Shown piece after piece: positions 1-64,000 of a stretch of 64,000 nt of DNA. Each line of letters starts with the position of its first letter. The stretch's first letter is position 1. The stretch is taken from positions 39,219 through 103,218 of the IMG/VR virus record IMGVR_UViG_2974602649_000001; one strand, given 5' to 3'. Both the position numbers and the translations under genes were made by a program. The notes beneath the pieces were generated by a model. The model was not told the origin of the DNA and did no database searches. It saw only the letters and a list, made by a program, of their open reading frames with translations. The DNA is from a virus (taxonomy: Duplodnaviria; Caudoviricetes).

Positions 1-580
1 AGCGAACCATGTCAATTACAAACTGACGGGGCTTATCGTTACCAACAAGAGCCCAATCGAAAGGGCCACGATCCGACATTTCGGCAACGGTTCCGTCAAT
101 GTCAACAATGACCGTTTCAGGCTTTGTAACATCAGGTTTGTGAGTAGGTCGTTGAATGTATTCATTCCACTTCTCCCATTGGTTGTAGATAACACTCTGA
201 CCAACACCATTGTATCGGTGAGTATCCCGCTTCCAAGCCTCTTCCAAGGTGATTGGGAGTGCATGAATACTAACCTCATACCCAAGGTCTGTCAACTGGG
301 TAATCAGCTTCTGTCGAACGCTTGGGTTCAAGTTGGTATCACTGATGATAACATTCTCTTCCTTGCCCCACGCTTCCATGATCATCTGACCTTGGATTTC
401 TGTAACTTTCTTTTCGTTATCATTTGTGAACTTATAATTACGCCAGTCGCTACCCGGGGAAACCACATTGAATCGAATCCAGTCACGGTTGATTTCAACG
501 TAGCCGTACTTTTCAACCAGTTCTGCTGCATAAGTTGACTTCCCGCTGGTGGAAATCCCAACTGTCAATACTGCGTGCAT
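1..580 (-). CDS. pseT: Polynucleotide 5'-kinase/3'-phosphatase (T4 PseT-like), 3' end outside the window
   Basis: Not in the ORF track (no stop in window). Hand translation from ATG at 580 (SD AGGAGAG): MHAVLTVGISTSGKSTYA (P-loop)...EINRDWIRF...IISDTNLN...VIVDIDGTVA (HAD DxDGT motif). Confidence 0.92.
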   Translation of the reverse strand, partial: MHAVLTVGISTSGKSTYAAELVEKYGYVEINRDWIRFNVVSPGSDWRNYKFTNDNEKKVTEIQGQMIMEAWGKEENVIISDTNLNPSVRQKLITQLTDLGYEVSIHALPITLEEAWKRDTHRYNGVGQSVIYNQWEKWNEYIQRPTHKPDVTKPETVIVDIDGTVAEMSDRGPFDWALVGNDKPRQFVIDMVR

Positions 581-592
581 ATTTCTCTCCTG

Positions 593-778
593 TCAACCAA
601 TAGTTGTATTTGTTAATTCATAGTCATGATAAGATTGTCGCCACCCGACTCGCATCGAATTCAATAACCATGCCGCTGTTTCACCTCGTTCTGGTTTGAA
701 TGTCATCCAGTCAAAACGATTAACCCATTCTGAATTTTCGTAATCTTTTGTCCTGAAATAGACAATAAGTGTTTTCAT
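593..778 (-). CDS. Hypothetical protein
   Basis: ATGA overlap with the ligase stop; MKTLIVYF... Confidence 0.6.
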   Translation of the reverse strand: MKTLIVYFRTKDYENSEWVNRFDWMTFKPERGETAAWLLNSMRVGWRQSYHDYELTNTTIG

Positions 779-1917
779 ACCATCATCCACTTACGAAGCA
801 TGTCCATCTTGAAGGTAGTTTTCATACCATGGAACACTTGCACCGGATCCTTGTTGTCGCGTCGTGCCATGAAGTACACGGATGCTTTTTGTTTGTCAAT
901 ACCCGCGTGCTTAATTGCTGCTGCAAACGCCTTTGGTGTGGTCGCTTGGTTAAGACGCGGATAAGTTACAGCAATAATGTTCAACATGTCAAGCAGAGAA
1001 TCTACATACGGTTGAATAATTGGTCGGTCTTCTGGGAAGTACGACAGGTATTCGTCATGCTCACCACTCAGAACAAGTTCCATGATCCGCTTAGGATTCA
1101 AACCCTCACCACGAATATGGTGAACAGCAACATATGCTGGAGACTTGATCTTCGCAATTGGCACAGCATTCTGATAGACAATGAAGCCTTCATCAAGGTT
1201 TTTCAGTTCTTTTGCCGCTTGCAGTGCTTCATCCGCAGAACCAAGAGCATAACGCTTTGGATGTTTCACAATTCCATACAGAATGCAATCTGGGCTTCGC
1301 AGCCAATCCCGGCATTCTTCACTGTAATTACCGCTCACATTATCACGAGCAGCAAGGAAGTGAAGGTTGTAACCATGATAATGACGAACAACACGGTTCT
1401 CAACGCAAGTCAATTCAAAAAGATACGTTGTATCTCGGAACAAATATGCGTTATTCATCAGATACTGGAACCCGTCATCATCATGCACTTTGAGTGCGTT
1501 AAACACGAGTTCCTTGAAAGTAATACCATGACCCATGCACTCGCTTTCAGCAAACGCTGTGCCTCGTGTGGCGACTTCCCAGCGGCCTTTATGGAAGTAG
1601 ATCTTGATCAGCGAACCATCAACCTTTTCAAAGATGCTGGCATTTTCCCAGTCAATCTCTGGCATGACATTCAGTGCTTCACCGTAGTTGAAGAATCGGT
1701 CGAATGGTCGAGCCACGACAGTCAGGTCATTGTCAATGATAAGACCACGGCATTCTTGCACGATTGGGTGAGTCTTCGGACTGTCAATCTGGCTGTAGTT
1801 CAATACGATCAGACCTTCATCTTCGTAAATCTTCGCCTTGATACCAAGTTCAAGATGTAGAGAAGCAAGGCCGTCAGTGATGGATGGTGCGTTCTTCAGG
1901 AATTCAATAACTTTCAT
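775..1917 (-). CDS. rnlA: RNA ligase 1 (T4 Rnl1/RnlA family)
   Basis: ECRGLI, RPFDRFFN, EKVDGSLI (adenylation KxDG), FELT, EGFIV, KIKS; same strand as and two genes upstream of pseT. Confidence 0.9.
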   Translation of the reverse strand: MKVIEFLKNAPSITDGLASLHLELGIKAKIYEDEGLIVLNYSQIDSPKTHPIVQECRGLIIDNDLTVVARPFDRFFNYGEALNVMPEIDWENASIFEKVDGSLIKIYFHKGRWEVATRGTAFAESECMGHGITFKELVFNALKVHDDDGFQYLMNNAYLFRDTTYLFELTCVENRVVRHYHGYNLHFLAARDNVSGNYSEECRDWLRSPDCILYGIVKHPKRYALGSADEALQAAKELKNLDEGFIVYQNAVPIAKIKSPAYVAVHHIRGEGLNPKRIMELVLSGEHDEYLSYFPEDRPIIQPYVDSLLDMLNIIAVTYPRLNQATTPKAFAAAIKHAGIDKQKASVYFMARRDNKDPVQVFHGMKTTFKMDMLRKWMMV

Positions 1918-2120
1918 TTCAGTTCTCCTTTGAGTTCGGTAAGAATAGTGATCAGGTTGTCGATTTCGTCATCGTAAATTGCAATGGATTCACCGTCATG
2001 TTTATCTGACAATGTGACGAGAACAAATCCACCATCATGCTTGGAAATCAATGATACTCGAATATCTGTATCGTGTCCATCTTTTGTTTTCAGGTCAATG
2101 CTTTTAATTTCGATAGCCAT
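1914..2120 (-). CDS. Hypothetical protein
   Basis: Coupled ORF with SD GAGG. Confidence 0.7.
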   Translation of the reverse strand: MAIEIKSIDLKTKDGHDTDIRVSLISKHDGGFVLVTLSDKHDGESIAIYDDEIDNLITILTELKGELK

Positions 2121-2122
2121 TA

Positions 2123-2338
2123 CTACACCTCAACAATTCGTGGGTAGCCATAAATAACTTCAAAACAAACAGGGCATGCGACAGTAGCATACTCTCCGTC
2201 TCGCTGACCATTATAATGGGTTACGGCGTCTTCCCTGAGGAACCTAACCTCCGTACCACACGATGTTGAATAACCTTTGCACTCACCGAAGAATAACTTT
2301 CGCGTTACAGTACCACGTTTCAGAATTTCAACTGCCAT
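2123..2338 (-). CDS. Zinc-ribbon hypothetical protein
   Basis: C-x6-C ... CPVC; SD AGGAG. Confidence 0.65.
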   Translation of the reverse strand: MAVEILKRGTVTRKLFFGECKGYSTSCGTEVRFLREDAVTHYNGQRDGEYATVACPVCFEVIYGYPRIVEV

Positions 2339-2349
2339 GATATTACTCC

Positions 2350-2541
2350 TTATTTCATCTTAACGCAAATGAATTTTGCAGAACCTTTCGTATAGTAGTT
2401 AGAAGGTGGTGCTGGGATCTGGTTACCTGCCTCTACGCAAAGGTCATACGTTGCGAATCCCGGCATGAATTCAGTGTGCGTGCTGCCATCGGTACGGTAG
2501 TCAGATCCAATCAGAGCGGTAGTAAGAATGAGTGCCCACAT
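2350..2541 (-). CDS. Small secreted or membrane-anchored hypothetical protein
   Basis: Start moved to MWALILT after SD AAGGAG; hydrophobic N-terminus and two Cys. Confidence 0.6.
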   Translation of the reverse strand: MWALILTTALIGSDYRTDGSTHTEFMPGFATYDLCVEAGNQIPAPPSNYYTKGSAKFICVKMK

Positions 2542-2575
2542 AATGCTTCTCCTTGTGTCGTTGTTGATTGTCGTC

Positions 2576-2603
2576 ATTCTACACGAGGGAAAACCCTTGT
2601 CAA
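2576..2603 (-). promoter_or_regulatory. Sigma70-like promoter for the leftward operon
   Basis: Minus strand TTGACA-N16-TAGAAT. Confidence 0.65.
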
Positions 2604-2627
2604 CCCCTTGACTTCATTTTCGATGCA

Positions 2628-2740
2628 GGACAAAATGTCCATCATTGAATGCCCGATGGTGGACAAAATGTCCTATTGATGGTGGACAAAATGTCCTACT
2701 AGAGAGATAGACAGATAGAGATAGAAAATATAAGATAGAG
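2628..2740. repeat. Three palindromic GGACA-AAA-TGTCC boxes plus an AGATAG-repeat purine tract; iteron/origin-like
   Basis: Boxes at 2628-2640, 2661-2673, 2684-2696; 21-bp direct repeat GATGGTGGACAAAATGTCCTA at 2655 and 2678; AGATAG x4 in 2701-2740. Confidence 0.85.
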
Positions 2741-2782
2741 TCTAAAAGCAAAAGCGGCTGGCACAGGTTATAGGAGAGCAGT

Positions 2783-3193
2783 GTGTTTTACAAATTTTCA
2801 CAAGACCTGTGTAGAGCACACGGGTTCATTAGCTACACTACAGGTGAGGAGGTTGGGTTCACCCCAGCCGCCAAGATCATCTACACATACATGCTTCATA
2901 GGTTCATGTTTCACGTAGTGAAAGAAGGTAGGGAGTACTTTGAAAGTCAATCAACGATAGGTGAGCAGTGTGGATTAGACACAAAGACAGTACAAAGACA
3001 ACTGAAGGTACTGGTCACTCATGGTGTGATTGCTAGCGAGAAAGCAGCAAAGACAGGTGGTGGTCATGCTAGGAACAAGTACACACGGATTCGTACCGAC
3101 ATGACTCTTGTGTATGCGCAAAATAAAGTGGTTGACACAACCCTAGCACCTGATACAATTGACGAACAATTTGATATGGAGGAATGGATATGA
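2783..3193 (+). CDS. Helix-turn-helix DNA-binding protein, replication-initiator-like
   Basis: YFESQSTIGEQCGLDTKTVQRQLKVLVTHGVI winged-HTH pattern; SD AGGAG, GTG start. Confidence 0.7.
   Translation: MFYKFSQDLCRAHGFISYTTGEEVGFTPAAKIIYTYMLHRFMFHVVKEGREYFESQSTIGEQCGLDTKTVQRQLKVLVTHGVIASEKAAKTGGGHARNKYTRIRTDMTLVYAQNKVVDTTLAPDTIDEQFDMEEWI
3132..3159 (+). promoter_or_regulatory. Sigma70-like promoter
   Basis: TTGACA-N16-TACAAT with extended TGn. Confidence 0.55.
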
Positions 3194-3384
3194 TCAACAT
3201 TTCATCACTAAACGACCAACGATTGAAAGAGTACAAGAAAACCCTGTACCGCGCACAAGCGTTGCACTACGAAACTTGTGAGTGTTGCAAGGAGCGTCAC
3301 ATCCACAATCTTGTTGGCTATAACGAGGTTGCCGACAGAATCAAGGCGGTATCTATTGAACAAATGAGCAGGAGATTGAAATGA
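3190..3384 (+). CDS. Hypothetical protein
   Basis: ATGA overlap, SD GGAGG; CECC motif. Confidence 0.65.
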   Translation: MINISSLNDQRLKEYKKTLYRAQALHYETCECCKERHIHNLVGYNEVADRIKAVSIEQMSRRLK

Positions 3385-3647
3385 ACAGTGTAGACGTTTT
3401 TATTGTGATTCGTGACATGGGTTATGACGGTGAGGCTCTGGCTGGCATCTACCAGCGAAAGGAGGATGCTGAGTACATCCGTGACCATCTGGAGGCAATC
3501 CGTGTTAACGAATTGTGGGATAACTGGAAGCGCTGGAAGGTAGCAGACATCTCCGGTGAGCATGATTGCTCATTCGACCACTATCGACTGATATTCTGTG
3601 AGCGTCACGATGAATTCCGAGTGGAAGAGGAGGACATGTACGTATGA
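3381..3647 (+). CDS. Hypothetical protein
   Basis: Coupled ORF, SD AGGAG. Confidence 0.7.
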   Translation: MNSVDVFIVIRDMGYDGEALAGIYQRKEDAEYIRDHLEAIRVNELWDNWKRWKVADISGEHDCSFDHYRLIFCERHDEFRVEEEDMYV

Positions 3648-3781
3648 TTCCATCAGTGCCAGCAGAAGCTCTTACGCTTCGTTCTGGAGCGATCATTTGG
3701 ATCGCAGTACCATTGGACCCAGAAGATGCGTTTAGCTCTCTAAACGAGCCAGAGGATCTTTCACGCTATGGTTTGTGATGG

Positions 3782-3811
3782 TTGACATATCTAATAATCA
3801 TACGATACAGT
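3782..3811 (+). promoter_or_regulatory. Sigma70-like promoter
   Basis: TTGACA-N18-TACAGT in an intergenic gap. Confidence 0.5.
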
Positions 3812-3871
3812 AAAGAGACTATTCGATCAAATCATGATCCCTCCATTAACTAACCAATAGGAACCATCAAC

Positions 3872-4066
3872 ATGAAGGACGTACCCAATACCCAATACGA
3901 AGAAATTATGCAAGCCTTAGAAAAGGTAGACGAATTCATTGAGCAGAACGGAGTAGTTGAATTCGAAGACACCAAAGACCCTGATCGACCTTTCCGTATG
4001 GAGTATGCATTCGAATCAGAGACTGTCAGTGAAACTCGTTATCGCCGGAGGGATATTGATGTCTAA
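3872..4066 (+). CDS. Acidic hypothetical protein
   Basis: ORF downstream of promoter. Confidence 0.6.
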   Translation: MKDVPNTQYEEIMQALEKVDEFIEQNGVVEFEDTKDPDRPFRMEYAFESETVSETRYRRRDIDV

Positions 4067-4171
4067 GAAAACAGGCAGTAAGAAGCCAGCCCCAAAACTT
4101 CCAAAGAAGATCATTGATAAGTCACAGCCTGATCGTAAGAAACAATCTTTATACGTTTATGCTTAGTAGTG

Positions 4172-4201
4172 TTGACAAACAGCAATTTGCTTTGCTAATA
4201 T
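4172..4201 (+). promoter_or_regulatory. Promoter for the tRNA cluster
   Basis: TTGACA-N18-TAATAT with TGn. Confidence 0.65.
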
Positions 4202-4329
4202 AGATTTTATGAATAGAGCAAAGCTTGTTGCGGATGTGTCAGTCTACAGCCCTCTCCTCTGGAGATTGGATGAAGCATCAAGCTCTTTCCTGAGCAGAGT
4301 GTGTATTGGTCCTTACTCAGTAAAATTCT

Positions 4330-4404
4330 TCCGGGTTAGCTCAGTGGTAGAGCAGAGTCTTGATAAGGCTTTGGTCGGTGGTTCGAATCCATCACCCGGA
4401 ACCA
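4330..4404 (+). tRNA. tRNA-Ile(GAU)
   Basis: Acceptor TCCGGGT/ACCCGGA-ACCA, anticodon arm GAGTC-TTGATAA-GGCTT, T-loop TTCGAAT. Confidence 0.93.
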
Positions 4405-4409
4405 AATAT

Positions 4410-4483
4410 GGGAAAATAGCTAATTTGGTAGAAGCTGGGGGCGGAAACCCCTGTAGGTCTTGGTTCGATTCCAAGTTTTCCCC
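4410..4483 (+). tRNA. Aberrant tRNA (Phe-like), non-canonical anticodon loop, no encoded CCA
   Basis: GGGAAAA/TTTTCCC acceptor, D and T arms intact (CTTGG-TTCGATT-CCAAG); anticodon arm GGGGG-CGGAAA-CCCCT lacks U33. Confidence 0.7.
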
Positions 4484-4492
4484 ACGTATTAT

Positions 4493-4568
4493 TCCTCGGT
4501 AGCTCAGTTGGTAGAGCGCCTGACTGTTAATCAGGTGGTCATTGGTTCGAGTCCAGTCCGGGGAGCCA
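4493..4568 (+). tRNA. tRNA-Asn(GUU)
   Basis: TCCTCGG/CCGGGGA-GCCA; CCTGA-CTGTTAA-TCAGG. Confidence 0.95.
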
Positions 4569-4572
4569 ATTT

Positions 4573-4648
4573 AGGTTACTAGCTCAATTGGAAGAGCAGC
4601 GGATTCCAAATCCGCCGGTTCGGGGTTCGAATCCTCGGTAACCTGCCA
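4573..4648 (+). tRNA. tRNA-Trp(CCA)
   Basis: AGGTTAC/GTAACCT-GCCA; GCGGA-TTCCAAA-TCCGC. Confidence 0.95.
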
Positions 4649-4720
4649 AAGTCAGATGGTCTTTGTTAGACTGTTAAAACTCACCACCCTCCTAAGGTGG
4701 TGATCCATTCAGGAGATGAA

Positions 4721-4906
4721 ATGAAGCGCGAAGTGAAAGATTTGATGCGTGTTTATCAGTGTTGTCCCGGTCATGATGATTGGCCTTGTGACACATACAA
4801 AAACAGGCGTTCAAAGAAAGCTCGTTCACGAGACATTGCCAAAGAGCATCGTTATGTAAGGCGAGTAAAAAAGCAAAACTTGAAAAAGGAGATTGAAAAT
4901 GACTAA
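4721..4906 (+). CDS. Basic hypothetical protein inside the tRNA cluster
   Basis: SD AGGAG; CCPGHD and K/R-rich C-terminus. Confidence 0.7.
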   Translation: MKREVKDLMRVYQCCPGHDDWPCDTYKNRRSKKARSRDIAKEHRYVRRVKKQNLKKEIEND

Positions 4907-5024
4907 GTTTTATGATGCAACAAAAGAACACACCAAGTTTGAAAAGTCTGAAGGTAAATCGAAGGCTCACCCAAACAAAGGTCTGACTTCCCGCAACCCA
5001 TACTCGGGTAAGTCGAAGTCGTAA
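4899..5024 (+). CDS. 41-aa basic hypothetical protein
   Basis: SD AAGGAG; MTKFYDATKEH...SKS; below the ORF-track cut-off. Confidence 0.55.
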   Translation: MTKFYDATKEHTKFEKSEGKSKAHPNKGLTSRNPYSGKSKS

Positions 5025-5065
5025 GTCGCTCAAGGGCAGCGAGTTAGAAATGCCCACAAGAATAC

Positions 5066-5141
5066 GCTGTCATAGCTCAACGGTAGCAGCAACTGTTTTG
5101 TAATCAGTAGGTTGGGAGTTCAAATCTCTCTGACAGCACCA
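5066..5141 (+). tRNA. tRNA-Thr(UGU)
   Basis: GCTGTCA/TGACAGC-ACCA; ACTGT-TTTGTAA-TCAGT. Confidence 0.92.
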
Positions 5142-5145
5142 ATAA

Positions 5146-5221
5146 CTCCTCTTAGCTCAGTTGGTAGAGTGCCCTGTTTGGAACGGGGAAGTCGAAGGTT
5201 CGAGTCCTTCAGGGGTGACCA
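5146..5221 (+). tRNA. tRNA-Pro(UGG)
   Basis: CTCCTCT/AGGGGTG-ACCA; CCCTG-TTTGGAA-CGGGG. Confidence 0.92.
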
Positions 5222-5336
5222 ATATGCAGAGAGTCGTGGAGACTCTTAAACGATTAGGTGAAAAAGACCTGCATCTGCACCCAAATACAATTACCCGACA
5301 AGGAATTGTAGGTGACACATAAGTCACAACACACAG

Positions 5337-5363
5337 ACCCCGCCACAAGCGGGGTTTTGTTTT
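5337..5363 (+). terminator. Intrinsic terminator closing the tRNA cluster
   Basis: ACCCCGC-CACAA-GCGGGGT-TTTGTTTT. Confidence 0.85.
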
Positions 5364-5372
5364 GCCTGCGAT

Positions 5373-5402
5373 TTGACAAATATCACAAGTAGTTGGTAAT
5401 AT
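5373..5402 (+). promoter_or_regulatory. Promoter upstream of terS
   Basis: TTGACA-N18-TAATAT with TGn. Confidence 0.65.
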
Positions 5403-5431
5403 CAATAGATAGTTGACTAAAAGGAGTCATT

Positions 5432-5857
5432 ATGTACGAAGAAGACGAAGACGTTGGCGAAAGTCCACTTCATGCTGGACATTTCAAACCCGGGCAATCC
5501 GGTAATCCAGCAGGTAGGCCGAAAGGCACAAAGAACAAACCACGCAGTAAGATGCGAGTAACCCTTGAGAAACTTTATACTATTCAAGACGATGCTATTG
5601 AAACCATTCGTCATGAACTCACAGGCAAGGACAAGGACGGTAACCCAGTTAAAGCACCACCAAAGACTAAGGTTGACATGGCAAAGTTTGTTGTGAAAGC
5701 TATCGAATCATACAACAACACCTGCCTTGCTGAAGAAACTAAAATTCTGAATGTCAAGAAAGATGACCCACAAGGTGCTGAACAACTTACTGAAAACCAA
5801 CAAGACAAACCCATTCAACCGGGATTCAGCCTGAGCATGTCAGATGAATCCGCATAA
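5432..5857 (+). CDS. terS: Terminase small subunit (putative)
   Basis: FKPGQSGNPAGRPKG motif typical of small terminases; upstream of terL. Confidence 0.75.
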   Translation: MYEEDEDVGESPLHAGHFKPGQSGNPAGRPKGTKNKPRSKMRVTLEKLYTIQDDAIETIRHELTGKDKDGNPVKAPPKTKVDMAKFVVKAIESYNNTCLAEETKILNVKKDDPQGAEQLTENQQDKPIQPGFSLSMSDESA

Positions 5858-5866
5858 GGAGTAATT

Positions 5867-6100
5867 ATGTACATTGATCCAAAGAGATTTGAAATTAGTG
5901 ACCGTAGTGAATCATTCAGTACTTATAATCTGAACATTTCAGATAACTGTGTTGCTGGTTTGGGCCTAGGTCTAGGACACAGTGTCGAGACACTCCCTTA
6001 CCAGATCACTCAATATAAGCCAGAAAAACCATTCGTCGTAATTGACGGTGTAGTGTATGTTAACGCAAAATTCATTAAGGAGAACACCATTGAAGTATGA
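5867..6100 (+). CDS. 77-aa protein resembling the gpJ C-terminal (DUF1983-like) region
   Basis: VAGLGLG...PFVVIDGVVYVNAKFIKENTI matches this phage's gpJ VAAGIGLG...PFVVQGGQVFIADAMINKATI; SD AAGGAG. Confidence 0.7.
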   Translation: MYIDPKRFEISDRSESFSTYNLNISDNCVAGLGLGLGHSVETLPYQITQYKPEKPFVVIDGVVYVNAKFIKENTIEV

Positions 6101-6503
6101 AATTCGAGTAACCAGTATTGATCCACTTGGCTTCAGTATGCTCAACGATGTCATCAGGCTCGCCGCTGAAGGCGCTGTGCTCAAAGAAGGTGTCTACCCT
6201 GTGCTCAGCTTCCCATACATCGTAACTCTTGAAATTGAGGCAGATGAGCCTCCTGTAGCGAGTGCTACTGTTCGAGTCTTCGAAATGGAATCGCGAAAAG
6301 AGATTCTTCCACCAGTTGCAGAACCAGTTAAGGCGAGTACTTTCTCTCTGGGTGAAGATCCTGACAAAGTATATACACGGGAAGAGTTGGATGCAATGGA
6401 GTGGACTCAAGTTCAAGACATCGCACGCAATAAAGGAATCACGGGCAAGCAAAGGAACAAAGTAACTAACGCTTATCTGGCTCTTTTCGATAAAAGTCAA
6501 TAA
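6090..6503 (+). CDS. Hypothetical protein with a C-terminal Rho-N/HeH-like helical motif
   Basis: TTG start after SD AAGGAG; YTREELDAMEWTQVQDIARNKGITG. Confidence 0.7.
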   Translation: MKYEIRVTSIDPLGFSMLNDVIRLAAEGAVLKEGVYPVLSFPYIVTLEIEADEPPVASATVRVFEMESRKEILPPVAEPVKASTFSLGEDPDKVYTREELDAMEWTQVQDIARNKGITGKQRNKVTNAYLALFDKSQ

Positions 6504-6512
6504 TAACTGATT

Positions 6513-6549
6513 GCCCCTATTGACAAACATGGGGGCTTTCCTACATAAT
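6513..6549 (+). promoter_or_regulatory. Overlapping hairpin and promoter upstream of terL
   Basis: GCCCCTAT/ATGGGGGC-TTT hairpin whose loop holds most of TTGACA (6520); CATAAT at 6544 (N18). Confidence 0.6.
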
Positions 6550-6589
6550 AAGTCTTATGTGGAGGATAAAGCTCTACTAGGAGGATTGA

Positions 6590-8068
6590 ATGTCTAACAT
6601 TGTCCGCCCCCAATCGCCATTCCAAGTTAAGTACCTAAACAGCAACGCAAAGATTCTTGTTGTTGGTGGTGCAGCAGGTAGCTCTAAGAGTTACGTAGGC
6701 TTGATGAGACATTTGCGATGGGCAGAAGATCCGCTGTATAATGGTTACTGTATCCGTAAAAACAGTAACACTTTGATGAAAGCAGGTGGCTTGTTCCAAG
6801 AAGCAATCGCCCTGTATTCCAAAGTATATCCAAATCTCACAGTTCGTTGGAAAGACCAACGTATTGTTTTCCCTTCTGGTGCATCTGTAACGTTTGCTCA
6901 CTATGAGAACGACGCAGCGTATATGCAATACCAAGGGCTTCAGTTGTCTAACGTCTTCTATGATGAGGCAACACACGCAAGTGAAGAACACATCTGGTGG
7001 TTGGTATCTCGACTGCGTACAGCAGCGAACGTTAACCCCGGAATTTGGCTATCCTGTAACCCTGATCCTGACAGTTTCCTGTTTGACTGGGTTAAGTGGT
7101 GGCTCTACCCTGAAGGTCATCCTCAACACGGTATTGCTGATCCTGAGAAGAACGGTGTAACTCGTTACTGCCTTCGAATCAATGGTGATATGGTCTGGGG
7201 AGATACGCCGGAAGAACTTACTTCCAAGTACGGGGAAGACAAGAAACCAATTGCATTCCAAGTGTTGCTGGGAACCTTGATGGACAACCCAACACTTATG
7301 GAGATGCAGCCAGAGTACAAATCAAACCTTGAAGCACTTCCAGAAGTTGAGATGCGTAGATTGCTTCTCGGTGACTGGACTGCCCGTGAGGAAGGTAGCA
7401 CATACTTCCAGCGGTCATGGTGTGGCGAAGAAGCACTGATGGAACCTCCTAAGTCTGAGATTGTTCGTACAGTACGAGCATACGACTTTGCTGGTACATT
7501 GAAGTCTAGTGCAAACCCAAGTCCTGACTATACAGCCTGTGTAAAAATTAGCAAGTTGAAGAACGGTAATTACTTCGTCCATGATGTACAACGTACACGT
7601 ATCCTTTACGGTGATTGGGAGAAATTCATTCTCGACAACGCAGCAAGGGACGGCAGAGACTGTGACATCATCATCCCGCTTGACCCGGGTGCTTCTGCAA
7701 AGCTTTCAACATCGCTTCTGACCCGTGCTATCAGTGAACGTGGTTATCGTATCAGGACCATGCGAGCAACGCAAGCTAAACTTGATCGATTCCGACCATT
7801 CAGTTCCTTAGCGATGAACGGTCACGTACAGTTCCTCAAGGGTTGTGCATACGACTTTGAGAACAACATTGAAGCGAACAACACATTTATGTACCGAGAG
7901 CTTGAAGCTTTCAATGGTAAGAAACGAAGTGGTGAATCTGGTCACGATGACATTTGTGACGCCATTAGTGACGCCATTGGTATCCTTGCTCAACGTCAAG
8001 CAATTCCAAGCATGGTGCATGCTCTTACGAGCACACGCCTTTCCCACAGTACCCCTTTCGATAATTAA
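6590..8068 (+). CDS. terL: Terminase large subunit
   Basis: PQSPFQ adenine motif, GGAAGSSKS Walker A, YQGLQ...FYDEATH Walker B, SCNPD, RAYDFA and HDDICDA nuclease motifs. Confidence 0.96.
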   Translation: MSNIVRPQSPFQVKYLNSNAKILVVGGAAGSSKSYVGLMRHLRWAEDPLYNGYCIRKNSNTLMKAGGLFQEAIALYSKVYPNLTVRWKDQRIVFPSGASVTFAHYENDAAYMQYQGLQLSNVFYDEATHASEEHIWWLVSRLRTAANVNPGIWLSCNPDPDSFLFDWVKWWLYPEGHPQHGIADPEKNGVTRYCLRINGDMVWGDTPEELTSKYGEDKKPIAFQVLLGTLMDNPTLMEMQPEYKSNLEALPEVEMRRLLLGDWTAREEGSTYFQRSWCGEEALMEPPKSEIVRTVRAYDFAGTLKSSANPSPDYTACVKISKLKNGNYFVHDVQRTRILYGDWEKFILDNAARDGRDCDIIIPLDPGASAKLSTSLLTRAISERGYRIRTMRATQAKLDRFRPFSSLAMNGHVQFLKGCAYDFENNIEANNTFMYRELEAFNGKKRSGESGHDDICDAISDAIGILAQRQAIPSMVHALTSTRLSHSTPFDN

Positions 8069-8077
8069 GGATGAGAG

Positions 8078-9613
8078 ATGGCTGAAACTAAAACTGAGAC
8101 AACCATCTCCCTGAAAACCGGAGGTGAGAAGATCCCTCCAATGGTGTATGGTCAGACAGGTTACACAGGTCTTACGACTCTTGGTGGTCAAGTATTTGAT
8201 GACTGTCACAAGGATCTACGCTGGCCCCGTGCCTACAAGACTTATCAGAAGATGGCGGATAACGTCATTATCGCCCCAGCCCTTGAGTACGTTGAGGGAA
8301 TGGTAGCAACAGCAAACTGGAAAGTCAAGATCCCGAAAGGTGTTCCAGCGGAACGGGAGAAAGAGCTACTTGCTCAACAGAAGTTCCTGAACGAATGTGT
8401 TGGTGACATGGATCACTCATGGACAGAGTTCATTAAGAACGCATTGACGTTCAACCGATATGGATTCAGCATCATTGAGATGAACCTTCGTTTCCGTAAC
8501 AAGAAATACGGTTCTCACTTTGAGGATGGTCTGGTTGGTATTGCATCTCTGTCTCCACGCTCTCAAGGTACAATCGTTGAATGGTGGTGGGGTGATAAAG
8601 GTCGTCGTATTGATGGTTTCGATCAACGTGTGATTATTCCTGCGGATGACAGTATCGCAATCAATGCTGGTTGGGAATTGCTGCGTCAGATGGAAACAAT
8701 GCAAACAGCTATCAAGTACATTCCGATGAAGAAGTGTTTGCACTTCCGTCACAATCCACAGAACGATAGTCCATCGGGTACTTCCCCGCTCAAAGCTGCA
8801 TATGAACCATGGAAATTGATTCAAGCTTACCAGTCCTCTGAAGCGATTGGTGTAGCCCAAGATAACAACGCATTTAAGATCCTGTTCCTCCCTCCTGAAT
8901 ACCTTCAGGAAAATGCTGATGAAGAGTACAAGCGTAGCTTCCAACTCTACCAGCAAATGATGGAACGAGCGCATCAAGCAAAACAAAGTGGCTTCATCCT
9001 CCCAATGCTCACTGATCCTGAAGGCAAGCGTATGTTTGACTTTGAGATTAAGAACATCTCGGGTACGAAGTCTTATGACGTTAACGCAATCATCGCACGT
9101 TATACACGAGAGATTCAAGTTGCCCTCTTCGCTGACGTACTGTCGCTGGGTGGTGGATCTGGTGGTTCTTACTCTCTGGCAGAGTCCAAGGTAAGCATCA
9201 TTGACCTCGCTGTGAAGTCTCGCCTCCAAGTAATTAAAGACCAGCTTGTCAAACTTGTCAAGACACTCTTTGAGCAAAACGGTTGGCCTACGGATATCAT
9301 GCCGTACTTTGACTTCGACGTTCCGAACGCAGAGACGTTGGATAACAAAGGCAAATTCTACCAGCGTGTTAAAGCTGTCGGTCTTATGCCAGTAGTACCT
9401 CAAGTTATCAACCACATCCTCGCTGATGCTGGTATTGATTACCAAGTACCAGACGACATGTCCACCGAGGAACTGATGAAGATTCTTGCCCCAGTTGGTG
9501 AGGCAATGCAGTCTGAAGCTGGTGGGGGAATGAAATCTGGAATGTCGAACAGTAATGGTTCTGGCACAGGTAAGAGTGGAGACTCTTCTGTCTCCAATAA
9601 AGATAACGTATAA
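8078..9613 (+). CDS. Portal protein
   Basis: Follows terL; YGFSIIEM, SPSGTSPL, GSYSLAESK motifs; 511 aa. Confidence 0.9.
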   Translation: MAETKTETTISLKTGGEKIPPMVYGQTGYTGLTTLGGQVFDDCHKDLRWPRAYKTYQKMADNVIIAPALEYVEGMVATANWKVKIPKGVPAEREKELLAQQKFLNECVGDMDHSWTEFIKNALTFNRYGFSIIEMNLRFRNKKYGSHFEDGLVGIASLSPRSQGTIVEWWWGDKGRRIDGFDQRVIIPADDSIAINAGWELLRQMETMQTAIKYIPMKKCLHFRHNPQNDSPSGTSPLKAAYEPWKLIQAYQSSEAIGVAQDNNAFKILFLPPEYLQENADEEYKRSFQLYQQMMERAHQAKQSGFILPMLTDPEGKRMFDFEIKNISGTKSYDVNAIIARYTREIQVALFADVLSLGGGSGGSYSLAESKVSIIDLAVKSRLQVIKDQLVKLVKTLFEQNGWPTDIMPYFDFDVPNAETLDNKGKFYQRVKAVGLMPVVPQVINHILADAGIDYQVPDDMSTEELMKILAPVGEAMQSEAGGGMKSGMSNSNGSGTGKSGDSSVSNKDNV

Positions 9614-9622
9614 GGAGGTATT

Positions 9623-11005
9623 ATGGCTGTACCACACTCGCTCGTAAGAGTTAAAAAGATGCTGACCAACACTCCACTGTTGGTTGATGCAACAACGTTT
9701 AATGAGATTGCCAATTATGTGAATAGTCGCATTGAGGGCAATGCTGACCTTCATCCTGACATGGTAAGTCGAGCAGACGTAGAGGGTGACTTCAAGTCCC
9801 GTTATATTGATGCTATCAAGCTTGGTGTTATGGAAATCTCTGGACCACTTACCTATCGAACATCTGGCTGGGAAGCCATGTGTGGTGGTACAAGTTATGA
9901 GATGCTGAAAGGTCAAATGGAATACTTTGTGAGTCAAGGTGCCAAGACTGTAGCGATGTATGCTGACAGTGGTGGTGGCCAAGCTCACGGTATGATCGAC
10001 AGTGCAAACTACATTCGAAAACTTGCTGATGAGAACGGCATTAAGATTGTAGCATTTGTTGATGGTATCAGTGCTTCTGCTTGCTATGGACTAACATCCA
10101 TTGCTGATGAAATCGTCATGACTTCTGACTCTCAAGTTGGTTCGATTGGTGTATTGATTCAACTGTACAACGATAGCAAGGCGCTTGAGAAAGCGGGCTA
10201 TGAACGTACTTTCATTACAGCAGGCGCTGATAAAGTTCCATTCGATAATGATGGTGCATTCACTCAATCGTTCCTTGATGGTCTTCAGGCTCAAGTTGAT
10301 GAACTGTACGAAGGTTTCACTGCTCACGTAGCTAATCATCGTGCAATGAGTCAAGACGCAGTTAAAGGTACAGAGGCAAACGTCTTCATGGCGAAAGAAG
10401 CTCTTAAGCTTGGACTTGCTGACAGTATTATGACTGCTGAAGAATTCAATGAATATATTGGCAATGTAGCCGCAAGTAATATACAGGGGAATGACGTATC
10501 CGTGAAAAGCATTCTAAATATGAACTCAACTCAAGAGGTAACTGAAATGGCAACCGTAGCCGAACTTACTGATCAACTGGCTCAGGCACACGCCACAATT
10601 GAAGCCAATGCAAATGCTCTGGCAACTGTAACTGAGCTGACATCGAAGCTGGCTGCTGCAACTGCCATGCTGGAAGCCACACAAGAAAAAGTAGCTGCAA
10701 TGGAAACTGCTGCCGCTGCAACCAAACTGGAAGGTCGTAAAGCTGCTCTGGCTGAAGTACTGCCAACCGATCAAGTCGAAGCCAAACTTGCCTCTTACGG
10801 TAGTCTGGACGACGCAACGTTCTCTTTCATCGTAGGTGAATTGCAAGCTGCCAAAGACGCTCGTGCTGCTTCGTTTGGTCCTATTGGTTCGGAGAACGCC
10901 CAACTCACTGATGAAGCTTCTGATGAAGACGAAGGTGACAAAGCTGATGCTGGTTACACAGCACTGTTGGAAGCTGGCAAAGCTGCTGCTGCTCGCCTGC
11001 GCTAA
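9623..11005 (+). CDS. S49-family prohead protease with C-terminal scaffold
   Basis: DSGGG, ASACY, VGSIGV; Ala/Glu-rich coiled-coil C-terminus. Confidence 0.92.
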   Translation: MAVPHSLVRVKKMLTNTPLLVDATTFNEIANYVNSRIEGNADLHPDMVSRADVEGDFKSRYIDAIKLGVMEISGPLTYRTSGWEAMCGGTSYEMLKGQMEYFVSQGAKTVAMYADSGGGQAHGMIDSANYIRKLADENGIKIVAFVDGISASACYGLTSIADEIVMTSDSQVGSIGVLIQLYNDSKALEKAGYERTFITAGADKVPFDNDGAFTQSFLDGLQAQVDELYEGFTAHVANHRAMSQDAVKGTEANVFMAKEALKLGLADSIMTAEEFNEYIGNVAASNIQGNDVSVKSILNMNSTQEVTEMATVAELTDQLAQAHATIEANANALATVTELTSKLAAATAMLEATQEKVAAMETAAAATKLEGRKAALAEVLPTDQVEAKLASYGSLDDATFSFIVGELQAAKDARAASFGPIGSENAQLTDEASDEDEGDKADAGYTALLEAGKAAAARLR

Positions 11006-11033
11006 TTTATCAACCTATAAGAGGATTTAACTA

Positions 11034-11489
11034 ATGGCTTTCCAAAACATTACTCTGTTGAAGCGTCTGTCTGACCTGCTGATTGGTCACTACATCAACA
11101 ACTTCAACAACGAAGATGCAAACATTACTCCGCCAGCCGCTTCTGCTCCACTGAAACTGGGCACTGTTGTTTTCCGTGCTAAAGGTGGTGATAAGGCTGC
11201 TCCGTGGGCTGTGATTTCCGCACCTGCTGATGTAGACACCGCTAACGAGTTCGCCATCGTACTGGGTGACCAGTGGGCTTACGCACAAGACTTCGTACCT
11301 AAGGCAATCGCTGCTGGTAAGTTCAACGCTATCGTGATTAAGCGTGGTCCAGTTGAACTGAAAGAGTTCTATATCAAGCAGGAAAACGCAACTGCTGCTG
11401 GTGCTTCTTACGGCATCCTTCTGGAACTGCTGGGCGATCAAGGTCTGGTTGTTAAAGAAGACGTAACCAATCTGAAAGTTACTATCTAA
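11034..11489 (+). CDS. Head decoration protein
   Basis: Position between protease and capsid; size and LGTVV motif. Confidence 0.75.
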   Translation: MAFQNITLLKRLSDLLIGHYINNFNNEDANITPPAASAPLKLGTVVFRAKGGDKAAPWAVISAPADVDTANEFAIVLGDQWAYAQDFVPKAIAAGKFNAIVIKRGPVELKEFYIKQENATAAGASYGILLELLGDQGLVVKEDVTNLKVTI

Positions 11490-11553
11490 GTAACTTCGAA
11501 AACTTTGAGGGACGTTGTTCCCTCTACCTTTTAATTTATATAGGAGTATCTTC

Positions 11554-12654
11554 ATGGGTATCATGATTCTTGACAAAAATATCGACCGCCTGAGCCAAGG
11601 TAAATATGTCGAACTGACAGACATTCTGGTCGAACTGCCAACTAACATTAACATCCTCGACGGTCTGGGTCTGTTTGAGGAGCAGTACACTTCCCTGCGT
11701 AAGATCGAAATTCAACGCAGCCAGTACAGCAACCACCTGTTGAAAGACAAGAACTGGGAAGCACAAGCTGATACCCAAGTTGTCAAGCCAGTAAAAGGCT
11801 TCATTCAGGCTAAGATCCCGAACTTCCAACTGCAAGACGCGATCAAGCCACAGGATATCGAAGGTATCGCTACTGTAAACGATATTCTGGAAGCTGCTCA
11901 ACTGGAAACCGTGATGGATGTCCGTATTGAGAAACTGGCTCACATCAACAACACCTTCGACCTGACCATGGACGTTGCTAAGATGCAACTGCTGAAGCAC
12001 GGTACAGTGTACGCTCCATCGGGTACTCTGGCTACCAGCTACGGTGACACCATTGACTTCTATGAAGAAATGGGCGTTACTCGTCAGACTCACGATCTGA
12101 AGCTGACCGGTGCTAATGACCCGCGTAAGTCGGTTTCGGAACTGGTTCGTAAGATGCGCCTGAGCCTGCGTAACACTCCAACTCGCGGTAACTATCGTGA
12201 ACTGGTTGTTATGTGTGGTCGTGATCTGTTCGACGCTGTATACACCAACCCATTCGTTACCGACGCTGTTAAGTACTTCAATCAGGATCTGAACAAGCTC
12301 CTGCTGAAAACTCCAGACTCGGATAGCCGTTACGACTACAACTTCCGTAGCGTATCGCTGTGGGGCGTAACCTTCATTGACTGCTCTGTTGGTGGTTACG
12401 ATGACGTAGACGGTAACTTCGTACAGTGGATTGAGGACAACAAAGGCATCGCAGTTCCACTGGGTGTTCGCGGTATGTTCAAAACCTACTTCGCTCCAGC
12501 GATGACCTTCTCCAGCGTTAACCGCAAGTCGAAAGGTCGTTACTACTTCGAGCGTCTGAACGATGAAGACAACCTGATCCAGATGAAGGTTGAACACAAC
12601 TTCATGAACGTCCTGCTGTACCCAGCATCTGTGTTCGATATCACCTTCTCCTAA
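11554..12654 (+). CDS. Major capsid protein (lambda gpE-like)
   Basis: SD AGGAG before MGIMIL; LGLF, DFYEEMG, FKTYFAPA; strong codon bias; followed by a terminator. Confidence 0.93.
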   Translation: MGIMILDKNIDRLSQGKYVELTDILVELPTNINILDGLGLFEEQYTSLRKIEIQRSQYSNHLLKDKNWEAQADTQVVKPVKGFIQAKIPNFQLQDAIKPQDIEGIATVNDILEAAQLETVMDVRIEKLAHINNTFDLTMDVAKMQLLKHGTVYAPSGTLATSYGDTIDFYEEMGVTRQTHDLKLTGANDPRKSVSELVRKMRLSLRNTPTRGNYRELVVMCGRDLFDAVYTNPFVTDAVKYFNQDLNKLLLKTPDSDSRYDYNFRSVSLWGVTFIDCSVGGYDDVDGNFVQWIEDNKGIAVPLGVRGMFKTYFAPAMTFSSVNRKSKGRYYFERLNDEDNLIQMKVEHNFMNVLLYPASVFDITFS

Positions 12655-12668
12655 GTTGGTGACCCATT

Positions 12669-12701
12669 AAGGGCTGGCTTCGGCCAGCCTTTTTCGTTTT
12701 T
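12669..12701 (+). terminator. Intrinsic terminator after the capsid gene
   Basis: GGGCTGGC-TTCG-GCCAGCCT-TTTTCGTTTTT. Confidence 0.92.
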
Positions 12702-12712
12702 GAGGAGAAATT

Positions 12713-13144
12713 ATGGCACAAATGACAGATGATGAAAAGATTGCTTTCATCGCACTTATGCTCGGTGACATCCCGGGTGGTCCTTACTATCCGATGTTTA
12801 CACCTGAACAATACGCATCATTCCTTAAAGCATCAAGTGGTAACCTGAGTCGAGCAATCATGCTTGCTGCTCTATCAGCCAGTTATCAGTTAGCTGGTGA
12901 GTCTTCCCGGGAGACAATTGGTGAACTCAGTATTTCCAATAGCACTTCCTCAAACTACCTGAAGCTTCTCGACTTCCTTCAGAAAGAAGTTGGCAAGATT
13001 CCACCACAAAGCATGATGCCTTGGTTTGCTGGGATGAACGAACCTGATTGTAATAAACTTCTGAATTACCATCGTTGTGATAAAGATTGGGAAGAACGGT
13101 GGACATTCATCGGTGGACCTCCTAAACCTTGTGGGGATTGCTAA
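12713..13144 (+). CDS. Head-tail adaptor (putative)
   Basis: Synteny; helical N-terminus, ETIGELSIS. Confidence 0.7.
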   Translation: MAQMTDDEKIAFIALMLGDIPGGPYYPMFTPEQYASFLKASSGNLSRAIMLAALSASYQLAGESSRETIGELSISNSTSSNYLKLLDFLQKEVGKIPPQSMMPWFAGMNEPDCNKLLNYHRCDKDWEERWTFIGGPPKPCGDC

Positions 13145-13536
13145 TGGCTGACTTTCATGAACGAATGAGGAACATGGTAATTCGACAGCTTGGTATGGGC
13201 AAGGGTGGTAAAGGAAGCCCACTGACAATGACGGTTAAAGGTTCTGGTGTATTCAATCCAGCTACAGGCAAGGTTGAACGACAACCTGACACCGTTGTTA
13301 CAGGCAGTGCTGTTCGGGTTAACTACAAAGTATACAGTTACAAGGATGAAACAATCCAGCAAGGTGACTTCCAACTGTACATCTCACCAATCCTGATTAC
13401 CGGTGATGAGTGTCCAACACCTGTTCCAGAACAAAGAATGACATTCAATAACAAGCCAGTAACTATTGTTCGTGTAGAGCCATTCAATGACAACACAATG
13501 AACTGCGGCTGGAAAGTGCAGGCACGTTATGGATAA
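13144..13536 (+). CDS. Head closure/head-tail joining protein (putative)
   Basis: Synteny; FNPATG, IQQGD motifs. Confidence 0.72.
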   Translation: MADFHERMRNMVIRQLGMGKGGKGSPLTMTVKGSGVFNPATGKVERQPDTVVTGSAVRVNYKVYSYKDETIQQGDFQLYISPILITGDECPTPVPEQRMTFNNKPVTIVRVEPFNDNTMNCGWKVQARYG

Positions 13537-13972
13537 TTTCTTGGATACTATTTATGAGTGGGTTGAAAACACAGAGTCAAACATTGACAACGCGCTTCAG
13601 ACAATGGTACTATTAATTGGTAATAGTGTAGTTACCTTATCTCCGGTTGATACTGGTAGGTTCAAAGGAAACTGGCAACTTACCATTGGAGAAATGGCAG
13701 GTAACAGCCTTGTTAGGTATGATCCACAAGGTACAGCGGTTCTCAACGAAATGGCTCGGACAGTAACTCAATTCACTGCTGGCCAAATCGCATACATCCA
13801 GAACCATGTCCTTTATGGTAATGACCTTGAACACGGTCTGTATAACGGTCCAACTCAAAAAGTTACAGAGGAAGGTTACAGCCGACAAGCCCCTGAAGGT
13901 ATGGTTCAAATCACAGCATCTAAATTCCAAAAGATTGTAGCTGATGCAGTGAGACTATCTAAGGAGGTTTGA
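13529..13972 (+). CDS. HK97 gp10-like tail completion protein
   Basis: SPVDTGRFKGNW, LEHG, SRQAPEGMV. Confidence 0.85.
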   Translation: MDNFLDTIYEWVENTESNIDNALQTMVLLIGNSVVTLSPVDTGRFKGNWQLTIGEMAGNSLVRYDPQGTAVLNEMARTVTQFTAGQIAYIQNHVLYGNDLEHGLYNGPTQKVTEEGYSRQAPEGMVQITASKFQKIVADAVRLSKEV

Positions 13973-13973
13973 T

Positions 13974-14429
13974 ATGAGTCAGAACCTGATTCGCACGCTA
14001 ATCAATGCCCGAATGAATGCGGCTAACGCTGCTGGGCAAATCCTCACCAACCCGATCTACATTAACCACGATAACGAAGATCCTCTGAATCCAGAAGAGA
14101 TTGGGTATAACCCATATCTGGTAACAAAGCTTCTTCCATCTGATACATACACTGATGCACTTGGTGGTGACCTTATCACAAGGACAGGTGTGTATCATAT
14201 CAAGGTTAAAGTACCCTCCGCGTCTAATGCAGACCTATCGGGTGAAATCATTGATAACTTGTTTTCTTTGTTCCCAGTGGACACAGTTCTCAGTGAAAAA
14301 GATTCAACAGGAAAGATCACTTTCTCTGTGCAACTCATTTCCCCACTTCGACAGTATGGCGGTAAGCGTATTGACAACTGGTGGGTAGTCCCCTGTTCCT
14401 TTGAGTACAGGTCCGATACAATTAAATAA
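13974..14429 (+). CDS. Tail terminator protein (putative)
   Basis: Synteny; GVYHIKV...VPCSFEYR. Confidence 0.72.
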   Translation: MSQNLIRTLINARMNAANAAGQILTNPIYINHDNEDPLNPEEIGYNPYLVTKLLPSDTYTDALGGDLITRTGVYHIKVKVPSASNADLSGEIIDNLFSLFPVDTVLSEKDSTGKITFSVQLISPLRQYGGKRIDNWWVVPCSFEYRSDTIK

Positions 14430-14442
14430 GAGGATATAACAT

Positions 14443-15093
14443 ATGTCGTTCCAATTGCCAAACGGCTCTACTTTCGACTTCGCTGCCACCTACGGCACTG
14501 CTGTCACAGTAACTGCAATCTCTAACGCTTCGACTGCTGTTGCTACTGCTACTGGTCACTCTCTGGTGGAAGGTGACATTGTTGCCCTTACTTCGGGTTG
14601 GGTTCGACTGACTGGTCGTGCATTCCGTGTAGGTGCTGTAACTTCTGACACTTTCGAACTGGAAGGTGTTGATACCACTTCCACTCAACGTTACCCAGTT
14701 GGTACTTCCGCTGGTTCGGCTTCCAAAGTTCTGACTTGGGTTAACATCCCACAGATTACTGAAGTAGCTTCGGCTGGTGGTGAGCAGCAGTTCTATCAGT
14801 TCGGTTTCCTTGAGGAAGACGAAGATCGTCAGATCCCAACTACCAAGTCCCCTTCGACTCTGACACTGACTGTTGCGGATGACCCATCCCAACCATTCGT
14901 TCCAGTTGTTGAAGCCGCTGACGAACTGAAAGAGCAACGCATTCAGCGTCTGAACTTGGTTAACGGTGACATCATCCTGTACAACTCCATTGCTTCGATC
15001 ACGAACACCCCTTCGCTGACTCGTAACCAGTTGATGGTTCGTACAATCACTCTGGCTCAACAAGGTCGAGTAACCCGATACAAAGGCGCCTAA
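14443..15093 (+). CDS. Major tail tube protein (T1-like)
   Basis: LPNGST, SGWVRL, GGEQQF...FLE...IPTTKS. Confidence 0.92.
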   Translation: MSFQLPNGSTFDFAATYGTAVTVTAISNASTAVATATGHSLVEGDIVALTSGWVRLTGRAFRVGAVTSDTFELEGVDTTSTQRYPVGTSAGSASKVLTWVNIPQITEVASAGGEQQFYQFGFLEEDEDRQIPTTKSPSTLTLTVADDPSQPFVPVVEAADELKEQRIQRLNLVNGDIILYNSIASITNTPSLTRNQLMVRTITLAQQGRVTRYKGA

Positions 15094-15107
15094 GGCGTAA
15101 CCCTTAT

Positions 15108-15133
15108 GCCCTACCACTCGGTGGGGCTTTTTC
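15108..15133 (+). terminator. Intrinsic terminator after the tail tube gene
   Basis: GCCCTACC-ACTC-GGTGGGGC-TTTTTC. Confidence 0.85.
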
Positions 15134-15154
15134 ATTTCTATAGGAGATAAAATT

Positions 15155-15556
15155 ATGGCTAAGAGTTTTAAGATTCAACTTAACCCAACTTTCCAATCGG
15201 CAGTTGAAATCCCTCGTGTTGGTGGTGACCCTATGCGAGTAACATTCACCTTTAAAGCTTTCGACCGACTGGCTATGGCTCGAATCTTCGACAAGTGGAA
15301 AGAGCAAGGTGAAGAAATGCTCAAGCAGATGCGTGAAGACACTGAGAATGATAATCCATGGTCTATGGAGAAACTTACCACCAAGGAGATTGAATTGCAA
15401 GCCAGTCAACTGAAAGACGTTGTTGATGGTTGGGGATTCAGCGATGAGTTCAATGATGAAAATATTGAGGCATTGGTCGGTACTGCTGTCAGTGTAACAG
15501 ATGCGATCATGGAACAATACCATGAAGCTTATGCACGAGCACGCAAGGGAAACTAA
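15155..15556 (+). CDS. Tail assembly chaperone (gpG equivalent)
   Basis: NPTF..VEIP, GWGFSDEFNDEN, ends ARKGN. Confidence 0.88.
   Translation: MAKSFKIQLNPTFQSAVEIPRVGGDPMRVTFTFKAFDRLAMARIFDKWKEQGEEMLKQMREDTENDNPWSMEKLTTKEIELQASQLKDVVDGWGFSDEFNDENIEALVGTAVSVTDAIMEQYHEAYARARKGN
15547..15553 (+). other. Programmed -1 frameshift site G GGA AAC giving the G-T fusion
   Basis: Slippery heptamer just before the stop; the -1 frame is open into 15574..15885. Confidence 0.85.
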
Positions 15557-15573
15557 TAGGCGCCGCTCACAAG

Positions 15574-15885
15574 TTGTATGTGAGAGAAACATCGGTTCAC
15601 CAAGCAGGCATGTTCGGTCTTACACTTGAGGAACTTCCACAGGAAGACTACCTCATTTGGGATTGTAACTGGCCTGCTTTCGATGTATTCAGCAACATGG
15701 CCACACAGTGGCGTGTTGGATTTAACGGTGCCATTGGTCTTGATTACAACGCAATCCCCTTCACGGCAAAGTGTCTAGGATACAAAAACAAACAAGTTAA
15801 AGCAATGTTCCCTGACCTACAAGTGATGGAGAACGAAGCACTCATCACTATGGGGGAGAATCAGAAAAATGCCGACAATCGCTGA
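15574..15885 (+). CDS. Tail chaperone gpT part (DUF1799-like), reached by frameshift
   Basis: TQWRVG..GAIGLDY...LQVME; no SD of its own. Confidence 0.85.
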   Translation: MYVRETSVHQAGMFGLTLEELPQEDYLIWDCNWPAFDVFSNMATQWRVGFNGAIGLDYNAIPFTAKCLGYKNKQVKAMFPDLQVMENEALITMGENQKNADNR

Positions 15886-18800
15886 ACTGCAAGTAAAGGT
15901 AGACAGTACACAACTTAAAGATGGTAAGCAAGCATTCAATGAATTTGCGGATTCTGCAAAGAATGCTAGTGATGCTGTCAACAAGTTCAAAGGTGGCAGT
16001 GCTGGGGGCGGTATTGCCCCCGAGGCTGAGACAAGCAAAGTTAAGAACCTTTCTGCAAGCATTGATGACCAGACTCGTAAGCTACAGAACTTGGCAACCC
16101 AACGTAAGGCTCTAGAAGCCTCCGGGATGAAGACTACTGACATCAATGAATACACACGCCTTAACTCTATTATCGATGCTAATATCGCCCTTGTAGAGCG
16201 TCAAGGCACTGCTGTTAGTCGTTTGACAAGCTTGGAAGACAAAGACCTTCAGAAGAAAACTCAGAAGGCTGAGCAGGAAGCACGCATCCAAGAAAACATC
16301 GTAAAGGCAACTGAGCGAAAAGACCTTGTGATCACAAATGCTTCTGCTCGTGAGCAACGTAGTATCGAGCAAACAATCAATGGTCTTGATCGTCAAATCA
16401 AGGCACAGAATGATTATAACAAAGCTATCCAGAATCTGAGTAAGGCTCGTGCTCTCTCCGGTATGTCTGGTCCAGATGACAGTCGAACTACAATGTCCGG
16501 GGCTGAATTCGATTCCTACACAAAACTGGCTGCTGCTCAACGCGATGCGAAGCTTGCTGTTATGGACTACTCTGCGGAGATGGATCGTGTAAGAAGCAAG
16601 CTTGATACCTACACTGCAACACTGAGTCGTACTGACCGTGCTGAAGTTGAGCATAAACGATCAATCGAAGTTTTGAACGAAGCTCGTCGTCTTGGTATTG
16701 TAACGCAAGATGAGTACGATGCTAAGCTCGCTCGTTTTAATGAACGATTGGAATCTGTAAAGAAAGGAAACGAGGGTGCTGCAATCAGTACCGAGCGTTT
16801 GTCTAAACAAATGAACCAAGTTACTGGTCGATACGATGCAGTGACAAAAGCAATGAACAACCAGACAGTTGCTGAGCAAATCCTCACACAAGCAAATGAG
16901 CGTGGTCTGATTAGCACCGAAGACATGACTAAGGCTTTGCAAGGTTACTCTGCTGCGGTAGAAAAGGCAAAAGCAAAAGTAGCTGGTCCTGACATTGGCG
17001 AGGAGTTTGAGCGGGGACTGGATGATGTACTTGCGTATCGAACAGAGTTGCGTAACTTGGAGCTTCAAGAGAAACGTCTGCAAGACATGCGAAGCTCTGG
17101 TCGTGAACTGACTGATACACAACAACGTGATTTGGATCGGGCAACTACAGCACTTCAGAAGAACCGCGAAGCTCTTGAAAAACGAATTCGTACTGGTGAA
17201 AATGCTGGTATGACGTACAAACAAGAACAAGCAGCCCTTCGTGGTATGCCTGCTCAGATTACCGACATCGTGGTTTCCTTGCAAGGTGGTCAAGCACCAC
17301 TGACTGTACTCTTGCAACAAGGTGGTCAGATTAAGGATATGTTTGGTGGTGTTGGTGCTGCCATTCGTGGTATGGCTACAACTCTGGTTGGTATGATCAA
17401 CCCATTCACTGTTGCTGCTGCTGTCATGGGTACGCTGGCAATTGCTGCCTACCAAGGTGGTAATGAACTTAACGAGTTCAACAAAGCATTGATTCAAACT
17501 CGTGGTGTAAGTGGTGCAAGTGCAAACGACTTCACCGCAATGCGCACTGAGCTTGATGGGATTACTGGTACAGCAAGTCAAGCTGCTCAAGCACTGACTC
17601 TTATGGAGTCGTCTGGTAAGATTGCATCTGGTTCGTTTGTAGAGATTGGTGAAGCTGCAATCCTCATGCAGAAAGCAACAGGTCAAGCAATGAGTGAAAC
17701 CATTGAAGACTTTGCTTCTCTTGGTAAGGATCCAGTTGATGCTGCAATTCGTCTTGATGAGAAGTATAAGTTCCTGACGGGTTCTGTAATCGCTCAGGCT
17801 GCTGCTCTGGAAGAACAAGGTCGTAAGCAAGAGGCAGTAACGCTTTTGCAAGGTCGTATGGCAGAAGCTGCTACAGAAGCTGCTAAGACTATGATTGAAG
17901 AGGCTGGTTGGATTGAGCAGGCTTGGAATGGTGTAAAGGGTGCAGTAAGTGATACATGGGATGCTCTGAGGGGCATTGGTCGTGAAAGTACTGCTCAGTC
18001 AGAACTCGATGAGGTTCTTGCGAAACAAAAGGAAATCTATGACCTTGCTCGTGGTAACGAAGCTGCTCTTAAACGAAATAGTAAGTATCAAGAACTCGAA
18101 GCGGAACGTCGAGTATTGCAAGCACGAGTTGATACTGAAAAGTCTCTGGCTGATTACCAAGCAAAGCGTGAAATTGATCGTCAGAAAGATGTAGCTTACA
18201 CTAACCAGATGGCAAATGCTTCCCTCTCTAACTTGGCTACACTCGACAAGGTTCAAGCAAAAGAAGAGGCTTTGAAGAAAGTTCAAAGGGAACAGGCGGA
18301 ACAACGTGAACGAGTGAAGCGTCTAGGTCGTGACCTGAGTGCTGATGAAGTACGCAACATGGACCGTGCTCTGGCTGCTGCTAAACAAGAATTGAAAGAT
18401 GCTCAGGAAGCACAAGCCAAGAAAGGTGGTCGAGGTGCAATTGACACTCGTGAACTCACTGAAGTAAAATCCAACCTGAAAAACATCACTGCTGAATACG
18501 ATGGCTACTACAAGAACATCACTGCTCTCGGTAAAGCTAACGTTGTAAACGCTGAGGCGACATATCGTTCTCAGATGGCGGTGTTGCAAGCTCAGGAAAA
18601 AGCAGTATCTGATTCCTTTGGTAAAACCATTTCCGAACTTGAGCGTCTGCGTGGTGCGAAAGGAAACACCGCTGCCCAAAACATCTCTCTTGATAATCAG
18701 ATGACAAAAGCTGAGGATGAAAGGGTTAGGGCAGTAGAGGCAATCCAAAACAAACAAGAACAACTGACCATTGCCTTCCAAGGTGACATGGAAAAGCGTA

Positions 18801-19843
18801 GAGCTTCGATTGATTCTTACACCGATGCAATTAAAGAACAAGTGCGAGCATTGCGTGAGCAAGGTGATCGTGCTGTTGCTGGTGTTGGTATGGGTTCCCG
18901 CCAATCCGGTGTAGCAAACCAGCAGTACGACAATGACTTGTGGTACGCAAAAGAAAAACGCAGACTGTCTGAGGCGTTAACTGCCAACAAGATCGATGAC
19001 AATGAGTACAAGGAAAAGTACGCTACTCTGAAAGCAGCACACAGTGAGATGACTGATGTCATCATTGAAAATGACCGAAAGGTTCAGGAAGCAAACGCTG
19101 ACTGGACAAACGGGTTCACTGCTTCAATTCAGAACGCACAAGATGCTGGTATGAACTTTGCTGGTAATATGCAAACGGCATTGACTGGAGCATTTACATC
19201 AGCAGGTCAAGCATTTGCAACATTCGTCACTACCGGTAAGTTGAGCTTCCAAGACCTCACACTTAGCATCATCAGTAACATGGCTCAGATTGCCGCCCAA
19301 CAAGCTGCAATGGGTGCTCTGGGTGCATTGTTCGGTGCTATTGGTGGAGGCATCGGGGGTGGTGGTAATGGATTGGCAGTAGGTTCGGCTGGTTACACTA
19401 GCTCTAACTTGGGTGCATCTGCTGCTGGTTATTCTAGCAAGTACTTTGCAAAAGGTGGAGCGTTTACTGGTGGTACTCAGTACTTCGCAAACGGTGGAGC
19501 TTTCACAAACGGTATTGTATCGTCTGCAACATCTTTCGGGATGGCTAACGGAAACCGGGGAGTGATGGGTGAAGCTGGTCCAGAGGCAGTTGTCCCACTC
19601 ACAAGAACCAGCAATGGTGACTTGGGTGTTAGGATGGTAGGTAATGATGGTTCTGGTGGAAACACCAACATCGTAAACGTAGTTGTAAACGTATCGGATG
19701 ACGGCACCCAAACATCTACGGATGGTGGAGGTGACTGGAACTCGTTTGGTTCTCAACTGGGTCAATTCGTTGACCAGCGTGTTTACACTATCATCAACAA
19801 AGAAACACGAGGTGGTGGCTCCCTTCAGCCTCAAAAGCAGTAA
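15869..19843 (+). CDS. Tape measure protein (lambda family)
   Basis: 1324 aa, Ala/Gln-rich helical; PAQITDIVVSLQGGQAPLTVLLQQGGQIKDMFGG; FANGG...GEAGPEAV C-terminus. Confidence 0.96.
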   Translation: MPTIAELQVKVDSTQLKDGKQAFNEFADSAKNASDAVNKFKGGSAGGGIAPEAETSKVKNLSASIDDQTRKLQNLATQRKALEASGMKTTDINEYTRLNSIIDANIALVERQGTAVSRLTSLEDKDLQKKTQKAEQEARIQENIVKATERKDLVITNASAREQRSIEQTINGLDRQIKAQNDYNKAIQNLSKARALSGMSGPDDSRTTMSGAEFDSYTKLAAAQRDAKLAVMDYSAEMDRVRSKLDTYTATLSRTDRAEVEHKRSIEVLNEARRLGIVTQDEYDAKLARFNERLESVKKGNEGAAISTERLSKQMNQVTGRYDAVTKAMNNQTVAEQILTQANERGLISTEDMTKALQGYSAAVEKAKAKVAGPDIGEEFERGLDDVLAYRTELRNLELQEKRLQDMRSSGRELTDTQQRDLDRATTALQKNREALEKRIRTGENAGMTYKQEQAALRGMPAQITDIVVSLQGGQAPLTVLLQQGGQIKDMFGGVGAAIRGMATTLVGMINPFTVAAAVMGTLAIAAYQGGNELNEFNKALIQTRGVSGASANDFTAMRTELDGITGTASQAAQALTLMESSGKIASGSFVEIGEAAILMQKATGQAMSETIEDFASLGKDPVDAAIRLDEKYKFLTGSVIAQAAALEEQGRKQEAVTLLQGRMAEAATEAAKTMIEEAGWIEQAWNGVKGAVSDTWDALRGIGRESTAQSELDEVLAKQKEIYDLARGNEAALKRNSKYQELEAERRVLQARVDTEKSLADYQAKREIDRQKDVAYTNQMANASLSNLATLDKVQAKEEALKKVQREQAEQRERVKRLGRDLSADEVRNMDRALAAAKQELKDAQEAQAKKGGRGAIDTRELTEVKSNLKNITAEYDGYYKNITALGKANVVNAEATYRSQMAVLQAQEKAVSDSFGKTISELERLRGAKGNTAAQNISLDNQMTKAEDERVRAVEAIQNKQEQLTIAFQGDMEKRRASIDSYTDAIKEQVRALREQGDRAVAGVGMGSRQSGVANQQYDNDLWYAKEKRRLSEALTANKIDDNEYKEKYATLKAAHSEMTDVIIENDRKVQEANADWTNGFTASIQNAQDAGMNFAGNMQTALTGAFTSAGQAFATFVTTGKLSFQDLTLSIISNMAQIAAQQAAMGALGALFGAIGGGIGGGGNGLAVGSAGYTSSNLGASAAGYSSKYFAKGGAFTGGTQYFANGGAFTNGIVSSATSFGMANGNRGVMGEAGPEAVVPLTRTSNGDLGVRMVGNDGSGGNTNIVNVVVNVSDDGTQTSTDGGGDWNSFGSQLGQFVDQRVYTIINKETRGGGSLQPQKQ

Positions 19844-19844
19844 C

Positions 19845-19936
19845 TTGACAAATTGGAATTCTACATAGTAGAATTATTTCTATATGGGGAGGGTTTGTTT
19901 GGTGACAACTTCACTAAGCACCTCCCCTTTTTATTT
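19845..19936 (+). promoter_or_regulatory. Promoter with palindromic operator, followed by a terminator-like hairpin, between TMP and gpM
   Basis: TTGACA(19845)-N18-TAGAAT; AATTCTAC-ATA-GTAGAATT; GGGGAGG...CCTCCCC-TTTTTATTT. Confidence 0.65.
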
Positions 19937-19945
19937 GGAGGAGAT

Positions 19946-20293
19946 ATGGCAACAAAGACATTTACATGGCGTGTTGAACGAAACCTTACCCCAACCATTG
20001 ACTATCGGACAACCAAAACTCAGTTCGGTGATGGTTATGAGCAAGTTAGTTCTGACGGTATCAACACAAAGAACGAATCGTGGGCAGTGCGAGTTACAGC
20101 AAAGACTGAAAAAGAAGCTGGGGAAATCATGGACTTCTTTGACTCACTTGGTGGTGTGCATTCTTTCCTTTGGAAGCCACCTCTTGGTAAGACAGCTCTT
20201 TATCGTTGTGATAATCCTACACCAACCCCGCAAGGTGGTGGAGTGTATGTAATTACTGGCACTTTCGTCAAGTCCTATAACAATCCAGAATGA
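19946..20293 (+). CDS. Minor tail protein (lambda gpM-like)
   Basis: Start moved to MATKTFTW after SD GGAGG; QFGDGYEQ..DGIN, SFLWKPP. Confidence 0.92.
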   Translation: MATKTFTWRVERNLTPTIDYRTTKTQFGDGYEQVSSDGINTKNESWAVRVTAKTEKEAGEIMDFFDSLGGVHSFLWKPPLGKTALYRCDNPTPTPQGGGVYVITGTFVKSYNNPE

Positions 20294-20302
20294 GGTAATC
20301 TA

Positions 20303-21037
20303 ATGGCATTAACCGCATTGCTCGAAACAATTCACAGTCTTGAACCGGGCGCTCGTGTCGAACTCATTGAGGTTGACTGCCGTTCGTTTGGTGGGGACAT
20401 TCTTCGATTCCATAACTACAACGTAGATTACACTGAAGCTGAACTAAATGCAATGAAAAATGATCCAAGCATTCCACCTAAGGGTATTGTTTGGCAAGGG
20501 GAAACATACACCGCTTGGCCTTACGAGCTAACAGGTATTGAGTGGGATGGTACAGGTAAAAGCCCCCAACCTTCTCTGACAGTAGCTAACCAAGATGGTA
20601 GCATTACCTCTATGTGTTATCAACTGAATAACCTGTACGGAGCGAAAGTTATCAAGCATACCACCTTCAGACAATTCATGCCCGGGCAGCCTGAAGAAGA
20701 CAGCACGATGGAGTTTCGTCAAGTGTGGTTCATCACCCGTAAGGCTAGTGACAACATTGACGGTGTTAGCTTTGAGTTGTCAAGTCCTGCTGACTTCTCT
20801 GGTCAAAAGATCCCACGCAGGCAGATCCATGCTCTTTGTCATTGGGCGATGAACGGTGGATATCGTGGACCAGACTGCGGATATACAGGTACAAAGTATT
20901 TCACAGACAAGGATGTTGAGACTACAAACCCAGCGTTGGATGTTTGTCCCGGATTGTTCAAGAGTTGTGAACTCCGATTCGGAAAGAATGAACCTACACC
21001 ATTTGGTGGATTCATCGCTGCAACAGTAATCGGGTAA
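20303..21037 (+). CDS. Minor tail protein (lambda gpL-like)
   Basis: WQGETY, P.LTVAN, C-terminal Fe-S Cys cluster, PFGGF. Confidence 0.93.
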   Translation: MALTALLETIHSLEPGARVELIEVDCRSFGGDILRFHNYNVDYTEAELNAMKNDPSIPPKGIVWQGETYTAWPYELTGIEWDGTGKSPQPSLTVANQDGSITSMCYQLNNLYGAKVIKHTTFRQFMPGQPEEDSTMEFRQVWFITRKASDNIDGVSFELSSPADFSGQKIPRRQIHALCHWAMNGGYRGPDCGYTGTKYFTDKDVETTNPALDVCPGLFKSCELRFGKNEPTPFGGFIAATVIG

Positions 21038-21047
21038 GGAGAATAAC

Positions 21048-21857
21048 ATGATCCCAAAGAAACTCAAAGCGAAAACAATCAAAGCAATCAAAAAGCATGC
21101 TGAGCAAGGTTACCCTAATGAGGTTTGCGGGGTTGTGGTTATGACAAGTACTGGAGAGCAATACGTCGAGTGTGTCAACCTTAGTTCGGATCCAACACAA
21201 GAATTTCAAATGTGCCCAGAGTCTTATGTTAAAGCAGAAGAACTTGGTGAAGTGGTCGGCATTGTTCATAGTCATCCCGATGGTACTAGCTACCCTAGTG
21301 ACACTGACTTGGCTGTGATGAACAACAGCTATGAAATCCAGCTTATGGTTGACCCAACCTCTAAACCTATTCCATGGCACATCGTATCATGGCCAGAAGG
21401 CGATTACCAGCAGGTTTTACCCGAGGACATAGGGTTGATTGGGAAAGACTTCATTCACGGTTTAAACGACTGCTGGGCAGCTTGTGAGGCATATTACAGG
21501 AAGTACCACAACCTTGAGTTCCCCCGTTATGAGCGTGAGGATCTTTGGTGGGAAAATGCAAACAGCACATCTCTGTATGAGAAAAACTTCAAAGAAGCTG
21601 GCTTCTATGCGGTGGAGGATTATAAACCGGGTGACATGATCGTCATGCAGATCGGTAAAAGTCATTTCCCTAACCATGCCGGTATTTATCTAGGTGAGAC
21701 AAAAGAGTTTGAAGGGAGAGAGTTCTACGCATCCCCACTTATGTATCATCACATGTACAATCGAAAAAGTGAAGTCGTTGTGTATGGTGGTCAGTGGCTG
21801 CAACGTACTCGACTCATCTTGAGGCACAAAGGAGTAAAACATGGCAACGTGGATTGA
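21048..21857 (+). CDS. Tail assembly protein (gpK-like; JAB plus NlpC/P60)
   Basis: YPNEVCG, VHSHPD, DCW, NHAGIYLG. Confidence 0.93.
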   Translation: MIPKKLKAKTIKAIKKHAEQGYPNEVCGVVVMTSTGEQYVECVNLSSDPTQEFQMCPESYVKAEELGEVVGIVHSHPDGTSYPSDTDLAVMNNSYEIQLMVDPTSKPIPWHIVSWPEGDYQQVLPEDIGLIGKDFIHGLNDCWAACEAYYRKYHNLEFPRYEREDLWWENANSTSLYEKNFKEAGFYAVEDYKPGDMIVMQIGKSHFPNHAGIYLGETKEFEGREFYASPLMYHHMYNRKSEVVVYGGQWLQRTRLILRHKGVKHGNVD

Positions 21858-22434
21858 GGTAAAACCCGCTGGCTATCTAAAGAAGTTTGGTAATCATAAG
21901 TTCTATGTTGATAGTCCAGCAGAAGCAATTAAGGCAATGATGTTTCAAGTAAAGGGCTTCAAAGAAGCATTCTTTGCTGCTGAAAAGAAAGGACTTCGGT
22001 TTCAAGTACTGAGTGATAAACTCCAAGTCACTCACCCTGACATGTTGCTGATGGGGGAACCTAAAGTTGTAAAGATTGTTCCACGACAATACGGTAGGAA
22101 GAATGGTGGATGGGGAATGATCCTCGCTGCTGCTGCAATTGCCGCTGTTGTTCTCACAGGTGGTGTTGGTGGTTTCTTTGTAGCCGGTACTGTCTCTGGT
22201 AGCATTGCAACATCTGTAGCCATCTCTTTCGCACTTGGTGGTATTACACAACTAATGACACCAGCACCCGAGGGTCTGAAAACAAGAACAGATCCTGAAA
22301 ACAAAGCATCTTATGCATTCGGCGGTCCTGTAAACACAACAGCACAAGGTCAACCAGTCCCTGTTTTCTACGGATATCGGGAGGTCGGCGGTGCTGTTAT
22401 TTCTGCAAGTATGACCTCTGAAGATCAAAAGTAA
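21841..22434 (+). CDS. Tail assembly protein (gpI-like)
   Basis: SYAFGGPVNTTAQGQPVPVFYG..EVGGAVISA. Confidence 0.93.
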   Translation: MATWIEVKPAGYLKKFGNHKFYVDSPAEAIKAMMFQVKGFKEAFFAAEKKGLRFQVLSDKLQVTHPDMLLMGEPKVVKIVPRQYGRKNGGWGMILAAAAIAAVVLTGGVGGFFVAGTVSGSIATSVAISFALGGITQLMTPAPEGLKTRTDPENKASYAFGGPVNTTAQGQPVPVFYGYREVGGAVISASMTSEDQK

Positions 22435-22458
22435 ATTAACTTCCGATAGGAGACAAAA

Positions 22459-25400
22459 ATGATCCCTCACATCCATGGTATGAAAGGTGGTTCTCAGAAA
22501 CCACACACTCCTGTAGAAACACCTAACAACCTCCTGTCGGTTGCTTATGCCAAGATTCTTATGGCAGTTGCAGAAGGTGAGCTTGCTGGTAACCCAACTG
22601 CTCAGGACATTTTCCTCGACGGCACTCCTTTGGCTAACGCTGACGGTTCTTTTAACTTCGACGGTGTAAAGTGGGAGTGGCGTTCTGGTACTCAACATCA
22701 GACTTACATCCAAGGTATGCCAGAAGTTGCAACTGAGTACAACATTGGTACTGAGTTGACTAACGTAACTAGCTGGACTCGTACGGTAACCACCCCGGGT
22801 CTTGACGCTGTTCGTATCACGATGCAGTTCCCTGCTCTGTTGAAACAAGAAACAAACGGTGATACCAATGGTACTTCTGTTGAGTTTGCAATCGACATGT
22901 CTCCAATTGGTCAACCGCTTACTGAAGTTGCTCGTTATACCGTAACTGGTAAAACCAACCAAGCTTATGAAAAGACTTACCGGGTAGACCTCCCAGCTAG
23001 TACTCGTGGGTGGACTGTTCGGGTTCGTCGTGTAACACCAGACAGTACGTCGAGTATGCTCCAGAACAAGACTGTTGTAAAGTCCTATACTGAAGTGAAA
23101 GACCTGAAGCAAACCTACCCACACACCGCTCTGCTGTACGTTGAGTTCGACTCCCGTACCTTTGGTGGTGGCAACATCCCTAAGATTAGTGTTCGCACCA
23201 AAGGTCGTATCGTTCAAGTACCGTCCACGTATGATCCTGAGGCTCGCACTTACACAGGTGTCTGGTCTGGTGACTTCAAATGGGCATGGACAAACAACCC
23301 TATTTGGGTTTACTATGACCTCGTTACTCAAGATCGTTTCGCACTGGGTCACAAGATCACACCAGACATGGTGGACAAGTGGGCGCTGTATGAGTTGGCA
23401 CAATACTGTGACGTAATGGTTGATGATGGTACTGGTTTTGGTGGTAAAGTTCCACGCCACACCTGTAACGTTTATATCCAAGAACAGCAAGATGCTTATC
23501 AGGTACTTCGTGATATTGCAGGCATCTTCAACGGTATGACCTACTGGGATGGCAACAAGATGGTTGCTGTTGCTGACAAGAAAGAAGACCTGACGAATGC
23601 TCCAATCTTCTCTCGTGCTAACGTTGTCAATGGTCGTTTCGATTACCCAGCAGCAGACGATAAGTCGATTTACACAAGTGCTCTGGTTAGCTTTGATGAT
23701 CCAGACAACCACTATGAGTCCACTGTGGCTGCAACTTGGGAACGTTCTCAGATGCAACGTTGGGGTGGTGATCGTCAGACCAACCTTAGTGCAATCGGTT
23801 GCACCTCCCGTTCTGAGGCTCAGAGACGCGGTAAGTACGTCTTGCTGACCAACATGTACAACCGTATGGTTAAGTTCCGTACTGGCCTTCAAGGGCTTGA
23901 TCAAGCTGTTCTACCGGGTAGTATCATCCATGTAGTTGACCCACTGATGGGTGGTCGTCCGTTTACTGGTCGAGTCGCTGCTGTAGTCAACCAGCGTCAG
24001 ATCTACCTTGATCGTGATTCTGGTGCAAAAGTTGGTGATACTCTGTACGTTACCCTGCGTAATGGTAAAACAGAAGGTCGTCAGATCATGCGCATTGGTG
24101 GAAACTCTGTCACCGTTAGTACTGCATACACTCAAGATCCACCGATCAACTCTGTGTGGTATCTTGAATCGTCCGACCTCAAGTCTCAACTGTTCCGTGT
24201 GACTAAGGTAACAAACCCAGATCCAGCAGTATTTGAGATTGAGGGTGTAGAGTACAACGAATCCAAGTATGATGCAATCGACAACGGTGCTCGACTGGAA
24301 TCTAGACCAATCAACCAAGTACCTGACCGCATGCAGCAAGCACCTGCATCCGTTAACATCACTTCCCGCACATATGTCGAACAAACAATGGCGGTAACCA
24401 CTATGACCATTTCTTGGCCACAGACACCAAACGCTGTTAGTTATGAAGTACAGTGGCGTGTTGGCGATGGTGACTGGGTAAACGTTGGCGTAACTGGTGC
24501 TAACGAGATTGACATTAAAGGTATCTACGCTGGTGAGTATCTGGCTAGGGTTCGTGCTCGAAACAGCATCGGGATTGGTTCTGTATGGACAACATCCACG
24601 CTTACAAGCCTCGCTGGTAAAGCTGGTAAACCGCCAACCATTGCAAGCTTGACGACAACCCCAATGTTCTTCGGTATTCGTTTGGACTGGACATTCCCAC
24701 CGGGAGCTACAGACACACTGAAGACTGAAATCATGTACAGCCAGAATGCAAACTTTACATCTGCAATTAAACTTGGTGACTTCTCCTATCCTCTGGATTA
24801 CAATGAGATGCACGGTTTGAAAGCTGGTCAGAAGTTCTGGTTCTGGACTCGGTTGACAGACCGCACCGGTAACGTTGGTGACTGGTATCCAGCAACTAAC
24901 CTCCCGGGTATTGTTGGTACAGCAATGATCAACGACGATGGTCAATACAATGACTATTTGGCTGGTATGATCGGTGAAACAATGCTTGACAAAGCACTGT
25001 ATGAGCGTCTAGAATTAATTGATGGACCTAGCCCAGATAGTTTGAAAAACCAGATTACTTCTGTGGCAAATAGGGTAACCATCAACGAAGATCGTATTAC
25101 TGATGCAGAGAACAGCATTACCGAAGTTACTGGTGATTTGAACCAGTACAAAACACAAACAAACAATCGACTGACTGCTGCTGAGGCAAGTATCACTAAG
25201 GTGAACGGCGACCTCAATACATTCAAGGTGGAAACAAACGCCAAGATTACAGCAGCCAACCAAAAGATTGATGGTATTAACGCCTCGTTGACAACTAAGA
25301 TCAACGATACAAACACCAAAGTTGATAACATTAACACTGCTCTGGGCCAGCGAATTGATGCGACTAACACCGCATTGAATGCCGCTGTGACTGACTTGCA

Positions 25401-28227
25401 AGACCAGATTGATAACATCTCGGATGCTCTGCTCTATGACCCAACCAAGACTTACGTCAAGGGTGATGTTGTTCGTATGAACAATCGGTTGTATCAGGCA
25501 CTTGGGAACGTACCGCTGAACAGCCCTCCACCTAATGCAGCACTGTGGCAGGATATCGGTTCGTACGGTGAAACAATCAATAACCTCACAATTAAGGTTG
25601 ACAAGAACACCCAGGATATCGGTCTGATTGACGGTAAACTGACTAGTACTGTTGAGTCCCTTGACCTTATGCGTGCAGCGTACCGTCAAGATGATGGTGA
25701 AGGTTCTCTGCAAGATGCATTGCGTGGGTGGGAAAGTGAGGCTACAATTGCAACAGAGATGCTTACTCGTGCGAACGAAGACGAAGCTCTGGCACAGCGT
25801 ATCACCACAATGTCCGCTCGTGTTGATGAGAGTGAAGCCAAGATCAACTCTATGGAACAAACGATTGCAACCAATGAATCGGCAATGGCCCAACGAGTGT
25901 ACTCGCTTCAAGCTGAAGTCATGGATAACCGTACTGAAATTCTCTCCCTGAACAAGGTAGTGGCTGAAACTAACCAAGTTACAGCAGAACGTTTGGACTC
26001 CATGAGTGTTGCGATTAACGAAACAAAAGGTAGCATCAGCAGCCTGAGTGAAGTGGTGGCAACTAGCAACAATGTATTGGTTCAACAAGTAAACACACTG
26101 AGTGCTGAGCTTAAAAACTCAAACGCAATAATCTCTGATATCACAACAGTTATCATTGATAACAACCAAGCTCTCGTTGAGCGGGTGAATCAGATTGATA
26201 CTCGTGTAGGAACTGCTGAGACTAATATTACTACTCTCACCCAGACAGTTACAACAAACAACAACGCAACTAACCTTCGGATTGACAATCTGACTGCAAC
26301 AGTTGGTCAGAACACGGCTAAGATCGGAACATTGGAAACAACGGTTGCTAACGAAAAGACAGCGACTGCACAGCGTTTCGAGACGATGCAAACCGAAGTT
26401 GATGGTAACAAGTCGGCAATCACAAGTCTCACTGAGACAGTGACAACAAAAGATACGGCTACCAACCAGCGTATTGACAGCTTGACTACCAAGGTAAATG
26501 ACAACTCTGCTGCAATCACAACTCTGAGTGAAACTGTGACGGATCTTGAATCGGCAACAGCTTCCCAGATCACTCAACTTACAACCCGTGTTGGTAAAGC
26601 AGAGAGTGACATCACAACTCTTGCGCAGACCGTAACCACAAAGGACACAGCGACCAACCTTCGGATTGACACGCTTACTTCCAAGGTTGACGGTAACACT
26701 GCCAAGATTGGAACTCTTGAAACTACTGTGGCAACCGAGAAGACAGCAACCGCACAACGGTTCGCTACAATGCAAACTGAGGTTGATGGTAACAAATCAG
26801 CAATCTCGACATTGACTGAAACGGTAACCACAAAGGACACAGCAACTAACCAACGGATCGATACCTTGACAACTACGGTCAATGGTAACACTTCGGCAAT
26901 CACTAACCTGACTAAGACTGTTACAGACAACAACTCTGCGACGGTAAGTCAGATCAATGCGTTGACTACCCGGGTAGGTACTACTGAAACAAATATTACC
27001 ACATTGACTCAAACAGTCAACACCAAAGATGCAGCAACAAACCTGCGTATTGACAATCTGACCGCAACTGTTAACCAGAACAAGGCAGATATCAGCACTA
27101 TGCAAACAACAATCGTGAACAACGAGTCGGCAACGGCTCAGAAGTTCCAAACAATGCAAGCTGAAGTCAACGCAAACAAGGCGAATATTAGTACACTGGA
27201 AACAACAGTTGCTACTAACAATACAGCAATTAACACTCGTGTTGATAACCTCACCGCTACTGTTGATGGAAACACTTCTAAGATCACAACTCTGACGGAG
27301 ACTGTATCCACGCTGGAATCGTCTGTGGCAAGTATCCAAACTGACATTAGCGCAATCCACACAGTGGGCCGTGACGATGATGGTGAGGGTGACTTGAATG
27401 CTGCTCTGGGTGACTGGGGAACGCAGGCAAACATTGCAACTGAACAGAAGGTTCGTGCGGATGCTAACGAGGCTATGGCTTCGATCATCACTGACCTGAG
27501 TGCTAAGTTTACAACCGATATTGCATCCATGCAAGCGACCATCCACGAAGAGAGTGTTGCTCGGGCAACCGCTGACGAAGCCTTGGGTCAGCGGATTGAT
27601 ACTGTACAAGCTAACTTTGTAACTGAGCAAGGTCGAGTTAACGGTTTGATCCAAACTGAACAGACCACTCGTGCAAATGCTGACATTGCTCTCGGGCAGC
27701 GTATCGACACTGTACAGGCAACTGCCGGTAATAACTCTGCTGCAATTCAAACGCTGACATCTGCTCAGGCTAGCACTGACGGTAAGGTGAATGCTTCGTG
27801 GCAGGTTAAAATGGAGTTGAACGCACAAGGTCAGTACGTAGCTGCTGGTATTGGTCTGGGTATTGAGAACGGTCCAGCCGGTCTTCAGTCTCAGTTCCTT
27901 GTAAGGGCAGATCGGTTCGCAGTTGTAAACGGTGTCAATGGTACAACGTCTGCTCCATTTGTTGTTCAAGGTGGACAGGTGTTTATTGCCGATGCAATGA
28001 TCAACAAAGCAACAATCACAAACGCAATTATTGGTAGCACCCTCTCGTCCCAGTATTCAACCACTTGGGGTCCGGCATTGCCAACCTTGGTAATCAGCTT
28101 CGCGCAGGATGGTGCAATTGTAATGCGTAACCAAGTCCGACCAAACACTTACGCAACATATACGCCTGATGGTGTCAATATTGTTGTTGACGGTGTTACT
28201 CGTGTTCGGATGGGTACATGGCAATAA
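22459..28227 (+). CDS. Central tail fibre/host specificity protein (gpJ-like) with a long coiled-coil insertion
   Basis: AEGE, IFLDGTP, WAWTNNP, FN3-like region, CBM-like module, 32-aa repeats, GIGLG...ADRFAV C-terminus. Confidence 0.96.
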   Translation: MIPHIHGMKGGSQKPHTPVETPNNLLSVAYAKILMAVAEGELAGNPTAQDIFLDGTPLANADGSFNFDGVKWEWRSGTQHQTYIQGMPEVATEYNIGTELTNVTSWTRTVTTPGLDAVRITMQFPALLKQETNGDTNGTSVEFAIDMSPIGQPLTEVARYTVTGKTNQAYEKTYRVDLPASTRGWTVRVRRVTPDSTSSMLQNKTVVKSYTEVKDLKQTYPHTALLYVEFDSRTFGGGNIPKISVRTKGRIVQVPSTYDPEARTYTGVWSGDFKWAWTNNPIWVYYDLVTQDRFALGHKITPDMVDKWALYELAQYCDVMVDDGTGFGGKVPRHTCNVYIQEQQDAYQVLRDIAGIFNGMTYWDGNKMVAVADKKEDLTNAPIFSRANVVNGRFDYPAADDKSIYTSALVSFDDPDNHYESTVAATWERSQMQRWGGDRQTNLSAIGCTSRSEAQRRGKYVLLTNMYNRMVKFRTGLQGLDQAVLPGSIIHVVDPLMGGRPFTGRVAAVVNQRQIYLDRDSGAKVGDTLYVTLRNGKTEGRQIMRIGGNSVTVSTAYTQDPPINSVWYLESSDLKSQLFRVTKVTNPDPAVFEIEGVEYNESKYDAIDNGARLESRPINQVPDRMQQAPASVNITSRTYVEQTMAVTTMTISWPQTPNAVSYEVQWRVGDGDWVNVGVTGANEIDIKGIYAGEYLARVRARNSIGIGSVWTTSTLTSLAGKAGKPPTIASLTTTPMFFGIRLDWTFPPGATDTLKTEIMYSQNANFTSAIKLGDFSYPLDYNEMHGLKAGQKFWFWTRLTDRTGNVGDWYPATNLPGIVGTAMINDDGQYNDYLAGMIGETMLDKALYERLELIDGPSPDSLKNQITSVANRVTINEDRITDAENSITEVTGDLNQYKTQTNNRLTAAEASITKVNGDLNTFKVETNAKITAANQKIDGINASLTTKINDTNTKVDNINTALGQRIDATNTALNAAVTDLQDQIDNISDALLYDPTKTYVKGDVVRMNNRLYQALGNVPLNSPPPNAALWQDIGSYGETINNLTIKVDKNTQDIGLIDGKLTSTVESLDLMRAAYRQDDGEGSLQDALRGWESEATIATEMLTRANEDEALAQRITTMSARVDESEAKINSMEQTIATNESAMAQRVYSLQAEVMDNRTEILSLNKVVAETNQVTAERLDSMSVAINETKGSISSLSEVVATSNNVLVQQVNTLSAELKNSNAIISDITTVIIDNNQALVERVNQIDTRVGTAETNITTLTQTVTTNNNATNLRIDNLTATVGQNTAKIGTLETTVANEKTATAQRFETMQTEVDGNKSAITSLTETVTTKDTATNQRIDSLTTKVNDNSAAITTLSETVTDLESATASQITQLTTRVGKAESDITTLAQTVTTKDTATNLRIDTLTSKVDGNTAKIGTLETTVATEKTATAQRFATMQTEVDGNKSAISTLTETVTTKDTATNQRIDTLTTTVNGNTSAITNLTKTVTDNNSATVSQINALTTRVGTTETNITTLTQTVNTKDAATNLRIDNLTATVNQNKADISTMQTTIVNNESATAQKFQTMQAEVNANKANISTLETTVATNNTAINTRVDNLTATVDGNTSKITTLTETVSTLESSVASIQTDISAIHTVGRDDDGEGDLNAALGDWGTQANIATEQKVRADANEAMASIITDLSAKFTTDIASMQATIHEESVARATADEALGQRIDTVQANFVTEQGRVNGLIQTEQTTRANADIALGQRIDTVQATAGNNSAAIQTLTSAQASTDGKVNASWQVKMELNAQGQYVAAGIGLGIENGPAGLQSQFLVRADRFAVVNGVNGTTSAPFVVQGGQVFIADAMINKATITNAIIGSTLSSQYSTTWGPALPTLVISFAQDGAIVMRNQVRPNTYATYTPDGVNIVVDGVTRVRMGTWQ
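25843..27360 (+). repeat. About 16 x 96-bp (32-aa) coding repeats with a 384-bp higher-order period inside gpJ
   Basis: Blocks start at 25843, 26227, 26611, 26995 (384 bp apart); e.g. IGTLETTVANEKTATAQRFETMQTEVDGNKSA recurs almost exactly. Confidence 0.9.
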
Positions 28228-28260
28228 GGGACTTCGGTCCCACTAACATAGGAGAATTCA

Positions 28261-28566
28261 ATGGCTGGTACTGGCATGCAGGTATTCACAAGTACTGGAT
28301 TACTTGTGATGGATCTTACAAGATCCTACAGTCAACATCAAGGAAGTTTTACAACAGGTGCTGTTGCTGGCTCGGGGACGATGGAGCCTCTTCCAGCAGG
28401 AAAGCAGCGTTTCTATTTCATTGTGGGTCTTGGTAGTAACACAAGTTCAGTTGGTCATCTACCGGGTGTAACTATTTCAGGTAACACTTGTTCATGGTCG
28501 TATCAACACACTGACTGGTTTGGTCACTATTCACAAAACGCAATGATTCACTATGGATATTTCTAA
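28261..28566 (+). CDS. Tail tip-associated protein (putative)
   Basis: Follows gpJ; GMQVF..TG.L..D N-terminus. Confidence 0.65.
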   Translation: MAGTGMQVFTSTGLLVMDLTRSYSQHQGSFTTGAVAGSGTMEPLPAGKQRFYFIVGLGSNTSSVGHLPGVTISGNTCSWSYQHTDWFGHYSQNAMIHYGYF

Positions 28567-28575
28567 GGAGGTGTA

Positions 28576-29469
28576 ATGGCTGGTACAGGATTTGAACTAT
28601 TTAATGAAAGTGGTCAGATTCTTTTGGCAACTGATAAGATCCTGTACGGGCTTCTTAAATCTGACTACGTTCAACTATCCCACTGGATGCATTGGTACAC
28701 TTTAAGGTCTGCAAACCTAAGACCTGACCGTGAATCTAGCTGGTCACCAGAGGGAGGTGACGGTGCTCCCGGGCATAGTCCAATCGCATACATCTCTGTT
28801 GCAAACGCAATCGCTCCAATTTGTTTTGTAGCGGGTGACCATGTACCTTATGGTACAAGTGTTGTTGGTAACGTCACAACCTTCTGGTTCCATGGTGTTT
28901 TCCCCAATACGAAAGCTTATATTTTCGACTTGATGAATGACAGAGGAACCAAGGCTGGATTCCAGACATTCAATTCTGCTGGTCAGCTAACATTTACCTC
29001 TGAAATGCCTTCTCTGAATATTCTGTCTGTGGTTTCACCCCCACCCCCAGTACCGACACCTAACTATGAGGGTTATTTCAACAGCCCTTATACTGGTGCA
29101 ACCTTTGATGTAGTACCTTACTACTGGGATGCTGAAAGAGAGGGAGCTACAGGCGGTGCTCAGTGGAGAGTTTGGCGAAGAGGTATTGTAACAATACCAA
29201 CTGGTTTAAATGGTGAACTAGCAACAAAAATAACATTTACAAGGAATGCTGGTATTTCAATTTACGACTCCCTAAACAGCGTTGTTGCTGCAATTGAAGG
29301 GTGTGGTTCATCTGGTGGCAATGTTAGGTTTTTCTTCATGCCAGATGCATTCTCTTTAAAAAGCTCACCCTTTGGTCAGTATGGTGGCTTTCAAGGTATC
29401 CCCACCGACCGATATCCTCAGGTTTTATCAATTCTAACATCTGATTACCCATTCCCTTTTCAAGCTTAA
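28576..29469 (+). CDS. Tail tip-associated protein, possibly receptor-binding
   Basis: GFELFNESGQI and internal GFQTFNSAGQLTF repeats. Confidence 0.65.
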   Translation: MAGTGFELFNESGQILLATDKILYGLLKSDYVQLSHWMHWYTLRSANLRPDRESSWSPEGGDGAPGHSPIAYISVANAIAPICFVAGDHVPYGTSVVGNVTTFWFHGVFPNTKAYIFDLMNDRGTKAGFQTFNSAGQLTFTSEMPSLNILSVVSPPPPVPTPNYEGYFNSPYTGATFDVVPYYWDAEREGATGGAQWRVWRRGIVTIPTGLNGELATKITFTRNAGISIYDSLNSVVAAIEGCGSSGGNVRFFFMPDAFSLKSSPFGQYGGFQGIPTDRYPQVLSILTSDYPFPFQA

Positions 29470-29484
29470 CATAGGAGTCATTAT

Positions 29485-31047
29485 ATGGCATGGTATGGCA
29501 CAGGTACAGTTGCAGTAACTCTCAATAGCGTTACTGTCACAGGTACAGGAACTCAATTCTCTGCCAACGTTCGCGTTGGTGATGCGTTCAAAGGTCCAGA
29601 CGGAAGGTGGTATGAAGTAACAAACGTTGCTTCCGCTACTGTAATTAGCATTAGCCCAGCGTATGCTGGTACTACAGCAACCACTCAGGCTTACACAATT
29701 GCCCCAATTCAGGGTTATGTCAAAGAGTCTGCTGACCAGCTTCGGTCAATTACAAACCAGTATGGTGCAACTCTTGCACTGTTCGGGAATGCTGCAAATA
29801 TTACAACACTGCGGACAAACATTCAAGCAGCTAAGTCTGGTGCAAACAGTGACATTACGTCTATCACAGGACTCACCACAGCCCTTGCTGTTAGTCAGGG
29901 CGGTACAGGTGGCAACACGCAAGCTGCTGCTCGTACGGGTCTTGGTTTGGGGACTGCTGCAACATCAGCAACATCTGTTGCTCAGGTAATCGACGCAGCG
30001 AGTATGAACCTTCCTAGTGCTGATTTAACTCGGTTGGCTGAGGCAGTTTACGCTGCACGAGTTAACTTTGGTTTCTACACTGGTGGTACAACAACCCTTA
30101 ACATTGATACACTCCCTAACGGTTGGGTTGGTCTTGTTTCCTCGACGGCAAGTGGGACTAAGCCCCCTCTTACAGGTACTAACTGGTGGATTGAAACACA
30201 AGCAACCTACACAGGCGGATCTGCGTTGCAGACAGCTTGTCGATATCATGGTGCCGCTACAACAGGTCTTGTTACTGAGATTGCTTTCCGTATTCGTAAC
30301 CAGCCCGGTACTGCATGGAGTCCATGGACTAAGGTTCTCGGTACTGATGATGCTGTATCTAGCAACTCTGATGTTACTGCTGGTAAACTTCTGACAGTTG
30401 GTTACCAAGGTTTGGGTGCTAACACCTGCCCTTCGGTTGCTGACCTTAACCTCACATCTAACGTTAACGGTTGGACTTGGCTTACTTCTGGCTCCTTGAA
30501 CTCCCCTTCTGGTTATGCTTCTGGCTCTAACCTGTTCACAATGGCCGCAAGTGCTGCTGAAGGTTTCCAGATTTTGTCTGCTCGAAACACAAACGGTAGG
30601 TTTGCTGTTCGTCGTCGAGTTAGCTCTACATGGGGTAACTGGATTGAACCTTACATGCCATGGAACGTTGTAGGTACTGTATCGGGTACTTCCACAAACG
30701 TTACTGGTTCTGTTATCGAACGTGGATCTAACGCTCAGGGTGACTACGTTAAGTTTGCTGATGGTACGATGATCTGCTGGGGTTCTTACACTTCTGGGGT
30801 TCTCGGAATCACAGGTGCTCTTGTTGGTGGATACGCATCGGCTGTTAGTACATTCGCTTTCCCTGCAACGTTCAGTGCTGTTCCTTTCCTGAACGCAACA
30901 CCAACACATTTGACTTGCTTCGGTGTAATCAATGCTTCGACAACCACAGCAACCCAAGGTGCTGTCCAGTTCTTGGCAGTAACTTCTCAATCAACAGCAA
31001 TCGCTCGTCGCTGCAACTGGGTAGCAACCGGTCGTTGGGCAGCCTAA
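29485..31047 (+). CDS. Side tail fibre
   Basis: MAWYGTGTVAV...VTGTGTQF N-terminus, AKSGANSDITSI, ERGSNAQGDYVKFADGTMICWG C-terminal domain. Confidence 0.92.
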   Translation: MAWYGTGTVAVTLNSVTVTGTGTQFSANVRVGDAFKGPDGRWYEVTNVASATVISISPAYAGTTATTQAYTIAPIQGYVKESADQLRSITNQYGATLALFGNAANITTLRTNIQAAKSGANSDITSITGLTTALAVSQGGTGGNTQAAARTGLGLGTAATSATSVAQVIDAASMNLPSADLTRLAEAVYAARVNFGFYTGGTTTLNIDTLPNGWVGLVSSTASGTKPPLTGTNWWIETQATYTGGSALQTACRYHGAATTGLVTEIAFRIRNQPGTAWSPWTKVLGTDDAVSSNSDVTAGKLLTVGYQGLGANTCPSVADLNLTSNVNGWTWLTSGSLNSPSGYASGSNLFTMAASAAEGFQILSARNTNGRFAVRRRVSSTWGNWIEPYMPWNVVGTVSGTSTNVTGSVIERGSNAQGDYVKFADGTMICWGSYTSGVLGITGALVGGYASAVSTFAFPATFSAVPFLNATPTHLTCFGVINASTTTATQGAVQFLAVTSQSTAIARRCNWVATGRWAA

Positions 31048-31056
31048 GGAGGATAT

Positions 31057-31386
31057 ATGATTATCAACTTCATCGCAATTCGGTCTGATGACCCATATAC
31101 CGCTTCTGTGGATGGTGACAAGATCACTATTGAAGGGGAAGTCTTTGACTTCACCCCTCTCCCGGAAGGGGCAACACTGCCAGCAAGTGCTATTTCCAGC
31201 CCAAGGTTCTTTGGATCCGTTAGTCGGCATGGTGGGGCAATTGAGGTAACACTGTTTAGTCCGCATGGTGCAAATGCTCCTGCATCGTCTAGACAGAATA
31301 GCACGAAGACAGTACTCTTTGGTGAAGTTCCTTTCCCAGAGTACGATACTGTTCAGGAAGAACCAGTTTATGAGGAGGAAGTATGA
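31057..31386 (+). CDS. Tail fibre-associated protein
   Basis: GD.ITI.GEVFDFTPLPEGATLPASAI; follows the fibre. Confidence 0.7.
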   Translation: MIINFIAIRSDDPYTASVDGDKITIEGEVFDFTPLPEGATLPASAISSPRFFGSVSRHGGAIEVTLFSPHGANAPASSRQNSTKTVLFGEVPFPEYDTVQEEPVYEEEV

Positions 31387-31766
31387 ACATTGACTTCGGA
31401 CAAACAATTACGCTTGAGACAGCAAAGAAAGAACGTGACGATCAAATCCGAGTTCTGATTTCTGGAAGGCGATATGAAAAGGAAATCAAGGGTATCACAT
31501 TCAATGGTACTAAGTTCAGTACCGATCGTCAAAGCCAGTCAATGCTCACAGGTGCTGCTGTAAGTGCAATGCTTGACCCATCTTACTCTGTGAAGTGGAA
31601 GACTAGTGCTGGTTTTGTTCAGCTTAGTTCGTCTGAGGTTATTGCTGCTGCTCAGGCTGTTAGAGCACATGTTCAGGCGTGTTTTGATCGTGAAGCTGAA
31701 TTGACTACGGCACTTGAGGATGGGACTTACTTGAGTTCAATGCTTGATGAAGGCTGGCCTGAATGA
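31383..31766 (+). CDS. DUF4376-like tail fibre assembly protein
   Basis: TDRQSQ, WKTSAGFVQL, HVQACFDRE. Confidence 0.8.
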   Translation: MNIDFGQTITLETAKKERDDQIRVLISGRRYEKEIKGITFNGTKFSTDRQSQSMLTGAAVSAMLDPSYSVKWKTSAGFVQLSSSEVIAAAQAVRAHVQACFDREAELTTALEDGTYLSSMLDEGWPE

Positions 31767-32116
31767 GTAAGTTCAGTAAACTTCGTACCGAGCAGACATC
31801 TCGTACTTGGTTCAAGTTAACTGATGATCTAACCTACGGGGACATTACAGTCCCCAAGGGTTTTGATACCAACTACGCAAGTATTGAGGTATTCCATAAT
31901 ATTCTCCTATTCCCCATCTACGCTCTCTTTGCTGGGTATGGAAACCACGCAAGCACCTTACATGACTATCTGTACTCTCGACAAATACTACCTCGTAAAG
32001 ATTGCGACAGAGTGTTCTATGAGGCACTACGCGACGAAGGTGTAGCCAAGTGGAGGGCATGGTTAATGTGGGCAGGTGTAAGGATTGGAGGATCTAAAGC
32101 CTACAGAGGAGGTTAA
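31763..32116 (+). CDS. DUF1353-like protein
   Basis: VPKGFDTNYASI, LHDYLY, D.VFYEAL, MWAGVRIGG. Confidence 0.8.
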   Translation: MSKFSKLRTEQTSRTWFKLTDDLTYGDITVPKGFDTNYASIEVFHNILLFPIYALFAGYGNHASTLHDYLYSRQILPRKDCDRVFYEALRDEGVAKWRAWLMWAGVRIGGSKAYRGG

Positions 32117-32611
32117 ATGAATGGTTTGAAACAGAAATTGCTAGCACTAGGTCTTACCGGTGCATTGGCAAGCACTGGGGTTATTGTTGCAGAACATGAG
32201 GGTTTGGTACTTGGTACTTACGTTGATCCTGTTGGTATCGTTACATCGTGCTATGGGAATACTGGGAAAGACTCTAAAGGGAATAAGCTTGTTGTAGGAA
32301 CTAAGTATTCGGAGGCTGAGTGTCTTCGTCAACTGGCTGATGACCTTGATGAGTTCAACTACAAAGTAAAGAAACTCGTGAAGGTGAACATCAGTGATGA
32401 GGAACTGGCTGCCTATACTTCTTTTACATACAACGTTGGTATTGGGAACTTTAATGCTAGCACCCTACTTCGTAAGCTGAACGCCGGTGACCGTATTGGT
32501 GCTTGTAATGACCTTCCCAAATGGAAGTATGCGAAAGGAAAAGAACTCCCGGGCTTGGTTAAGCGTAGGGATAAAGAGAAACAATTATGTCTCAGTGGGG
32601 TAAACAAATGA
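32117..32611 (+). CDS. SAR endolysin (GH24 phage lysozyme)
   Basis: Gly/Ala-rich N-terminal anchor, E-x8-D-x5-T triad (HEGLVLGTYVDPVGIVT), SFTYNVG, LPGLVKRR. Confidence 0.93.
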   Translation: MNGLKQKLLALGLTGALASTGVIVAEHEGLVLGTYVDPVGIVTSCYGNTGKDSKGNKLVVGTKYSEAECLRQLADDLDEFNYKVKKLVKVNISDEELAAYTSFTYNVGIGNFNASTLLRKLNAGDRIGACNDLPKWKYAKGKELPGLVKRRDKEKQLCLSGVNK

Positions 32612-32868
32612 GTAAGTTCTACAAGCATGTTTGCAAGCATTATCATTTGTACTCCTTTATTGCCAACAGTCTTATTGCCGTATCTATGGCTGGCTTGGCT
32701 CTACTTGGCATCCTTACTAATGCAATGACAGTAGCTTGGCTTATTGGCTGGGGCTTCTTCTTTGCTGTTATGTTCGGTGTTGGTAAGTTGCTTGATCAAG
32801 AGATTGAAGACATGGGTAAAGTAAAGGATCATAAATGTGAAGACACTATTTGCAGCACTGAAAGGTAA
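32608..32868 (+). CDS. Holin (two transmembrane segments, putative pinholin)
   Basis: Two hydrophobic segments and a charged C-terminus, between endolysin and spanins. Confidence 0.65.
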   Translation: MSKFYKHVCKHYHLYSFIANSLIAVSMAGLALLGILTNAMTVAWLIGWGFFFAVMFGVGKLLDQEIEDMGKVKDHKCEDTICSTER

Positions 32869-33235
32869 AGTACTGTATGTGATCATCGTTGTACTTGCAA
32901 CACTGCTTGCTGCAACCTACATTGACCGAGGAATTATCGCAAATGACAGGGATAAAACCAAAGCGACGTTGGTTGAGGCAATCAGTATCAACGACCGATT
33001 GATCAAACAGAATAAACAACTTGCTGAAGATCTGAAGAACAAACCAAACGATAGTATCAAAATCGTTAAGGAAAGTTCAAGAGAGATTTGTAGCAGTACA
33101 GTCAAGAGTGAGGCGATTAAAAACCTCCCATCAACCAAAAGAGAGGTGACCCATGAAACAGCTACTGCTGGGATGGATGATCGTCTCCCTGATGATCTTA
33201 TCAGGGTGCTCGGTGAAGCAACCAGAGCCGATTAG
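32837..33235 (+). CDS. i-spanin (Rz-like)
   Basis: N-terminal TM plus coiled coil; overlaps the lipoprotein gene. Confidence 0.8.
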   Translation: MKTLFAALKGKVLYVIIVVLATLLAATYIDRGIIANDRDKTKATLVEAISINDRLIKQNKQLAEDLKNKPNDSIKIVKESSREICSSTVKSEAIKNLPSTKREVTHETATAGMDDRLPDDLIRVLGEATRAD

Positions 33236-33440
33236 AGAGACGGTATATGTGAAGCAGTACATCCCATGGGAATTGCTTCAAATAGAGTGTGGTGAGGCTC
33301 CTACGGGCACTACAGTGCGTTCTCTGGCTCTGGGTTACCAGAACAACACAGGATGTCTCAGAGCACACCAAAGAGTGATTGAGGGATTGATTAAAAATTA
33401 CACAGAAGAAGGAATTGAGATTTATGAGCGAAAAGACTGA
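33153..33440 (+). CDS. o-spanin (Rz1-like lipoprotein)
   Basis: Lipobox ILSGC; two further Cys. Confidence 0.82.
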   Translation: MKQLLLGWMIVSLMILSGCSVKQPEPIRETVYVKQYIPWELLQIECGEAPTGTTVRSLALGYQNNTGCLRAHQRVIEGLIKNYTEEGIEIYERKD

Positions 33441-33723
33441 GGGAGGTAAATTACAGGAACTGATTGAAAAGTTCGGCGGGTGGGCAGCTATTGCGTTGAT
33501 TACTCTGGTGGGCTTTATGTATCAGGGAGATAGAGCAAACACCCAAGCCAACATTGCCTCGCTGGAAAAGGTAGTTGCTGCTCAAGGCAGGGCTATTAGC
33601 CGGGTACAGGAAGGTAAAGTCAGTAAGGAAGAACTCAAGAACGTGCAAGAGCAATGGATTCGAGAGACAACTGGCCTTCGTCAAGACATTCGGGACTTCA
33701 TGAAATCTCAAAACAACAAGTAA
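33424..33723 (+). CDS. Single-TM coiled-coil protein in the lysis cassette
   Basis: WAAIALITLVGFMY TM followed by coiled coil. Confidence 0.65.
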   Translation: MSEKTEGGKLQELIEKFGGWAAIALITLVGFMYQGDRANTQANIASLEKVVAAQGRAISRVQEGKVSKEELKNVQEQWIRETTGLRQDIRDFMKSQNNK

Positions 33724-33730
33724 CAAGGAT

Positions 33731-33767
33731 GCCCCAGCACTAGGGATAGTGGTCTGGGGCTTTTCTT
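33731..33767 (+). terminator. Terminator at the convergence of late and leftward units
   Basis: GCCCCAG-CACTA-GGGA-TAGTG-GT-CTGGGGC-TTTTCTT. Confidence 0.85.
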
Positions 33768-33773
33768 CGTCTG

Positions 33774-33956
33774 TTAATTAACGAACCGATACTTGTCTGT
33801 GTTGACATAACCACTGACAACTTCTACAACATCGTATCGACCTTGGTCACGCAGAGCAGTGGCAACCTCTTCACAGTCTGCCATATCACCTTCAAACTTC
33901 ACATCATCAAAACCACCAGATGGATAATAGTGATGATAAGCTACAACATACGGCAT
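33774..33956 (-). CDS. Hypothetical protein
   Basis: SD AAGGAG; YYPSGG..D motif. Confidence 0.7.
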   Translation of the reverse strand: MPYVVAYHHYYPSGGFDDVKFEGDMADCEEVATALRDQGRYDVVEVVSGYVNTDKYRFVN

Positions 33957-34042
33957 TTCATTTCTCCTTTGTTAATCAACCAACTCTTCAGTTTGGTCCT
34001 GAAGGTGGTCACGACTTTCGAGGTGGTCTAGTTGTTTCTGCT

Positions 34043-34231
34043 TCATGACCACTTGCTCACATATACAGTCTTAGAGCAAGCTGGGCAGTTGATCATGTAA
34101 CTAGTACCTCCACCATCACGAGCACAACTGTAAGCACGTTCGGTGATGTCTGAAAAGCTGTACTCAAGAGTAGCCTTACAATTGGAGCATTTGCAAGTCT
34201 TTGCTGGTGCAACTTCAACTACACGAACCAT
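34043..34231 (-). CDS. Zinc-ribbon hypothetical protein
   Basis: CSNC...CPAC; SD GGAGG. Confidence 0.7.
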   Translation of the reverse strand: MVRVVEVAPAKTCKCSNCKATLEYSFSDITERAYSCARDGGGTSYMINCPACSKTVYVSKWS

Positions 34232-34232
34232 G

Positions 34233-34415
34233 TTAGTCCTCCATTCCAAGTTCAAAGCTTGTGTCGATGTCACTCATAACACCGCGAAGATCATCAGCAG
34301 CATTCAGAACAATCTGAACCAGTTCAAACTGACCTTCGTCACCGTTGATATCCTCAAGCTTACGCTCAATCGACTTGATCTGCAAGTACAGATTTTCAGC
34401 ATAGTCACGAACCAT
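34233..34415 (-). CDS. Hypothetical protein
   Basis: Coupled ORF. Confidence 0.65.
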   Translation of the reverse strand: MVRDYAENLYLQIKSIERKLEDINGDEGQFELVQIVLNAADDLRGVMSDIDTSFELGMED

Positions 34416-34822
34416 TATTGTTCTCCGTATTGTGCCTTTAGGCGTGCCAGTTCAGCAAGATCCATTCGCTTCCTATCATCCTCAATCTTTTGAAGACGGT
34501 CACGTTCTGCTTGCTCTTTTTCAATTCGAATCTTGTCACGAATCTCAGTGGAGTGTAAGTGGAGAGCAACGCTGAATGGTTCCTCACTATTAGCATTTGG
34601 CCAGTATTGCTCAGTACCATGTGCATTCAACAAGATAATCTCATAACCAGACTTTGGGTGACGCTCACTCTTCTCAACGATGGTCTTGCCGTAGTTGATT
34701 GCGCTTTCAAGAGTTTCAAACTGACCCCATTCGAATTCACAACCCCAAGCCGCCATCAAACAACCTCGACAGTATTCCTCTCCTGCCTCAAGGTGACCAA
34801 TTACGGTGTACGGATAGTTCAT
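34415..34822 (-). CDS. Hypothetical protein
   Basis: Coupled ORF; ends ELARLKAQYG. Confidence 0.7.
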   Translation of the reverse strand: MNYPYTVIGHLEAGEEYCRGCLMAAWGCEFEWGQFETLESAINYGKTIVEKSERHPKSGYEIILLNAHGTEQYWPNANSEEPFSVALHLHSTEIRDKIRIEKEQAERDRLQKIEDDRKRMDLAELARLKAQYGEQ

Positions 34823-35001
34823 TCCTGATCCCCTGTATAAGTACAAGTGTGACTACGGGTACGAACACCCCAGTCACCACCAATATCACGAGCAACCTGT
34901 ACAGCAGCGTTCTCACAGGCTTTGAATGTGTAGTAACGATCTTGGAGGATCATGCTCTGACCATCAAATACAACATGCATCCACAGAATCCAACTTCCCA
35001 T
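34819..35001 (-). CDS. Small hypothetical protein
   Basis: SD AAGGAG; W.L...C...C pattern similar to 2350..2541. Confidence 0.6.
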   Translation of the reverse strand: MGSWILWMHVVFDGQSMILQDRYYTFKACENAAVQVARDIGGDWGVRTRSHTCTYTGDQE

Positions 35002-35002
35002 C

Positions 35003-35587
35003 TCATTTCTCCTTATGTCTATCAGTGTACTTGAAGTCCGTGGTCTGGTTGATCGTTTCGATCAGTTGATTCCGATACTCAGTCGCCAACCTCAGAGCCT
35101 CATCTTCACCTAATTTATTAATCGAAAAGTATTTCCTACCCTGCTTACCTTCATCTGTTAACCAAGTTGCGGCATAGTAGCTGTAACCGTTTGAGTTGTC
35201 AACTCTTGCAACCCCTTGTTTACCAGATGTGTTTCTACTTGACATTCCTTTGTTCCGCATATTAACCCGAGAACAGACTAGTCGCATGTTTGGAACATCG
35301 TTGTTTTCACGGTTTCCATCAATATGGTCGATCTGTTTTCCTTTCGGAATGGGTCCATTTAAAAGCTCCCAGATGATACGATGGCAGTACAACCGTTTTG
35401 GATTTCCATCGTGCCTGAAAGAAACAGACCAGTGTCCATCTTTGTGAATACTACCACATGGATCACCTTTTGCAAACATCAAAATGTTACGATTACGACC
35501 TTGATAAATGTTCTTAGCCCAAGAAAGCCCCGAAGGGCTTTGTGGGTCATGACTGAAGTAATCAGCCAGCTTTAAGGAGGTATTCAT
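35003..35587 (-). CDS. HNH homing endonuclease with AP2-like C-terminal domain
   Basis: HRIIW...IDHIDGNRENN..NMR; NTSG..GV, KYFSINKLG..A..LA..YR. Confidence 0.92.
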   Translation of the reverse strand: MNTSLKLADYFSHDPQSPSGLSWAKNIYQGRNRNILMFAKGDPCGSIHKDGHWSVSFRHDGNPKRLYCHRIIWELLNGPIPKGKQIDHIDGNRENNDVPNMRLVCSRVNMRNKGMSSRNTSGKQGVARVDNSNGYSYYAATWLTDEGKQGRKYFSINKLGEDEALRLATEYRNQLIETINQTTDFKYTDRHKEK

Positions 35588-36716
35588 TAGAAATGACCTT
35601 GAAGCTGAAGTTTGGATTTGTCAAGGACTTCATCACGATTCCTTCACGATACTTACCGTTCAACCCAGACGGACCAGAAGCGTAGCTAATCACACCCGGG
35701 ATTGTAGGCTCCTGTAGAGGCCCTACGTGAAGAATTGGTACGTGGTTGATACCATGTTCAACACAGAACAGTTGACGCTCAATAGGGTGCATATAGCGCT
35801 TCTCATCGATCAAGTAAATATCGTAGCAGTAGAACGTGTTCTTGTCTACACCTTCGAAGTTTTTCTGAATCTTTGGTCCAACCATTTCACCTTGAATCGC
35901 CATTGCTCGCCCATCTTTCTCAATGGCTTGCACGAGTCCAGAATCATTAGCCATTCGGGTGAAGGCGTTATCACTCTTTGGAATGATTCGGTTCCATTTT
36001 GCTTTAGCAAACGGCAGACGACGCTTCCAGATTTGACCGATGAAGTCTTTGAGAGTTTCAATAAATGGTCGCTCACGGTCACGGATATCGAAACCAACAT
36101 TACGAGAGCAAACACCAGCAAGGTTTTCCGCTGGTTTAGCCCACGCAGTAAGAGATGAGCCGTCGAGTTTGACTGTAACTTCAAATTCTTCATTATTCTC
36201 CACCGCCTTCAGGTACAGCGCAGTCATATTCTGTACACGGTTCTGGTCAGTCTTTGGAATGAAGTCCGGGAAAGTCTTAGGTCGAGATTGTTTGTCAAGA
36301 CCTTCGTTACGTTCACGCTCTTCGTGAGACTCGTACTTTAGCACACCCAAAGCTTCAGTCAAGTCCATGCCAACTGGGTAGTTCGATTCAGCAACCAGAG
36401 TAGGATGGAGTTCTGAGATTGGCATCATGTAACCCTGAGAGATTGTACCACCCATCTTGAGAGTCTTGACACGAGCGTAGGTAACACCGTCAATGCAATG
36501 CATGAGCTTGGAGGACCATTTTGTAGTATCAGGGAATTTCTCAGTGTTGAGCATAGCGTCAATCTCAAAGAACACAGCACTACCACCGACCTGATACAAA
36601 CCCTTCTGTACAATTACCTGCCAACCACCAACGATTGCAATCTCAATTCGATCCTTACCCTCAATTGGGGAAAGACCATCAACAACTACAACACTTGCAA
36701 GCTTACGCGACATCAA
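35562..36716 (-). CDS. RNA ligase, DRB0094/Rnl2-like family
   Basis: RKLASV, GWQVIV, FFEIDA, FPDFIPKTDQNRVQN, KLDGSS, QGEMVG, REGIV, FKVISN. Confidence 0.92.
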   Translation of the reverse strand: MMSRKLASVVVVDGLSPIEGKDRIEIAIVGGWQVIVQKGLYQVGGSAVFFEIDAMLNTEKFPDTTKWSSKLMHCIDGVTYARVKTLKMGGTISQGYMMPISELHPTLVAESNYPVGMDLTEALGVLKYESHEERERNEGLDKQSRPKTFPDFIPKTDQNRVQNMTALYLKAVENNEEFEVTVKLDGSSLTAWAKPAENLAGVCSRNVGFDIRDRERPFIETLKDFIGQIWKRRLPFAKAKWNRIIPKSDNAFTRMANDSGLVQAIEKDGRAMAIQGEMVGPKIQKNFEGVDKNTFYCYDIYLIDEKRYMHPIERQLFCVEHGINHVPILHVGPLQEPTIPGVISYASGPSGLNGKYREGIVMKSLTNPNFSFKVISNEYLLKAG

Positions 36717-36982
36717 ATATCTCCTTTAATTGTGAGAGTGGCATCAACTTCGATGAATGAGCAGTGTTCGGCAATGTGGTTGTCGGTTAACACTGTACCA
36801 ACGTCATAGCAGTTATTCTCTTTCAATACAGTAATAGAAGCCTCATCTGTAACAATGACTACTAAATCGTGATCGTCTCTACTAGTACAATGAGTGCGAT
36901 AGACTTTACCCCTATGGTTTTTGATTTCATCATAGTTCTTTGATTCATAAGTTTCCTTACTCAGGTTCTCAAACTTCAGCAT
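36713..36982 (-). CDS. Hypothetical protein (paralogue family A)
   Basis: VIVTDEASI..L...FIEVDATL. Confidence 0.7.
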   Translation of the reverse strand: MLKFENLSKETYESKNYDEIKNHRGKVYRTHCTSRDDHDLVVIVTDEASITVLKENNCYDVGTVLTDNHIAEHCSFIEVDATLTIKGDI

Positions 36983-37241
36983 TGGTCACCGCCAAATCAA
37001 TTACAATGTGTGCATTCACTTCATGGAAGGTTGTTTCATGATCAATATGACCTGCCCGAAGAACAATTCCAGAATCATTGGTTTCGTCACCTGTGAGTGT
37101 AACAATTGAATTCTCATCTGTTTTAATCACAAGGGTTTTGCGAAATGTGGTGTTACCGCCAAAAGCTTCGTACACCACATTTCGCCTCAGATCCGCAAAC
37201 TTGAACTCTCGAACGTTCTTACGATTATCTACTACTTTCAT
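36969..37241 (-). CDS. Hypothetical protein (paralogue family A)
   Basis: VIKTDENSI..L...FHEVNAHI. Confidence 0.7.
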   Translation of the reverse strand: MKVVDNRKNVREFKFADLRRNVVYEAFGGNTTFRKTLVIKTDENSIVTLTGDETNDSGIVLRAGHIDHETTFHEVNAHIVIDLAVTNAEV

Positions 37242-37252
37242 TTCAATTCTCC

Positions 37253-37414
37253 TCAATAATTCTTGTAATTGCAGTTTTGTGCGTGGAACATATCAAGCTG
37301 TTGGTTGTGACGTACGTTCGACACATGGAAGATGACCCAAGGGATGATCCAGAATCCACCAGTCAGGAAAGTCATAATCAGATGTAGGAAATGACTCGTG
37401 TGACGATATTCCAT
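37253..37414 (-). CDS. 53-aa membrane protein
   Basis: Hand translation: MEYRHTSHFLHLIMTFLTGGFWIIPWVIF... Confidence 0.65.
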   Translation of the reverse strand: MEYRHTSHFLHLIMTFLTGGFWIIPWVIFHVSNVRHNQQLDMFHAQNCNYKNY

Positions 37415-37561
37415 TTGGTTCCCCTTATTCAGTTCGTTTTACAGTGCATTCAAAAGAAGTACATCTGTCTAAGTATTTGTGAGTGAGAGTTGATTTACCA
37501 TCACTCAGTGTAGCGGGAACTACTGTTATCATTACAATCGTCAGCATAGTCAGAACTTGTT

Positions 37562-37834
37562 TCAAATCAAATCCTCAATGTCAATCATGTGCTGGACTTG
37601 TTTAGTGATGCCTTGTTCATTCCACTTCAGTATGTGGTCAAGTTCATCCTGAGTCATTTGGATACGCTCACCATCAGCAAGAGTAATTAAACCACTCAAG
37701 ATTTCAAACTCAGTTTCACGACCACCATAATAATCCCAATCAGAATCCGCATCGGGTTGTGCTGGGGCATTCACATCCCCAATAACTCTAACAACCAGTG
37801 ACACAGCACCTGCAACTATCGTGTACTCTCTCAC
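37562..37834 (-). CDS. Hypothetical protein
   Basis: ADSDWDYYG motif; GTG start. Confidence 0.7.
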   Translation of the reverse strand: MREYTIVAGAVSLVVRVIGDVNAPAQPDADSDWDYYGGRETEFEILSGLITLADGERIQMTQDELDHILKWNEQGITKQVQHMIDIEDLI

Positions 37835-37997
37835 AGCGGCAGAAGCTCCGACAACGGTTGATACGTTGGAGAGACAAGACTGTAGATCTTGTGACCTTGC
37901 TTGCGAATCTCATCCATGTATTGTTTGGTATCCTCAAAGCGCTCCAGAGAACGCTCAACAACAGTACCTGCTTCGTTACGAGACATTACGATATAAT

Positions 37998-38231
37998 TCA
38001 TCTTGCACCCTCCACAGTTACGGTCACTTTACATTCAATGAATGTGCTCAGATCATAATCGGATGCATCGTACTTGATCTGCGGTCGATTGAAGTTCACA
38101 AGACTTTGCCCGGGTTGGCAAAGAAAAACTTCATCTTTTGCCCCACCAGTTACACCGAGATAAGTCTTTCCTACATCAAGGTCACAGGCTCGAATCTGCC
38201 TTGGTGCGATGCTCTTGACTACAACTTCCAT
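37998..38231 (-). CDS. Hypothetical protein (distant family A)
   Basis: DL.VGKTY...FIECKVTV. Confidence 0.65.
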   Translation of the reverse strand: MEVVVKSIAPRQIRACDLDVGKTYLGVTGGAKDEVFLCQPGQSLVNFNRPQIKYDASDYDLSTFIECKVTVTVEGAR

Positions 38232-38419
38232 TAGATTTCTCCTTCATCAAAAATTGCGGCGTTAAATTGTAACCCTTGAATCTTTCGAACCTCTGGGTCA
38301 GCAAGGTCTATTGTAACCACCTCCCAACCATTCAGTCTAGCGATTTCTTCAACCATTTGAGTTCTGGTTGACTTGCCTTTGGATGCCTTACTTGAGTCTT
38401 TAGCAATCAGAATCTTCAC
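38231..38419 (-). CDS. 62-aa protein with terminase ATPase-like Walker A/B peptides
   Basis: MKILIAKDSSKASKGKST...KIQGLQFNAAIFDE; SD GGAG, GTG start, coupled on both sides. Confidence 0.7.
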   Translation of the reverse strand: MKILIAKDSSKASKGKSTRTQMVEEIARLNGWEVVTIDLADPEVRKIQGLQFNAAIFDEGEI

Positions 38420-38670
38420 ATCATCTCTCCGTGTTCATCAAATTCCATCGAACCACAAGGACCACCAGTATGAATGGTTGTGCGACCGTTGTCAAACCAT
38501 TGAGTCTTGAATCTTTCACCTTGCCACTCTGTGTAGCCCCACTTCGACTTTGTTTCTTCGTCGTAGTATGCCGTACCTTCCAAGGGTTCGCCATAAACAT
38601 CGCAGTCACTATTTGGACCCATAACAAAACGGTCAAGGTCCGTAATCACACCGCTGCCCAACTTCATCAT
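38416..38670 (-). CDS. Hypothetical protein
   Basis: GGPCG...DEHG motif. Confidence 0.65.
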   Translation of the reverse strand: MMKLGSGVITDLDRFVMGPNSDCDVYGEPLEGTAYYDEETKSKWGYTEWQGERFKTQWFDNGRTTIHTGGPCGSMEFDEHGEMM

Positions 38671-38729
38671 TTCAAGCTCTACCAGAGCGTCAAAGTCGCC
38701 CCGGTAGTCTTTCCAATGAGCAATGCTGG

Positions 38730-40331
38730 TTAATCCAACATGTAGTCCCGTTGAAGTTGAGCCAGTTCCTTTCCCAAGAAAGAATCAACAGCTTCGGCTT
38801 TGTCGTAAAAGTCCTTACGCTTGTGACGATCAATCATGTCAGCAACAGGAACGTTGTAGCACAGAATGAATTTAGCACGAGTAAGTGCAACATACAACAG
38901 GTTTCGCTCACCATCCTGTAAACCAATCCATTCACCGTCAGCGTTCCATGGGGACGGGAAGTCTTCTGCAAGAACTACTACATCAAACTCACGACCTTTC
39001 GATTTGTGGGCAGTGGTGAGGATTACATCTGGGTCTGCAATGTTCTCATGATTCGAGAGAAGACGCAATACCCGATAGACAGTTCCATTCTCAACCAGTT
39101 GGTATACACGAAGCAGTTCACCCTTCACTACTTCAGCTTCAATCCCCATTTCTTCCCAGTTCTCAAACTGGATAAGGTTCTCATGCTTGACTTTAGCCAT
39201 GTCACCCTTAGCGAGTGCTACAGCCGATTCCAGAAGCTTTGTGAAGTCACTTACATCAATCTCAAGGTTGACCTTCTTACCACGCTCTAGGAGGTTGATA
39301 GCCTCCATAATGAGTGCTCCGTTGGTACGGAACAGCATTGCATACTTACCGTCCATGATTTCTTGAGTGATGTCAGATGGATCAATCACAACAGATTCAA
39401 TCTGCTCGAAACCTTTGATATCAGTAATCAACTTACCGTTGTCAGCCAGCACCATGTTGGCAACATCAGCAATAGCTTGACCGAAGCGGAAGCTCTTCGT
39501 CAAGGATGCTTCAGGCCAATCAAGTTTCTCCATTGCGTTAGTTGCACCACGCCATGAGTAGATGTTTTGGTAACCATCACCAACACAGAACAGTTTGCAC
39601 TTACCTTGTTGCTGCAAGAAAATATCCAGAACTACAGCGTTGGTATCCTGAGACTCATCCAGATAAATTACTGGGTAGCGAGACAAGTCTGGGCCACTCA
39701 ACTGGTACAGCTTGAGGTAAGTATCATGAGTGCAAAGAACGTCTACACGAGGGTTCTGACGCAGATCCCAAAGCTTCTGTGCATGGCCCAGTACCATGTA
39801 CTTAAACGAGCGAAGTGCGTTCTCATCACGACGAAGGAAGCTGTCACAGTTGCTGATGTCAACGTGGTGGTAATCCATTGTGCGGTCAGCAGATTGTTCA
39901 AAGCGGTTTACAGTATTACGAATTGCAACACCGACACCACCAGCTTTCATCTTGCGTGGTTCATATTCACCTTTGAGCAGATACTTGAAATCACCAGTTT
40001 TGAAGTACTTGGCAATCTCTGTACCTGTTCCTGCAACGTTTCGGTATGCACCCTTAGGTCGCTTCAGCTTATGCTGCAAAGGCACACCGTGGCTCTTATA
40101 TGCAAGGCTATGAGTGGTCATGCAATCAACCCAAGACGGGAATTTACCAGATGCCTCAACTGCCAGTGCTTTGTTGAAAGTGAGGAACAGTCCTTGTTCA
40201 ACCAGAGCTTCAGCAATGAAGGTCAGAGTAGTTGTCTTAGATGCACCGGCTGCTGCTGCAACCTTCATGCATAATTCAGTCTTGGCCATGTTGACGATAT
40301 GGTTTTGTTCGCCGGTACGAATGAAGCTCAT
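38730..40331 (-). CDS. UvrD/Rep-like superfamily 1 helicase
   Basis: AAAGASKTT, LTFNK, DESQD, VGDGYQNIYSWRGA, SFRFG, TAHKSKGREF, LYVALTRAK. Confidence 0.93.
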   Translation of the reverse strand: MSFIRTGEQNHIVNMAKTELCMKVAAAAGASKTTTLTFIAEALVEQGLFLTFNKALAVEASGKFPSWVDCMTTHSLAYKSHGVPLQHKLKRPKGAYRNVAGTGTEIAKYFKTGDFKYLLKGEYEPRKMKAGGVGVAIRNTVNRFEQSADRTMDYHHVDISNCDSFLRRDENALRSFKYMVLGHAQKLWDLRQNPRVDVLCTHDTYLKLYQLSGPDLSRYPVIYLDESQDTNAVVLDIFLQQQGKCKLFCVGDGYQNIYSWRGATNAMEKLDWPEASLTKSFRFGQAIADVANMVLADNGKLITDIKGFEQIESVVIDPSDITQEIMDGKYAMLFRTNGALIMEAINLLERGKKVNLEIDVSDFTKLLESAVALAKGDMAKVKHENLIQFENWEEMGIEAEVVKGELLRVYQLVENGTVYRVLRLLSNHENIADPDVILTTAHKSKGREFDVVVLAEDFPSPWNADGEWIGLQDGERNLLYVALTRAKFILCYNVPVADMIDRHKRKDFYDKAEAVDSFLGKELAQLQRDYMLD

Positions 40332-40362
40332 TTTGTTTCTCCGTTATTTGAAAGTGAAGCTA

Positions 40363-40599
40363 TTAAAACAGCTTTGGAACACCTTTGCAAGGGAAATCTT
40401 CGTTGGTGATGAAATAAGCTTCATCAAGACCAAACCAACCGTTCTCTTCAGTAGCATCTTCCCAGTACTCAGTCATGTCATTGAATCCTTGTAGAACACC
40501 ATCGTTCCATCGCATGGTGGATGTCCCAATATAGCTACCTTCCATTGGCCATAGGGCAATGAACTTACCAGTGGTTGGCATTGTCTTGTTGGTAATCAT
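40363..40599 (-). CDS. Hypothetical protein
   Basis: Coupled ORF. Confidence 0.65.
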   Translation of the reverse strand: MITNKTMPTTGKFIALWPMEGSYIGTSTMRWNDGVLQGFNDMTEYWEDATEENGWFGLDEAYFITNEDFPCKGVPKLF

Positions 40600-40838
40600 T
40601 CCACTTCATCCTCAGTGACAAGCGATACTTCAATAAGACCGTCACGTTCAGCCTCACCCCACGGGCTACCAATACCAACCTCATCGTCGCACAACATTTT
40701 CTGAACCATATAATGACCAGAAAGCACCCAATTATCGTGGTAGTCCTTAACATGCCACTTCCCACCGATCAACTTGTAGTAAAGGGTGAAACCTTCCATG
40801 CCCGGTGCCACCGATACCACCTTGTGAATGTTTTTCAC
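40596..40838 (-). CDS. Hypothetical protein
   Basis: GTG start after SD AAGGAG; YYKL..GKW. Confidence 0.6.
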   Translation of the reverse strand: MKNIHKVVSVAPGMEGFTLYYKLIGGKWHVKDYHDNWVLSGHYMVQKMLCDDEVGIGSPWGEAERDGLIEVSLVTEDEVE

Positions 40839-40998
40839 GATTTGATCCACTCCTTTAGTCGTTGTAAAAATGGTTTGTTTATGTTCTTAGGAAGTAATGG
40901 TACACGACTTCCTTGTGGGGCACAAGACCAACCTTGAGCGTATGCTGACTTTGCCATTTTGCCACCATTACAGACCGTCGCTTGCTTAGTTCCGTATC

Positions 40999-41337
40999 TC
41001 ATTCTGGAAGCTCCATAAACTCAGTTGGTGGAAGGTCGTGTGGCCAACGGAGATACTCAGTATTGTTTCGACTCAACCACACACAGTATGGATCTGTTTT
41101 GTAAATCTGATCTTTTCCGTACGGTAGTTCTCCACGAACAACAAACATTCGTCGAGTGGTACGATACACATCGGGTAACTCTTCAATCGGTCGCCACTTG
41201 AACTTTTCAGCAATTGACATTTGAACAATCTCGTTATATCGAATTGTTGCATCATTCTTGTTCATACCACCAGCTATACATTGACCATCCTTTTCAATGT
41301 AGTAGTAACCAGACTGAGTGCGTTTAATTTCGTACAT
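40999..41337 (-). CDS. Hypothetical protein (DUF551-like W..I...PT..M.LP ending)
   Basis: KWRPIEELP...PPTEFMELPE. Confidence 0.65.
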   Translation of the reverse strand: MYEIKRTQSGYYYIEKDGQCIAGGMNKNDATIRYNEIVQMSIAEKFKWRPIEELPDVYRTTRRMFVVRGELPYGKDQIYKTDPYCVWLSRNNTEYLRWPHDLPPTEFMELPE

Positions 41338-41533
41338 TACCAATCTCCTTTAGGTAAGTAGTGTGCAACATGTTCATGTGAGCAACAAACTGGTCAGCAG
41401 CACTTGGTTTCTGTTTTGTACCTTTGTTCCCACCGGGTTTCTTTGACTCTTCGTAGAGTTCCATTGCTTTACTCCCCGGCATGATCCGAGTATACACACC
41501 TTTTGGACATTCTACAACGATTCCTTTAGTCAT
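41324..41533 (-). CDS. Hypothetical protein
   Basis: Start at MTKGIVV. Confidence 0.55.
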   Translation of the reverse strand: MTKGIVVECPKGVYTRIMPGSKAMELYEESKKPGGNKGTKQKPSAADQFVAHMNMLHTTYLKEIGNVRN

Positions 41534-41668
41534 TGTATGCCGCCTTAGTAAGTGCTTGCTCAAGGAAATCACAGCCCTCTTTCTCGTCATCAAAGAGAAC
41601 ATTGTTCCACAAGAAGTCACGACGCTTTTCCAGTAACCATTCCATTACCTTCATTTTCTGATCATCAC

Positions 41669-41875
41669 TCAAAATTCAATCTCCTTTAACTTGCTAGTTG
41701 GCGGACAGAATACACCATTCTGCTCCATGCTGTAGACCCAGATGTTCTTTGTTGGGTTGTAGTAATACCAGAATCCATTTTCGTGCTTGGCGTAATGCAT
41801 TACCCAAGCTTCATTTGGGTTGTAGTGGGTTGCTGTTAACGCAGCCCCTTTCAGGGTAAATCGTAATTCATCCAT
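41669..41875 (-). CDS. Hypothetical protein
   Basis: ATHY...WYYY...W motif. Confidence 0.65.
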   Translation of the reverse strand: MDELRFTLKGAALTATHYNPNEAWVMHYAKHENGFWYYYNPTKNIWVYSMEQNGVFCPPTSKLKEIEF

Positions 41876-42057
41876 CAGTCTTTCTCCAGAATGTCAATCA
41901 AACCAAGGCCCCATTCACCCATCCCCTTAAGTTCTGACTGAATTGAGTCTTCATCGATCCCCTCAGTACCGGCACGGATAAGTTCATCACTCATCTTTTG
42001 AATACCCTCAAGGGCATACATATATTTCTGCAACAACAAATCGTATCTAGTTGCCAT
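41875..42057 (-). CDS. Hypothetical protein
   Basis: SD GGAGG before MATRY. Confidence 0.65.
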   Translation of the reverse strand: MATRYDLLLQKYMYALEGIQKMSDELIRAGTEGIDEDSIQSELKGMGEWGLGLIDILEKD

Positions 42058-42268
42058 TAAACACCTCCAAGAATTGTTCAGATGATACTCGACCAACAGT
42101 TTCGGAACAATAGTCACATCCAAGGATCATGTCAACCTGTATTTCATTCAGCTTGTGACGACCATCCTGAATGCCCGGGCCGCCATGTAAATGCGTGAAC
42201 CAGTACAGCTTAAATTCACCACACTCAGGACATTGCTTTGTGTTCAGTAGTTCCAGTGCTTTACTCAT
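42047..42268 (-). CDS. Zinc-finger hypothetical protein
   Basis: CPECG...LGCDYCSET. Confidence 0.7.
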   Translation of the reverse strand: MSKALELLNTKQCPECGEFKLYWFTHLHGGPGIQDGRHKLNEIQVDMILGCDYCSETVGRVSSEQFLEVFNGN

Positions 42269-42270
42269 TG

Positions 42271-42801
42271 TCAGATCCCCAATTCAAGTTTCAAAGATTC
42301 ACGAGCCTCAATCTCTTTCCGATCCGATTCCAAGCGAGCCGCTTCCAGTTTACGACGACCAGCTTCGCACTTTCGATTCCAAGCAGCTTGTCGCTTTTGT
42401 TGGAACAATTGGTACAGAGCGCGTTGCTCCCACCCATTCAGATTGAACCCAAGGTCTTTCACCTTTACTGACCTGTACGAGGTTTGACTGTAGATTGAGG
42501 AAGTATAACAGTACGTTTCAACTTCAAACACCTTACCGCTTGTGTGGTGAGTTACCTCAATGAGTAGATACTTACCATGAATTTTAGGACAGGTCTGTTT
42601 TACAAACTTCATCCGCCAATGTCTTGGATTGGTAAGGACATCCCGAACAACAGACTTGATTGGTTCACCAACCATACCATAATCAATGTCATGCTTGCGT
42701 AGGAAATCCCGCACAGCGTGCTCCTTTTCCGTGACACGCTCAACTGGTTTCTGCTCAGGTTGTTCGCTGCACCATTTTACAATTCGATTCCACAGATTCA
42801 T
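42271..42801 (-). CDS. Hypothetical protein
   Basis: 176-aa coupled ORF. Confidence 0.75.
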   Translation of the reverse strand: MNLWNRIVKWCSEQPEQKPVERVTEKEHAVRDFLRKHDIDYGMVGEPIKSVVRDVLTNPRHWRMKFVKQTCPKIHGKYLLIEVTHHTSGKVFEVETYCYTSSIYSQTSYRSVKVKDLGFNLNGWEQRALYQLFQQKRQAAWNRKCEAGRRKLEAARLESDRKEIEARESLKLELGI

Positions 42802-42995
42802 CGTTGGTTCCTCTTCAAGAGTTCAATCATTTGCTGTTGTTGGGTGAATGATGCATGAAGCTTGCTGAAGTTGTCAACCGATTGTGCTGTTGTTTCGTTT
42901 GCCATGTCAAGGGTTGCTTGTAGTTCACGAATCTCATCCTGTGCCTCTTTAAGAAGGCGTTGAAGCTTGATAACCTTACCGACCAATCCGAACAT
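42798..42995 (-). CDS. Coiled-coil hypothetical protein, first gene of the leftward unit
   Basis: SD GAGGAG; directly after the promoter. Confidence 0.7.
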   Translation of the reverse strand: MFGLVGKVIKLQRLLKEAQDEIRELQATLDMANETTAQSVDNFSKLHASFTQQQQMIELLKRNQR

Positions 42996-43025
42996 TTCGT
43001 TCTCCTCGTTTCGTTGATGACCTCC

Positions 43026-43053
43026 ATTCTACAGGGTTCTGGTGGCATGTCAA
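43026..43053 (-). promoter_or_regulatory. Leftward sigma70-like promoter
   Basis: TTGACA-N16-TAGAAT with an A-tract upstream. Confidence 0.75.
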
Positions 43054-43085
43054 GCTTTTTATTAACTTTCTTTTCTGCGACTTCG

Positions 43086-43115
43086 TTGACAGGAAGCTCC
43101 TCGGTTTCCTATACT
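43086..43115 (+). promoter_or_regulatory. Rightward sigma70-like promoter 1
   Basis: TTGACA-N18-TATACT. Confidence 0.75.
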
Positions 43116-43121
43116 AGGCTT

Positions 43122-43280
43122 CTGTTGAGAGAAAAGCAACAGCTTATGAGAGAGACATGTCCAAGGCACTCACCGGCTCATATAGAAGGCAAGAAGATAG
43201 CAGGCCAACATGATGTGGAAATGGATCGTAAGATTCTGTGCGGCATCGCAGGCACCGTCAACGGTGAAAGCGCACACGGG
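43122..43280 (+). ncRNA. Candidate structured non-coding RNA
   Basis: Between two promoters; successive stems CTGTTG/CAACAG, TATGAG/CTCATA, GGATC-GTAA-GATTC, TGTGCG/CGCACA enclosing CACCGT/ACGGTG. Confidence 0.5.
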
Positions 43281-43289
43281 AGAAAGGTG

Positions 43290-43319
43290 TTGACAGCCCT
43301 ATCCTATCCCTCGTACCAT
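43290..43319 (+). promoter_or_regulatory. Rightward sigma70-like promoter 2
   Basis: TTGACA-N18-TACCAT. Confidence 0.7.
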
Positions 43320-43352
43320 TGTACGGGTCAGCAGCAAGCTGATGAATAGGCT

Positions 43353-43441
43353 CCATTGAGCATATTTACGGGATGGTTTCCTCGTGACTCGTTTGTGGTC
43401 ACCTTAGGGGAAATCTATCCTGAATTCACCATTGAGCATAT
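43353..43441 (+). repeat. 13-bp direct repeat flanking a ~20-bp hairpin in a 5' leader
   Basis: CCATTGAGCATAT at 43353 and 43429; hairpin 43369-43422. Confidence 0.8.
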
Positions 43442-43451
43442 AGGGGAGTAT

Positions 43452-43655
43452 ATGACAACATGCATTAAGGATGTGGAAGAACACTTGAAAGGGTTGACGC
43501 ATGAGGAACTGGTAGATAAGCTACTCACACAGTTTGAACGGTTGGGTCAGATGAAGGGTAACTTTCAATTCGGACAACCATCAGGAATGGTTAGCACGAT
43601 AACGATTGAAAGCATGATGACATGCATCTCAGATCAATTTGAAGGGGTATGGTAA
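43452..43655 (+). CDS. Hypothetical protein
   Basis: SD GGGGAG before MTTCIK. Confidence 0.65.
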   Translation: MTTCIKDVEEHLKGLTHEELVDKLLTQFERLGQMKGNFQFGQPSGMVSTITIESMMTCISDQFEGVW

Positions 43656-43852
43656 TGAGCCTTGACATCCCAAAAGGAATGAACATACACTCTGCCGCAA
43701 CCTATGCCAGAGACTATGCAGCAAAGCAGCGTGCCAACTACGTGACCATAGTGTTCAACGACATCAACCTCACTGTGTACGCAACCAGCAACCCAGACGA
43801 CATCGCTCTGATCTACTATCTGGAGAGTGAAGTACGGAGGTTGAAGCGATGA
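43655..43852 (+). CDS. Hypothetical protein
   Basis: Coupled ORF. Confidence 0.7.
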   Translation: MSLDIPKGMNIHSAATYARDYAAKQRANYVTIVFNDINLTVYATSNPDDIALIYYLESEVRRLKR

Positions 43853-44136
43853 GCGAGCCGGTGTGCGTGGTAAGAGTTGGTACTGCTGGGTACAGGCGAG
43901 GTGATACGTATTTCATTGGACGTACGTTGAGAACCTTGAAGTCAAAGACGACTTGGGATTACCTTGCTGATGAGGAGCAAGCTGTAGGGGTTGAGGATGG
44001 GCTGATGAACATCACGAACCTTGACAGAGTAGAAGATGGCTTGTACGATATAGTCATGACAAACATTGACAGGGACTACGAATCAGGATATATTGATGGC
44101 TGGTCTTACACACTTTATCCACACAAGGAGGATTGA
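43849..44136 (+). CDS. Hypothetical protein
   Basis: DGLY....N..RDYESGYID.W motif. Confidence 0.72.
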   Translation: MSEPVCVVRVGTAGYRRGDTYFIGRTLRTLKSKTTWDYLADEEQAVGVEDGLMNITNLDRVEDGLYDIVMTNIDRDYESGYIDGWSYTLYPHKED

Positions 44137-44363
44137 TGCACCCACTTTGGTACGTTTTGATTATTTACATCATTGGCTTCATTTTTGTTCTTGTTGGTGC
44201 TATTGCATACGATAAGATTACCGATGAGGTTGAAGAAAACACGGATGACTACTTTGGACTTGCCGCTCTCTGGCCAGTCAGCATCTTCCTACTCATCTAC
44301 CTATTCCTCCGACTGTTCGTTGACAACGTTCTGATCGGTAAAAACACTAAACGCAAGCGCTAA
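44133..44363 (+). CDS. Two-TM membrane protein
   Basis: Two hydrophobic segments, ALWP. Confidence 0.7.
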   Translation: MMHPLWYVLIIYIIGFIFVLVGAIAYDKITDEVEENTDDYFGLAALWPVSIFLLIYLFLRLFVDNVLIGKNTKRKR

Positions 44364-44375
44364 TAAGGAGAAACA

Positions 44376-44648
44376 ATGAAAGCTTTTAAAGTACGAGTTC
44401 TGTCCACTGAATATGCTGACATTCCAGTTGACTCCATCCAGATAGCCTATGTGACCGACACCGATCATCCGTATCCGTATTACATCCGCCTTGACGGTAA
44501 GGCTCCCACTGAGGTGCGATACACTGACGAAGGTGGATCGTGGACTGAGTTCGAAATTGAGGTTGAGAACTACCCGTATGCGATTGATGAGGTTGAGGTG
44601 CTGGAAATGCTCCAAGAAATCCCTGTAACTCTAGAGGAGGCTGCATAA
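44376..44648 (+). CDS. Acidic hypothetical protein
   Basis: SD AAGGAG; 20 D/E vs 6 K/R. Confidence 0.75.
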   Translation: MKAFKVRVLSTEYADIPVDSIQIAYVTDTDHPYPYYIRLDGKAPTEVRYTDEGGSWTEFEIEVENYPYAIDEVEVLEMLQEIPVTLEEAA

Positions 44649-45016
44649 TGCGTGGTATGAAATTTGATGTAAGAAACTATAGCAACGAAGAGTTCCGGGC
44701 ATTGCAATATGCTTTGTTTGAGATGGGTTATGGGTGGGGTAATACTCGTAATCCTCGCATTTCAAACAAGTCTGATTGTGACACATTCTTGTACGCTAAT
44801 CCAGATGGGGCAATGCGTCAGGGGATGACCGAGGAGTACTTCCTTAATTCTGATAATCACCTTGAGATTGTTGAATGTGAATTTAAACATACCGTCAAGG
44901 TGATTATCCCAGATCCTAAACCGGTTGAGCTTGTCGAAATTGATGGTGTGCGATACAAGAAAGACGATGTGCTCGCAGCTCTTGCTTTGAATCAGGTAGA
45001 GGAATTCCTGCAATGA
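44648..45016 (+). CDS. Hypothetical protein (paralogue family B)
   Basis: LQYALFEMGYGW...FLYANPDG. Confidence 0.72.
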   Translation: MRGMKFDVRNYSNEEFRALQYALFEMGYGWGNTRNPRISNKSDCDTFLYANPDGAMRQGMTEEYFLNSDNHLEIVECEFKHTVKVIIPDPKPVELVEIDGVRYKKDDVLAALALNQVEEFLQ

Positions 45017-45369
45017 AGCGACTCATTGGGGTTGCATTGGCAGCAATCATTGGTGTACAATCGGCTCATGCACTGGAACGTGACCCCGTAACCGGCATTC
45101 CGGTAATTGGACTCAAGATGTGTGAGGAGCAGAAGACCCTTGCTATCCACGCCATGACGATGCGTCAGGCTGAGTTTACGAAGGGTCATGCTCAACGTAA
45201 CATGCCTTCTGGTAGATTGTCGCAAGCTATCCTTGACCTTATGTACCGTAGTGAGGTAGGATCTACCAAAGAGCATCAGATTGACTTGATCATCGAAGCA
45301 GGCGATACTGTACACGCAGCTTGTATCAAGGCAGCGAAACAAACCGACATGAAGATGAATGGAGTGTAG
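45013..45369 (+). CDS. Secreted hypothetical protein
   Basis: Signal peptide MKRLIGVALAAIIGVQSAHA. Confidence 0.72.
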   Translation: MKRLIGVALAAIIGVQSAHALERDPVTGIPVIGLKMCEEQKTLAIHAMTMRQAEFTKGHAQRNMPSGRLSQAILDLMYRSEVGSTKEHQIDLIIEAGDTVHAACIKAAKQTDMKMNGV

Positions 45370-45370
45370 C

Positions 45371-45556
45371 ATGGACAATACCCGTAAGGCTTTCGAGATG
45401 TGGTTCGCTGAGGAATACGAGTGGTACATCACCCGCAAGCGTCGTGGGTATGATCTGAGCTTTGATACTGAATCGGGTAAATTCCTGTGGGAATTCCCTC
45501 AACAACAATGGGTTGCCTTCCAAGGGGCAGTCAAGATGATGGAGAAATTTAAGTGA
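45371..45556 (+). CDS. Hypothetical protein
   Basis: TRKAFEMWF...WVAFQ. Confidence 0.65.
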   Translation: MDNTRKAFEMWFAEEYEWYITRKRRGYDLSFDTESGKFLWEFPQQQWVAFQGAVKMMEKFK

Positions 45557-45765
45557 GTGCTACTGACAAACTGGTTCAACAAATGCTGGAAGACCTTGCT
45601 TGTGCTACAAAGAACATTGACTCACTAGTTGATGGAATCACTGACATTGCTGTACAGATGGGGATTGTGGTGAAAGGTGCGTTTGTCACTGGCCCAATGG
45701 CTCTGATGCTCATTGACGATATCAAAAACATGCTTACTGTTCACGGTTTTAAGGAGAATCAATAA
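45553..45765 (+). CDS. Hypothetical protein
   Basis: Coupled ORF. Confidence 0.65.
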   Translation: MSATDKLVQQMLEDLACATKNIDSLVDGITDIAVQMGIVVKGAFVTGPMALMLIDDIKNMLTVHGFKENQ

Positions 45766-46073
45766 TGGCTTTTCGCCCGCTGGAAGTATCTGACGTAATT
45801 CGTATCGTTGATAAAACATCTGATCATTGGTCTCGTGACGCTCTGGTTGTTGATGTGTCGCCTGATAATCGTCTCGCAATGGTAAAGGTCTTCGTTAACT
45901 CTGATCCATTCTGGATTCACCAGAAAGGGACAATCCTGAGTGACTCTGTGTGGACTGAGGAAGGTGCTCGTGCTCCTTGGTGGAAAGACGTTAATGACGA
46001 AGACACAGGCCAGTACCCGGAGTACGAAGCCTGTGGTGATTGTGAATGCTGCATGGCTCACAGGCACAACTGA
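45765..46073 (+). CDS. Hypothetical protein
   Basis: SD AAGGAG; CGDCECC C-terminus. Confidence 0.65.
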   Translation: MAFRPLEVSDVIRIVDKTSDHWSRDALVVDVSPDNRLAMVKVFVNSDPFWIHQKGTILSDSVWTEEGARAPWWKDVNDEDTGQYPEYEACGDCECCMAHRHN

Positions 46074-46279
46074 TGAGCATTGAAATTGCAATTTACATCA
46101 CAGTCGGGATCATTATAAGCTGGGGTCTGTTGTACTGGTACAGTCGAAGTAATTACGTTGATATGGAAGACATGATCATGTTTACGATTATACTTCCATT
46201 CCTTTGGCCATTCGCACTACTGATCACGGTCCTTTTCAAGCTACTGGTTGGTGTAAGAGACTGGTTAAACAACCACTAA
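46073..46279 (+). CDS. Two-TM membrane protein
   Basis: Two hydrophobic segments, FLWP; similar to 44133..44363. Confidence 0.65.
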   Translation: MSIEIAIYITVGIIISWGLLYWYSRSNYVDMEDMIMFTIILPFLWPFALLITVLFKLLVGVRDWLNNH

Positions 46280-46293
46280 CTAAGGAGAAATAA

Positions 46294-46542
46294 ATGTATC
46301 AAACTCTACTGGAAGCAGTTCTGAATCGCTTTGCTCTTTGGCCACAACCGGGAACTGATCTACACTTCAGTTGCGATAGCGATGGTGAAGTCCGTCAGCG
46401 AGGCGAAGATGACTCTGGCACTAGTCTTGATTTCTACCCGCGTACAAAACCAGTTAGATATGAAGATCGAGCACCTGCTGGTGCGTGTGCTGAGTACACT
46501 GTCTACGTTACGGAAGCAGATTTCAACAAAGCGCGACAATAA
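46294..46542 (+). CDS. Hypothetical protein
   Basis: SD AAGGAG; WP...CDSDGEVR...DFYP. Confidence 0.72.
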   Translation: MYQTLLEAVLNRFALWPQPGTDLHFSCDSDGEVRQRGEDDSGTSLDFYPRTKPVRYEDRAPAGACAEYTVYVTEADFNKARQ

Positions 46543-46570
46543 CAATTTGAGCAACACTGTTCTATCCGAG

Positions 46571-46598
46571 AGGAATGACTAAAATCATTCCTTTTTTT
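46571..46598 (+). terminator. Terminator-like hairpin just upstream of the primase-helicase
   Basis: AGGAATGA-CTAAAA-TCATTCCT-TTTTTT. Confidence 0.7.
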
Positions 46599-46622
46599 GT
46601 TGTGCTGGAAAAGGAGGAGATA

Positions 46623-48521
46623 TTGGAACTATCTAACATTAGAAAGATTTATAAGCATTACAACCCAGACTACAACGGTGAAGACAAAGTTTGCTGCCCA
46701 TTTCATGGGGAGACGACTGCATCGTTTACGTTCTATGACCACAACAATACCTACTGGTGTTACGGAGGGGGTCAAGAGTGTGGATCCAGCATGGAAGACT
46801 TCGTGATTCTGAGCGAAGAGTTGGACATGCAAACAGATTACCGAAAGGGGAAGGCAATTGCTGCTGAGATTCTAGGGGTGAGTGAAGAGGTATTTGGAGA
46901 GGAGAAGAAACGAGTGACAAATGTTCAACAGAGTATCGACTGCCTACCAGCCATGCCAAAGGAGGACATTAAAGCCTTCCTGAGCGATGCTGTGCGTGGT
47001 TATGGTGGCAATGGCTACCGTGGTATCAAGGATGAGTACCTGCGCTTCTTTGGGCACGTAACGAAGCTTGACGAGAGCGGTAAGGTCAAGAGTCGCCATT
47101 ATCCCGAGACGAACACACAAGGTCTGGTAGCCGGGTATAAGTGCCGGAACCACCCTAAAGACTTCCGGTATGGTAACGTTGGCCACACTGGCGGCAAGAA
47201 CCAATTGTCGGGTCAAGTGAAATTCACCAGTGGTGGTAAATACATTCTCATTGTTGGTGGTGAGGAAGATAAAGTTGCGGCATACCAAATGCTCGCAGAT
47301 TCACAGAAGGACAAGGATTATGACTCGATTGCTGTCGTTAGCCCAACGTGTGGTGAAACAAGTGCTGTTAAACAAGTTGCTAACAACTTTGCTTTCTTTG
47401 ACACCTTTGAAACCATTCGGATTGGCATGGACAATGATGAGGCTGGTCGTAAAGCCGCTGCTCTCATCGCTGCTGTTCTCCCGAAAGACAAAGTTGAAAT
47501 CGTCACATGGTCTGGTAAAGACCCAAACCAAATGCTCCTCGACGGTAAAGAGAAACAGTTCGTTCGGGACTTCTGGAACGCACGGCAACTGGTAAACAGT
47601 GGTATTAAGGAATCGTCTGGTTTGATGGATGCTGTACGTGAGGAGCTTCAACGTCCTCGTATCACTCTTCCACCACACTGGCACGCAGTACAGGCAGCGA
47701 CAAAAGGTGGATTCCTGCAAGGTCGAATCATCAACATCATTGGTGATACTTCCGTAGGTAAGTCAACTCATGTAAACGACTTGGTTTACTACTGGATGTT
47801 CAACGCACCTGAGAAAGTTGGCGTAGTGTCTCTGGAAGCAACTGATGGTCAGTACACGCTTGACTTGCTGTCGATTCACCTTGAGAAAAACCTGCTGTGG
47901 ATTGGTGAAGGTAAGGACATCCTTGAATATCTGGATCGTCCAGACGTACAGGCGCTGTATGACAACCTTCTGACGCACGATGATGGTCGCCCACGGTTCT
48001 CTATTCTGGATGAGCGAGATGGTGATATCAAAATGCTTGAGAAGCAGATGGAGAAATTGGTTAACCAGCACGGTTGTAAGATTCTGGTTGTTGACGTATT
48101 GACTGACATTCTGCGTGGTATGGACAAGGACGCTCAAGAAGAGCATATGAAGTTCCAGAAGCGAATGGTGAAGACTGGTGTAACTATCATCAACGTATTG
48201 CACACCCGTAAACCTTCTGGCGGTGATGGTGAGTGGAAAATGCCGACTGAGTATGACGCCTTTGGTTCGTCTACTTTCGTACAGTCCGCTGCAATCAACA
48301 TTGTGATTGGTCGTAACAAGATGGCAACTTGCCCGATTGAACGCAACCGTACTTACGTACACATGCCGAAGTGCCGTGGTGGTGAAACTGGTGAGATTAC
48401 ATCGTTCCAGTATGACGTAGTTAGTCGTATGGTAATGGACTATAACGATTGGACTCGAAAAAACATGGCTTCATACGTTGCCCCAGAGGCAAGTGTAGAT
48501 AACTCTGACCCCGGATTCTAA
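46623..48521 (+). CDS. DNA primase-helicase (T7 gp4-like, CHC2 zinc finger + TOPRIM + SF4 helicase)
   Basis: CPFHGE..ASF...WCYG..C, GGEED, MDNDEAG, KDPNQML, GDTSVGKST, VVDVL, KCR.GETG; probable TTG start after SD AAGGAGG. Confidence 0.93.
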   Translation: MELSNIRKIYKHYNPDYNGEDKVCCPFHGETTASFTFYDHNNTYWCYGGGQECGSSMEDFVILSEELDMQTDYRKGKAIAAEILGVSEEVFGEEKKRVTNVQQSIDCLPAMPKEDIKAFLSDAVRGYGGNGYRGIKDEYLRFFGHVTKLDESGKVKSRHYPETNTQGLVAGYKCRNHPKDFRYGNVGHTGGKNQLSGQVKFTSGGKYILIVGGEEDKVAAYQMLADSQKDKDYDSIAVVSPTCGETSAVKQVANNFAFFDTFETIRIGMDNDEAGRKAAALIAAVLPKDKVEIVTWSGKDPNQMLLDGKEKQFVRDFWNARQLVNSGIKESSGLMDAVREELQRPRITLPPHWHAVQAATKGGFLQGRIINIIGDTSVGKSTHVNDLVYYWMFNAPEKVGVVSLEATDGQYTLDLLSIHLEKNLLWIGEGKDILEYLDRPDVQALYDNLLTHDDGRPRFSILDERDGDIKMLEKQMEKLVNQHGCKILVVDVLTDILRGMDKDAQEEHMKFQKRMVKTGVTIINVLHTRKPSGGDGEWKMPTEYDAFGSSTFVQSAAINIVIGRNKMATCPIERNRTYVHMPKCRGGETGEITSFQYDVVSRMVMDYNDWTRKNMASYVAPEASVDNSDPGF

Positions 48522-48541
48522 GGGGTCACTTAGGAGGGAAT

Positions 48542-48862
48542 ATGGATAAGAAGTTTCTAGATGGATTGTGGGAAACTCGTGGTGACCACTGGGAAGAGGT
48601 TGATGACGATGGGTCATGGCTCGATTGTTGTAAATGCAAAACCCAACCTCGTATTTGGGTATACAACAACGGGCGTCACGCTAAGTGCATCTGCTATGGT
48701 CCGTATGACAATGGGCCTGTGAGGGTAGAGTCTATCTTGTCGTATGTACATCGAACGGATAAGGGAGCCATTGGCTATCCATGGGATTCGTTGAGAACTA
48801 CTTGGAACAAGTTTTCACAAGATGGTATTGAGAGAAACAAGCTACCTGAGGGTCAGTGGTAA
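48542..48862 (+). CDS. Cys-rich hypothetical protein
   Basis: SD GGAGG; CCKC...CIC...WN. Confidence 0.7.
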   Translation: MDKKFLDGLWETRGDHWEEVDDDGSWLDCCKCKTQPRIWVYNNGRHAKCICYGPYDNGPVRVESILSYVHRTDKGAIGYPWDSLRTTWNKFSQDGIERNKLPEGQW

Positions 48863-48882
48863 ATAGAACATAAGGAGAGAAT

Positions 48883-50619
48883 ATGTTAAAGTTGGATTTG
48901 GCAAAAACAGAAGATGGTAAAGAATACTTCAAGCAGGATATCATTTATGACTTGGAAACCTATCCAAACTGCTTTACAATGGCTGCATGCTTTGCAAACG
49001 GTAAAGGGATGCGTGTGTACGAAATCTCTGACCGCCGTAATGACCTAGAGGAAATGCTTGAGTTTCTGCGTAAAGCAAAGACTGGTGGTTTCCGAATGGT
49101 TGGCTTTAACAACATCGGATTCGACTATCCTGTCTTGCACTACATTCTGGGTAAGAGTAAATCCGCCCGGGATCGTGGAGTGAAGGTTGAGGTAACCGCT
49201 TCTGAGATGTACCGTGTTGTACAGAATATGTTTGAAGAGAACGCCGATAGTCGATTTGGTTCTGCTGTAAAGTCTTCTGAGGTGATTATGCCTCAGTTGG
49301 ATCTGTTCAAGATCAACCACTTCGACAACAAGGCTCGCATGACAAGCTTGAAAATGCTGGAGAACAACATGCGTTCGCCAAACATTGAAGACTTGCCGTA
49401 TCCTGTTGGGAAGGTGTTGACTGATGATGAGAAAGATGTTCTAATCACCTATAACAAACATGACGTATCAGAGACTCTGAAGTTCTATTACTACTGCATG
49501 GAAGGTATCAAGATGCGTGCGGAACTGTCGGGTCAATTTGGCTTCGACTGTACCAACCTGAACGATACTGCAATCGGCAAGTCTCTGTTTGTAAACCGAC
49601 TGGAGACTAACAACCCGGGTTGCTGTTATAAGATTGAGCAGAAGGGTCAGTACACTGTACGTAAGATGCGTCAGACTAAGCGTAAGAATATCAAGCTTGG
49701 CGAGTGCGTTCTTCCAAAGGTTCGATTTGATCGTCCTGAGTTCCAAGCCATTCATAAGTGGTTCATGAACAAGACGATTGTTGAAACCAAAGGTGCTCTG
49801 AGTGATATTGAAGAACATGACTTGGGTGATGTGGCGAAGTATGCCACCATGAAGATTAAGTCGATCAAGATGAACTGCCCAGAGCAGGGTAGCAAGAATA
49901 AGCGCTACGTACCTACTCGTGAGCACGTAGAGCAGATGATGAAGCTTCACCCGATGGGTTGGATTGAGACAAAAGAACTCAAGTCGCCAAAAGGTGCTGC
50001 ATCGTATAACTTCTGCTGGCGTATTGCTGAGGGCTTGAACGTTGTCATTGACGGATTCCAATATGACTTTGGAACTGGTGGTATTCATGGGAGTACTCGT
50101 GGTGTTCACATGTCTACCGATGAATACGACCTTCATACCTCTGACATCAAGTCCATGTACCCGAACTGCTCCATTCGTAACAGGCTGTACCCTGAGCACC
50201 TCGGAGAGGGCTTCTGTGACGTTTACGAAGACCTGTACAACGAACGTATTGGGTATGACAAGAAAGACCCTAGAAACGCTGCGTTGAAGCTTGCACTGAA
50301 CGGTACGTATGGTGCCTCTAACGACAAGTTCAGTCCGATGTATGATCCGAAATTCACCATGTCGATTACGGTGAACGGGCAGTTGATGCTGTGCATGATC
50401 ATGGAGCGTATCATCAATGAGCTTGACGGTAAGATCGTGATGTGCAATACTGACGGCTTCGAGTACATCGTACACAAGAAGCATCGTGAGCGGCTCGCTG
50501 AAATCATGATGGAGTGGGAAAAGCTCACTGGTTTCGAGATGGAGAGTGATCGGTACAGCAAGATGCTTGTGCGAGATGTGAACAACTACATTGCAATTAA
50601 GGAGAAAAAGGATGACTAG
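48883..50619 (+). CDS. Family B DNA polymerase, N-terminal part (3'-5' exonuclease, palm, fingers)
   Basis: YDLETY, GFNN..FD, YNKHDV; DIKSMYPN (A), KLALNGTYG (B), NTDG (C); stops just after RDVNNYIA. Confidence 0.93.
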   Translation: MLKLDLAKTEDGKEYFKQDIIYDLETYPNCFTMAACFANGKGMRVYEISDRRNDLEEMLEFLRKAKTGGFRMVGFNNIGFDYPVLHYILGKSKSARDRGVKVEVTASEMYRVVQNMFEENADSRFGSAVKSSEVIMPQLDLFKINHFDNKARMTSLKMLENNMRSPNIEDLPYPVGKVLTDDEKDVLITYNKHDVSETLKFYYYCMEGIKMRAELSGQFGFDCTNLNDTAIGKSLFVNRLETNNPGCCYKIEQKGQYTVRKMRQTKRKNIKLGECVLPKVRFDRPEFQAIHKWFMNKTIVETKGALSDIEEHDLGDVAKYATMKIKSIKMNCPEQGSKNKRYVPTREHVEQMMKLHPMGWIETKELKSPKGAASYNFCWRIAEGLNVVIDGFQYDFGTGGIHGSTRGVHMSTDEYDLHTSDIKSMYPNCSIRNRLYPEHLGEGFCDVYEDLYNERIGYDKKDPRNAALKLALNGTYGASNDKFSPMYDPKFTMSITVNGQLMLCMIMERIINELDGKIVMCNTDGFEYIVHKKHRERLAEIMMEWEKLTGFEMESDRYSKMLVRDVNNYIAIKEKKDD

Positions 50620-50821
50620 TCAAAAGGAATGGGAGTTCTTGCTGGACCTGAAACGTCTCATGGTTGAGTACGACATTGATGAGATTCGTGGTGGCTATGG
50701 TGGTGACGTTCATGTCACCTCTGAGGGATTGACACATGTATTCGATGTAGGTACTCTGGAGGCCATTGATGCTGATGTTAATGCCCGCATCGATGCTTGG
50801 GTTAAGGAGGAGCAACTGTGA
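50612..50821 (+). CDS. Hypothetical protein between the polymerase halves
   Basis: SD AAGGAG; FLLDLKRLMVEY. Confidence 0.72.
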   Translation: MTSQKEWEFLLDLKRLMVEYDIDEIRGGYGGDVHVTSEGLTHVFDVGTLEAIDADVNARIDAWVKEEQL

Positions 50822-51027
50822 GCGACGTAAAGGGAAGCATGTTCCTTTTCGAGTTGAGACAGTTGCTTCACAAGTACGGAGGTGTTAACATGTACGCCAC
50901 TTGGGATGGTACTGTCATGATTCAGGTTAACACTGAGGAAGGGCGACATCAGATTGCTGAACTCAATACGGTGGACATCCAATGCATCAAAAGTCACTTG
51001 AGTGGGGAGTATGGTCGTGGAGCATAA
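50818..51027 (+). CDS. Hypothetical protein between the polymerase halves
   Basis: SD AAGGAGG, GTG start; FLFELRQLLHKY. Confidence 0.72.
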   Translation: MSDVKGSMFLFELRQLLHKYGGVNMYATWDGTVMIQVNTEEGRHQIAELNTVDIQCIKSHLSGEYGRGA

Positions 51028-51565
51028 AGAAGTAGTTGACATTCTCCGTCAGATGGTTAAAGATGGAGACGTTAAGACGAAGGGTGCTTATGAAGCACTC
51101 CCGTTTGAGAAGCTGGGATGGCAAAAGAACCATTCCTGTATGGTGGTCCCTCTTGCTGTGTGTGCTGACCTTCTGGGTCTGTGTACCTACAAGGAATTCA
51201 TCACCAACCACAAAGATCCATTCGACTTCTGTCTGCGCACAAAGGTTCCACGAAGCTCACGATTGGTGCTCGTGACTGTTGACGAATTCACAGGAATCGA
51301 GGAAGATAACCCACTACAGAACATCTGCCGGTATGTTCCTGTAAAAGAAGATTCTGGTGTTACCTGTGGTAAATTGGTTAAGATTATGCCACCCTTACCA
51401 ACAGGTGATGGATCCGAAAGGCGAATGGCAATTGATAGTGAATATTTCATCAAGCCTTGCAATAACATGCTTGACTTCGATTGGAACATCAACTATGATT
51501 ACTACTTCGACAAAGCAGAGAAACTAATCAACGGTATCGTTGACGGAGAGGAGGAAGACGAATGA
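51011..51565 (+). CDS. Family B DNA polymerase, C-terminal (thumb) part
   Basis: DGDVKTKGAY (KxKG motif following NNY), WQKNHS, DPFDF..RTKVPR, INYDYY; SD GGGGAG. Confidence 0.85.
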   Translation: MVVEHKEVVDILRQMVKDGDVKTKGAYEALPFEKLGWQKNHSCMVVPLAVCADLLGLCTYKEFITNHKDPFDFCLRTKVPRSSRLVLVTVDEFTGIEEDNPLQNICRYVPVKEDSGVTCGKLVKIMPPLPTGDGSERRMAIDSEYFIKPCNNMLDFDWNINYDYYFDKAEKLINGIVDGEEEDE

Positions 51566-51798
51566 GTATTTTCATGGACACCAAGTATGTTGATTGTACA
51601 ATGACTGATGGCGACTTCATAAAAGTGAACGCAACTAACCAAGGTTCTCTGAAGAAGGTATACGTCTCGTGCATCAACCGGGAAAATGAATACCAGCAAC
51701 AAAGTGAATCTGATGTATCTCTCAGTATTGAGGAAACTGAAGAGTTGATTGCTCACCTTAAAGAAGCTGTCGCTTTTGTTAAAGGAGAAAAGCAATGA
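51562..51798 (+). CDS. Hypothetical protein
   Basis: Coupled ORF. Confidence 0.68.
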   Translation: MSIFMDTKYVDCTMTDGDFIKVNATNQGSLKKVYVSCINRENEYQQQSESDVSLSIEETEELIAHLKEAVAFVKGEKQ

Positions 51799-52274
51799 CC
51801 CGAATTATCATTGACGAAGGTGGTTCTTCCGAACTGAAGGTTGCGGAGGGCATGGGTGGAATCCTTGTCGAGGATTCTGACAATGAGATGGTTTTCATTG
51901 CAAACTCTCAAATCACTGCATTCATTGCAGCTATTGCTCAAATTGCACTGGAGAAAGAAAAATGCTGATTGTTCCGTTCATCTGTATTCTTTGGGGTCTT
52001 TTCGCAGGAATGGTGAGTGACACCCCGTGTGAAGCAATGGTTATCGCTGGTATTGGTTCTTTCCTAATTTGCCTGATGGCGGGGGTGTCTGGTGTCTTTT
52101 AACTGGCCTGTATTGTTCTGTCTGTTCATGACAGTAATCGTTAGCAACTCTATTATCGAAGCAACTATCAAAGATAATAGTGTTAATATTTACAAGTTGC
52201 TTTCTGCAATTAGTATTGGCATCCTGTTCAATGCAGCAGGTTTCCAAACCATAACCGTAGGATAAGGAGATAAC

Positions 52275-52526
52275 ATGACCATCCTTCATGACTTAGTTAG
52301 CAAACCACTGTTGACAGTGGGTGATATGATTGATAGACTCACCAACCATGAATACGGTGATCTTACAGATGTCATATTGGCGATTGATCTGTCTCAACAG
52401 GATTCGGATTTCACCATTGCGACGATCAAGAAACTGTTCGAATCTCTCTGTGGTGATCTGAGCAAAGATGAAATGAAAGAACTTATGAAAGAACTGAAGC
52501 AAATCAACAAGGAGAAACATAAGTGA
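52275..52526 (+). CDS. Hypothetical protein
   Basis: SD AAGGAG. Confidence 0.7.
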   Translation: MTILHDLVSKPLLTVGDMIDRLTNHEYGDLTDVILAIDLSQQDSDFTIATIKKLFESLCGDLSKDEMKELMKELKQINKEKHK

Positions 52527-52807
52527 ACCCAGTACAAGGCCCTCATTTCCAAGGCAACATTGCAACCTTCGGTTTGCTGACTATGGTTGAAGTTCAGAAA
52601 CTGGTTGAAGAAAATCTCCTGAGCACGTATAGTGTGATGGACATGGGTGAAGAGACTGAGGACGGTATGATCCTCCACACCTTGTCGTTCCCGATGCGAA
52701 CCGAGCATCATAAGATGTATGAGAAAGAGATTCGAGAGCACAACAAAAAGCTTGCATCTGAATCTGAAAACGGCGATAATGAACCAACCCCACCAAGCGT
52801 AGCATAA
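52523..52807 (+). CDS. Hypothetical protein
   Basis: SD AAGGAG, GTG start. Confidence 0.68.
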   Translation: MNPVQGPHFQGNIATFGLLTMVEVQKLVEENLLSTYSVMDMGEETEDGMILHTLSFPMRTEHHKMYEKEIREHNKKLASESENGDNEPTPPSVA

Positions 52808-52819
52808 GGAGAAAATAAG

Positions 52820-53101
52820 ATGACTCAACGTAAAGAACCAACCCTGACCAATCTGTTCGGTCTTTTTGGTAGCAGCGAAACCAAAGCCCCACGACTGGAA
52901 ACCACTGGTCTTGTAAATGAAGCAGTACGTGCCTTCACTGAGGCAGAAGAGAACCTGAACAAAGTTGCTGACCAGATCCATGAGCAGATTCAGATTGACC
53001 AGCGTGCAATCGAAGAACTCCAATATGAACAAAGTGTTGCTCGTGATGAGTTGTCCCGTATTGAGCGCATCAAAGAACGTCTGTCTGGTCTGCTGAAGTG
53101 A
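52820..53101 (+). CDS. Coiled-coil hypothetical protein
   Basis: SD AAGGAG. Confidence 0.72.
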   Translation: MTQRKEPTLTNLFGLFGSSETKAPRLETTGLVNEAVRAFTEAEENLNKVADQIHEQIQIDQRAIEELQYEQSVARDELSRIERIKERLSGLLK

Positions 53102-53289
53102 AGCAGGTAGGGACGATCGTTCGACTGAGCGGAGAGGCTAAGCAACGCTTCGAAGATTCGGACTTGCATCCTCACAACGTAGATGGTAAAATCATCCGCT
53201 GTAACTCATGGACTGACCAGTATCTGGTTGAGTGGCCCAGCGAGAAGACTTACCTTTACACGTACGAAGACATTCAGGAGGTGCTCTAA
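53098..53289 (+). CDS. SH3/KOW-like hypothetical protein
   Basis: VGTIVRL...G.I...VEW...Y..EDI. Confidence 0.62.
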   Translation: MKQVGTIVRLSGEAKQRFEDSDLHPHNVDGKIIRCNSWTDQYLVEWPSEKTYLYTYEDIQEVL

Positions 53290-53507
53290 TGAGTTCTATG
53301 AAAATTGGTGATAAGGTTCGTGTTGTAGGTTACTATAGCGTACACCAAGGTGGTATTACTGAGGAGCTTACTCACGAGTGGCTTGGTGAAGAAGGCGTTA
53401 TTACCAAGTTCCGAGACGCTGCTGAAAATAGTTGGTTCGTGGAAGTTGAATTCAAGAATGGTATGATTGCTCCATTCCATGACACTGAACTTGAGGTTGT
53501 TAAATGA
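53289..53507 (+). CDS. SH3/KOW-like hypothetical protein
   Basis: MKIGDKVRV...GVI...VEF...ELEVV. Confidence 0.68.
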   Translation: MSSMKIGDKVRVVGYYSVHQGGITEELTHEWLGEEGVITKFRDAAENSWFVEVEFKNGMIAPFHDTELEVVK

Positions 53508-53701
53508 AAGTTCGCTTTGTAAAATCAGCATGGAATGAGAGTGAGGAATTCCTCAAAGAGTGCGACCTGACGATTGGGTCTGTGTACAAAGTGACGGAGG
53601 AACACAGTGATGGTTCTTTGGAGATCTTTGATGACAAGGAAGAGTTAAACAGTCTGTACAAAGACGAATATGAAATTGTTGAGGAGAACGTAGTTGAGTA
53701 A
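53504..53701 (+). CDS. Hypothetical protein
   Basis: LTIGSVYKV...IFDD. Confidence 0.68.
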   Translation: MKVRFVKSAWNESEEFLKECDLTIGSVYKVTEEHSDGSLEIFDDKEELNSLYKDEYEIVEENVVE

Positions 53702-54002
53702 CAAGGCAAAGAAAGTAGATGCTATGATGTTGGCAGATGGCATCCCGGTACTCGACTTGAAGAAGAAATTCTTCATTCATGAAGTTCCTGAGCATCTGAA
53801 TCTGGAAATGGTTATTCAGTGGAAACAGTTTGGATCTGAGACTGACACTGTAATGAATCTTAAAGCTTTCGCCATTGAAGACAAAAAGCTGAAGGTTGTG
53901 AACCGCGATTGCGATACTATGTTTGTGTATCCTGTCAACAAACTGAAGCGTGTGTTCCTGATGCCAATTGAACGAGAGGAGATGGATGATGCAAAAGCTT
54001 AA
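53694..54002 (+). CDS. Hypothetical protein
   Basis: SD GAGGAG, TTG start. Confidence 0.65.
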   Translation: MSNKAKKVDAMMLADGIPVLDLKKKFFIHEVPEHLNLEMVIQWKQFGSETDTVMNLKAFAIEDKKLKVVNRDCDTMFVYPVNKLKRVFLMPIEREEMDDAKA

Positions 54003-54360
54003 TGAGGATCACGCCAATAAGTTCAAAAAAGGAATCAAGGTAGCTGTTTCCAATCCTGCTGAATCTGCTGCTGTACAGATGTGGATGTTTGAAAAAGGTT
54101 ACCGATGGACGTGGAGCAGCGCTGAAGTAAATCACACAGAACAGCCGTATTTGTATGGGTGTGAGGATGGCACTATTGCATTCAGTGATGATGATAGATC
54201 TTTCTTTGATGCTTCAAGTGAGAAAGAAGTCTTCTTTGACTTCAAGGTTTTTGCAACACTTCAGGAACCAGCACTAACTGTCGAACTGAATGGTGAGACA
54301 ATGCATCCTGATGAAGCTATAGCACTGATTAAGAAACTGAAAGAGGAGAATGAAAAATGA
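53986..54360 (+). CDS. Hypothetical protein (paralogue family B)
   Basis: VQMWMFEKGYRW...YLYGCEDG. Confidence 0.72.
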   Translation: MMQKLNEDHANKFKKGIKVAVSNPAESAAVQMWMFEKGYRWTWSSAEVNHTEQPYLYGCEDGTIAFSDDDRSFFDASSEKEVFFDFKVFATLQEPALTVELNGETMHPDEAIALIKKLKEENEK

Positions 54361-54563
54361 AACAAGTAGGTAAGATTGTTAAGCAATACGACTGGGCTGT
54401 AACTGGTTCGTACCTCCCAGACGAAGTTCCACAATCCACAGTGCCTGTCAAGAATCGTGCTGAAGCTCGTGAACTGCTGGGTGACTTCAAGGAACTGTTC
54501 GGTGATAAGAAAGCTCACATCACCCAACGTATCACCACTCAGATCATGCGTCGTGTTCGCTGA
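54357..54563 (+). CDS. Hypothetical protein
   Basis: NRAEAR...RRVR ending. Confidence 0.7.
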   Translation: MKQVGKIVKQYDWAVTGSYLPDEVPQSTVPVKNRAEARELLGDFKELFGDKKAHITQRITTQIMRRVR

Positions 54564-54793
54564 TGGCTTACGTAGCGATTCACCTGATTACTGAAAGCTG
54601 TGACCACAGTACTCACTTGATGGAATACCTACACATTGACGATGTTGTGGATGATATCAAAGAGATGTTTGGTGGCGAGTTTGCTTATATTCAAGGTATC
54701 CACGTAGCTGCTGAAGTAGCTGGTGACACCACCAAGATTGAGCGAGCGATTCGTGAAGCTGTAGACGAAGCAATGGAGGAATGTTATGAGTGA
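54563..54793 (+). CDS. Acidic hypothetical protein
   Basis: Coupled ORF. Confidence 0.68.
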   Translation: MAYVAIHLITESCDHSTHLMEYLHIDDVVDDIKEMFGGEFAYIQGIHVAAEVAGDTTKIERAIREAVDEAMEECYE

Positions 54794-55118
54794 AGTAGTA
54801 GATCCAAAACAGTTTTTGCTTGACGAATGGAACAAAGGTTCTTGGGATGACTGTCGAATTCGTCGCCAGATTTTCTTCGGTTACTTCCATGAGGACTGGG
54901 AACCTCTTGACAATGACCCTGATTTCTGCCAAGACAGCAAGTACCAACACGCTGAAAACGTACTGGAGCATATCCCAACTGGTCGCACCTTCAAGGTCTA
55001 CGCATCCCGGTCTGGTTCGTATCATACAGACTGGTATTACAGCTTTGACAATGATCCAGTTGAGGTCCAAAAGGTTGTCAAGACTGTGACCGTAGAGTCT
55101 TGGGAAATCGTAAAATAA
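54786..55118 (+). CDS. Hypothetical protein
   Basis: SRSGSYHTDWYY...VEV....V motif. Confidence 0.75.
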   Translation: MSEVVDPKQFLLDEWNKGSWDDCRIRRQIFFGYFHEDWEPLDNDPDFCQDSKYQHAENVLEHIPTGRTFKVYASRSGSYHTDWYYSFDNDPVEVQKVVKTVTVESWEIVK

Positions 55119-55121
55119 GGG

Positions 55122-55151
55122 TTGCAAATATCGTGTCAGCTACGATACAAT
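55122..55151 (+). promoter_or_regulatory. Promoter for the SSB-like gene
   Basis: TTGCAA-N18-TACAAT. Confidence 0.6.
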
Positions 55152-55252
55152 AGATTCTTGACCGACAAGAAAGCTGGTCATTCTGCAAAAGAAAAGCTGA
55201 ATCCGCCGATAAGTAGGCAAATAAAAATTAATCTGCAAGAGGAAAATATCAC

Positions 55253-56308
55253 ATGGCTAAGAAATTCACTTACAAAACCGACCGTCCTGCTCGTGACGAG
55301 AACGCCCCACAGGTTGACTTCGCTGGTCTGACTAAATACGTTGTGGAGACAGTTGGTGCTTCGGAAGCTCCAGAAGGTATGATTGGTATCGTATCTGGTG
55401 TTATCGAACTGGGTAAGCAGAAGCAAGAAGATGCCAAGATGAAGTGGAATGGTACTCCAGAGCAAGAAGCTGCTGAGATTGCCAAGAACCCAAACCAGTA
55501 CTTCCAAGACATTAAGGATGAGAAAACCGGTGCAATGCAACGCTTCAAACGCTGGCCTGTACCAGATGCTGAAGAATGTGCAATCACCATTGACTTCCCG
55601 GGCACTCTGCTGAATCGTGGTCAGTTCTACGGTGACGAGAATGCTGAAGCACTTCCACTGCGTGGTCTGCTGAACAACGAATGGCGTACTGAGATTGATG
55701 GTAAGACCTACAAAACTGTTGGTCGTCCATTTGGCCTGAAGGCAACCAAGGACAAGGACACTGGTAAGTGGTCGATTGCTTCGAACAGTACTCTGTTCAA
55801 ACTGGCTCAAGCCACTGGTCAACTGAAGGATGGTACTTTCCAGAAGGATCAACTGGGTGACCTGATTGGTGAAGCTGTTCTGGTTGAGGTTCATGTCTAC
55901 AGCACTAAGTCTGGTGACAAAGAGTTCCTGAACGAGAAGTTCAAACTGATGGGTGCCGTGCCGAAAATCATGCAAGCTGCTATCCCGGAGCTTGATGAGA
56001 AGTTCATGTATCTGGTAAACTTCAACGGCGAGCAGGATCTGGATGCTGTTAAGAACCTGCGTCAATCGGTGATCAACACCATGCGTATGGCTTCGAACTT
56101 CGAAGGTTCGGCAGTACACAAAGCTCTGATTGAGACTGGTCGTCTGAAAGAAGGTGATGGTGCTTTGGTTCCGCAACACGATGGTAAAGCCCAGCCGCTG
56201 AAAGGTGTAGAGCAAAAGGCAGAACCTAAGTCTGTACCAAAGACAGAAGCTGCTGAGCCACAAGAACCAATGGACTTCGACCAGTTTGACGAAGACATTC
56301 CGTTCTAA
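55253..56308 (+). CDS. Single-stranded DNA-binding/annealing protein (putative)
   Basis: Acidic SSB-type tail DFDQFDEDIPF; strong codon bias; IELGKQ motif; replication module. Confidence 0.72.
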   Translation: MAKKFTYKTDRPARDENAPQVDFAGLTKYVVETVGASEAPEGMIGIVSGVIELGKQKQEDAKMKWNGTPEQEAAEIAKNPNQYFQDIKDEKTGAMQRFKRWPVPDAEECAITIDFPGTLLNRGQFYGDENAEALPLRGLLNNEWRTEIDGKTYKTVGRPFGLKATKDKDTGKWSIASNSTLFKLAQATGQLKDGTFQKDQLGDLIGEAVLVEVHVYSTKSGDKEFLNEKFKLMGAVPKIMQAAIPELDEKFMYLVNFNGEQDLDAVKNLRQSVINTMRMASNFEGSAVHKALIETGRLKEGDGALVPQHDGKAQPLKGVEQKAEPKSVPKTEAAEPQEPMDFDQFDEDIPF

Positions 56309-56353
56309 GTAACACACTGGGGCGAAAGCCCCACACATTTAAGGAGAGATTAA

Positions 56354-56575
56354 ATGAGTTACGCACCGCACGAGCAGCGAGTGATTGATGAACTTAATGA
56401 TTTGTCAACTAAGCTTAGTGCCTTAACATCGTTCATTGACTCTAAGAGCTTTGAAGAAACAGTAACAGATCCATTAGCTCGCTCACTTCTACTCAATCAG
56501 GAGTACATCATGGAGAAGTATGTGAGCGTACTGAAAGAACGAATCAAACAATTTAGCAAAGGAGAAACTAAATGA
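56354..56575 (+). CDS. Helical hairpin protein (crAss001_48-like)
   Basis: PHEQRVIDE..DL..KL..L..FI...Q..IM..Y..VL.ERI. Confidence 0.65.
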   Translation: MSYAPHEQRVIDELNDLSTKLSALTSFIDSKSFEETVTDPLARSLLLNQEYIMEKYVSVLKERIKQFSKGETK

Positions 56576-56907
56576 CTTACGCAACTATCGATACCAACAC
56601 CGGCGAACTGTTCTTGGGTGAGCAACATGAGGAAGTTGGTCCACGCCCAGTACTGTCTGCTGAAGAACTGCTTGAACAACTGACTCGACTCAACCGCGAA
56701 ATCAACACTCGCAAAGAGGACATCAAGCAACTGATCAAAGACACCAAGTTCCATAAGAAACATAATCCCGCTGGCATTCCTGCTGACGAAGTGAAGCAGA
56801 TTAGCAAAACTGCTGTTCGTGTAGCAGCACGAGACTACGAAGAAAAACGAGCAGAAGCTTTGGAGTTCTTTGCTGCCTATGAACGACTGACTGGTTACGA
56901 CGACTGA
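56572..56907 (+). CDS. Putative dsDNA-binding protein (GapR/T4 DsbA-like)
   Basis: RL..EI...KEDIKQL....K...GI....V..I helical pattern. Confidence 0.45.
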   Translation: MTYATIDTNTGELFLGEQHEEVGPRPVLSAEELLEQLTRLNREINTRKEDIKQLIKDTKFHKKHNPAGIPADEVKQISKTAVRVAARDYEEKRAEALEFFAAYERLTGYDD

Positions 56908-56951
56908 TAGGGCATTAGTTGAAGTAACTGCTGTACAATTTGAAATCAAAG

Positions 56952-56980
56952 AAGCCCCGCCAAGTGCGGGGTTTTTTATT
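56952..56980 (+). terminator. Intrinsic terminator
   Basis: AAGCCCCGC-CAAGT-GCGGGGTTT-TTTATT. Confidence 0.9.
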
Positions 56981-56996
56981 GCTTAGGAGAAAGTAT

Positions 56997-57320
56997 ATGG
57001 GTGTTTGTCATAGCGCAATGGCTGTAGCTGGTGTGTATGTCGGTGAGTCGATTGAGGATGTGATGGAGTGGTTTGTAAAAAACACAGACCTGACTATGGA
57101 TGAAGTTGAGCATGGTGACACATCACAGATGGTTTACGATACGTTTGGTAATATCCGAAATCTTGAAGTTCATTGTGAGAACTTGATGACCGGCGAAGGT
57201 CATTACCTTGGGTTTGAATGTTATGACTGGCGTGACTATCATAATCAAATTAATTACTTCAAGTTGCAGACTGGAATAAATGAAGGTGTAGACATTCATG
57301 AATTCGTGAAGGTGCATTAA
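56997..57320 (+). CDS. Hypothetical protein
   Basis: SD AGGAG before MGVCHS. Confidence 0.7.
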   Translation: MGVCHSAMAVAGVYVGESIEDVMEWFVKNTDLTMDEVEHGDTSQMVYDTFGNIRNLEVHCENLMTGEGHYLGFECYDWRDYHNQINYFKLQTGINEGVDIHEFVKVH

Positions 57321-58321
57321 TGACTGAGTTTACACATGCGGTCATTGACCTTGATCCAATCAAATACGCAGTCGCATCTGTTGGTGAAAAGAAGAGCATC
57401 ATCGTAACGAATCGTGCTACACTGGAAAGTCACAAGTTCAAGACCCGTACTGAGTTTTGGGGTCACTGGAAAAAGAAAGCAGGTGGTAAGCTCGCAGAGT
57501 GGAACGCTGAACTGAGCGATGACGCCAAGCTGATGCCAGAAGACTTCGACATCACTGACGTTGTTGAACCGGGACCAATTGAACACGTACTTCACACAGC
57601 CAAGAACTTCACTGACGATATCCTGCGTGAGTCTGGATGTAAGACGTATAGTGCCCTTATTGGTTCTGGTGACTCGTGGCGAGTAGATGCCAGCACCTTG
57701 TTGAAGTACAAGGGTAACCGTGACGAAGTAGTCAAGCCTTACCATTACGATGCGGTAGTTGAGTACTTGACAACTCGTTACAATGCTGAGAAAGTGGTAG
57801 GTCTGGAAGTTGACGACAGACTGGTGATCGACACTTACGGTAAGAAAGGAGCTTTCGCAATTGCTAAAGAGAAAGACATCTACTCTTCAGCAATGTACTT
57901 CTTTGACTACACGAAGCCAGAGAAAGGGATTCAGAACGGTAATGTGTTCGGTGAGCTTTACCTGAATGACAAGAAAGAAGTCAAGGGTATTGGTCGCAAG
58001 CACTTCATGTGGCAGGTATGCAGTCAAGATGACAGCGACAACTACAAAGCCAACTGTTTCTCTGACATTGAGTGGGGTGCAATGAGTGCCTACAAGGCTC
58101 TGGAAGCCGCACAGAACGACAAAGAGTTGTTCACCGCAGCGTATGATGTCTTCAAGCATCTCTACCCTGAGAAGCGAATTGTGACAGGTTGGCGGGGTGA
58201 TGAAATCGAGATTGACGCTCTCTATGTGTTCCAAGAGATGTTCACGATGGCATGGATGTTGCGTCATGAGAACGATAAACCAAACGTGCGTGAAACTCTT
58301 ACTAAGATGGGGATTATCTAA
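57320..58321 (+). CDS. 5'-3' exonuclease (T7 gp6/FEN-like)
   Basis: IDLD, YKGNR...KP, LEVDD, EKD, DDSDNY. Confidence 0.88.
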   Translation: MTEFTHAVIDLDPIKYAVASVGEKKSIIVTNRATLESHKFKTRTEFWGHWKKKAGGKLAEWNAELSDDAKLMPEDFDITDVVEPGPIEHVLHTAKNFTDDILRESGCKTYSALIGSGDSWRVDASTLLKYKGNRDEVVKPYHYDAVVEYLTTRYNAEKVVGLEVDDRLVIDTYGKKGAFAIAKEKDIYSSAMYFFDYTKPEKGIQNGNVFGELYLNDKKEVKGIGRKHFMWQVCSQDDSDNYKANCFSDIEWGAMSAYKALEAAQNDKELFTAAYDVFKHLYPEKRIVTGWRGDEIEIDALYVFQEMFTMAWMLRHENDKPNVRETLTKMGII

Positions 58322-58533
58322 TGGCAATCTATAGTGTTGAGAATAAGGACAAAGGTCGTATTTACCTCAACGGTGAGGAGATTCACTATGTGATTTGGTG
58401 TGACACCGGTTATGGCGGTAAGGTATGTACTGCCGTTTACCCACATCGTCTCAATACTAAGGATGATTTGGACACGGAGATTTGGGAAGGATGTGTTGAA
58501 TTCGTGAGGGAGAAAAGCAGTGAATCTAATTGA
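58321..58533 (+). CDS. Hypothetical protein
   Basis: IYLNGEEI....CDT..G motif. Confidence 0.68.
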   Translation: MAIYSVENKDKGRIYLNGEEIHYVIWCDTGYGGKVCTAVYPHRLNTKDDLDTEIWEGCVEFVREKSSESN

Positions 58534-58780
58534 AATGATTCAAGAGTTCGGTGACCGGGTTGAAGGCCCAGCCGACTACACTGACCGATACTGGCAACGT
58601 TCTAACTGGGGTATTGAATGGACTGAGGAAGGTGATGGTCCTGATGATGAGTTTCAGTATCACAGCGAGGCTCGTAAGAAGTACGAGACAACTAGGTACA
58701 TGATTTGTACTCTGGATGACGGTTGTGGTGAACGTTATCAGGCTGTGTTTGATTTGATTAAGGAGGTTGCTGATGCGTGA
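58520..58780 (+). CDS. Hypothetical protein
   Basis: DDGCG..YQAVFD. Confidence 0.68.
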   Translation: MNLIEMIQEFGDRVEGPADYTDRYWQRSNWGIEWTEEGDGPDDEFQYHSEARKKYETTRYMICTLDDGCGERYQAVFDLIKEVADA

Positions 58781-59201
58781 GTTCAAAGTAGGTACTCGGT
58801 TCAGAGTAATCGGCGGTGCAACAGGTATCTGTGAAGATGAGTCATATGAATTCATCATTGGTGGTTCTGAATACCATCCAGACGTTGATGGTAAAGGTAT
58901 TGGTGATTACCGGTATGTTGAGGCAAATGGTGGTCGTTACAAGATTTGGGGTGAATGGATTGAAAAGGGGTGGTTGGAAATGATCAAAGAGGCTGAAGTG
59001 TTTGGTTATGGTGTTGCTCACAAATTAACTGGTAAGCGTTTGCCGCTAGGTCGGAAGGTCTATGACAGCAAGTCTGCTGCAAGTGGTCAACTTGGTGCTG
59101 CCCGCAAGTGTTGGAATGGGAACATTGAGAATGGTCGTCCTGAATACAATCGTGATATGGACCCTAATGAATGTGAAGTGGTCGCATTGGTGGCAGCATA
59201 A
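58773..59201 (+). CDS. Hypothetical protein
   Basis: SD AAGGAGG. Confidence 0.68.
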   Translation: MREFKVGTRFRVIGGATGICEDESYEFIIGGSEYHPDVDGKGIGDYRYVEANGGRYKIWGEWIEKGWLEMIKEAEVFGYGVAHKLTGKRLPLGRKVYDSKSAASGQLGAARKCWNGNIENGRPEYNRDMDPNECEVVALVAA

Positions 59202-59809
59202 TGGCTGTCCCAACACCAGCGGAGATTGCTAAACGCCAGAAGCAACTGGCTGGATTCAGGAAAAAGATTGGTCCTGACGGAAAACCCTTTGAGAAACATA
59301 CACTTAGTGTGGTAAGATCTGCGATCCGTTCGGCATGGATGAAGAGTGACGTTAAACTGGCATTCCTCTACTCTCGAACGATTCCTGACATGGACCCAAA
59401 TACCCGTACGAAGTGGCTATTCCAGTGTGAAATCTGTGAGAAGCTTTACAAGATGGATGAGGTTGAAGTTGACCACAAGCACGGCAATCACAGTTTCACA
59501 AAGCTGAGTGACTTCGAAGGTTACTTCAACAACATCCTGATGGTTAGTGCTGATGACTTGCAGCTTCTGTGTAAGGATATCCCAAAGAAGAATCACACAG
59601 GTTGTCACAGTATCAAGACACTTGCTGAGGTGCGGGGAATTAGCTTTGATGAAGCAATCTTCGAAAAGAAAGTACTTGCAATCACAAACATGAAAGTGTC
59701 CCAACAAAATGAATGGTTGGCGGAACGAGGTGTTGTTGGTTTGAAGAACCAGACACAGCGAGATGATGCTATTCGCAAGATTATTAAGGAGAGTGAGAAT
59801 GAACAGTGA
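59201..59809 (+). CDS. HNH-family nuclease
   Basis: VRSAIRSAW, CEIC, VEVDH, LQLLC...CHSIKT. Confidence 0.82.
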   Translation: MAVPTPAEIAKRQKQLAGFRKKIGPDGKPFEKHTLSVVRSAIRSAWMKSDVKLAFLYSRTIPDMDPNTRTKWLFQCEICEKLYKMDEVEVDHKHGNHSFTKLSDFEGYFNNILMVSADDLQLLCKDIPKKNHTGCHSIKTLAEVRGISFDEAIFEKKVLAITNMKVSQQNEWLAERGVVGLKNQTQRDDAIRKIIKESENEQ

Positions 59810-60017
59810 GATTCGATTGGTAGAAAAGATCGAAGGTAAGGTACTGCTAGCAGCAGTTGACTTCAGTACTGAGGACGACACTTATGGCAATGTGCTGGAA
59901 GTCACAACTATTGCTGAGTTTGAAGACATGGAGAAAGCACGTATCTTTATCGACAGTGCTTATCGTGCATCGCTGAGTGGTGTTGTATATGAAGTTGAAG
60001 AGGGGGAGTTTGTGTGA
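59799..60017 (+). CDS. Hypothetical protein
   Basis: SD AAGGAG before MNSEIR. Confidence 0.68.
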   Translation: MNSEIRLVEKIEGKVLLAAVDFSTEDDTYGNVLEVTTIAEFEDMEKARIFIDSAYRASLSGVVYEVEEGEFV

Positions 60018-60165
60018 GTGGGTTTATTGTAGCAAGTCCGTCATGGATCACAGTAGAACGCTATAACACTCATGATGAGGCTGTTGCTCGAAAGAATCAA
60101 CTTGAAAAGCTGGGTGGTGCAAAAATGACGGTTTATCAATTGAAAGAAGTAAGAGAGGAGGTTGA

Positions 60166-61188
60166 ATGATCAAACAAAAGAAGTGGCATGCGTCCGCAAT
60201 TGATATGCGTCAAGATGGTTACAGTAGTCGTGAAATTGGTGAGATTCTAGGCAAAGGTAAGACCACCATTAATGACTTCTTCAAGAAGCACGATAGTGGT
60301 CAGACGTTTGAGAGTCTTGAATGGGACAACCAAGTCGCTAGTACTCTTGAGTTGATTGAAAGCACAAAGGATCTTATTGCTTCAAAACTTCAGCTAAACG
60401 GTACGTACGGGGCAACTGCTCAGGGTCCAAAGATCCTGTTCATTGACATTGAGACTTCTCCAATCATTGCTCATGTCTGGCGTTTGTTTGACCAGAATGT
60501 TGGTTTGAACCAGATTGAGACGGACTGGTCTATCCTGAGCTTCTGTGCGAAGTGGAAAGGTGTTGACGAAATCATTTATATGGACACTCGAAACCAAGCG
60601 GACTGTAACGATGATTCTTGTCTTTTGGACGCTCTGTGGAAGCTTTTGAATGAGGCAGACTTTGTTGTCGGTCAGAACTCTAAGCGCTTTGACGTTAAGA
60701 AGATCAATGCTCGGTTCATTCTCAATGGTATGCCTCGTCCAAGTACGTTCAGGCAGATCGATACATTCGAGATTGCAAAGCGTCTGTTTGGATTCACCAG
60801 CAATAAGCTGGAGTACATGACCGACAAGCTATGTGTGAACTACAAGAAAAAGAAACACTCTAAGTTCCCGGGTCATGAGCTTTGGGCACAATGCTTGAAA
60901 GGTAACATGGAAGCTTGGCAAGAGATGCAGGAATACAACGAGTATGACGTACTGTCTCTTGAGGAGCTTTATGACATCTTTAGCTCGTGGGATGACAAGC
61001 TTCCAAACTTCGATACCTATGTTGATGGTATTCTGGACATGACGGTTTGGGAAGAGGATGGTTTCCATTACACCAACTTCGGTAAGTTCCAGCGTTACCG
61101 CAACAAAGAAACTGGGCAACAGCGTCGGTCCCGTACCAACTTGCTGTCTAAAGAAAAACGTCAACAACTTCTGTCTAACATTGTATAA
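60166..61188 (+). CDS. DEDD/RNase H-like 3'-5' exonuclease with N-terminal HTH
   Basis: GYSSREIGEILGKGKTTI; FIDIETSP, QNSKRFD, IDT, YNEYDV. Confidence 0.87.
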   Translation: MIKQKKWHASAIDMRQDGYSSREIGEILGKGKTTINDFFKKHDSGQTFESLEWDNQVASTLELIESTKDLIASKLQLNGTYGATAQGPKILFIDIETSPIIAHVWRLFDQNVGLNQIETDWSILSFCAKWKGVDEIIYMDTRNQADCNDDSCLLDALWKLLNEADFVVGQNSKRFDVKKINARFILNGMPRPSTFRQIDTFEIAKRLFGFTSNKLEYMTDKLCVNYKKKKHSKFPGHELWAQCLKGNMEAWQEMQEYNEYDVLSLEELYDIFSSWDDKLPNFDTYVDGILDMTVWEEDGFHYTNFGKFQRYRNKETGQQRRSRTNLLSKEKRQQLLSNIV

Positions 61189-61200
61189 GGAGAAATAAAC

Positions 61201-61692
61201 ATGGCTACTATTATCGAACAAATGAATATCCAAATTGACGCTACTCAGGCTCAAGCAATGCTTGATGAAATGATTGAGAAGCTTCAGATGAATGAGCAAC
61301 AGATTCTTGAGGCTGGTATTTTCAACGGTCTTGAACTACTGCAAGGAATCATCTACCAAGGTAATGTGAAAGCTGGCTGGTGGACTAACCTACAAACTGG
61401 TGAACTGAAACCAAAGGGTGATGTAACTGAGATTCTGGCAAAGCTTGCTCTGGTTCATTCGGAAGTAAGTGAGGGTCTGGAAGGTGTTCGTAAAGGTCTG
61501 ATGGATGACAAGCTTCCGCACCGACCAATGCTCGAAGTTGAACTGGCAGACGCAGTGATCCGCATCATGGACCTGTGTGGTCATGAGGGTCTGGATCTGG
61601 CGGGTGCTATTCGTGAGAAACTGGCATATAACGCACAACGTGCTGACCATAAGATTGAGAACCGTATGAAAGATGGTGGGAAAAAGGCGTAA
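61201..61692 (+). CDS. MazG-like nucleotide pyrophosphohydrolase
   Basis: LALVHSEVSEGLEG.RK...EVELADAVIRIMDL...K..YN..R. Confidence 0.88.
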   Translation: MATIIEQMNIQIDATQAQAMLDEMIEKLQMNEQQILEAGIFNGLELLQGIIYQGNVKAGWWTNLQTGELKPKGDVTEILAKLALVHSEVSEGLEGVRKGLMDDKLPHRPMLEVELADAVIRIMDLCGHEGLDLAGAIREKLAYNAQRADHKIENRMKDGGKKA

Positions 61693-61742
61693 TGCCTTTC
61701 ACCACTATTGATTTCAATAAGACATGGAGGAGTGATTTAACT

Positions 61743-62894
61743 ATGAGTAAGACTGACCCTAAGTTCTATCTTGGTGATGTTGTAATGTTCAACAGTGTCT
61801 GGGGCTATCCTGACGGTGCCGCTGAGGATGTTGAATATACCATTGTGGAGAAAGTAAAGACTGGTGGTTGGCAACTAGAAACCGGCATTAACGGTCACAC
61901 AAAGCAAATTAGTCTTGAGATTGTTCGTCGGAAGCCGTATGATTTCATTCTGGTGAAACGTGGTGAGATTACCCACGATGTGTACGACCAGATTGAGGAA
62001 CTGAAAGCTCTGGTTGACATGTTGCGTACTGCCAACACAGCTAATGCTGCTACACTTTGTGGTGTCCAGTCTAGTGTCAGTACAGCACAGGTCGATTTGA
62101 GGTCGCTTCATGAAGGTCAAGCGGAAATGCAAGAACAAATTGACAACCTGTGTGAGCGTGTGGATGCTTCAGAAACTCGGGATGCTGTAACAAACATCAA
62201 CAACACGGTCAACAAGTTTGAACCATTTGAAGTTTATGTTGATGGGGTGCTCCGTATTAGTATGGGAATGTGGGATGACAACCCTAAGCAAATTCATTTG
62301 ACTAGTGATAAAGAGTACGCCGAAGGTGGTATTGCTTCTTATGATGCATCGAAGGCACCGTTGTTTGGTGAGTGTAGCAGCGACTTTGTAATGCCAATGA
62401 CTCGTGGTCTTAATGGGCGACTCACCCCAATCCCGGGTGCTTATGTCACCGATCCAATCAACATCACAGTCAACAGTGAACCTGCGGAAGAGTACAGTGA
62501 CTTTGCACAGCAGCTTGCGGATCATATTGAGAAAACTGGAAGGCGTGTGATTTCTGAAGGCTTTACCCAGATGAAACAAGGTGAAGTAGCTTCGACCGAG
62601 AGTAGCGAACCTATTCGCAGTACTGGTGGTTCGTCCAGTTACTATGACCTCCCGTTGAGTGACAAACTTATGAACAAGTTGTTTGATCGTTGGGAGGAAG
62701 GCAAAGCCCACATTCGAACTGAGGAGCTTATTGAAGAGGCATTCGACAATGACTTTGACTTTGGTACAGCATTCAAATCTCTGGTCCGGGTACGTGGTAC
62801 GACCAAAGGTGGTGGTAAAGCCGGTAACGATGTTGGCTACGAATGCAATAAGATCGACTGGTCGGTAAACAAAATCCGAGAAAAACACTCGTAA
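61743..62894 (+). CDS. Mosaic protein: SH3-like N-terminus, coiled coil, gpJ-like and TMP-like C-terminal peptides, TGGSSSYY domain
   Basis: Internal similarity to gpJ and TMP of this window; STGGSSSYY...FDFGTAFKSL C-terminal domain. Confidence 0.7.
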   Translation: MSKTDPKFYLGDVVMFNSVWGYPDGAAEDVEYTIVEKVKTGGWQLETGINGHTKQISLEIVRRKPYDFILVKRGEITHDVYDQIEELKALVDMLRTANTANAATLCGVQSSVSTAQVDLRSLHEGQAEMQEQIDNLCERVDASETRDAVTNINNTVNKFEPFEVYVDGVLRISMGMWDDNPKQIHLTSDKEYAEGGIASYDASKAPLFGECSSDFVMPMTRGLNGRLTPIPGAYVTDPINITVNSEPAEEYSDFAQQLADHIEKTGRRVISEGFTQMKQGEVASTESSEPIRSTGGSSSYYDLPLSDKLMNKLFDRWEEGKAHIRTEELIEEAFDNDFDFGTAFKSLVRVRGTTKGGGKAGNDVGYECNKIDWSVNKIREKHS

Positions 62895-62898
62895 GTAG

Positions 62899-62934
62899 TT
62901 GATTTACAAAGGAACGGGAGCTATAATGGCTCCC
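62899..62934 (+). promoter_or_regulatory. Promoter upstream of thyX, -10 box inside an inverted repeat
   Basis: TTGATT-N17-TATAAT; GGGAGC-TATAATG-GCTCCC. Confidence 0.6.
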
Positions 62935-62959
62935 ACACCTACTAATGAAAGGAGAGAAC

Positions 62960-63958
62960 ATGATTCAAAAACCTACAGCCAAGATGATTGCTGACAGTAT
63001 TTCCAGCATTACTGGTATTCGAATGATGACAATTCAAGTTGACATGCCACGCATTGTTCTGGCAGAACTCAACACTCACAGTGCCTTGTGTAAGAACACA
63101 TCGTCTTCCCGGGCAATCCCTGTACCAACTTTGATCAAACAGGTTCGTGACAATCCAGCAATGCCTGTTCGATTCGGTGCTGCCAACAAGGGTATGCAGG
63201 ATGCTGGTCCGCACAATGCCTTAATTGAATATCTTGGCGGTGAACTCACTGCTGAAGAGTTCTGGATTGAATCGGCACACCATGCTGCGTACTTTGCTGA
63301 GACTCTCCATGAGGCAGGTTATGCCAAGCAAGTATGTAATCGCGTTACTGAGCCTTACCAATGGTCCCGTGTTGTTCTGTCTGGTACTGACTGGGAGAAC
63401 TTCAAGTGGTTGCGTAATCACTACATGGCAGATCCAACTATCGAAGCTGTTGCGATTGCCATTGAGGAAGCCATGGCTCAAAGTACCCCAGTAGTTCTGA
63501 ATCCGGGTGAGTGGCACGTACCGTATTACAACGATGGTATTTGGAAACCTATTCCAAGCAAGCAAGTTACATATGATGGATTGATTGATGTAGATAAGTT
63601 CGGTCACAGTCTGGAGCACGCCCTGATGATTAGTTCGTCTTGCTGTGCTCAGGCATCGTATCGCCAGCTTGATGACACCGTTGAGAAAGCAACTCGTGTT
63701 AGTGCAAACTTGAACCTTCGTGGTGAACAACCAGATGAACCAGTTCACGCAAGCCCACTGGAACACCAAGCTACACCGGTTCAGCAAAATCACATTTACC
63801 AAGGAGCAACTGAAATCCTTGAAGTGAATGGTGGTCGCCCTAGTACTTGGGAAAAGGGTATTACACATATGCGTCGTGACGGTACTCTGTGCTCTGGGCA
63901 ACTGAGAGGCTGGGTGCAATACCGCCAGCTAGTTCCGAACAATGTCAAAAATGGTTGA
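62960..63958 (+). CDS. thyX: Flavin-dependent thymidylate synthase (phage Thy1/ThyX)
   Basis: AKMIADS, PRIVLAELNTH...SSSRAIP, KQVCNRVTEPY, NF.WLR, HASPLEH. Confidence 0.88.
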   Translation: MIQKPTAKMIADSISSITGIRMMTIQVDMPRIVLAELNTHSALCKNTSSSRAIPVPTLIKQVRDNPAMPVRFGAANKGMQDAGPHNALIEYLGGELTAEEFWIESAHHAAYFAETLHEAGYAKQVCNRVTEPYQWSRVVLSGTDWENFKWLRNHYMADPTIEAVAIAIEEAMAQSTPVVLNPGEWHVPYYNDGIWKPIPSKQVTYDGLIDVDKFGHSLEHALMISSSCCAQASYRQLDDTVEKATRVSANLNLRGEQPDEPVHASPLEHQATPVQQNHIYQGATEILEVNGGRPSTWEKGITHMRRDGTLCSGQLRGWVQYRQLVPNNVKNG

Positions 63959-64000
63959 TTTATCTAGAGACTACGTTGCAGGTCTGTTCGATGGTGAAGG
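63951..64000 (+). CDS. LAGLIDADG homing endonuclease, 5' end only
   Basis: Overlaps the thyX stop; MVDLSRDYVAGLFDGEG matches the LAGLIDADG helix. Confidence 0.72.
   Translation, partial: MVDLSRDYVAGLFDGE

Follow-up and report, generated by a model that had tools for sequence, protein, structure and literature searches.

Two accessory genes of a lambda-type siphophage carry stand-alone copies of central tail fibre and tape measure modules and are candidate competitive mimics

Within the window analysed here, the final 64 kb of a 103-kb siphophage genome with a lambda-type tail, two accessory genes carry diverged, stand-alone copies of modules from the phage's own tail-tip proteins: c77, a 77-aa protein resembling the distal end of the central tail fibre gpJ, and c400, a protein of 383 or 400 aa whose middle part resembles the C-terminus of the tape measure protein (TMP) together with the extreme end of gpJ. 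Because both copies keep the interaction module only and none of the remainder of the parent, we tentatively favour competitive mimicry of tail-tip interaction modules as the most likely explanation, its close rivals being a role as minor structural proteins and the plain reuse of modules. The original prediction had gone further, describing three miniature decoys, the third being a 62-aa ORF (c62) thought to copy motifs of the terminase TerL, and its case rested on finding the pattern three times. All three ORFs are present, each with an SD-like site and placed in an operon, and the claim of copying stands for c77 (gpJ) and c400 (TMP and gpJ end) but not for c62, whose resemblance to TerL is chance; the pattern is seen twice only, and therefore both the argument from threefold recurrence and the link between terminase and Avs sensors fall.

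The parent proteins are encoded on the plus strand, to which all positions given here refer unless stated otherwise. The TMP (15869..19843) contains TMP_2 and Tape_meas_lam_C, and its C-terminal module, the parent of the middle of c400, spans about 19436-19813. A gpI-like insertion protein (21841..22434) with a conserved hydrophobic stretch and a C-terminal motif lies between gpK and gpJ, and gpJ itself (22459..28227) contains FNIII-A_GpJ and Phage_Tail_Tip. In the structures of lambda and T1, the TMP's C-terminal helix is seated on a tripod of gpI within the tail tip (PMC10721106, PMC11945409).

The c77 family and the distal end of gpJ

The c77 gene (5867..6100) follows a TerS-like DUF5681 gene (5432..5857; Pfam E 2e-10), conserved in all relatives, after a gap of 9 nt, and is placed in the late packaging/head operon, not in the early region. 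Between c77 and TerL (6590..8068; Terminase_6N and Terminase_6C) lies a conserved 148-aa gene (6057..6503; weak DUF7440 match), which is found upstream of TerL in all relatives. The gpJ-like part of c77 comprises its C-terminal ~25 residues (6026-6097) and a Gly-rich stretch (5951-5974), and the corresponding parent motif in gpJ lies at 27955-28017. Phage_Tail_Tip (PF09327) is the sole Pfam match of c77 (E 0.033, profile positions 68-93), and when all six frames of the 103-kb genome were scanned with this model, gpJ and c77 matched and nothing else. The match, of 14.4 bits for the protein and 12.7 bits in that scan, stays below the curated cut-off of 22 bits and covers about 26 of ~139 profile positions, i.e. 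a fragment and not the whole domain. An HMM built solely from syntenic homologues of other phages retrieved c77 first and then residues 1833-1853 of gpJ (E 7.7e-5, 13.1 bits), the maximum in the shuffled proteome being 6.3 bits. Furthermore, c77 aligned to the gpJ C-terminus of phage phi80 with a score of 55, which none of 1000 shuffles reached. By these comparisons, c77 is confirmed as a genuine, diverged, stand-alone copy of the distal gpJ module. A word-indexed homologue search with c77 returned only the self-match, and a DNA-level search against phages gave no match.

Pairwise alignment of c77 with the whole of its own gpJ reached a z of only about 1.5, and the whole-protein matches of c400 to TMP and gpJ (z 2-4) had to be discarded as coiled-coil composition only. 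Pairwise self-alignment by itself would thus have rejected every match, and profiles built from homologues were required. In self-alignments with shuffled controls, as the original prediction had proposed, c62 remained at the shuffle level and residues 177-345 of c400 stood out against the TMP C-terminus (z 5.1), and profile searches with HMMs made from homologues alone recovered gpJ for c77, and TMP and the gpJ end for c400. The expected conservation of the motifs among relatives was likewise found, as the motif columns are the invariant columns in both the c77 and c400 families.

Members of the c77 family form a small group of accessory genes occupying the slot directly after the TerS-like gene. 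Syntenic homologues are found in the relatives L001, L007 and L008, and the slot is empty in L003/G002 and L004. The family build consists of a variable N-part, often with a short coiled coil, and a distal gpJ fragment that stands at the end of every member. This fragment corresponds to Phage_Tail_Tip positions of about 65-93 in four members, whereas one relative carries instead the last ~65 residues of gpJ, exchanged as a cassette; on the L006 ORF, PF09327 matches at positions 101-132. Up to a sharp junction, the L006 and L007 proteins are about 74% identical and their DNA is near-identical, and beyond it the gpJ pieces differ. Homologues of c77 score 19.4, 14.9 and 14.2 bits against PF09327, and family members aligned with gpJ C-termini reach a z of 6-9. 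The L006, L007 and L008 versions begin with a coiled coil; c77 and its homologue in vB_PpS_SYP (60-77 aa) have neither a coiled coil nor a recognisable anchor. Co-variation between the family and the gpJ of the same phage was looked for and none was found, the members being closer to each other than to any gpJ and often nearer to the gpJ of a relative than to their own. Another phage (L030) encodes a 175-aa stand-alone Phage_Tail_Tip protein that qualifies for membership in PF09327 (E 3.5e-13, 50 bits), and its gene is located between those for the tail terminator and the tail tube; this position within the tail module suggests that such proteins have a role in the virion.

A mini tape measure within c400

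The second gene, c400 (61743..62894; phrog_4521, E 1e-148), encodes 383 aa from its likely start at 61743, or 400 aa from the opening of the ORF at 61692. It is flanked upstream by a MazG-like pyrophosphatase gene (61201..61692; phrog_5658, E 1e-76) and downstream by a thymidylate-synthase-like gene (62945..63958; phrog_85, E 6e-87), and its family is always found in the dNTP cluster beside thymidylate synthase (contexts P0009, P0010, P0011 and P0014). Given this position among replication and nucleotide genes, c400 is probably made earlier than the tail proteins. The protein comprises an N-domain (61755-61991), a coiled coil (61971-62213), a hairpin resembling the gpJ end (62223-62273; residues 178-194), a module resembling the TMP C-terminus including its terminal helix (62295-62591), and a DUF3310-like C-domain (62604-62891).

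Residues 177-345 of c400 align collinearly with the last 174 residues of the TMP, terminal helix included, with a score of 52 that 0 of 1000 shuffles reached. The invariant Gly, Glu, Pro and Arg positions of the C-terminal TMP module are kept in residues of about 202-300, as is the terminal helix. With HMMs from c400 homologues only, the first non-self matches were to the TMP, at E 0.0017, and, at E 2e-4, to the final 14 residues of gpJ (1908-1921), i.e. the terminal hairpin (28180-28221) that residues 178-194 resemble. Moreover, a profile of the middle module alone, run against 1.84 billion proteins, retrieved TMP C-termini and almost nothing else, and therefore the module is not a widely used general unit. 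At the level of sequence, the middle of c400 is thereby confirmed as a “mini tape measure” made up of a coiled coil, a gpJ-end-like hairpin and a TMP C-terminal module. While the module is shared with lambda-type TMPs such as lambda gpH, T1 gp38 and the tape measure of RcGTA, c400 differs from these in lacking a core, in its shortness, in its place in the dNTP cluster and in its unrelated N- and C-domains. Pfam detected no tape-measure core domain (TMP_2, TMP_3 or PhageMin_Tail) in its 383-400 aa, and the same phage has a separate TMP of 1324 aa. The original description of both copies as short motifs without the remainder of the parent is therefore apt for c77; for c400 the absence of the remainder was borne out, the match being longer than “short motifs”.

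The mini tape measure has been acquired by a sub-group of five known members of the c400 family. Most members are without it, others fill the middle with unrelated segments, and the family is absent from two complete relatives, while the copy in G001 lacks the TMP module; conversely, in P0099 an unrelated N-domain is joined to the same TMP-type module. Tracking of the phage's own TMP was looked for and none was found, the TMP of G003 being matched better by c400 than its own. At about 25% identity, the copies in c77 and c400 are diverged, and they are old.

An AF2 model of c400 has confident N- and C-domains and a low-confidence middle, and a wide fold search with VIA returned only generic helical hairpins (Z below 7). 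Searches of Pfam and NCBIfam assigned the c400 domains to no family, and a PDB sequence search was empty. The C-domain occurs as a stand-alone protein of ~95 aa in many phages of Aeromonas, Acinetobacter and Vibrio. Its likeness to DUF3310 and SaV-like small phage proteins comes from an Atlas cluster only (cosine 0.92 to the nearest cluster, of whose members 11% carry DUF3310), as Pfam DUF3310 (PF11753) did not match it at E up to 5. Sensitivity to AbiV is determined by the lactococcal SaV protein.

The 62-aa ORF compared with TerL

Encoded on the minus strand (38231..38419), c62 is an orphan that lies in an operon of the early strand and has an SD. Its Smith-Waterman score against TerL, 35, was equalled or exceeded by 23 of 300 shuffles and ranked 69th among 585 protein-versus-parent tests across the whole 198-protein proteome. 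When long gaps were made cheap so that a Walker A-like and a Walker B-like motif could be chained, 216 of 1000 shuffles scored as high; moreover, the would-be Walker A begins with Ser instead of Ala or Gly. With its resemblance to TerL attributable to chance in three tests, all at the shuffle level, c62 was rejected as a mini-terminase, and the claim of a terminase mimic does not survive. Neither the phage collection nor three related genomes yielded a homologue, and no match came from Pfam, PHROG or NCBIfam. Its Atlas neighbours are generic beta-alpha-beta, flavodoxin-like fragments below 0.9. A reading by eye of the N-terminus as a ParA-type deviant Walker A region was likewise set aside, as no profile supports it.

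Candidate roles and known tail-assembly defences

As competitive mimics, c77 and c400 would present the binding surface of the parent and take up any partner that ordinarily binds gpJ at its distal end or the TMP at its C-end. The bound partner might be a Tai/Tab-type blocker of tail assembly encoded by the host or a prophage, which is the decoy variant, or else a component of tail-tip assembly, be it the phage's own or that of a co-infecting phage. In favour of mimicry, the invariant motif columns point to conservation of the modules under selection, and the genes have an accessory distribution, being found in only some of the close relatives. The cassette swap between L006 and L007, the retention of the module only, and the place of c400 among replication and nucleotide genes also count in its favour. 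By analogy, the position of c77 may also be telling, as it resembles that of anti-Tab, and escapes from Tai fall in gpJ's C-terminal region. Several points argue against it. The copies are no closer to the gpJ and TMP of their own phage than to those of relatives, and by sequence the known counter-defence proteins Ati and anti-Tab do not look like mimics of their targets. A coiled coil followed by a beta-motif is the ordinary build of trimeric fibres, and the stand-alone Phage_Tail_Tip gene within the tail module of L030 suggests a virion role. Furthermore, a c400 that docked in the phage's own tail tip would, unless it belongs to the virion, poison assembly of that phage. The evidence neither supports nor refutes a decoy reading of c77 and c400, which is a putative function; the specific version in which both are target-mimic sponges, c77 with swappable cassettes and c400 made early, titrating Tai/Tab-type blockers or other binders of the gpJ and TMP ends, seems to us improbable.

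A role of both proteins as minor structural or assembly components, although somewhat unlikely, is a close rival of mimicry. Members of the c77 family would then be tiny trimeric fibres or decorations, built from an oligomerising N-part and a gpJ-type beta cap with exchangeable tips, and c400 would dock in the tail tip or lumen through its tape-measure-like module and, on infection, might be delivered together with the tape measure. The place of c77 in the late packaging/head operon, the location of the L030 gene, the coiled coils that open the L006, L007 and L008 versions, and the swapping of their tips as in fibre genes would all fit this, as would the presence in c400 of the whole TMP C-terminal module with the helix seated on gpI in lambda and T1 (PMC10721106, PMC11945409) and the joining of this module to an unrelated N-domain in P0099. 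However, neither c77 nor the vB_PpS_SYP homologue has a coiled coil or a recognisable anchor, the c400 family stays in the dNTP cluster and not among virion genes, most of its members are without the module, and a literature search found no virion proteomics for vB_PpS_SYP or any relative. Slightly less likely is that the modules are general-purpose trimerisation units or caps for coiled coils, captured by recombination, used only for oligomerising unrelated proteins and unconnected with tail assembly or defence. This would account for the coiled coil that precedes the motif in gpJ, TMP, c400 and the L007/L008 proteins, for the unrelated middle segments of other c400-family members, and for copies that are old, at about 25% identity, and do not track their parents; yet the c400 module profile finds almost only TMP C-termini among 1.84 billion proteins, the Phage_Tail_Tip model finds only gpJ and c77 genome-wide, and neither c77 nor the vB_PpS_SYP homologue possesses a coiled coil that could be capped. 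Least probable by far is a set of three decoys, one of them mimicking TerL, that would soak up Avs/STAND sensors as well as Tai and Tab ahead of the genuine proteins. Apart from the evidence shared with mimicry, this proposal can draw on the SD and early-strand operon of c62, but c62 lacks homologues and matches TerL at the shuffle level in all three tests, c77 belongs to a late operon, an abortive-infection sensor would need to be bound without being activated, and the central TMP segment recognised by Avs18 is missing from c400 (PMC13581612).

This clade of phages possesses accessory genes that retain nothing of the central fibre and the tape measure but their interaction modules, with c77 at a known counter-defence position and c400 among early genes. 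As competitive mimics they would represent a new principle of anti-defence or of inter-phage competition, and offer handles for finding binders of the gpJ and tape-measure ends. As virion parts they would be unrecognised minor tail or neck components, with c400 a possible route to load a DUF3310-type protein into the tail.

The tail-assembly-blocking defences Tab, Tai and Bil were discovered recently. In Pseudomonas phage JBD26, anti-Tab (gp30) binds the blocker Tab, which targets the tape measure, and so protects tail assembly, and its gene comes right after terS (PMC10884400), just as c77 stands 9 nt behind the TerS-like gene. In sequence, on the other hand, anti-Tab resembles neither c77, c400 nor the JBD26 tape measure, and no tab-like partner gene adjoins c77. 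Tai likewise blocks tail assembly and is escaped by mutations in gpJ's C-terminal region; in phage phi80 it is paired with the 76-aa counter-defence protein Ati (AtiEcA/TaiEcA), and tai and ati adjoin packaging modules (PMC11364771). Ati does not resemble the gpJ of phi80, Tai has no match in the present phage, and searches of anti-Tab, Tai and Ati against c77, c400 and the gpJ/TMP of their own phages revealed no similarity; a weak match between Ati and c77 (9 of 1000 shuffles as high) was dismissed, as it falls in the non-conserved N-part and is unseen with any c77 homologue. Avs18 senses a central segment of the TMP and not its C-terminal module (PMC13581612). A literature search for a described decoy of the central fibre or tape measure found none. 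If the sponge reading of c77 and c400 is true, they would provide the first counter-defence by protein mimicry that protects virion assembly. The counter-defences to tail-assembly blockers known to us work differently, binding the blocker itself without resembling its target.

Tail genes and three small ORFs

The window, bases 39219-103218 of a 103,218-bp IMG/VR virus record, encodes a lambda-type siphophage tail, its gene order starting with the tail tube protein (14443) and continuing with the tail assembly chaperone (15155), a DUF1799 protein (15574), the tape measure protein (TMP, 1324 aa; 15869-19843), gpM, gpL and gpK, a gpI-like protein (21841) and, last in this order, the central tail fibre gpJ (1922 aa; 22459-28227); TerL is encoded at 6590-8068. 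Among named phages, Pseudomonas phage vB_PpS_SYP is the closest (70% TerL identity), and three related IMG/VR genomes (G001-G003) were used for comparison. Within gpJ, residues about 860-1760 (25000-27700) constitute ~900 residues of repetitive coiled coil separating the FNIII region from the tail-tip domain, and the open frame with a gpJ match in G002 reaches 3084 aa. The three genes 3' of gpJ (28261-31047; 101, 297 and 520 aa) lack a Pfam family and are, by position, candidate receptor-binding or side-fibre proteins.

The original prediction took three small ORFs, c62, c77 and c400, for miniature copies of the phage's own TerL, gpJ, and gpJ plus TMP C-termini, respectively. All three ORFs are present at the coordinates given, each with a Shine-Dalgarno-like site and each inside an operon, and the proposed c400 start (61743) is the likely one given a GGAGG 12 nt 5' of it and homologues that begin there too. 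When every protein of the 198 genes called genome-wide was aligned against TerL, gpJ and TMP with shuffled controls, no candidate stood out on this screen alone: among 585 tests, c400-TMP ranked 2, c400-gpJ 18, c77-gpJ 64 and c62-TerL 69, and both c400 alignments fall in coiled-coil regions. As detailed below, the threefold pattern holds for c77 and c400, but not for c62.

The match of c62 (38231-38419, minus strand) to TerL is at shuffle level, its score being reached by 23 of 300 shuffles, and by 216 of 1000 if long gaps are made cheap so that its two Walker-like matches can chain. No homologues were found among 50,697 phage records or in G001-G003, family searches gave no match, and in the Atlas its neighbours, all scoring below 0.9, are beta-alpha-beta fragments of a generic kind. 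We therefore reject c62 as a TerL mimic and ascribe the resemblance to chance, aided by the strand-loop-helix arrangement that folds of this sort generically have. By eye, its N-terminal 45 residues are reminiscent of ParA/MinD ATPases in their order of strand, deviant Walker A, helix and strand, a likeness supported by no profile.

Distal gpJ fragments in a terS-adjacent gene slot

The only Pfam match of c77 (5867-6100) is Phage_Tail_Tip (E 0.033), the domain spanning residues 1762-1865 of the window's gpJ, and a six-frame genome scan with this family (PF09327) returned gpJ and c77 and nothing else. Its weak tblastn matches are gpJ proteins only, besides one syntenic homologue in vB_PpS_SYP. 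In the relatives, a DUF5681 TerS-like gene is followed by a small gene, a conserved ~140-aa gene and TerL; the small-gene slot is filled in the window, vB_PpS_SYP and three loci of other phages (L006, L007, L008), and empty in two further loci (L003, L004). The conserved ~140-aa gene (6057-6503 in the window), directly 5' of TerL in all relatives, has only a weak DUF7440 match, and both it and the DUF5681 gene are candidates for the small terminase.

Members of the c77 family share only a C-terminal motif of ~25 residues. Searched against the 198 proteins, an HMM of this motif built without the window's protein recovered c77 first and gpJ residues 1833-1853 next (E 7.7e-5; 13.1 bits vs a maximum of 6.3 across 20 shuffled proteomes). 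The third-best match (8.7 bits), a 9-residue stretch in a 108-aa protein outside the window (G000:C1:32790-33116, minus strand), is probably due to chance. In pairwise comparison with gpJ C-termini, z was 5.8-8.9 for the vB_PpS_SYP homologue, up to 6.7 for the L007 protein and 3.1-4.3 for c77, whose score of 55 against phi80 gpJ was attained by 0 of 1000 shuffles. The Pfam match, the homologue-only HMM and the phi80 comparison together bear out a gpJ-derived piece in c77. Most informative is the L006 protein, which is ~74% identical to that of L007 in its N-part, with near-identical DNA, up to a sharp junction, past which it carries, unlike L007, a duplicate of the ~65 residues that end gpJ (z 7.8); its Pfam match lies at positions 101-132, not at 68-93. 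The slot proteins thus consist of an exchangeable distal-gpJ fragment preceded by an N-part that varies and that in L006, L007 and L008 is a coiled coil.

A tape-measure module within a dNTP gene cluster

c400 (61743-62894) belongs to phrog_4521. Common to its 14 relatives are an N-domain and a C-domain, the latter strongly conserved, on either side of a variable middle; the C-domain also occurs as a stand-alone ~95-aa protein in many phages, and for it the Atlas offers DUF3310 as a lead only. The middle resembles TMP C-termini in five members (the window's protein, P0009, P0010, P0011 and P0014), and all five modules match the C-terminal ends of the TMPs from four phages (z up to 8.4). A homologue-only HMM found c400 first and TMP next (E 0.0017; 10.6 bits vs a shuffled maximum of 5.7), and c400 residues 177-345 are collinear with the last 174 residues of TMP, terminal helix included (score 52, z 5.1, 0 of 1000 shuffles as high). 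Against 1.84 billion representatives, a module-only profile gave 89 matches at E up to 1e-3; those outside the c400 family are long proteins in which the match lies close to the C-end, with tape-measure Pfam domains in 5 of 10 sampled, and 8 of 10 shorter ones matched tape-measure PHROGs. These results uphold the predicted TMP piece. As for the gpJ-like piece, residues 178-194, immediately before the module, are similar to the 14 residues at the end of gpJ, and an HMM from P0009 and P0011 matches gpJ 1908-1921 (E 2e-4); the hairpin type of the gpJ end also occurs within the TMP module itself. AF2 modelled the N- and C-domains confidently, and at low confidence placed a long helix (94-174), a hairpin (236-246) and a helix (266-296) in the middle. 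The terminal helices of the lambda and T1 TMPs assemble into a three-helix bundle that rests on the gpI tripod within the lumen of the tip (PMC10721106, PMC11945409).

One further profile match, the 228-aa P0099, joins the same module to an N-domain found in phrog_28084 and others, by eye a candidate MazG/DUF550-like domain; it would be a second, independent fusion to a non-tape-measure protein.

Without exception, c400 and its relatives are found in a dNTP cluster (61201-63958 in the window; L015, L020, L021 and L022 elsewhere), with a MazG-like, dUTPase or endonuclease VII gene 5', thymidylate synthase (ThyA-like or ThyX) directly 3', and ribonucleotide reductase and glutaredoxin genes downstream, a conserved neighbourhood suggestive of a function connected with dNTP metabolism. 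The family is absent in two complete relatives, and the G001 copy has the C-domain but gives no match to the tape-measure module.

Possible roles and known systems

At the level of sequence, c77 and c400 are shown to be homologous to gpJ and TMP modules. Having weighed the points on either side, we tentatively rank first that both would act as competitive mimics of tail-tip interaction modules, decoys being one variant. Their accessory distribution, conserved module residues and the cassette swap agree with this, as does the retention of the interaction module alone; however, the copies do not track the parent proteins of their own phage. A beta cap placed after a coiled coil is, moreover, an ordinary design for fibres. 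Also against mimicry stands an unrelated phage of high GC, in which a Phage_Tail_Tip protein (175 aa, E 3.5e-13; L030:2872-3399, IMGVR_UViG_3300046660_000005) is complete and stands alone; its gene lies between those of the tail terminator and the tail tube, and the protein has the gpJ motifs in a permuted arrangement and a coiled coil at its C-terminus. A minor virion or assembly role for c77 and c400 is possible and comes second, ahead of the more doubtful plain reuse of oligomerisation modules; the full three-decoy version, TerL mimic included, is very improbable.

We found no literature description of a DUF3310-type early protein with a tape-measure C-terminal module, nor of a terS-adjacent gene family made from exchangeable gpJ fragments. 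Both vary known building blocks in a new way, and are a candidate system at most. With regard to known systems, the part of TMP that Avs18 recognises is a central segment (PMC13581612), and the counter-defence proteins Ati and anti-Tab neither mimic their own targets in sequence nor have any relation to c77 and c400, all of which argues against competitive mimicry. In its favour, escape mutations from the tail-assembly blocker Tai map to the gpJ C-terminal region, tai/ati genes adjoin packaging modules (PMC11364771), and c77 occupies the position of anti-Tab in JBD26 (PMC10884400).

Follow-up and report, generated by a model that had tools for sequence, protein, structure and literature searches.

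A mosaic protein encoded between mazG-like and thyX-like genes of Pseudomonas phage phiPMW combines a tape-measure-type module with a predicted DUF3310-like domain

Why should a small protein encoded among the DNA-metabolism genes of a phage resemble parts of the tail tip? The question is raised by one gene in the 64,000-nucleotide stretch of DNA analysed here (the window), which comes from the Pseudomonas putida phage phiPMW. [quoted passage not shown] This position is borne out by profile matches of both neighbours (phrog_5658 and phrog_85, respectively), and the gene sits in a DNA-metabolism block away from tail genes. It matches the phrog_4521 profile over its full length (E 1.3e-148; profile positions 6-415 of 423, covered by residues 17-400 of the long ORF); the N-terminal, middle and C-terminal pieces of the 383-aa protein also match when each is searched alone. 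Its start is backed by a Shine-Dalgarno sequence, by the N-termini of homologues and by the database copy, and BFVD holds a 100% identical entry (Pseudomonas phage phiPMW). Pfam searches with every piece of the protein returned coiled-coil noise only, and the phiPMW papers searched say nothing on this gene.

The protein is a mosaic of five parts: a small beta-barrel, a coiled coil, a hairpin resembling the end of gpJ, a module of the TMP C-terminal type and a conserved C-terminal domain (Table 1). The N-terminal barrel has weak Foldseek matches (YorP, PsaE and Tudor, all E>1); it is conserved in alignments and common to the relatives P0002-P0006 and to P0275, a 297-aa metagenomic relative whose barrel and TMP motif match those of the window family with an hhalign probability of 96.6% (E 6e-10). 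The coiled-coil region, weakly matched by the coiled coils of EzrA and Snapin, is kept in the window protein, P0002 and P0003 and, judging from alignment gaps, is short or missing in the other relatives. The TMP-type module comes after this coiled coil in the AF2 prediction.

Table 1. Coordinates in the window of the gene, its parts, its neighbours and the reference copies in phiPMW tail genes
Feature	Position	Strand	Details
mazG-like pyrophosphatase gene, upstream neighbour	61201..61692	+	phrog_5658, E 1.3e-76
Shine-Dalgarno GGAGGAG	61726..61732	+	10 nt 5' of the ATG at 61743, read from the sequence
Whole gene	61743..62894	+	383 aa; UniProt A0A1S5R1S0 'uncharacterized protein'; phrog_4521
N-terminal small beta-barrel	61743..61967	+	residues 1-75; AF2 pLDDT 93-96; SH3-like by weak fold matches
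Coiled-coil region	61968..62222	+	residues 76-160; AF2 helices 77-117, 119-140, 144-157
Beta-hairpin with gpJ-end-like peptide	62223..62294	+	core VDGVLRISMGMW at 62238-62273
TMP C-terminal-type module	62295..62612	+	residues 185-290, ~100 aa; from profile comparisons; AF2 monomer confidence low
Elements of the module		+	YAEGG; GECSSDFVMPMTR motif 62367-62423; INITVN strand 62457-62474; helix about 62487-62579
Conserved C-terminal domain	62613..62891	+	residues 291-383; STGGSSSYYD...FGTAFKSLVR...GGGKAGN..YECNK; AF2 pLDDT 90-98; four-helix
Divergent thyX-like gene, downstream neighbour	62945..63958	+	337 aa; phrog_85, E 6.4e-87
phiPMW TMP C-terminal module, reference copy	19487..19843	+	motif 19568-19624; Pfam TMP_2 and Tape_meas_lam_C
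gpJ C-terminal peptide, reference copy	28186..28221	+	VDGVTRVRMGTW; end of phiPMW gpJ

All strings quoted in the earlier note are found in the translation at the positions it gave. The motif stretch GECSSDFVMPMTRGLNGRL shares 9 of 19 residues with GEAGPEAVVPLTRTSNGDL in the phiPMW TMP (positions in Table 1), and INITVN followed by FAQQL repeats the order of VNVVVN and FGSQL in that protein, whose gene lies at 15869-19843. The pairwise BLAST match between module and phiPMW TMP is weak (E 0.043). With profiles, hhalign aligns the middle region with 17 short-form TMP C-termini at 97.8% probability (E 1e-12, 82 of the 97 template columns) and the family with 120 lambda-type TMP C-termini at 93% (E 2.7e-7, 84 colinear columns); the 58-aa version of the latter comparison scores 36.4, whereas none of 200 column shuffles exceeded 25.9. 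Among 1.84 billion proteins, the 58-aa family profile finds multi-repeat TMPs down to E 3e-13. Its 83 matches at E<=1e-3, 80 of them outside the family, are mostly long proteins (700-3,700 aa) in which the motif recurs, and TMP Pfam domains occur in three of the seven long ones scanned. A six-frame search of the phage genome, with the window protein left out of the profile, gave two matches only, at E 1e-11 for this gene and at E 3.7e-4 for the TMP C-terminus; homologues of the window protein also match TMP PHROGs weakly. Judged by these comparisons, the middle of the protein is homologous to the TMP C-terminal module beyond chance, so that this half of the earlier note's chimera stands.

The likeness to TMP C-termini, such as the lambda gpH C-fragment and that of F-pyocin PyoF5 (the F-pyocin TMP motif being the only sequence match in the PDB), lies in three elements that agree in order and spacing, namely '[YF]AxGG ... 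GExGxExx[IV]P[LM]xR', an INxTV strand and an amphipathic helix. In contrast to those proteins, the window protein carries the module internally, in a soluble 383-aa product of a nucleotide-metabolism block, without the TMP_2 and Tape_meas_lam_C parts, and continues into another domain; compared with lambda-type TMPs, its terminal helix also does without the KE.R.GG ending. Its length, the lack of any TMP Pfam domain and its location between mazG and thyX-like genes led us to reject assignment of the protein to the TMP class. An AF2 model of the module alone, built from an alignment that included TMP rows, had a mean pLDDT of 59.7 and was not reliable enough for a fold search.

A recent copy from the tail genes of phiPMW was also rejected, blastn showing random 11-13-mers only. 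The family profile gives the phiPMW TMP 16 bits and P0111, the cognate TMP of P0003, 13 bits, the other TMPs receiving 20-34 bits per copy. The lack of DNA-level likeness to the resident tail genes, together with the mere 16 bits for the phiPMW TMP, points to an ancient, non-resident origin: the module would have been taken long ago from the 3' end of a tape-measure gene other than the present one of phiPMW.

The C-terminal TGGSSSYY domain, which the earlier note had considered unrelated, proves instead to be the conserved core of the family, DUF3310-like and linked by gene neighbourhood to thyX and ribonucleotide reductase. Many phage proteins of about 100 aa consist of this domain alone, and its N-terminal extensions range from 0 to 240 aa across 53 IMG/VR loci; the segments upstream of it are thus variable cassettes, a point that the earlier note had proposed to check. 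Fold comparisons, with predictions on both sides, relate the domain to DUF3310: BFVD Foldseek matches bear the names 'nucleotide kinase', 'DUF3310' and '3'-phosphatase, 5'-polynucleotide kinase' (probability 0.96-1.0, TM by target up to 0.66), and in the ESM Atlas PF11753 accounts for 26 of the 30 named feature matches (top score 0.94, TM 0.76/0.78). Nineteen of the 22 family members match phrog_7063 and seven match phrog_11324 (best E 6e-4), a profile that T7 gp1.7 matches at E 4.6e-6. Aligned directly with gp1.7 by hhalign, the domain has 74 columns in register at a probability of only 3%; in this weak alignment SSSYY falls on PSHY, FGNxFKxxxRA on FGNILKYRLRA, and the final K..Y helices coincide. 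These models and profile matches suggest that the domain is a divergent member of the DUF3310 (T7 gp1.7) type.

With gp1.7 and DUF3310 it would share a small helical domain, the order of landmarks (S-x-Y, F-G-N-x-x-K-x-x-x-R-A, K...Y helix), PHROG matches, predicted fold and an early or DNA-metabolism gene position. It differs in falling below every Pfam threshold (no PF11753 match at E<=10 for the domain, for the 22 family members or in a six-frame genome search, whereas gp1.7 itself scores 81.5 bits), in its own invariant GGSSSYYD and GGGKxGN, and in its fusion to a long N-terminal module, presumably for assembly. No solved structure resembling it was found: the PDB profile search was empty, Foldseek gave nothing below E 1, and VIA-align against the PDB gave generic helical hairpins only (Z<=6.4). 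According to a statement in PMC11897194, which cites Tran et al., T7 gp1.7 phosphorylates dTMP and dGMP. DUF3310 is not established as the catalytic part of that kinase, and for the window protein kinase activity is putative.

Gene order places this domain repeatedly beside thymidylate synthesis. A thyX or thyX-like gene lies directly 3' in the window and at loci L001, L002, L004 and L086, with one small ORF between at L003, and within about 6 kb (the flanks fetched) at 23 of the 53 IMG/VR loci carrying the C-terminal domain; the co-neighbours at these thyX-linked loci are usually ribonucleotide reductase, dUTPase or mazG. The mazG-like gene adjoins the family locus at L020 and L086 too. Locus L086 encodes P0275 in the same slot between mazG and a thyX-like gene, the latter being a 55% identical orthologue of that in the window. 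P0275 ends in dGTP_diPhyd_N, a MazZ-type dATP/dGTP pyrophosphohydrolase domain; homology of this domain to the C-terminal domain of the window protein was rejected (hhalign E 0.54). As P0275 shares barrel and TMP motif with the window family and ends in another nucleotide enzyme, it seems that the N-terminal module travels with nucleotide enzymes.

We consider it about an even chance that the window protein is modular and cytoplasmic and acts on the nucleotide pool in the thymidylate branch, combining a DUF3310-like core with a tail-derived assembly or docking module. The C-terminal domain would be the functional core, putatively binding or phosphorylating a (modified) pyrimidine or purine dNMP from the adjoining ThyX-like enzyme. 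A kinase-type role is supported here by the adjacency to thyX and by the finding of no canonical thymidylate kinase (Thymidylate_kin) gene in the phage genome. Barrel, coiled coil, hairpin and TMP-type module would together make up an accessory assembly module; since TMP C-termini are trimeric in tail tips, we infer that it gathers several C-terminal domains or docks the protein on a partner, with the ThyX-like protein and other dNTP-pathway enzymes as candidates.

Under this proposal, selection would have preserved the TMP-like module in a small clade, while close relatives let it decay. Six diverged proteins, with two different types of C-terminal domain, retain both the upstream GG and the pattern G-E-x3-[DE]-x2-[LM]-P, in which G209, E210 and P218 of the window protein are invariant (N-module identity 23-54%, or 32-54% among the five DUF3310-type members). 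Such retention argues against a neutral mosaic, in which a captured tail-like fragment is a mere spacer between barrel and C-terminal domain, or has no role and slowly decays; so does the profile's reach to TMPs at the E value given above, for a neutral relic that old should have faded. A neutral history would, however, account for the motif of the window protein being more degenerate than that of any other family member (GECSSDF in place of the consensus GEAGPEA), for the decayed relic that is all P0005/L020 ('YIAEGG..LGE') and P0006 retain, and for the absence of the motif from all 53 IMG/VR loci. It would also fit the low confidence with which the stretch is modelled as a monomer. On balance we find this explanation unlikely. 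The lack of the module in P0005/L020 and P0006 means that it is dispensable for the C-terminal domain, an observation that counts against the nucleotide-pool proposal too, as does the poor folding of the middle region as a monomer.

Because motif, strand and terminal helix of the TMP C-terminal module are all present and follow one another as in TMPs, and because two different enzymes bear this module, it could also be a targeting signal that recruits a nucleotide-pool enzyme to the tail tip or tube lumen, as virion cargo delivered with the DNA. In its favour, gpI in lambda is seen with only three of the six gpH C-fragments bound (PMC12617516). The TMP terminal helix contacts gpI in lambda or its homologue in the F7 pyocin (PMC12617516, PMC12874032), the phiPMW gpI gene lying at 21841-22434 of the window; within the window family, however, this helix is the least conserved part of the module, varying between members and lacking the conserved KE.R.GG. 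Moreover, the module is internal, with a folded domain of 93 aa after it; of 26 TMP-length ORFs, 24 have the motif at a distance of 65-129 residues from a free C-terminus. The genomic setting away from tail genes does not favour virion cargo either, and the phiPMW paper (PMC5587285) reports no virion proteomics, so that nothing places the protein in particles. We regard targeting of this kind as very unlikely. A broader version, quite unlikely in our estimate, would make the TMP C-terminal module a portable tail-tip address or assembly signal grafted onto DUF3310- or MazZ-type enzymes. These enzymes would either enter the tail and be delivered together with the phage genome, or interact with tail-tip initiators of competing phages.

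The module is of interest under the nucleotide-pool reading as well. '[YF]AxGG...GEAGPEAxIPL' is strongly conserved in the TMP C-termini examined; the literature searched, the motif string included, yielded no description of its role in TMPs, and the motif stretch has no resolved structure in the lambda and F-pyocin tail structures. A single copy in a small soluble non-structural protein, found in two enzyme fusions, offers a tractable handle on binding or assembly. The thyX-linked context, for its part, gives a clue to the function of a widespread DUF3310-like phage domain now annotated as hypothetical. Should the module indeed address proteins to tails, siphophages would have a new way of bringing cargo into their virions.

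The gpJ half of the earlier note's chimera fares less well. The peptide VDGVLRISMGMW does match the gpJ end VDGVTRVRMGTW at 8 of 12 residues, and the hairpin matches gpJ residues 1896-1921 with a BLAST E value of 0.008 (a single pairwise comparison). Against a profile of gpJ ends the window protein reaches 1.9 bits (iE 0.012), a score that vanishes when phiPMW gpJ is excluded from the profile, and the Phage_Tail_Tip Pfam domain has no match in the protein; the gpJ likeness of the window protein thus appears only marginally beyond chance. Its relative P0004 matches the same profile clearly (17.2 bits, iE 2e-7), and given this score a hairpin of the gpJ-end type is plausible at the level of the family. 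The likeness to the end of gpJ, the lambda-type central fibre, would consist in a short 'VYD.xG[VI]xR[VI]xxGx[LW]' hairpin, present in phiPMW gpJ, in its homologues (which end in VYDAxGxxRVxLGxL) and recognisably in P0004, with the difference that the window protein matches only the gpJ of its own phage.

The earlier note had proposed a tail-tip mimic, acting as a decoy for a host defence that senses TMP or gpJ, or as a poison of tail assembly in co-infecting siphophages. Such a mimic could draw on the TMP likeness, which is real, on the gpJ-end-type motif of P0004 and on a tail-protein-like snippet in P0007 (phrog_2589, E 1.4e-4). The motif is moreover closer to foreign short-form TMPs than to the phiPMW TMP, as might be seen in a poison that spares its owner, but this preference is also expected simply from the 13-aa insertion that lambda-type TMPs carry in the motif. 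Mimicry leaves the fusions to nucleotide-pool domains and the thyX synteny unexplained, and it sits poorly with the marginal gpJ match of the window protein, with the loss of the module in close relatives and with the weak conservation of precisely the helix that contacts gpI in lambda and its counterpart in the F7 pyocin. The present data hold no positive support for a decoy or poison function, several results pointing elsewhere, and we judge it highly improbable.

As for the hairpin itself, AF2 places its strands at residues 162-166 and 169-174 with low confidence. P0275 differs from the window protein in having no coiled coil and apparently two barrels (judged by eye from sequence), and MAFFT aligns the hairpin with the final strands of the apparent second barrel.

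The protein encoded between the mazG-like and thyX-like genes of the Pseudomonas putida phage phiPMW is a mosaic in which a barrel and a coiled coil are joined to a module of the type found at the C-terminus of tape-measure proteins (TMPs) and to a DUF3310-like domain; its gene belongs to a nucleotide-metabolism operon. The gene is already in the published genome (103,218 bp, PMC5587285), of which the window covers bases 39219-103218; it is annotated as hypothetical, and an AF2 model search in BFVD recovered a phiPMW 'uncharacterized protein' 100% identical to the window protein. The ATG given in the table is almost certainly the true start, as a GGAGGAG ribosome-binding site, the database copy and the homologue N-termini all agree. 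The product matches phrog_4521, a family without assigned function, over its full length (E 1.3e-148), and no Pfam domains were found in it. AF2 confidently predicts a small beta-barrel (residues 1-75) and a four-helix domain (295-383), with a long helical region at 77-157 and low confidence over 160-290. Genes for an HNH endonuclease, a DNA polymerase exonuclease subunit and a mazG-like pyrophosphatase lie on the 5' side, and a divergent thyX-like gene on the 3' side.

Coordinates of the features discussed (window positions unless a locus is named)
Feature	Position	Length	Description
ORF of the studied gene	61692-62894
Studied gene	61743-62894 (+)	383 aa	ATG start
thyX-like gene	62945-63958	337 aa	atypical
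Promoter-like site	62899-62927 (+)		TTGATT-17-TATAAT
Terminator-like hairpin	62936-62914 (-)
Lambda-type tail-tip set	15869-28227
TMP of the set	within 15869-28227	1324 aa	TMP_2 + Tape_meas_lam_C
gpJ (central fibre) of the set	within 15869-28227	1922 aa	FNIII-A_GpJ + Phage_Tail_Tip
gpJ coiled-coil repeats	25750-27550		gpJ residues ~1100-1700
C-terminal module of the resident TMP	19487-19843
P0007 (homologue)	L004:5930-6619
P0275 (relative)	L086:521-1414	297 aa	between mazG and thyX-like

The earlier note had described a peptide from the end of gpJ followed by a TMP C-terminal domain, and the peptides, coordinates and identity counts that it quoted are all correct. Since pairwise BLAST was weak for both stretches (E 0.043 for TMP and 0.008 for gpJ, each as a single comparison), the question was moved to the family level. 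The whole layout is common to four homologues (P0002, P0003, P0004 and P0007; aligned with the window protein, they are 37-56% identical to it), whose TMP motif is nearer the tape-measure consensus than the window copy (e.g. YATGGIVGSGKIGLIGEAGTETVLPMVR in P0003). When five family segments were compared by hhalign with 120 lambda-type TMP C-termini, the probability was 86.6% (P 4.5e-6) and the score 36.4, against 25.9 for the best of 200 column shuffles; with the segment extended to the C-domain, 84 colinear columns aligned (93%, E 2.7e-7). A 58-position family profile yielded 83 matches at E<=1e-3 among 1.84 billion representative proteins (best non-family E 2.8e-13), most of them long proteins with 2-6 copies of '[YF]AxGG[IV]xxxPxxxL[IV]GExGPExx[IV]P[LM]'; a Pfam scan of seven long matches placed PhageMin_Tail or TMP_3 in three and no domain in four. 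Among IMG/VR loci (L087-L110), 24 of 26 TMP-length ORFs carry the motif at a distance of 65-129 residues from their C-terminal end, and the module runs from FAxGG..GLIGEAGPEA.IPL through an INVTV strand to a helix ending R..G. Three family middles and 17 such C-termini, aligned independently beforehand, matched over 82 of 97 columns (hhalign 97.8%, E 1e-12). A six-frame search of the whole genome, using a profile without the window protein, gave only two matches, the studied gene (E 1e-11) and the TMP C-terminus (E 3.7e-4). The TMP likeness of the middle region is real, these five independent tests being concordant, and the middle is therefore a module of the TMP C-terminal type in its complete form.

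The module was not copied recently from the resident TMP of phiPMW: DNA similarity is absent, and foreign TMPs outscore the resident one, whose motif carries a 13-residue insertion. The sole PDB sequence match was the F-pyocin TMP motif (residues 522-542), in a chain built only for 579-611. No description of a TMP C-terminal module within non-tail proteins was found in the literature searched. A metagenomic protein of 95 aa (P0258), either a short protein or a TMP fragment, contains YATGGSVRGAHRGFVGECSSESILPLRRGADGRL; it has the unusual GECSS motif variant of the window protein and matches TMP PHROGs (E 7.7e-7).

The likeness to the end of gpJ (8/12 identical residues) is weak in the window protein. 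Homologues of gpJ share a C-terminal hairpin, 'VYDAxG[VI]xRVxLGxL', and against a profile of these ends the window protein scores 1.9 bits, with no score once phiPMW gpJ is removed. The same profile gives P0004 (DGSTRVYDSDGVIRVRMGYV) 17.2 bits (iE 2e-7), or 11.4 bits without phiPMW gpJ, and there the hairpin comes after the TMP motif, not before it. MAFFT sets the window hairpin opposite the last strands of an apparent second barrel in P0275, a relative with another enzyme domain. Given the weak profile score, the order in P0004 and the P0275 alignment, a tail-fibre origin of the hairpin is possible rather than demonstrated. Residues 108-134 of P0007, after the TMP motif, match phrog_2589 'tail protein' (E 1.4e-4), which phiPMW gpJ also matches. 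Although the publication on phiPMW describes a myovirus related to Felixounavirinae, the window contains a lambda-type tail-tip set of TMP and gpJ, and in that gpJ a very long coiled-coil repeat region precedes Phage_Tail_Tip.

The C-domain is the conserved unit; many phages, among them phages of Aeromonas, Acinetobacter and Vibrio, encode it as a free-standing protein of some 100 aa. At 53 IMG/VR C-domain loci the N-extensions measure 0-240 aa, and none of the 53 contains the TMP motif. The C-domain is a divergent DUF3310-like domain, an assignment new for this family. BFVD structural matches are 'nucleotide kinase', 'DUF3310' or polynucleotide kinase entries (probability 0.96-1.0), and PF11753 is carried by 26 of 30 named Atlas matches (score 0.94, TM 0.76/0.78). 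Members of the domain match phrog_7063 (19/22) and phrog_11324 (7/22), the latter also matched by T7 gp1.7, with which hhalign aligns the C-domain in register at a weak score. The Pfam DUF3310 model matched neither the C-domain, the family members nor the six-frame genome, and sequence and fold searches of solved structures returned nothing informative for it. In T7 gp1.7, DUF3310 occupies residues 122-184; the protein is described in PMC11897194 and PMC9339283 as phosphorylating dTMP and dGMP.

Linkage to thyX, also new for this family, recurs among relatives. A thyX or thyX-like gene lies directly 3' in the window and in loci L001, L002, L004 and L086, and beyond one small ORF in L003; in these six loci mazG or dUTPase is upstream in four, and ribonucleotide reductase is in the fetched stretch of three. 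The fetched flanks of 23 of the 53 IMG/VR loci include thyX, downstream on the same strand in 22 and often abutting the C-domain gene. No canonical thymidylate kinase was found in the phiPMW genome.

P0275, retrieved only through its TMP motif in the 58-position profile search, occupies the same slot as the window gene; the thyX-like neighbours of the two genes share 55% identity (E 3e-135). It has what appear to be two small barrels, together with a motif of the TMP type (RYATGGLIGQHNTGLIGEQCCETIIPM), and hhalign shows that barrel and motif are shared with the family (96.6%, E 6e-10). Its C-terminal part is a dATP/dGTP pyrophosphohydrolase domain (PF18909, phrog_801), unrelated to the DUF3310-like domain. 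The part upstream of the C-domain (N-module), with the TMP motif, is therefore a unit that goes with more than one kind of nucleotide-pool enzyme, which fits poorly with a role purely as a tail decoy. The earlier note had proposed a tail-tip mimic acting as a decoy or a poison of rival tails, and while its TMP homology is confirmed, nothing beyond that homology supports the mimic, which we regard as very improbable.

The leading reading, to which we give a probability of roughly 0.5, joins a nucleotide-acting C-domain to an assembling or docking N-module. Thymidylate-branch nucleotides would be the substrates or ligands on which the C-domain acts, and the N-module may assemble the protein or dock it, because the last 30-odd TMP residues form trimers in lambda and F7 pyocin tail tips, where the motif region is unresolved in both structures (PMC12617516, PMC12874032). 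Decayed motifs in the related proteins P0005 (locus L020) and P0006 speak for the tail-like stretch being a neutral relic or spacer, which seems unlikely overall, and a still less likely role for the module would be as a tail-loading signal for cargo.

The thyX-like gene of the window matches phrog_85 (E 6e-87), with no Pfam Thy1 match and no PDB sequence match; its alignment with a canonical Thy1 of 223 aa is confined to the region of the signature, which reads NTHS...SSSR instead of RHS...SQR. Orthologues directly follow the studied gene in L020 and L086, and unannotated genes of 336-343 aa at that position in L001 and L002 are probably further orthologues. In the 50-nt gap between the studied gene and the window's thyX-like gene lies a promoter-like site, and a hairpin resembling a terminator overlaps it on the other strand.
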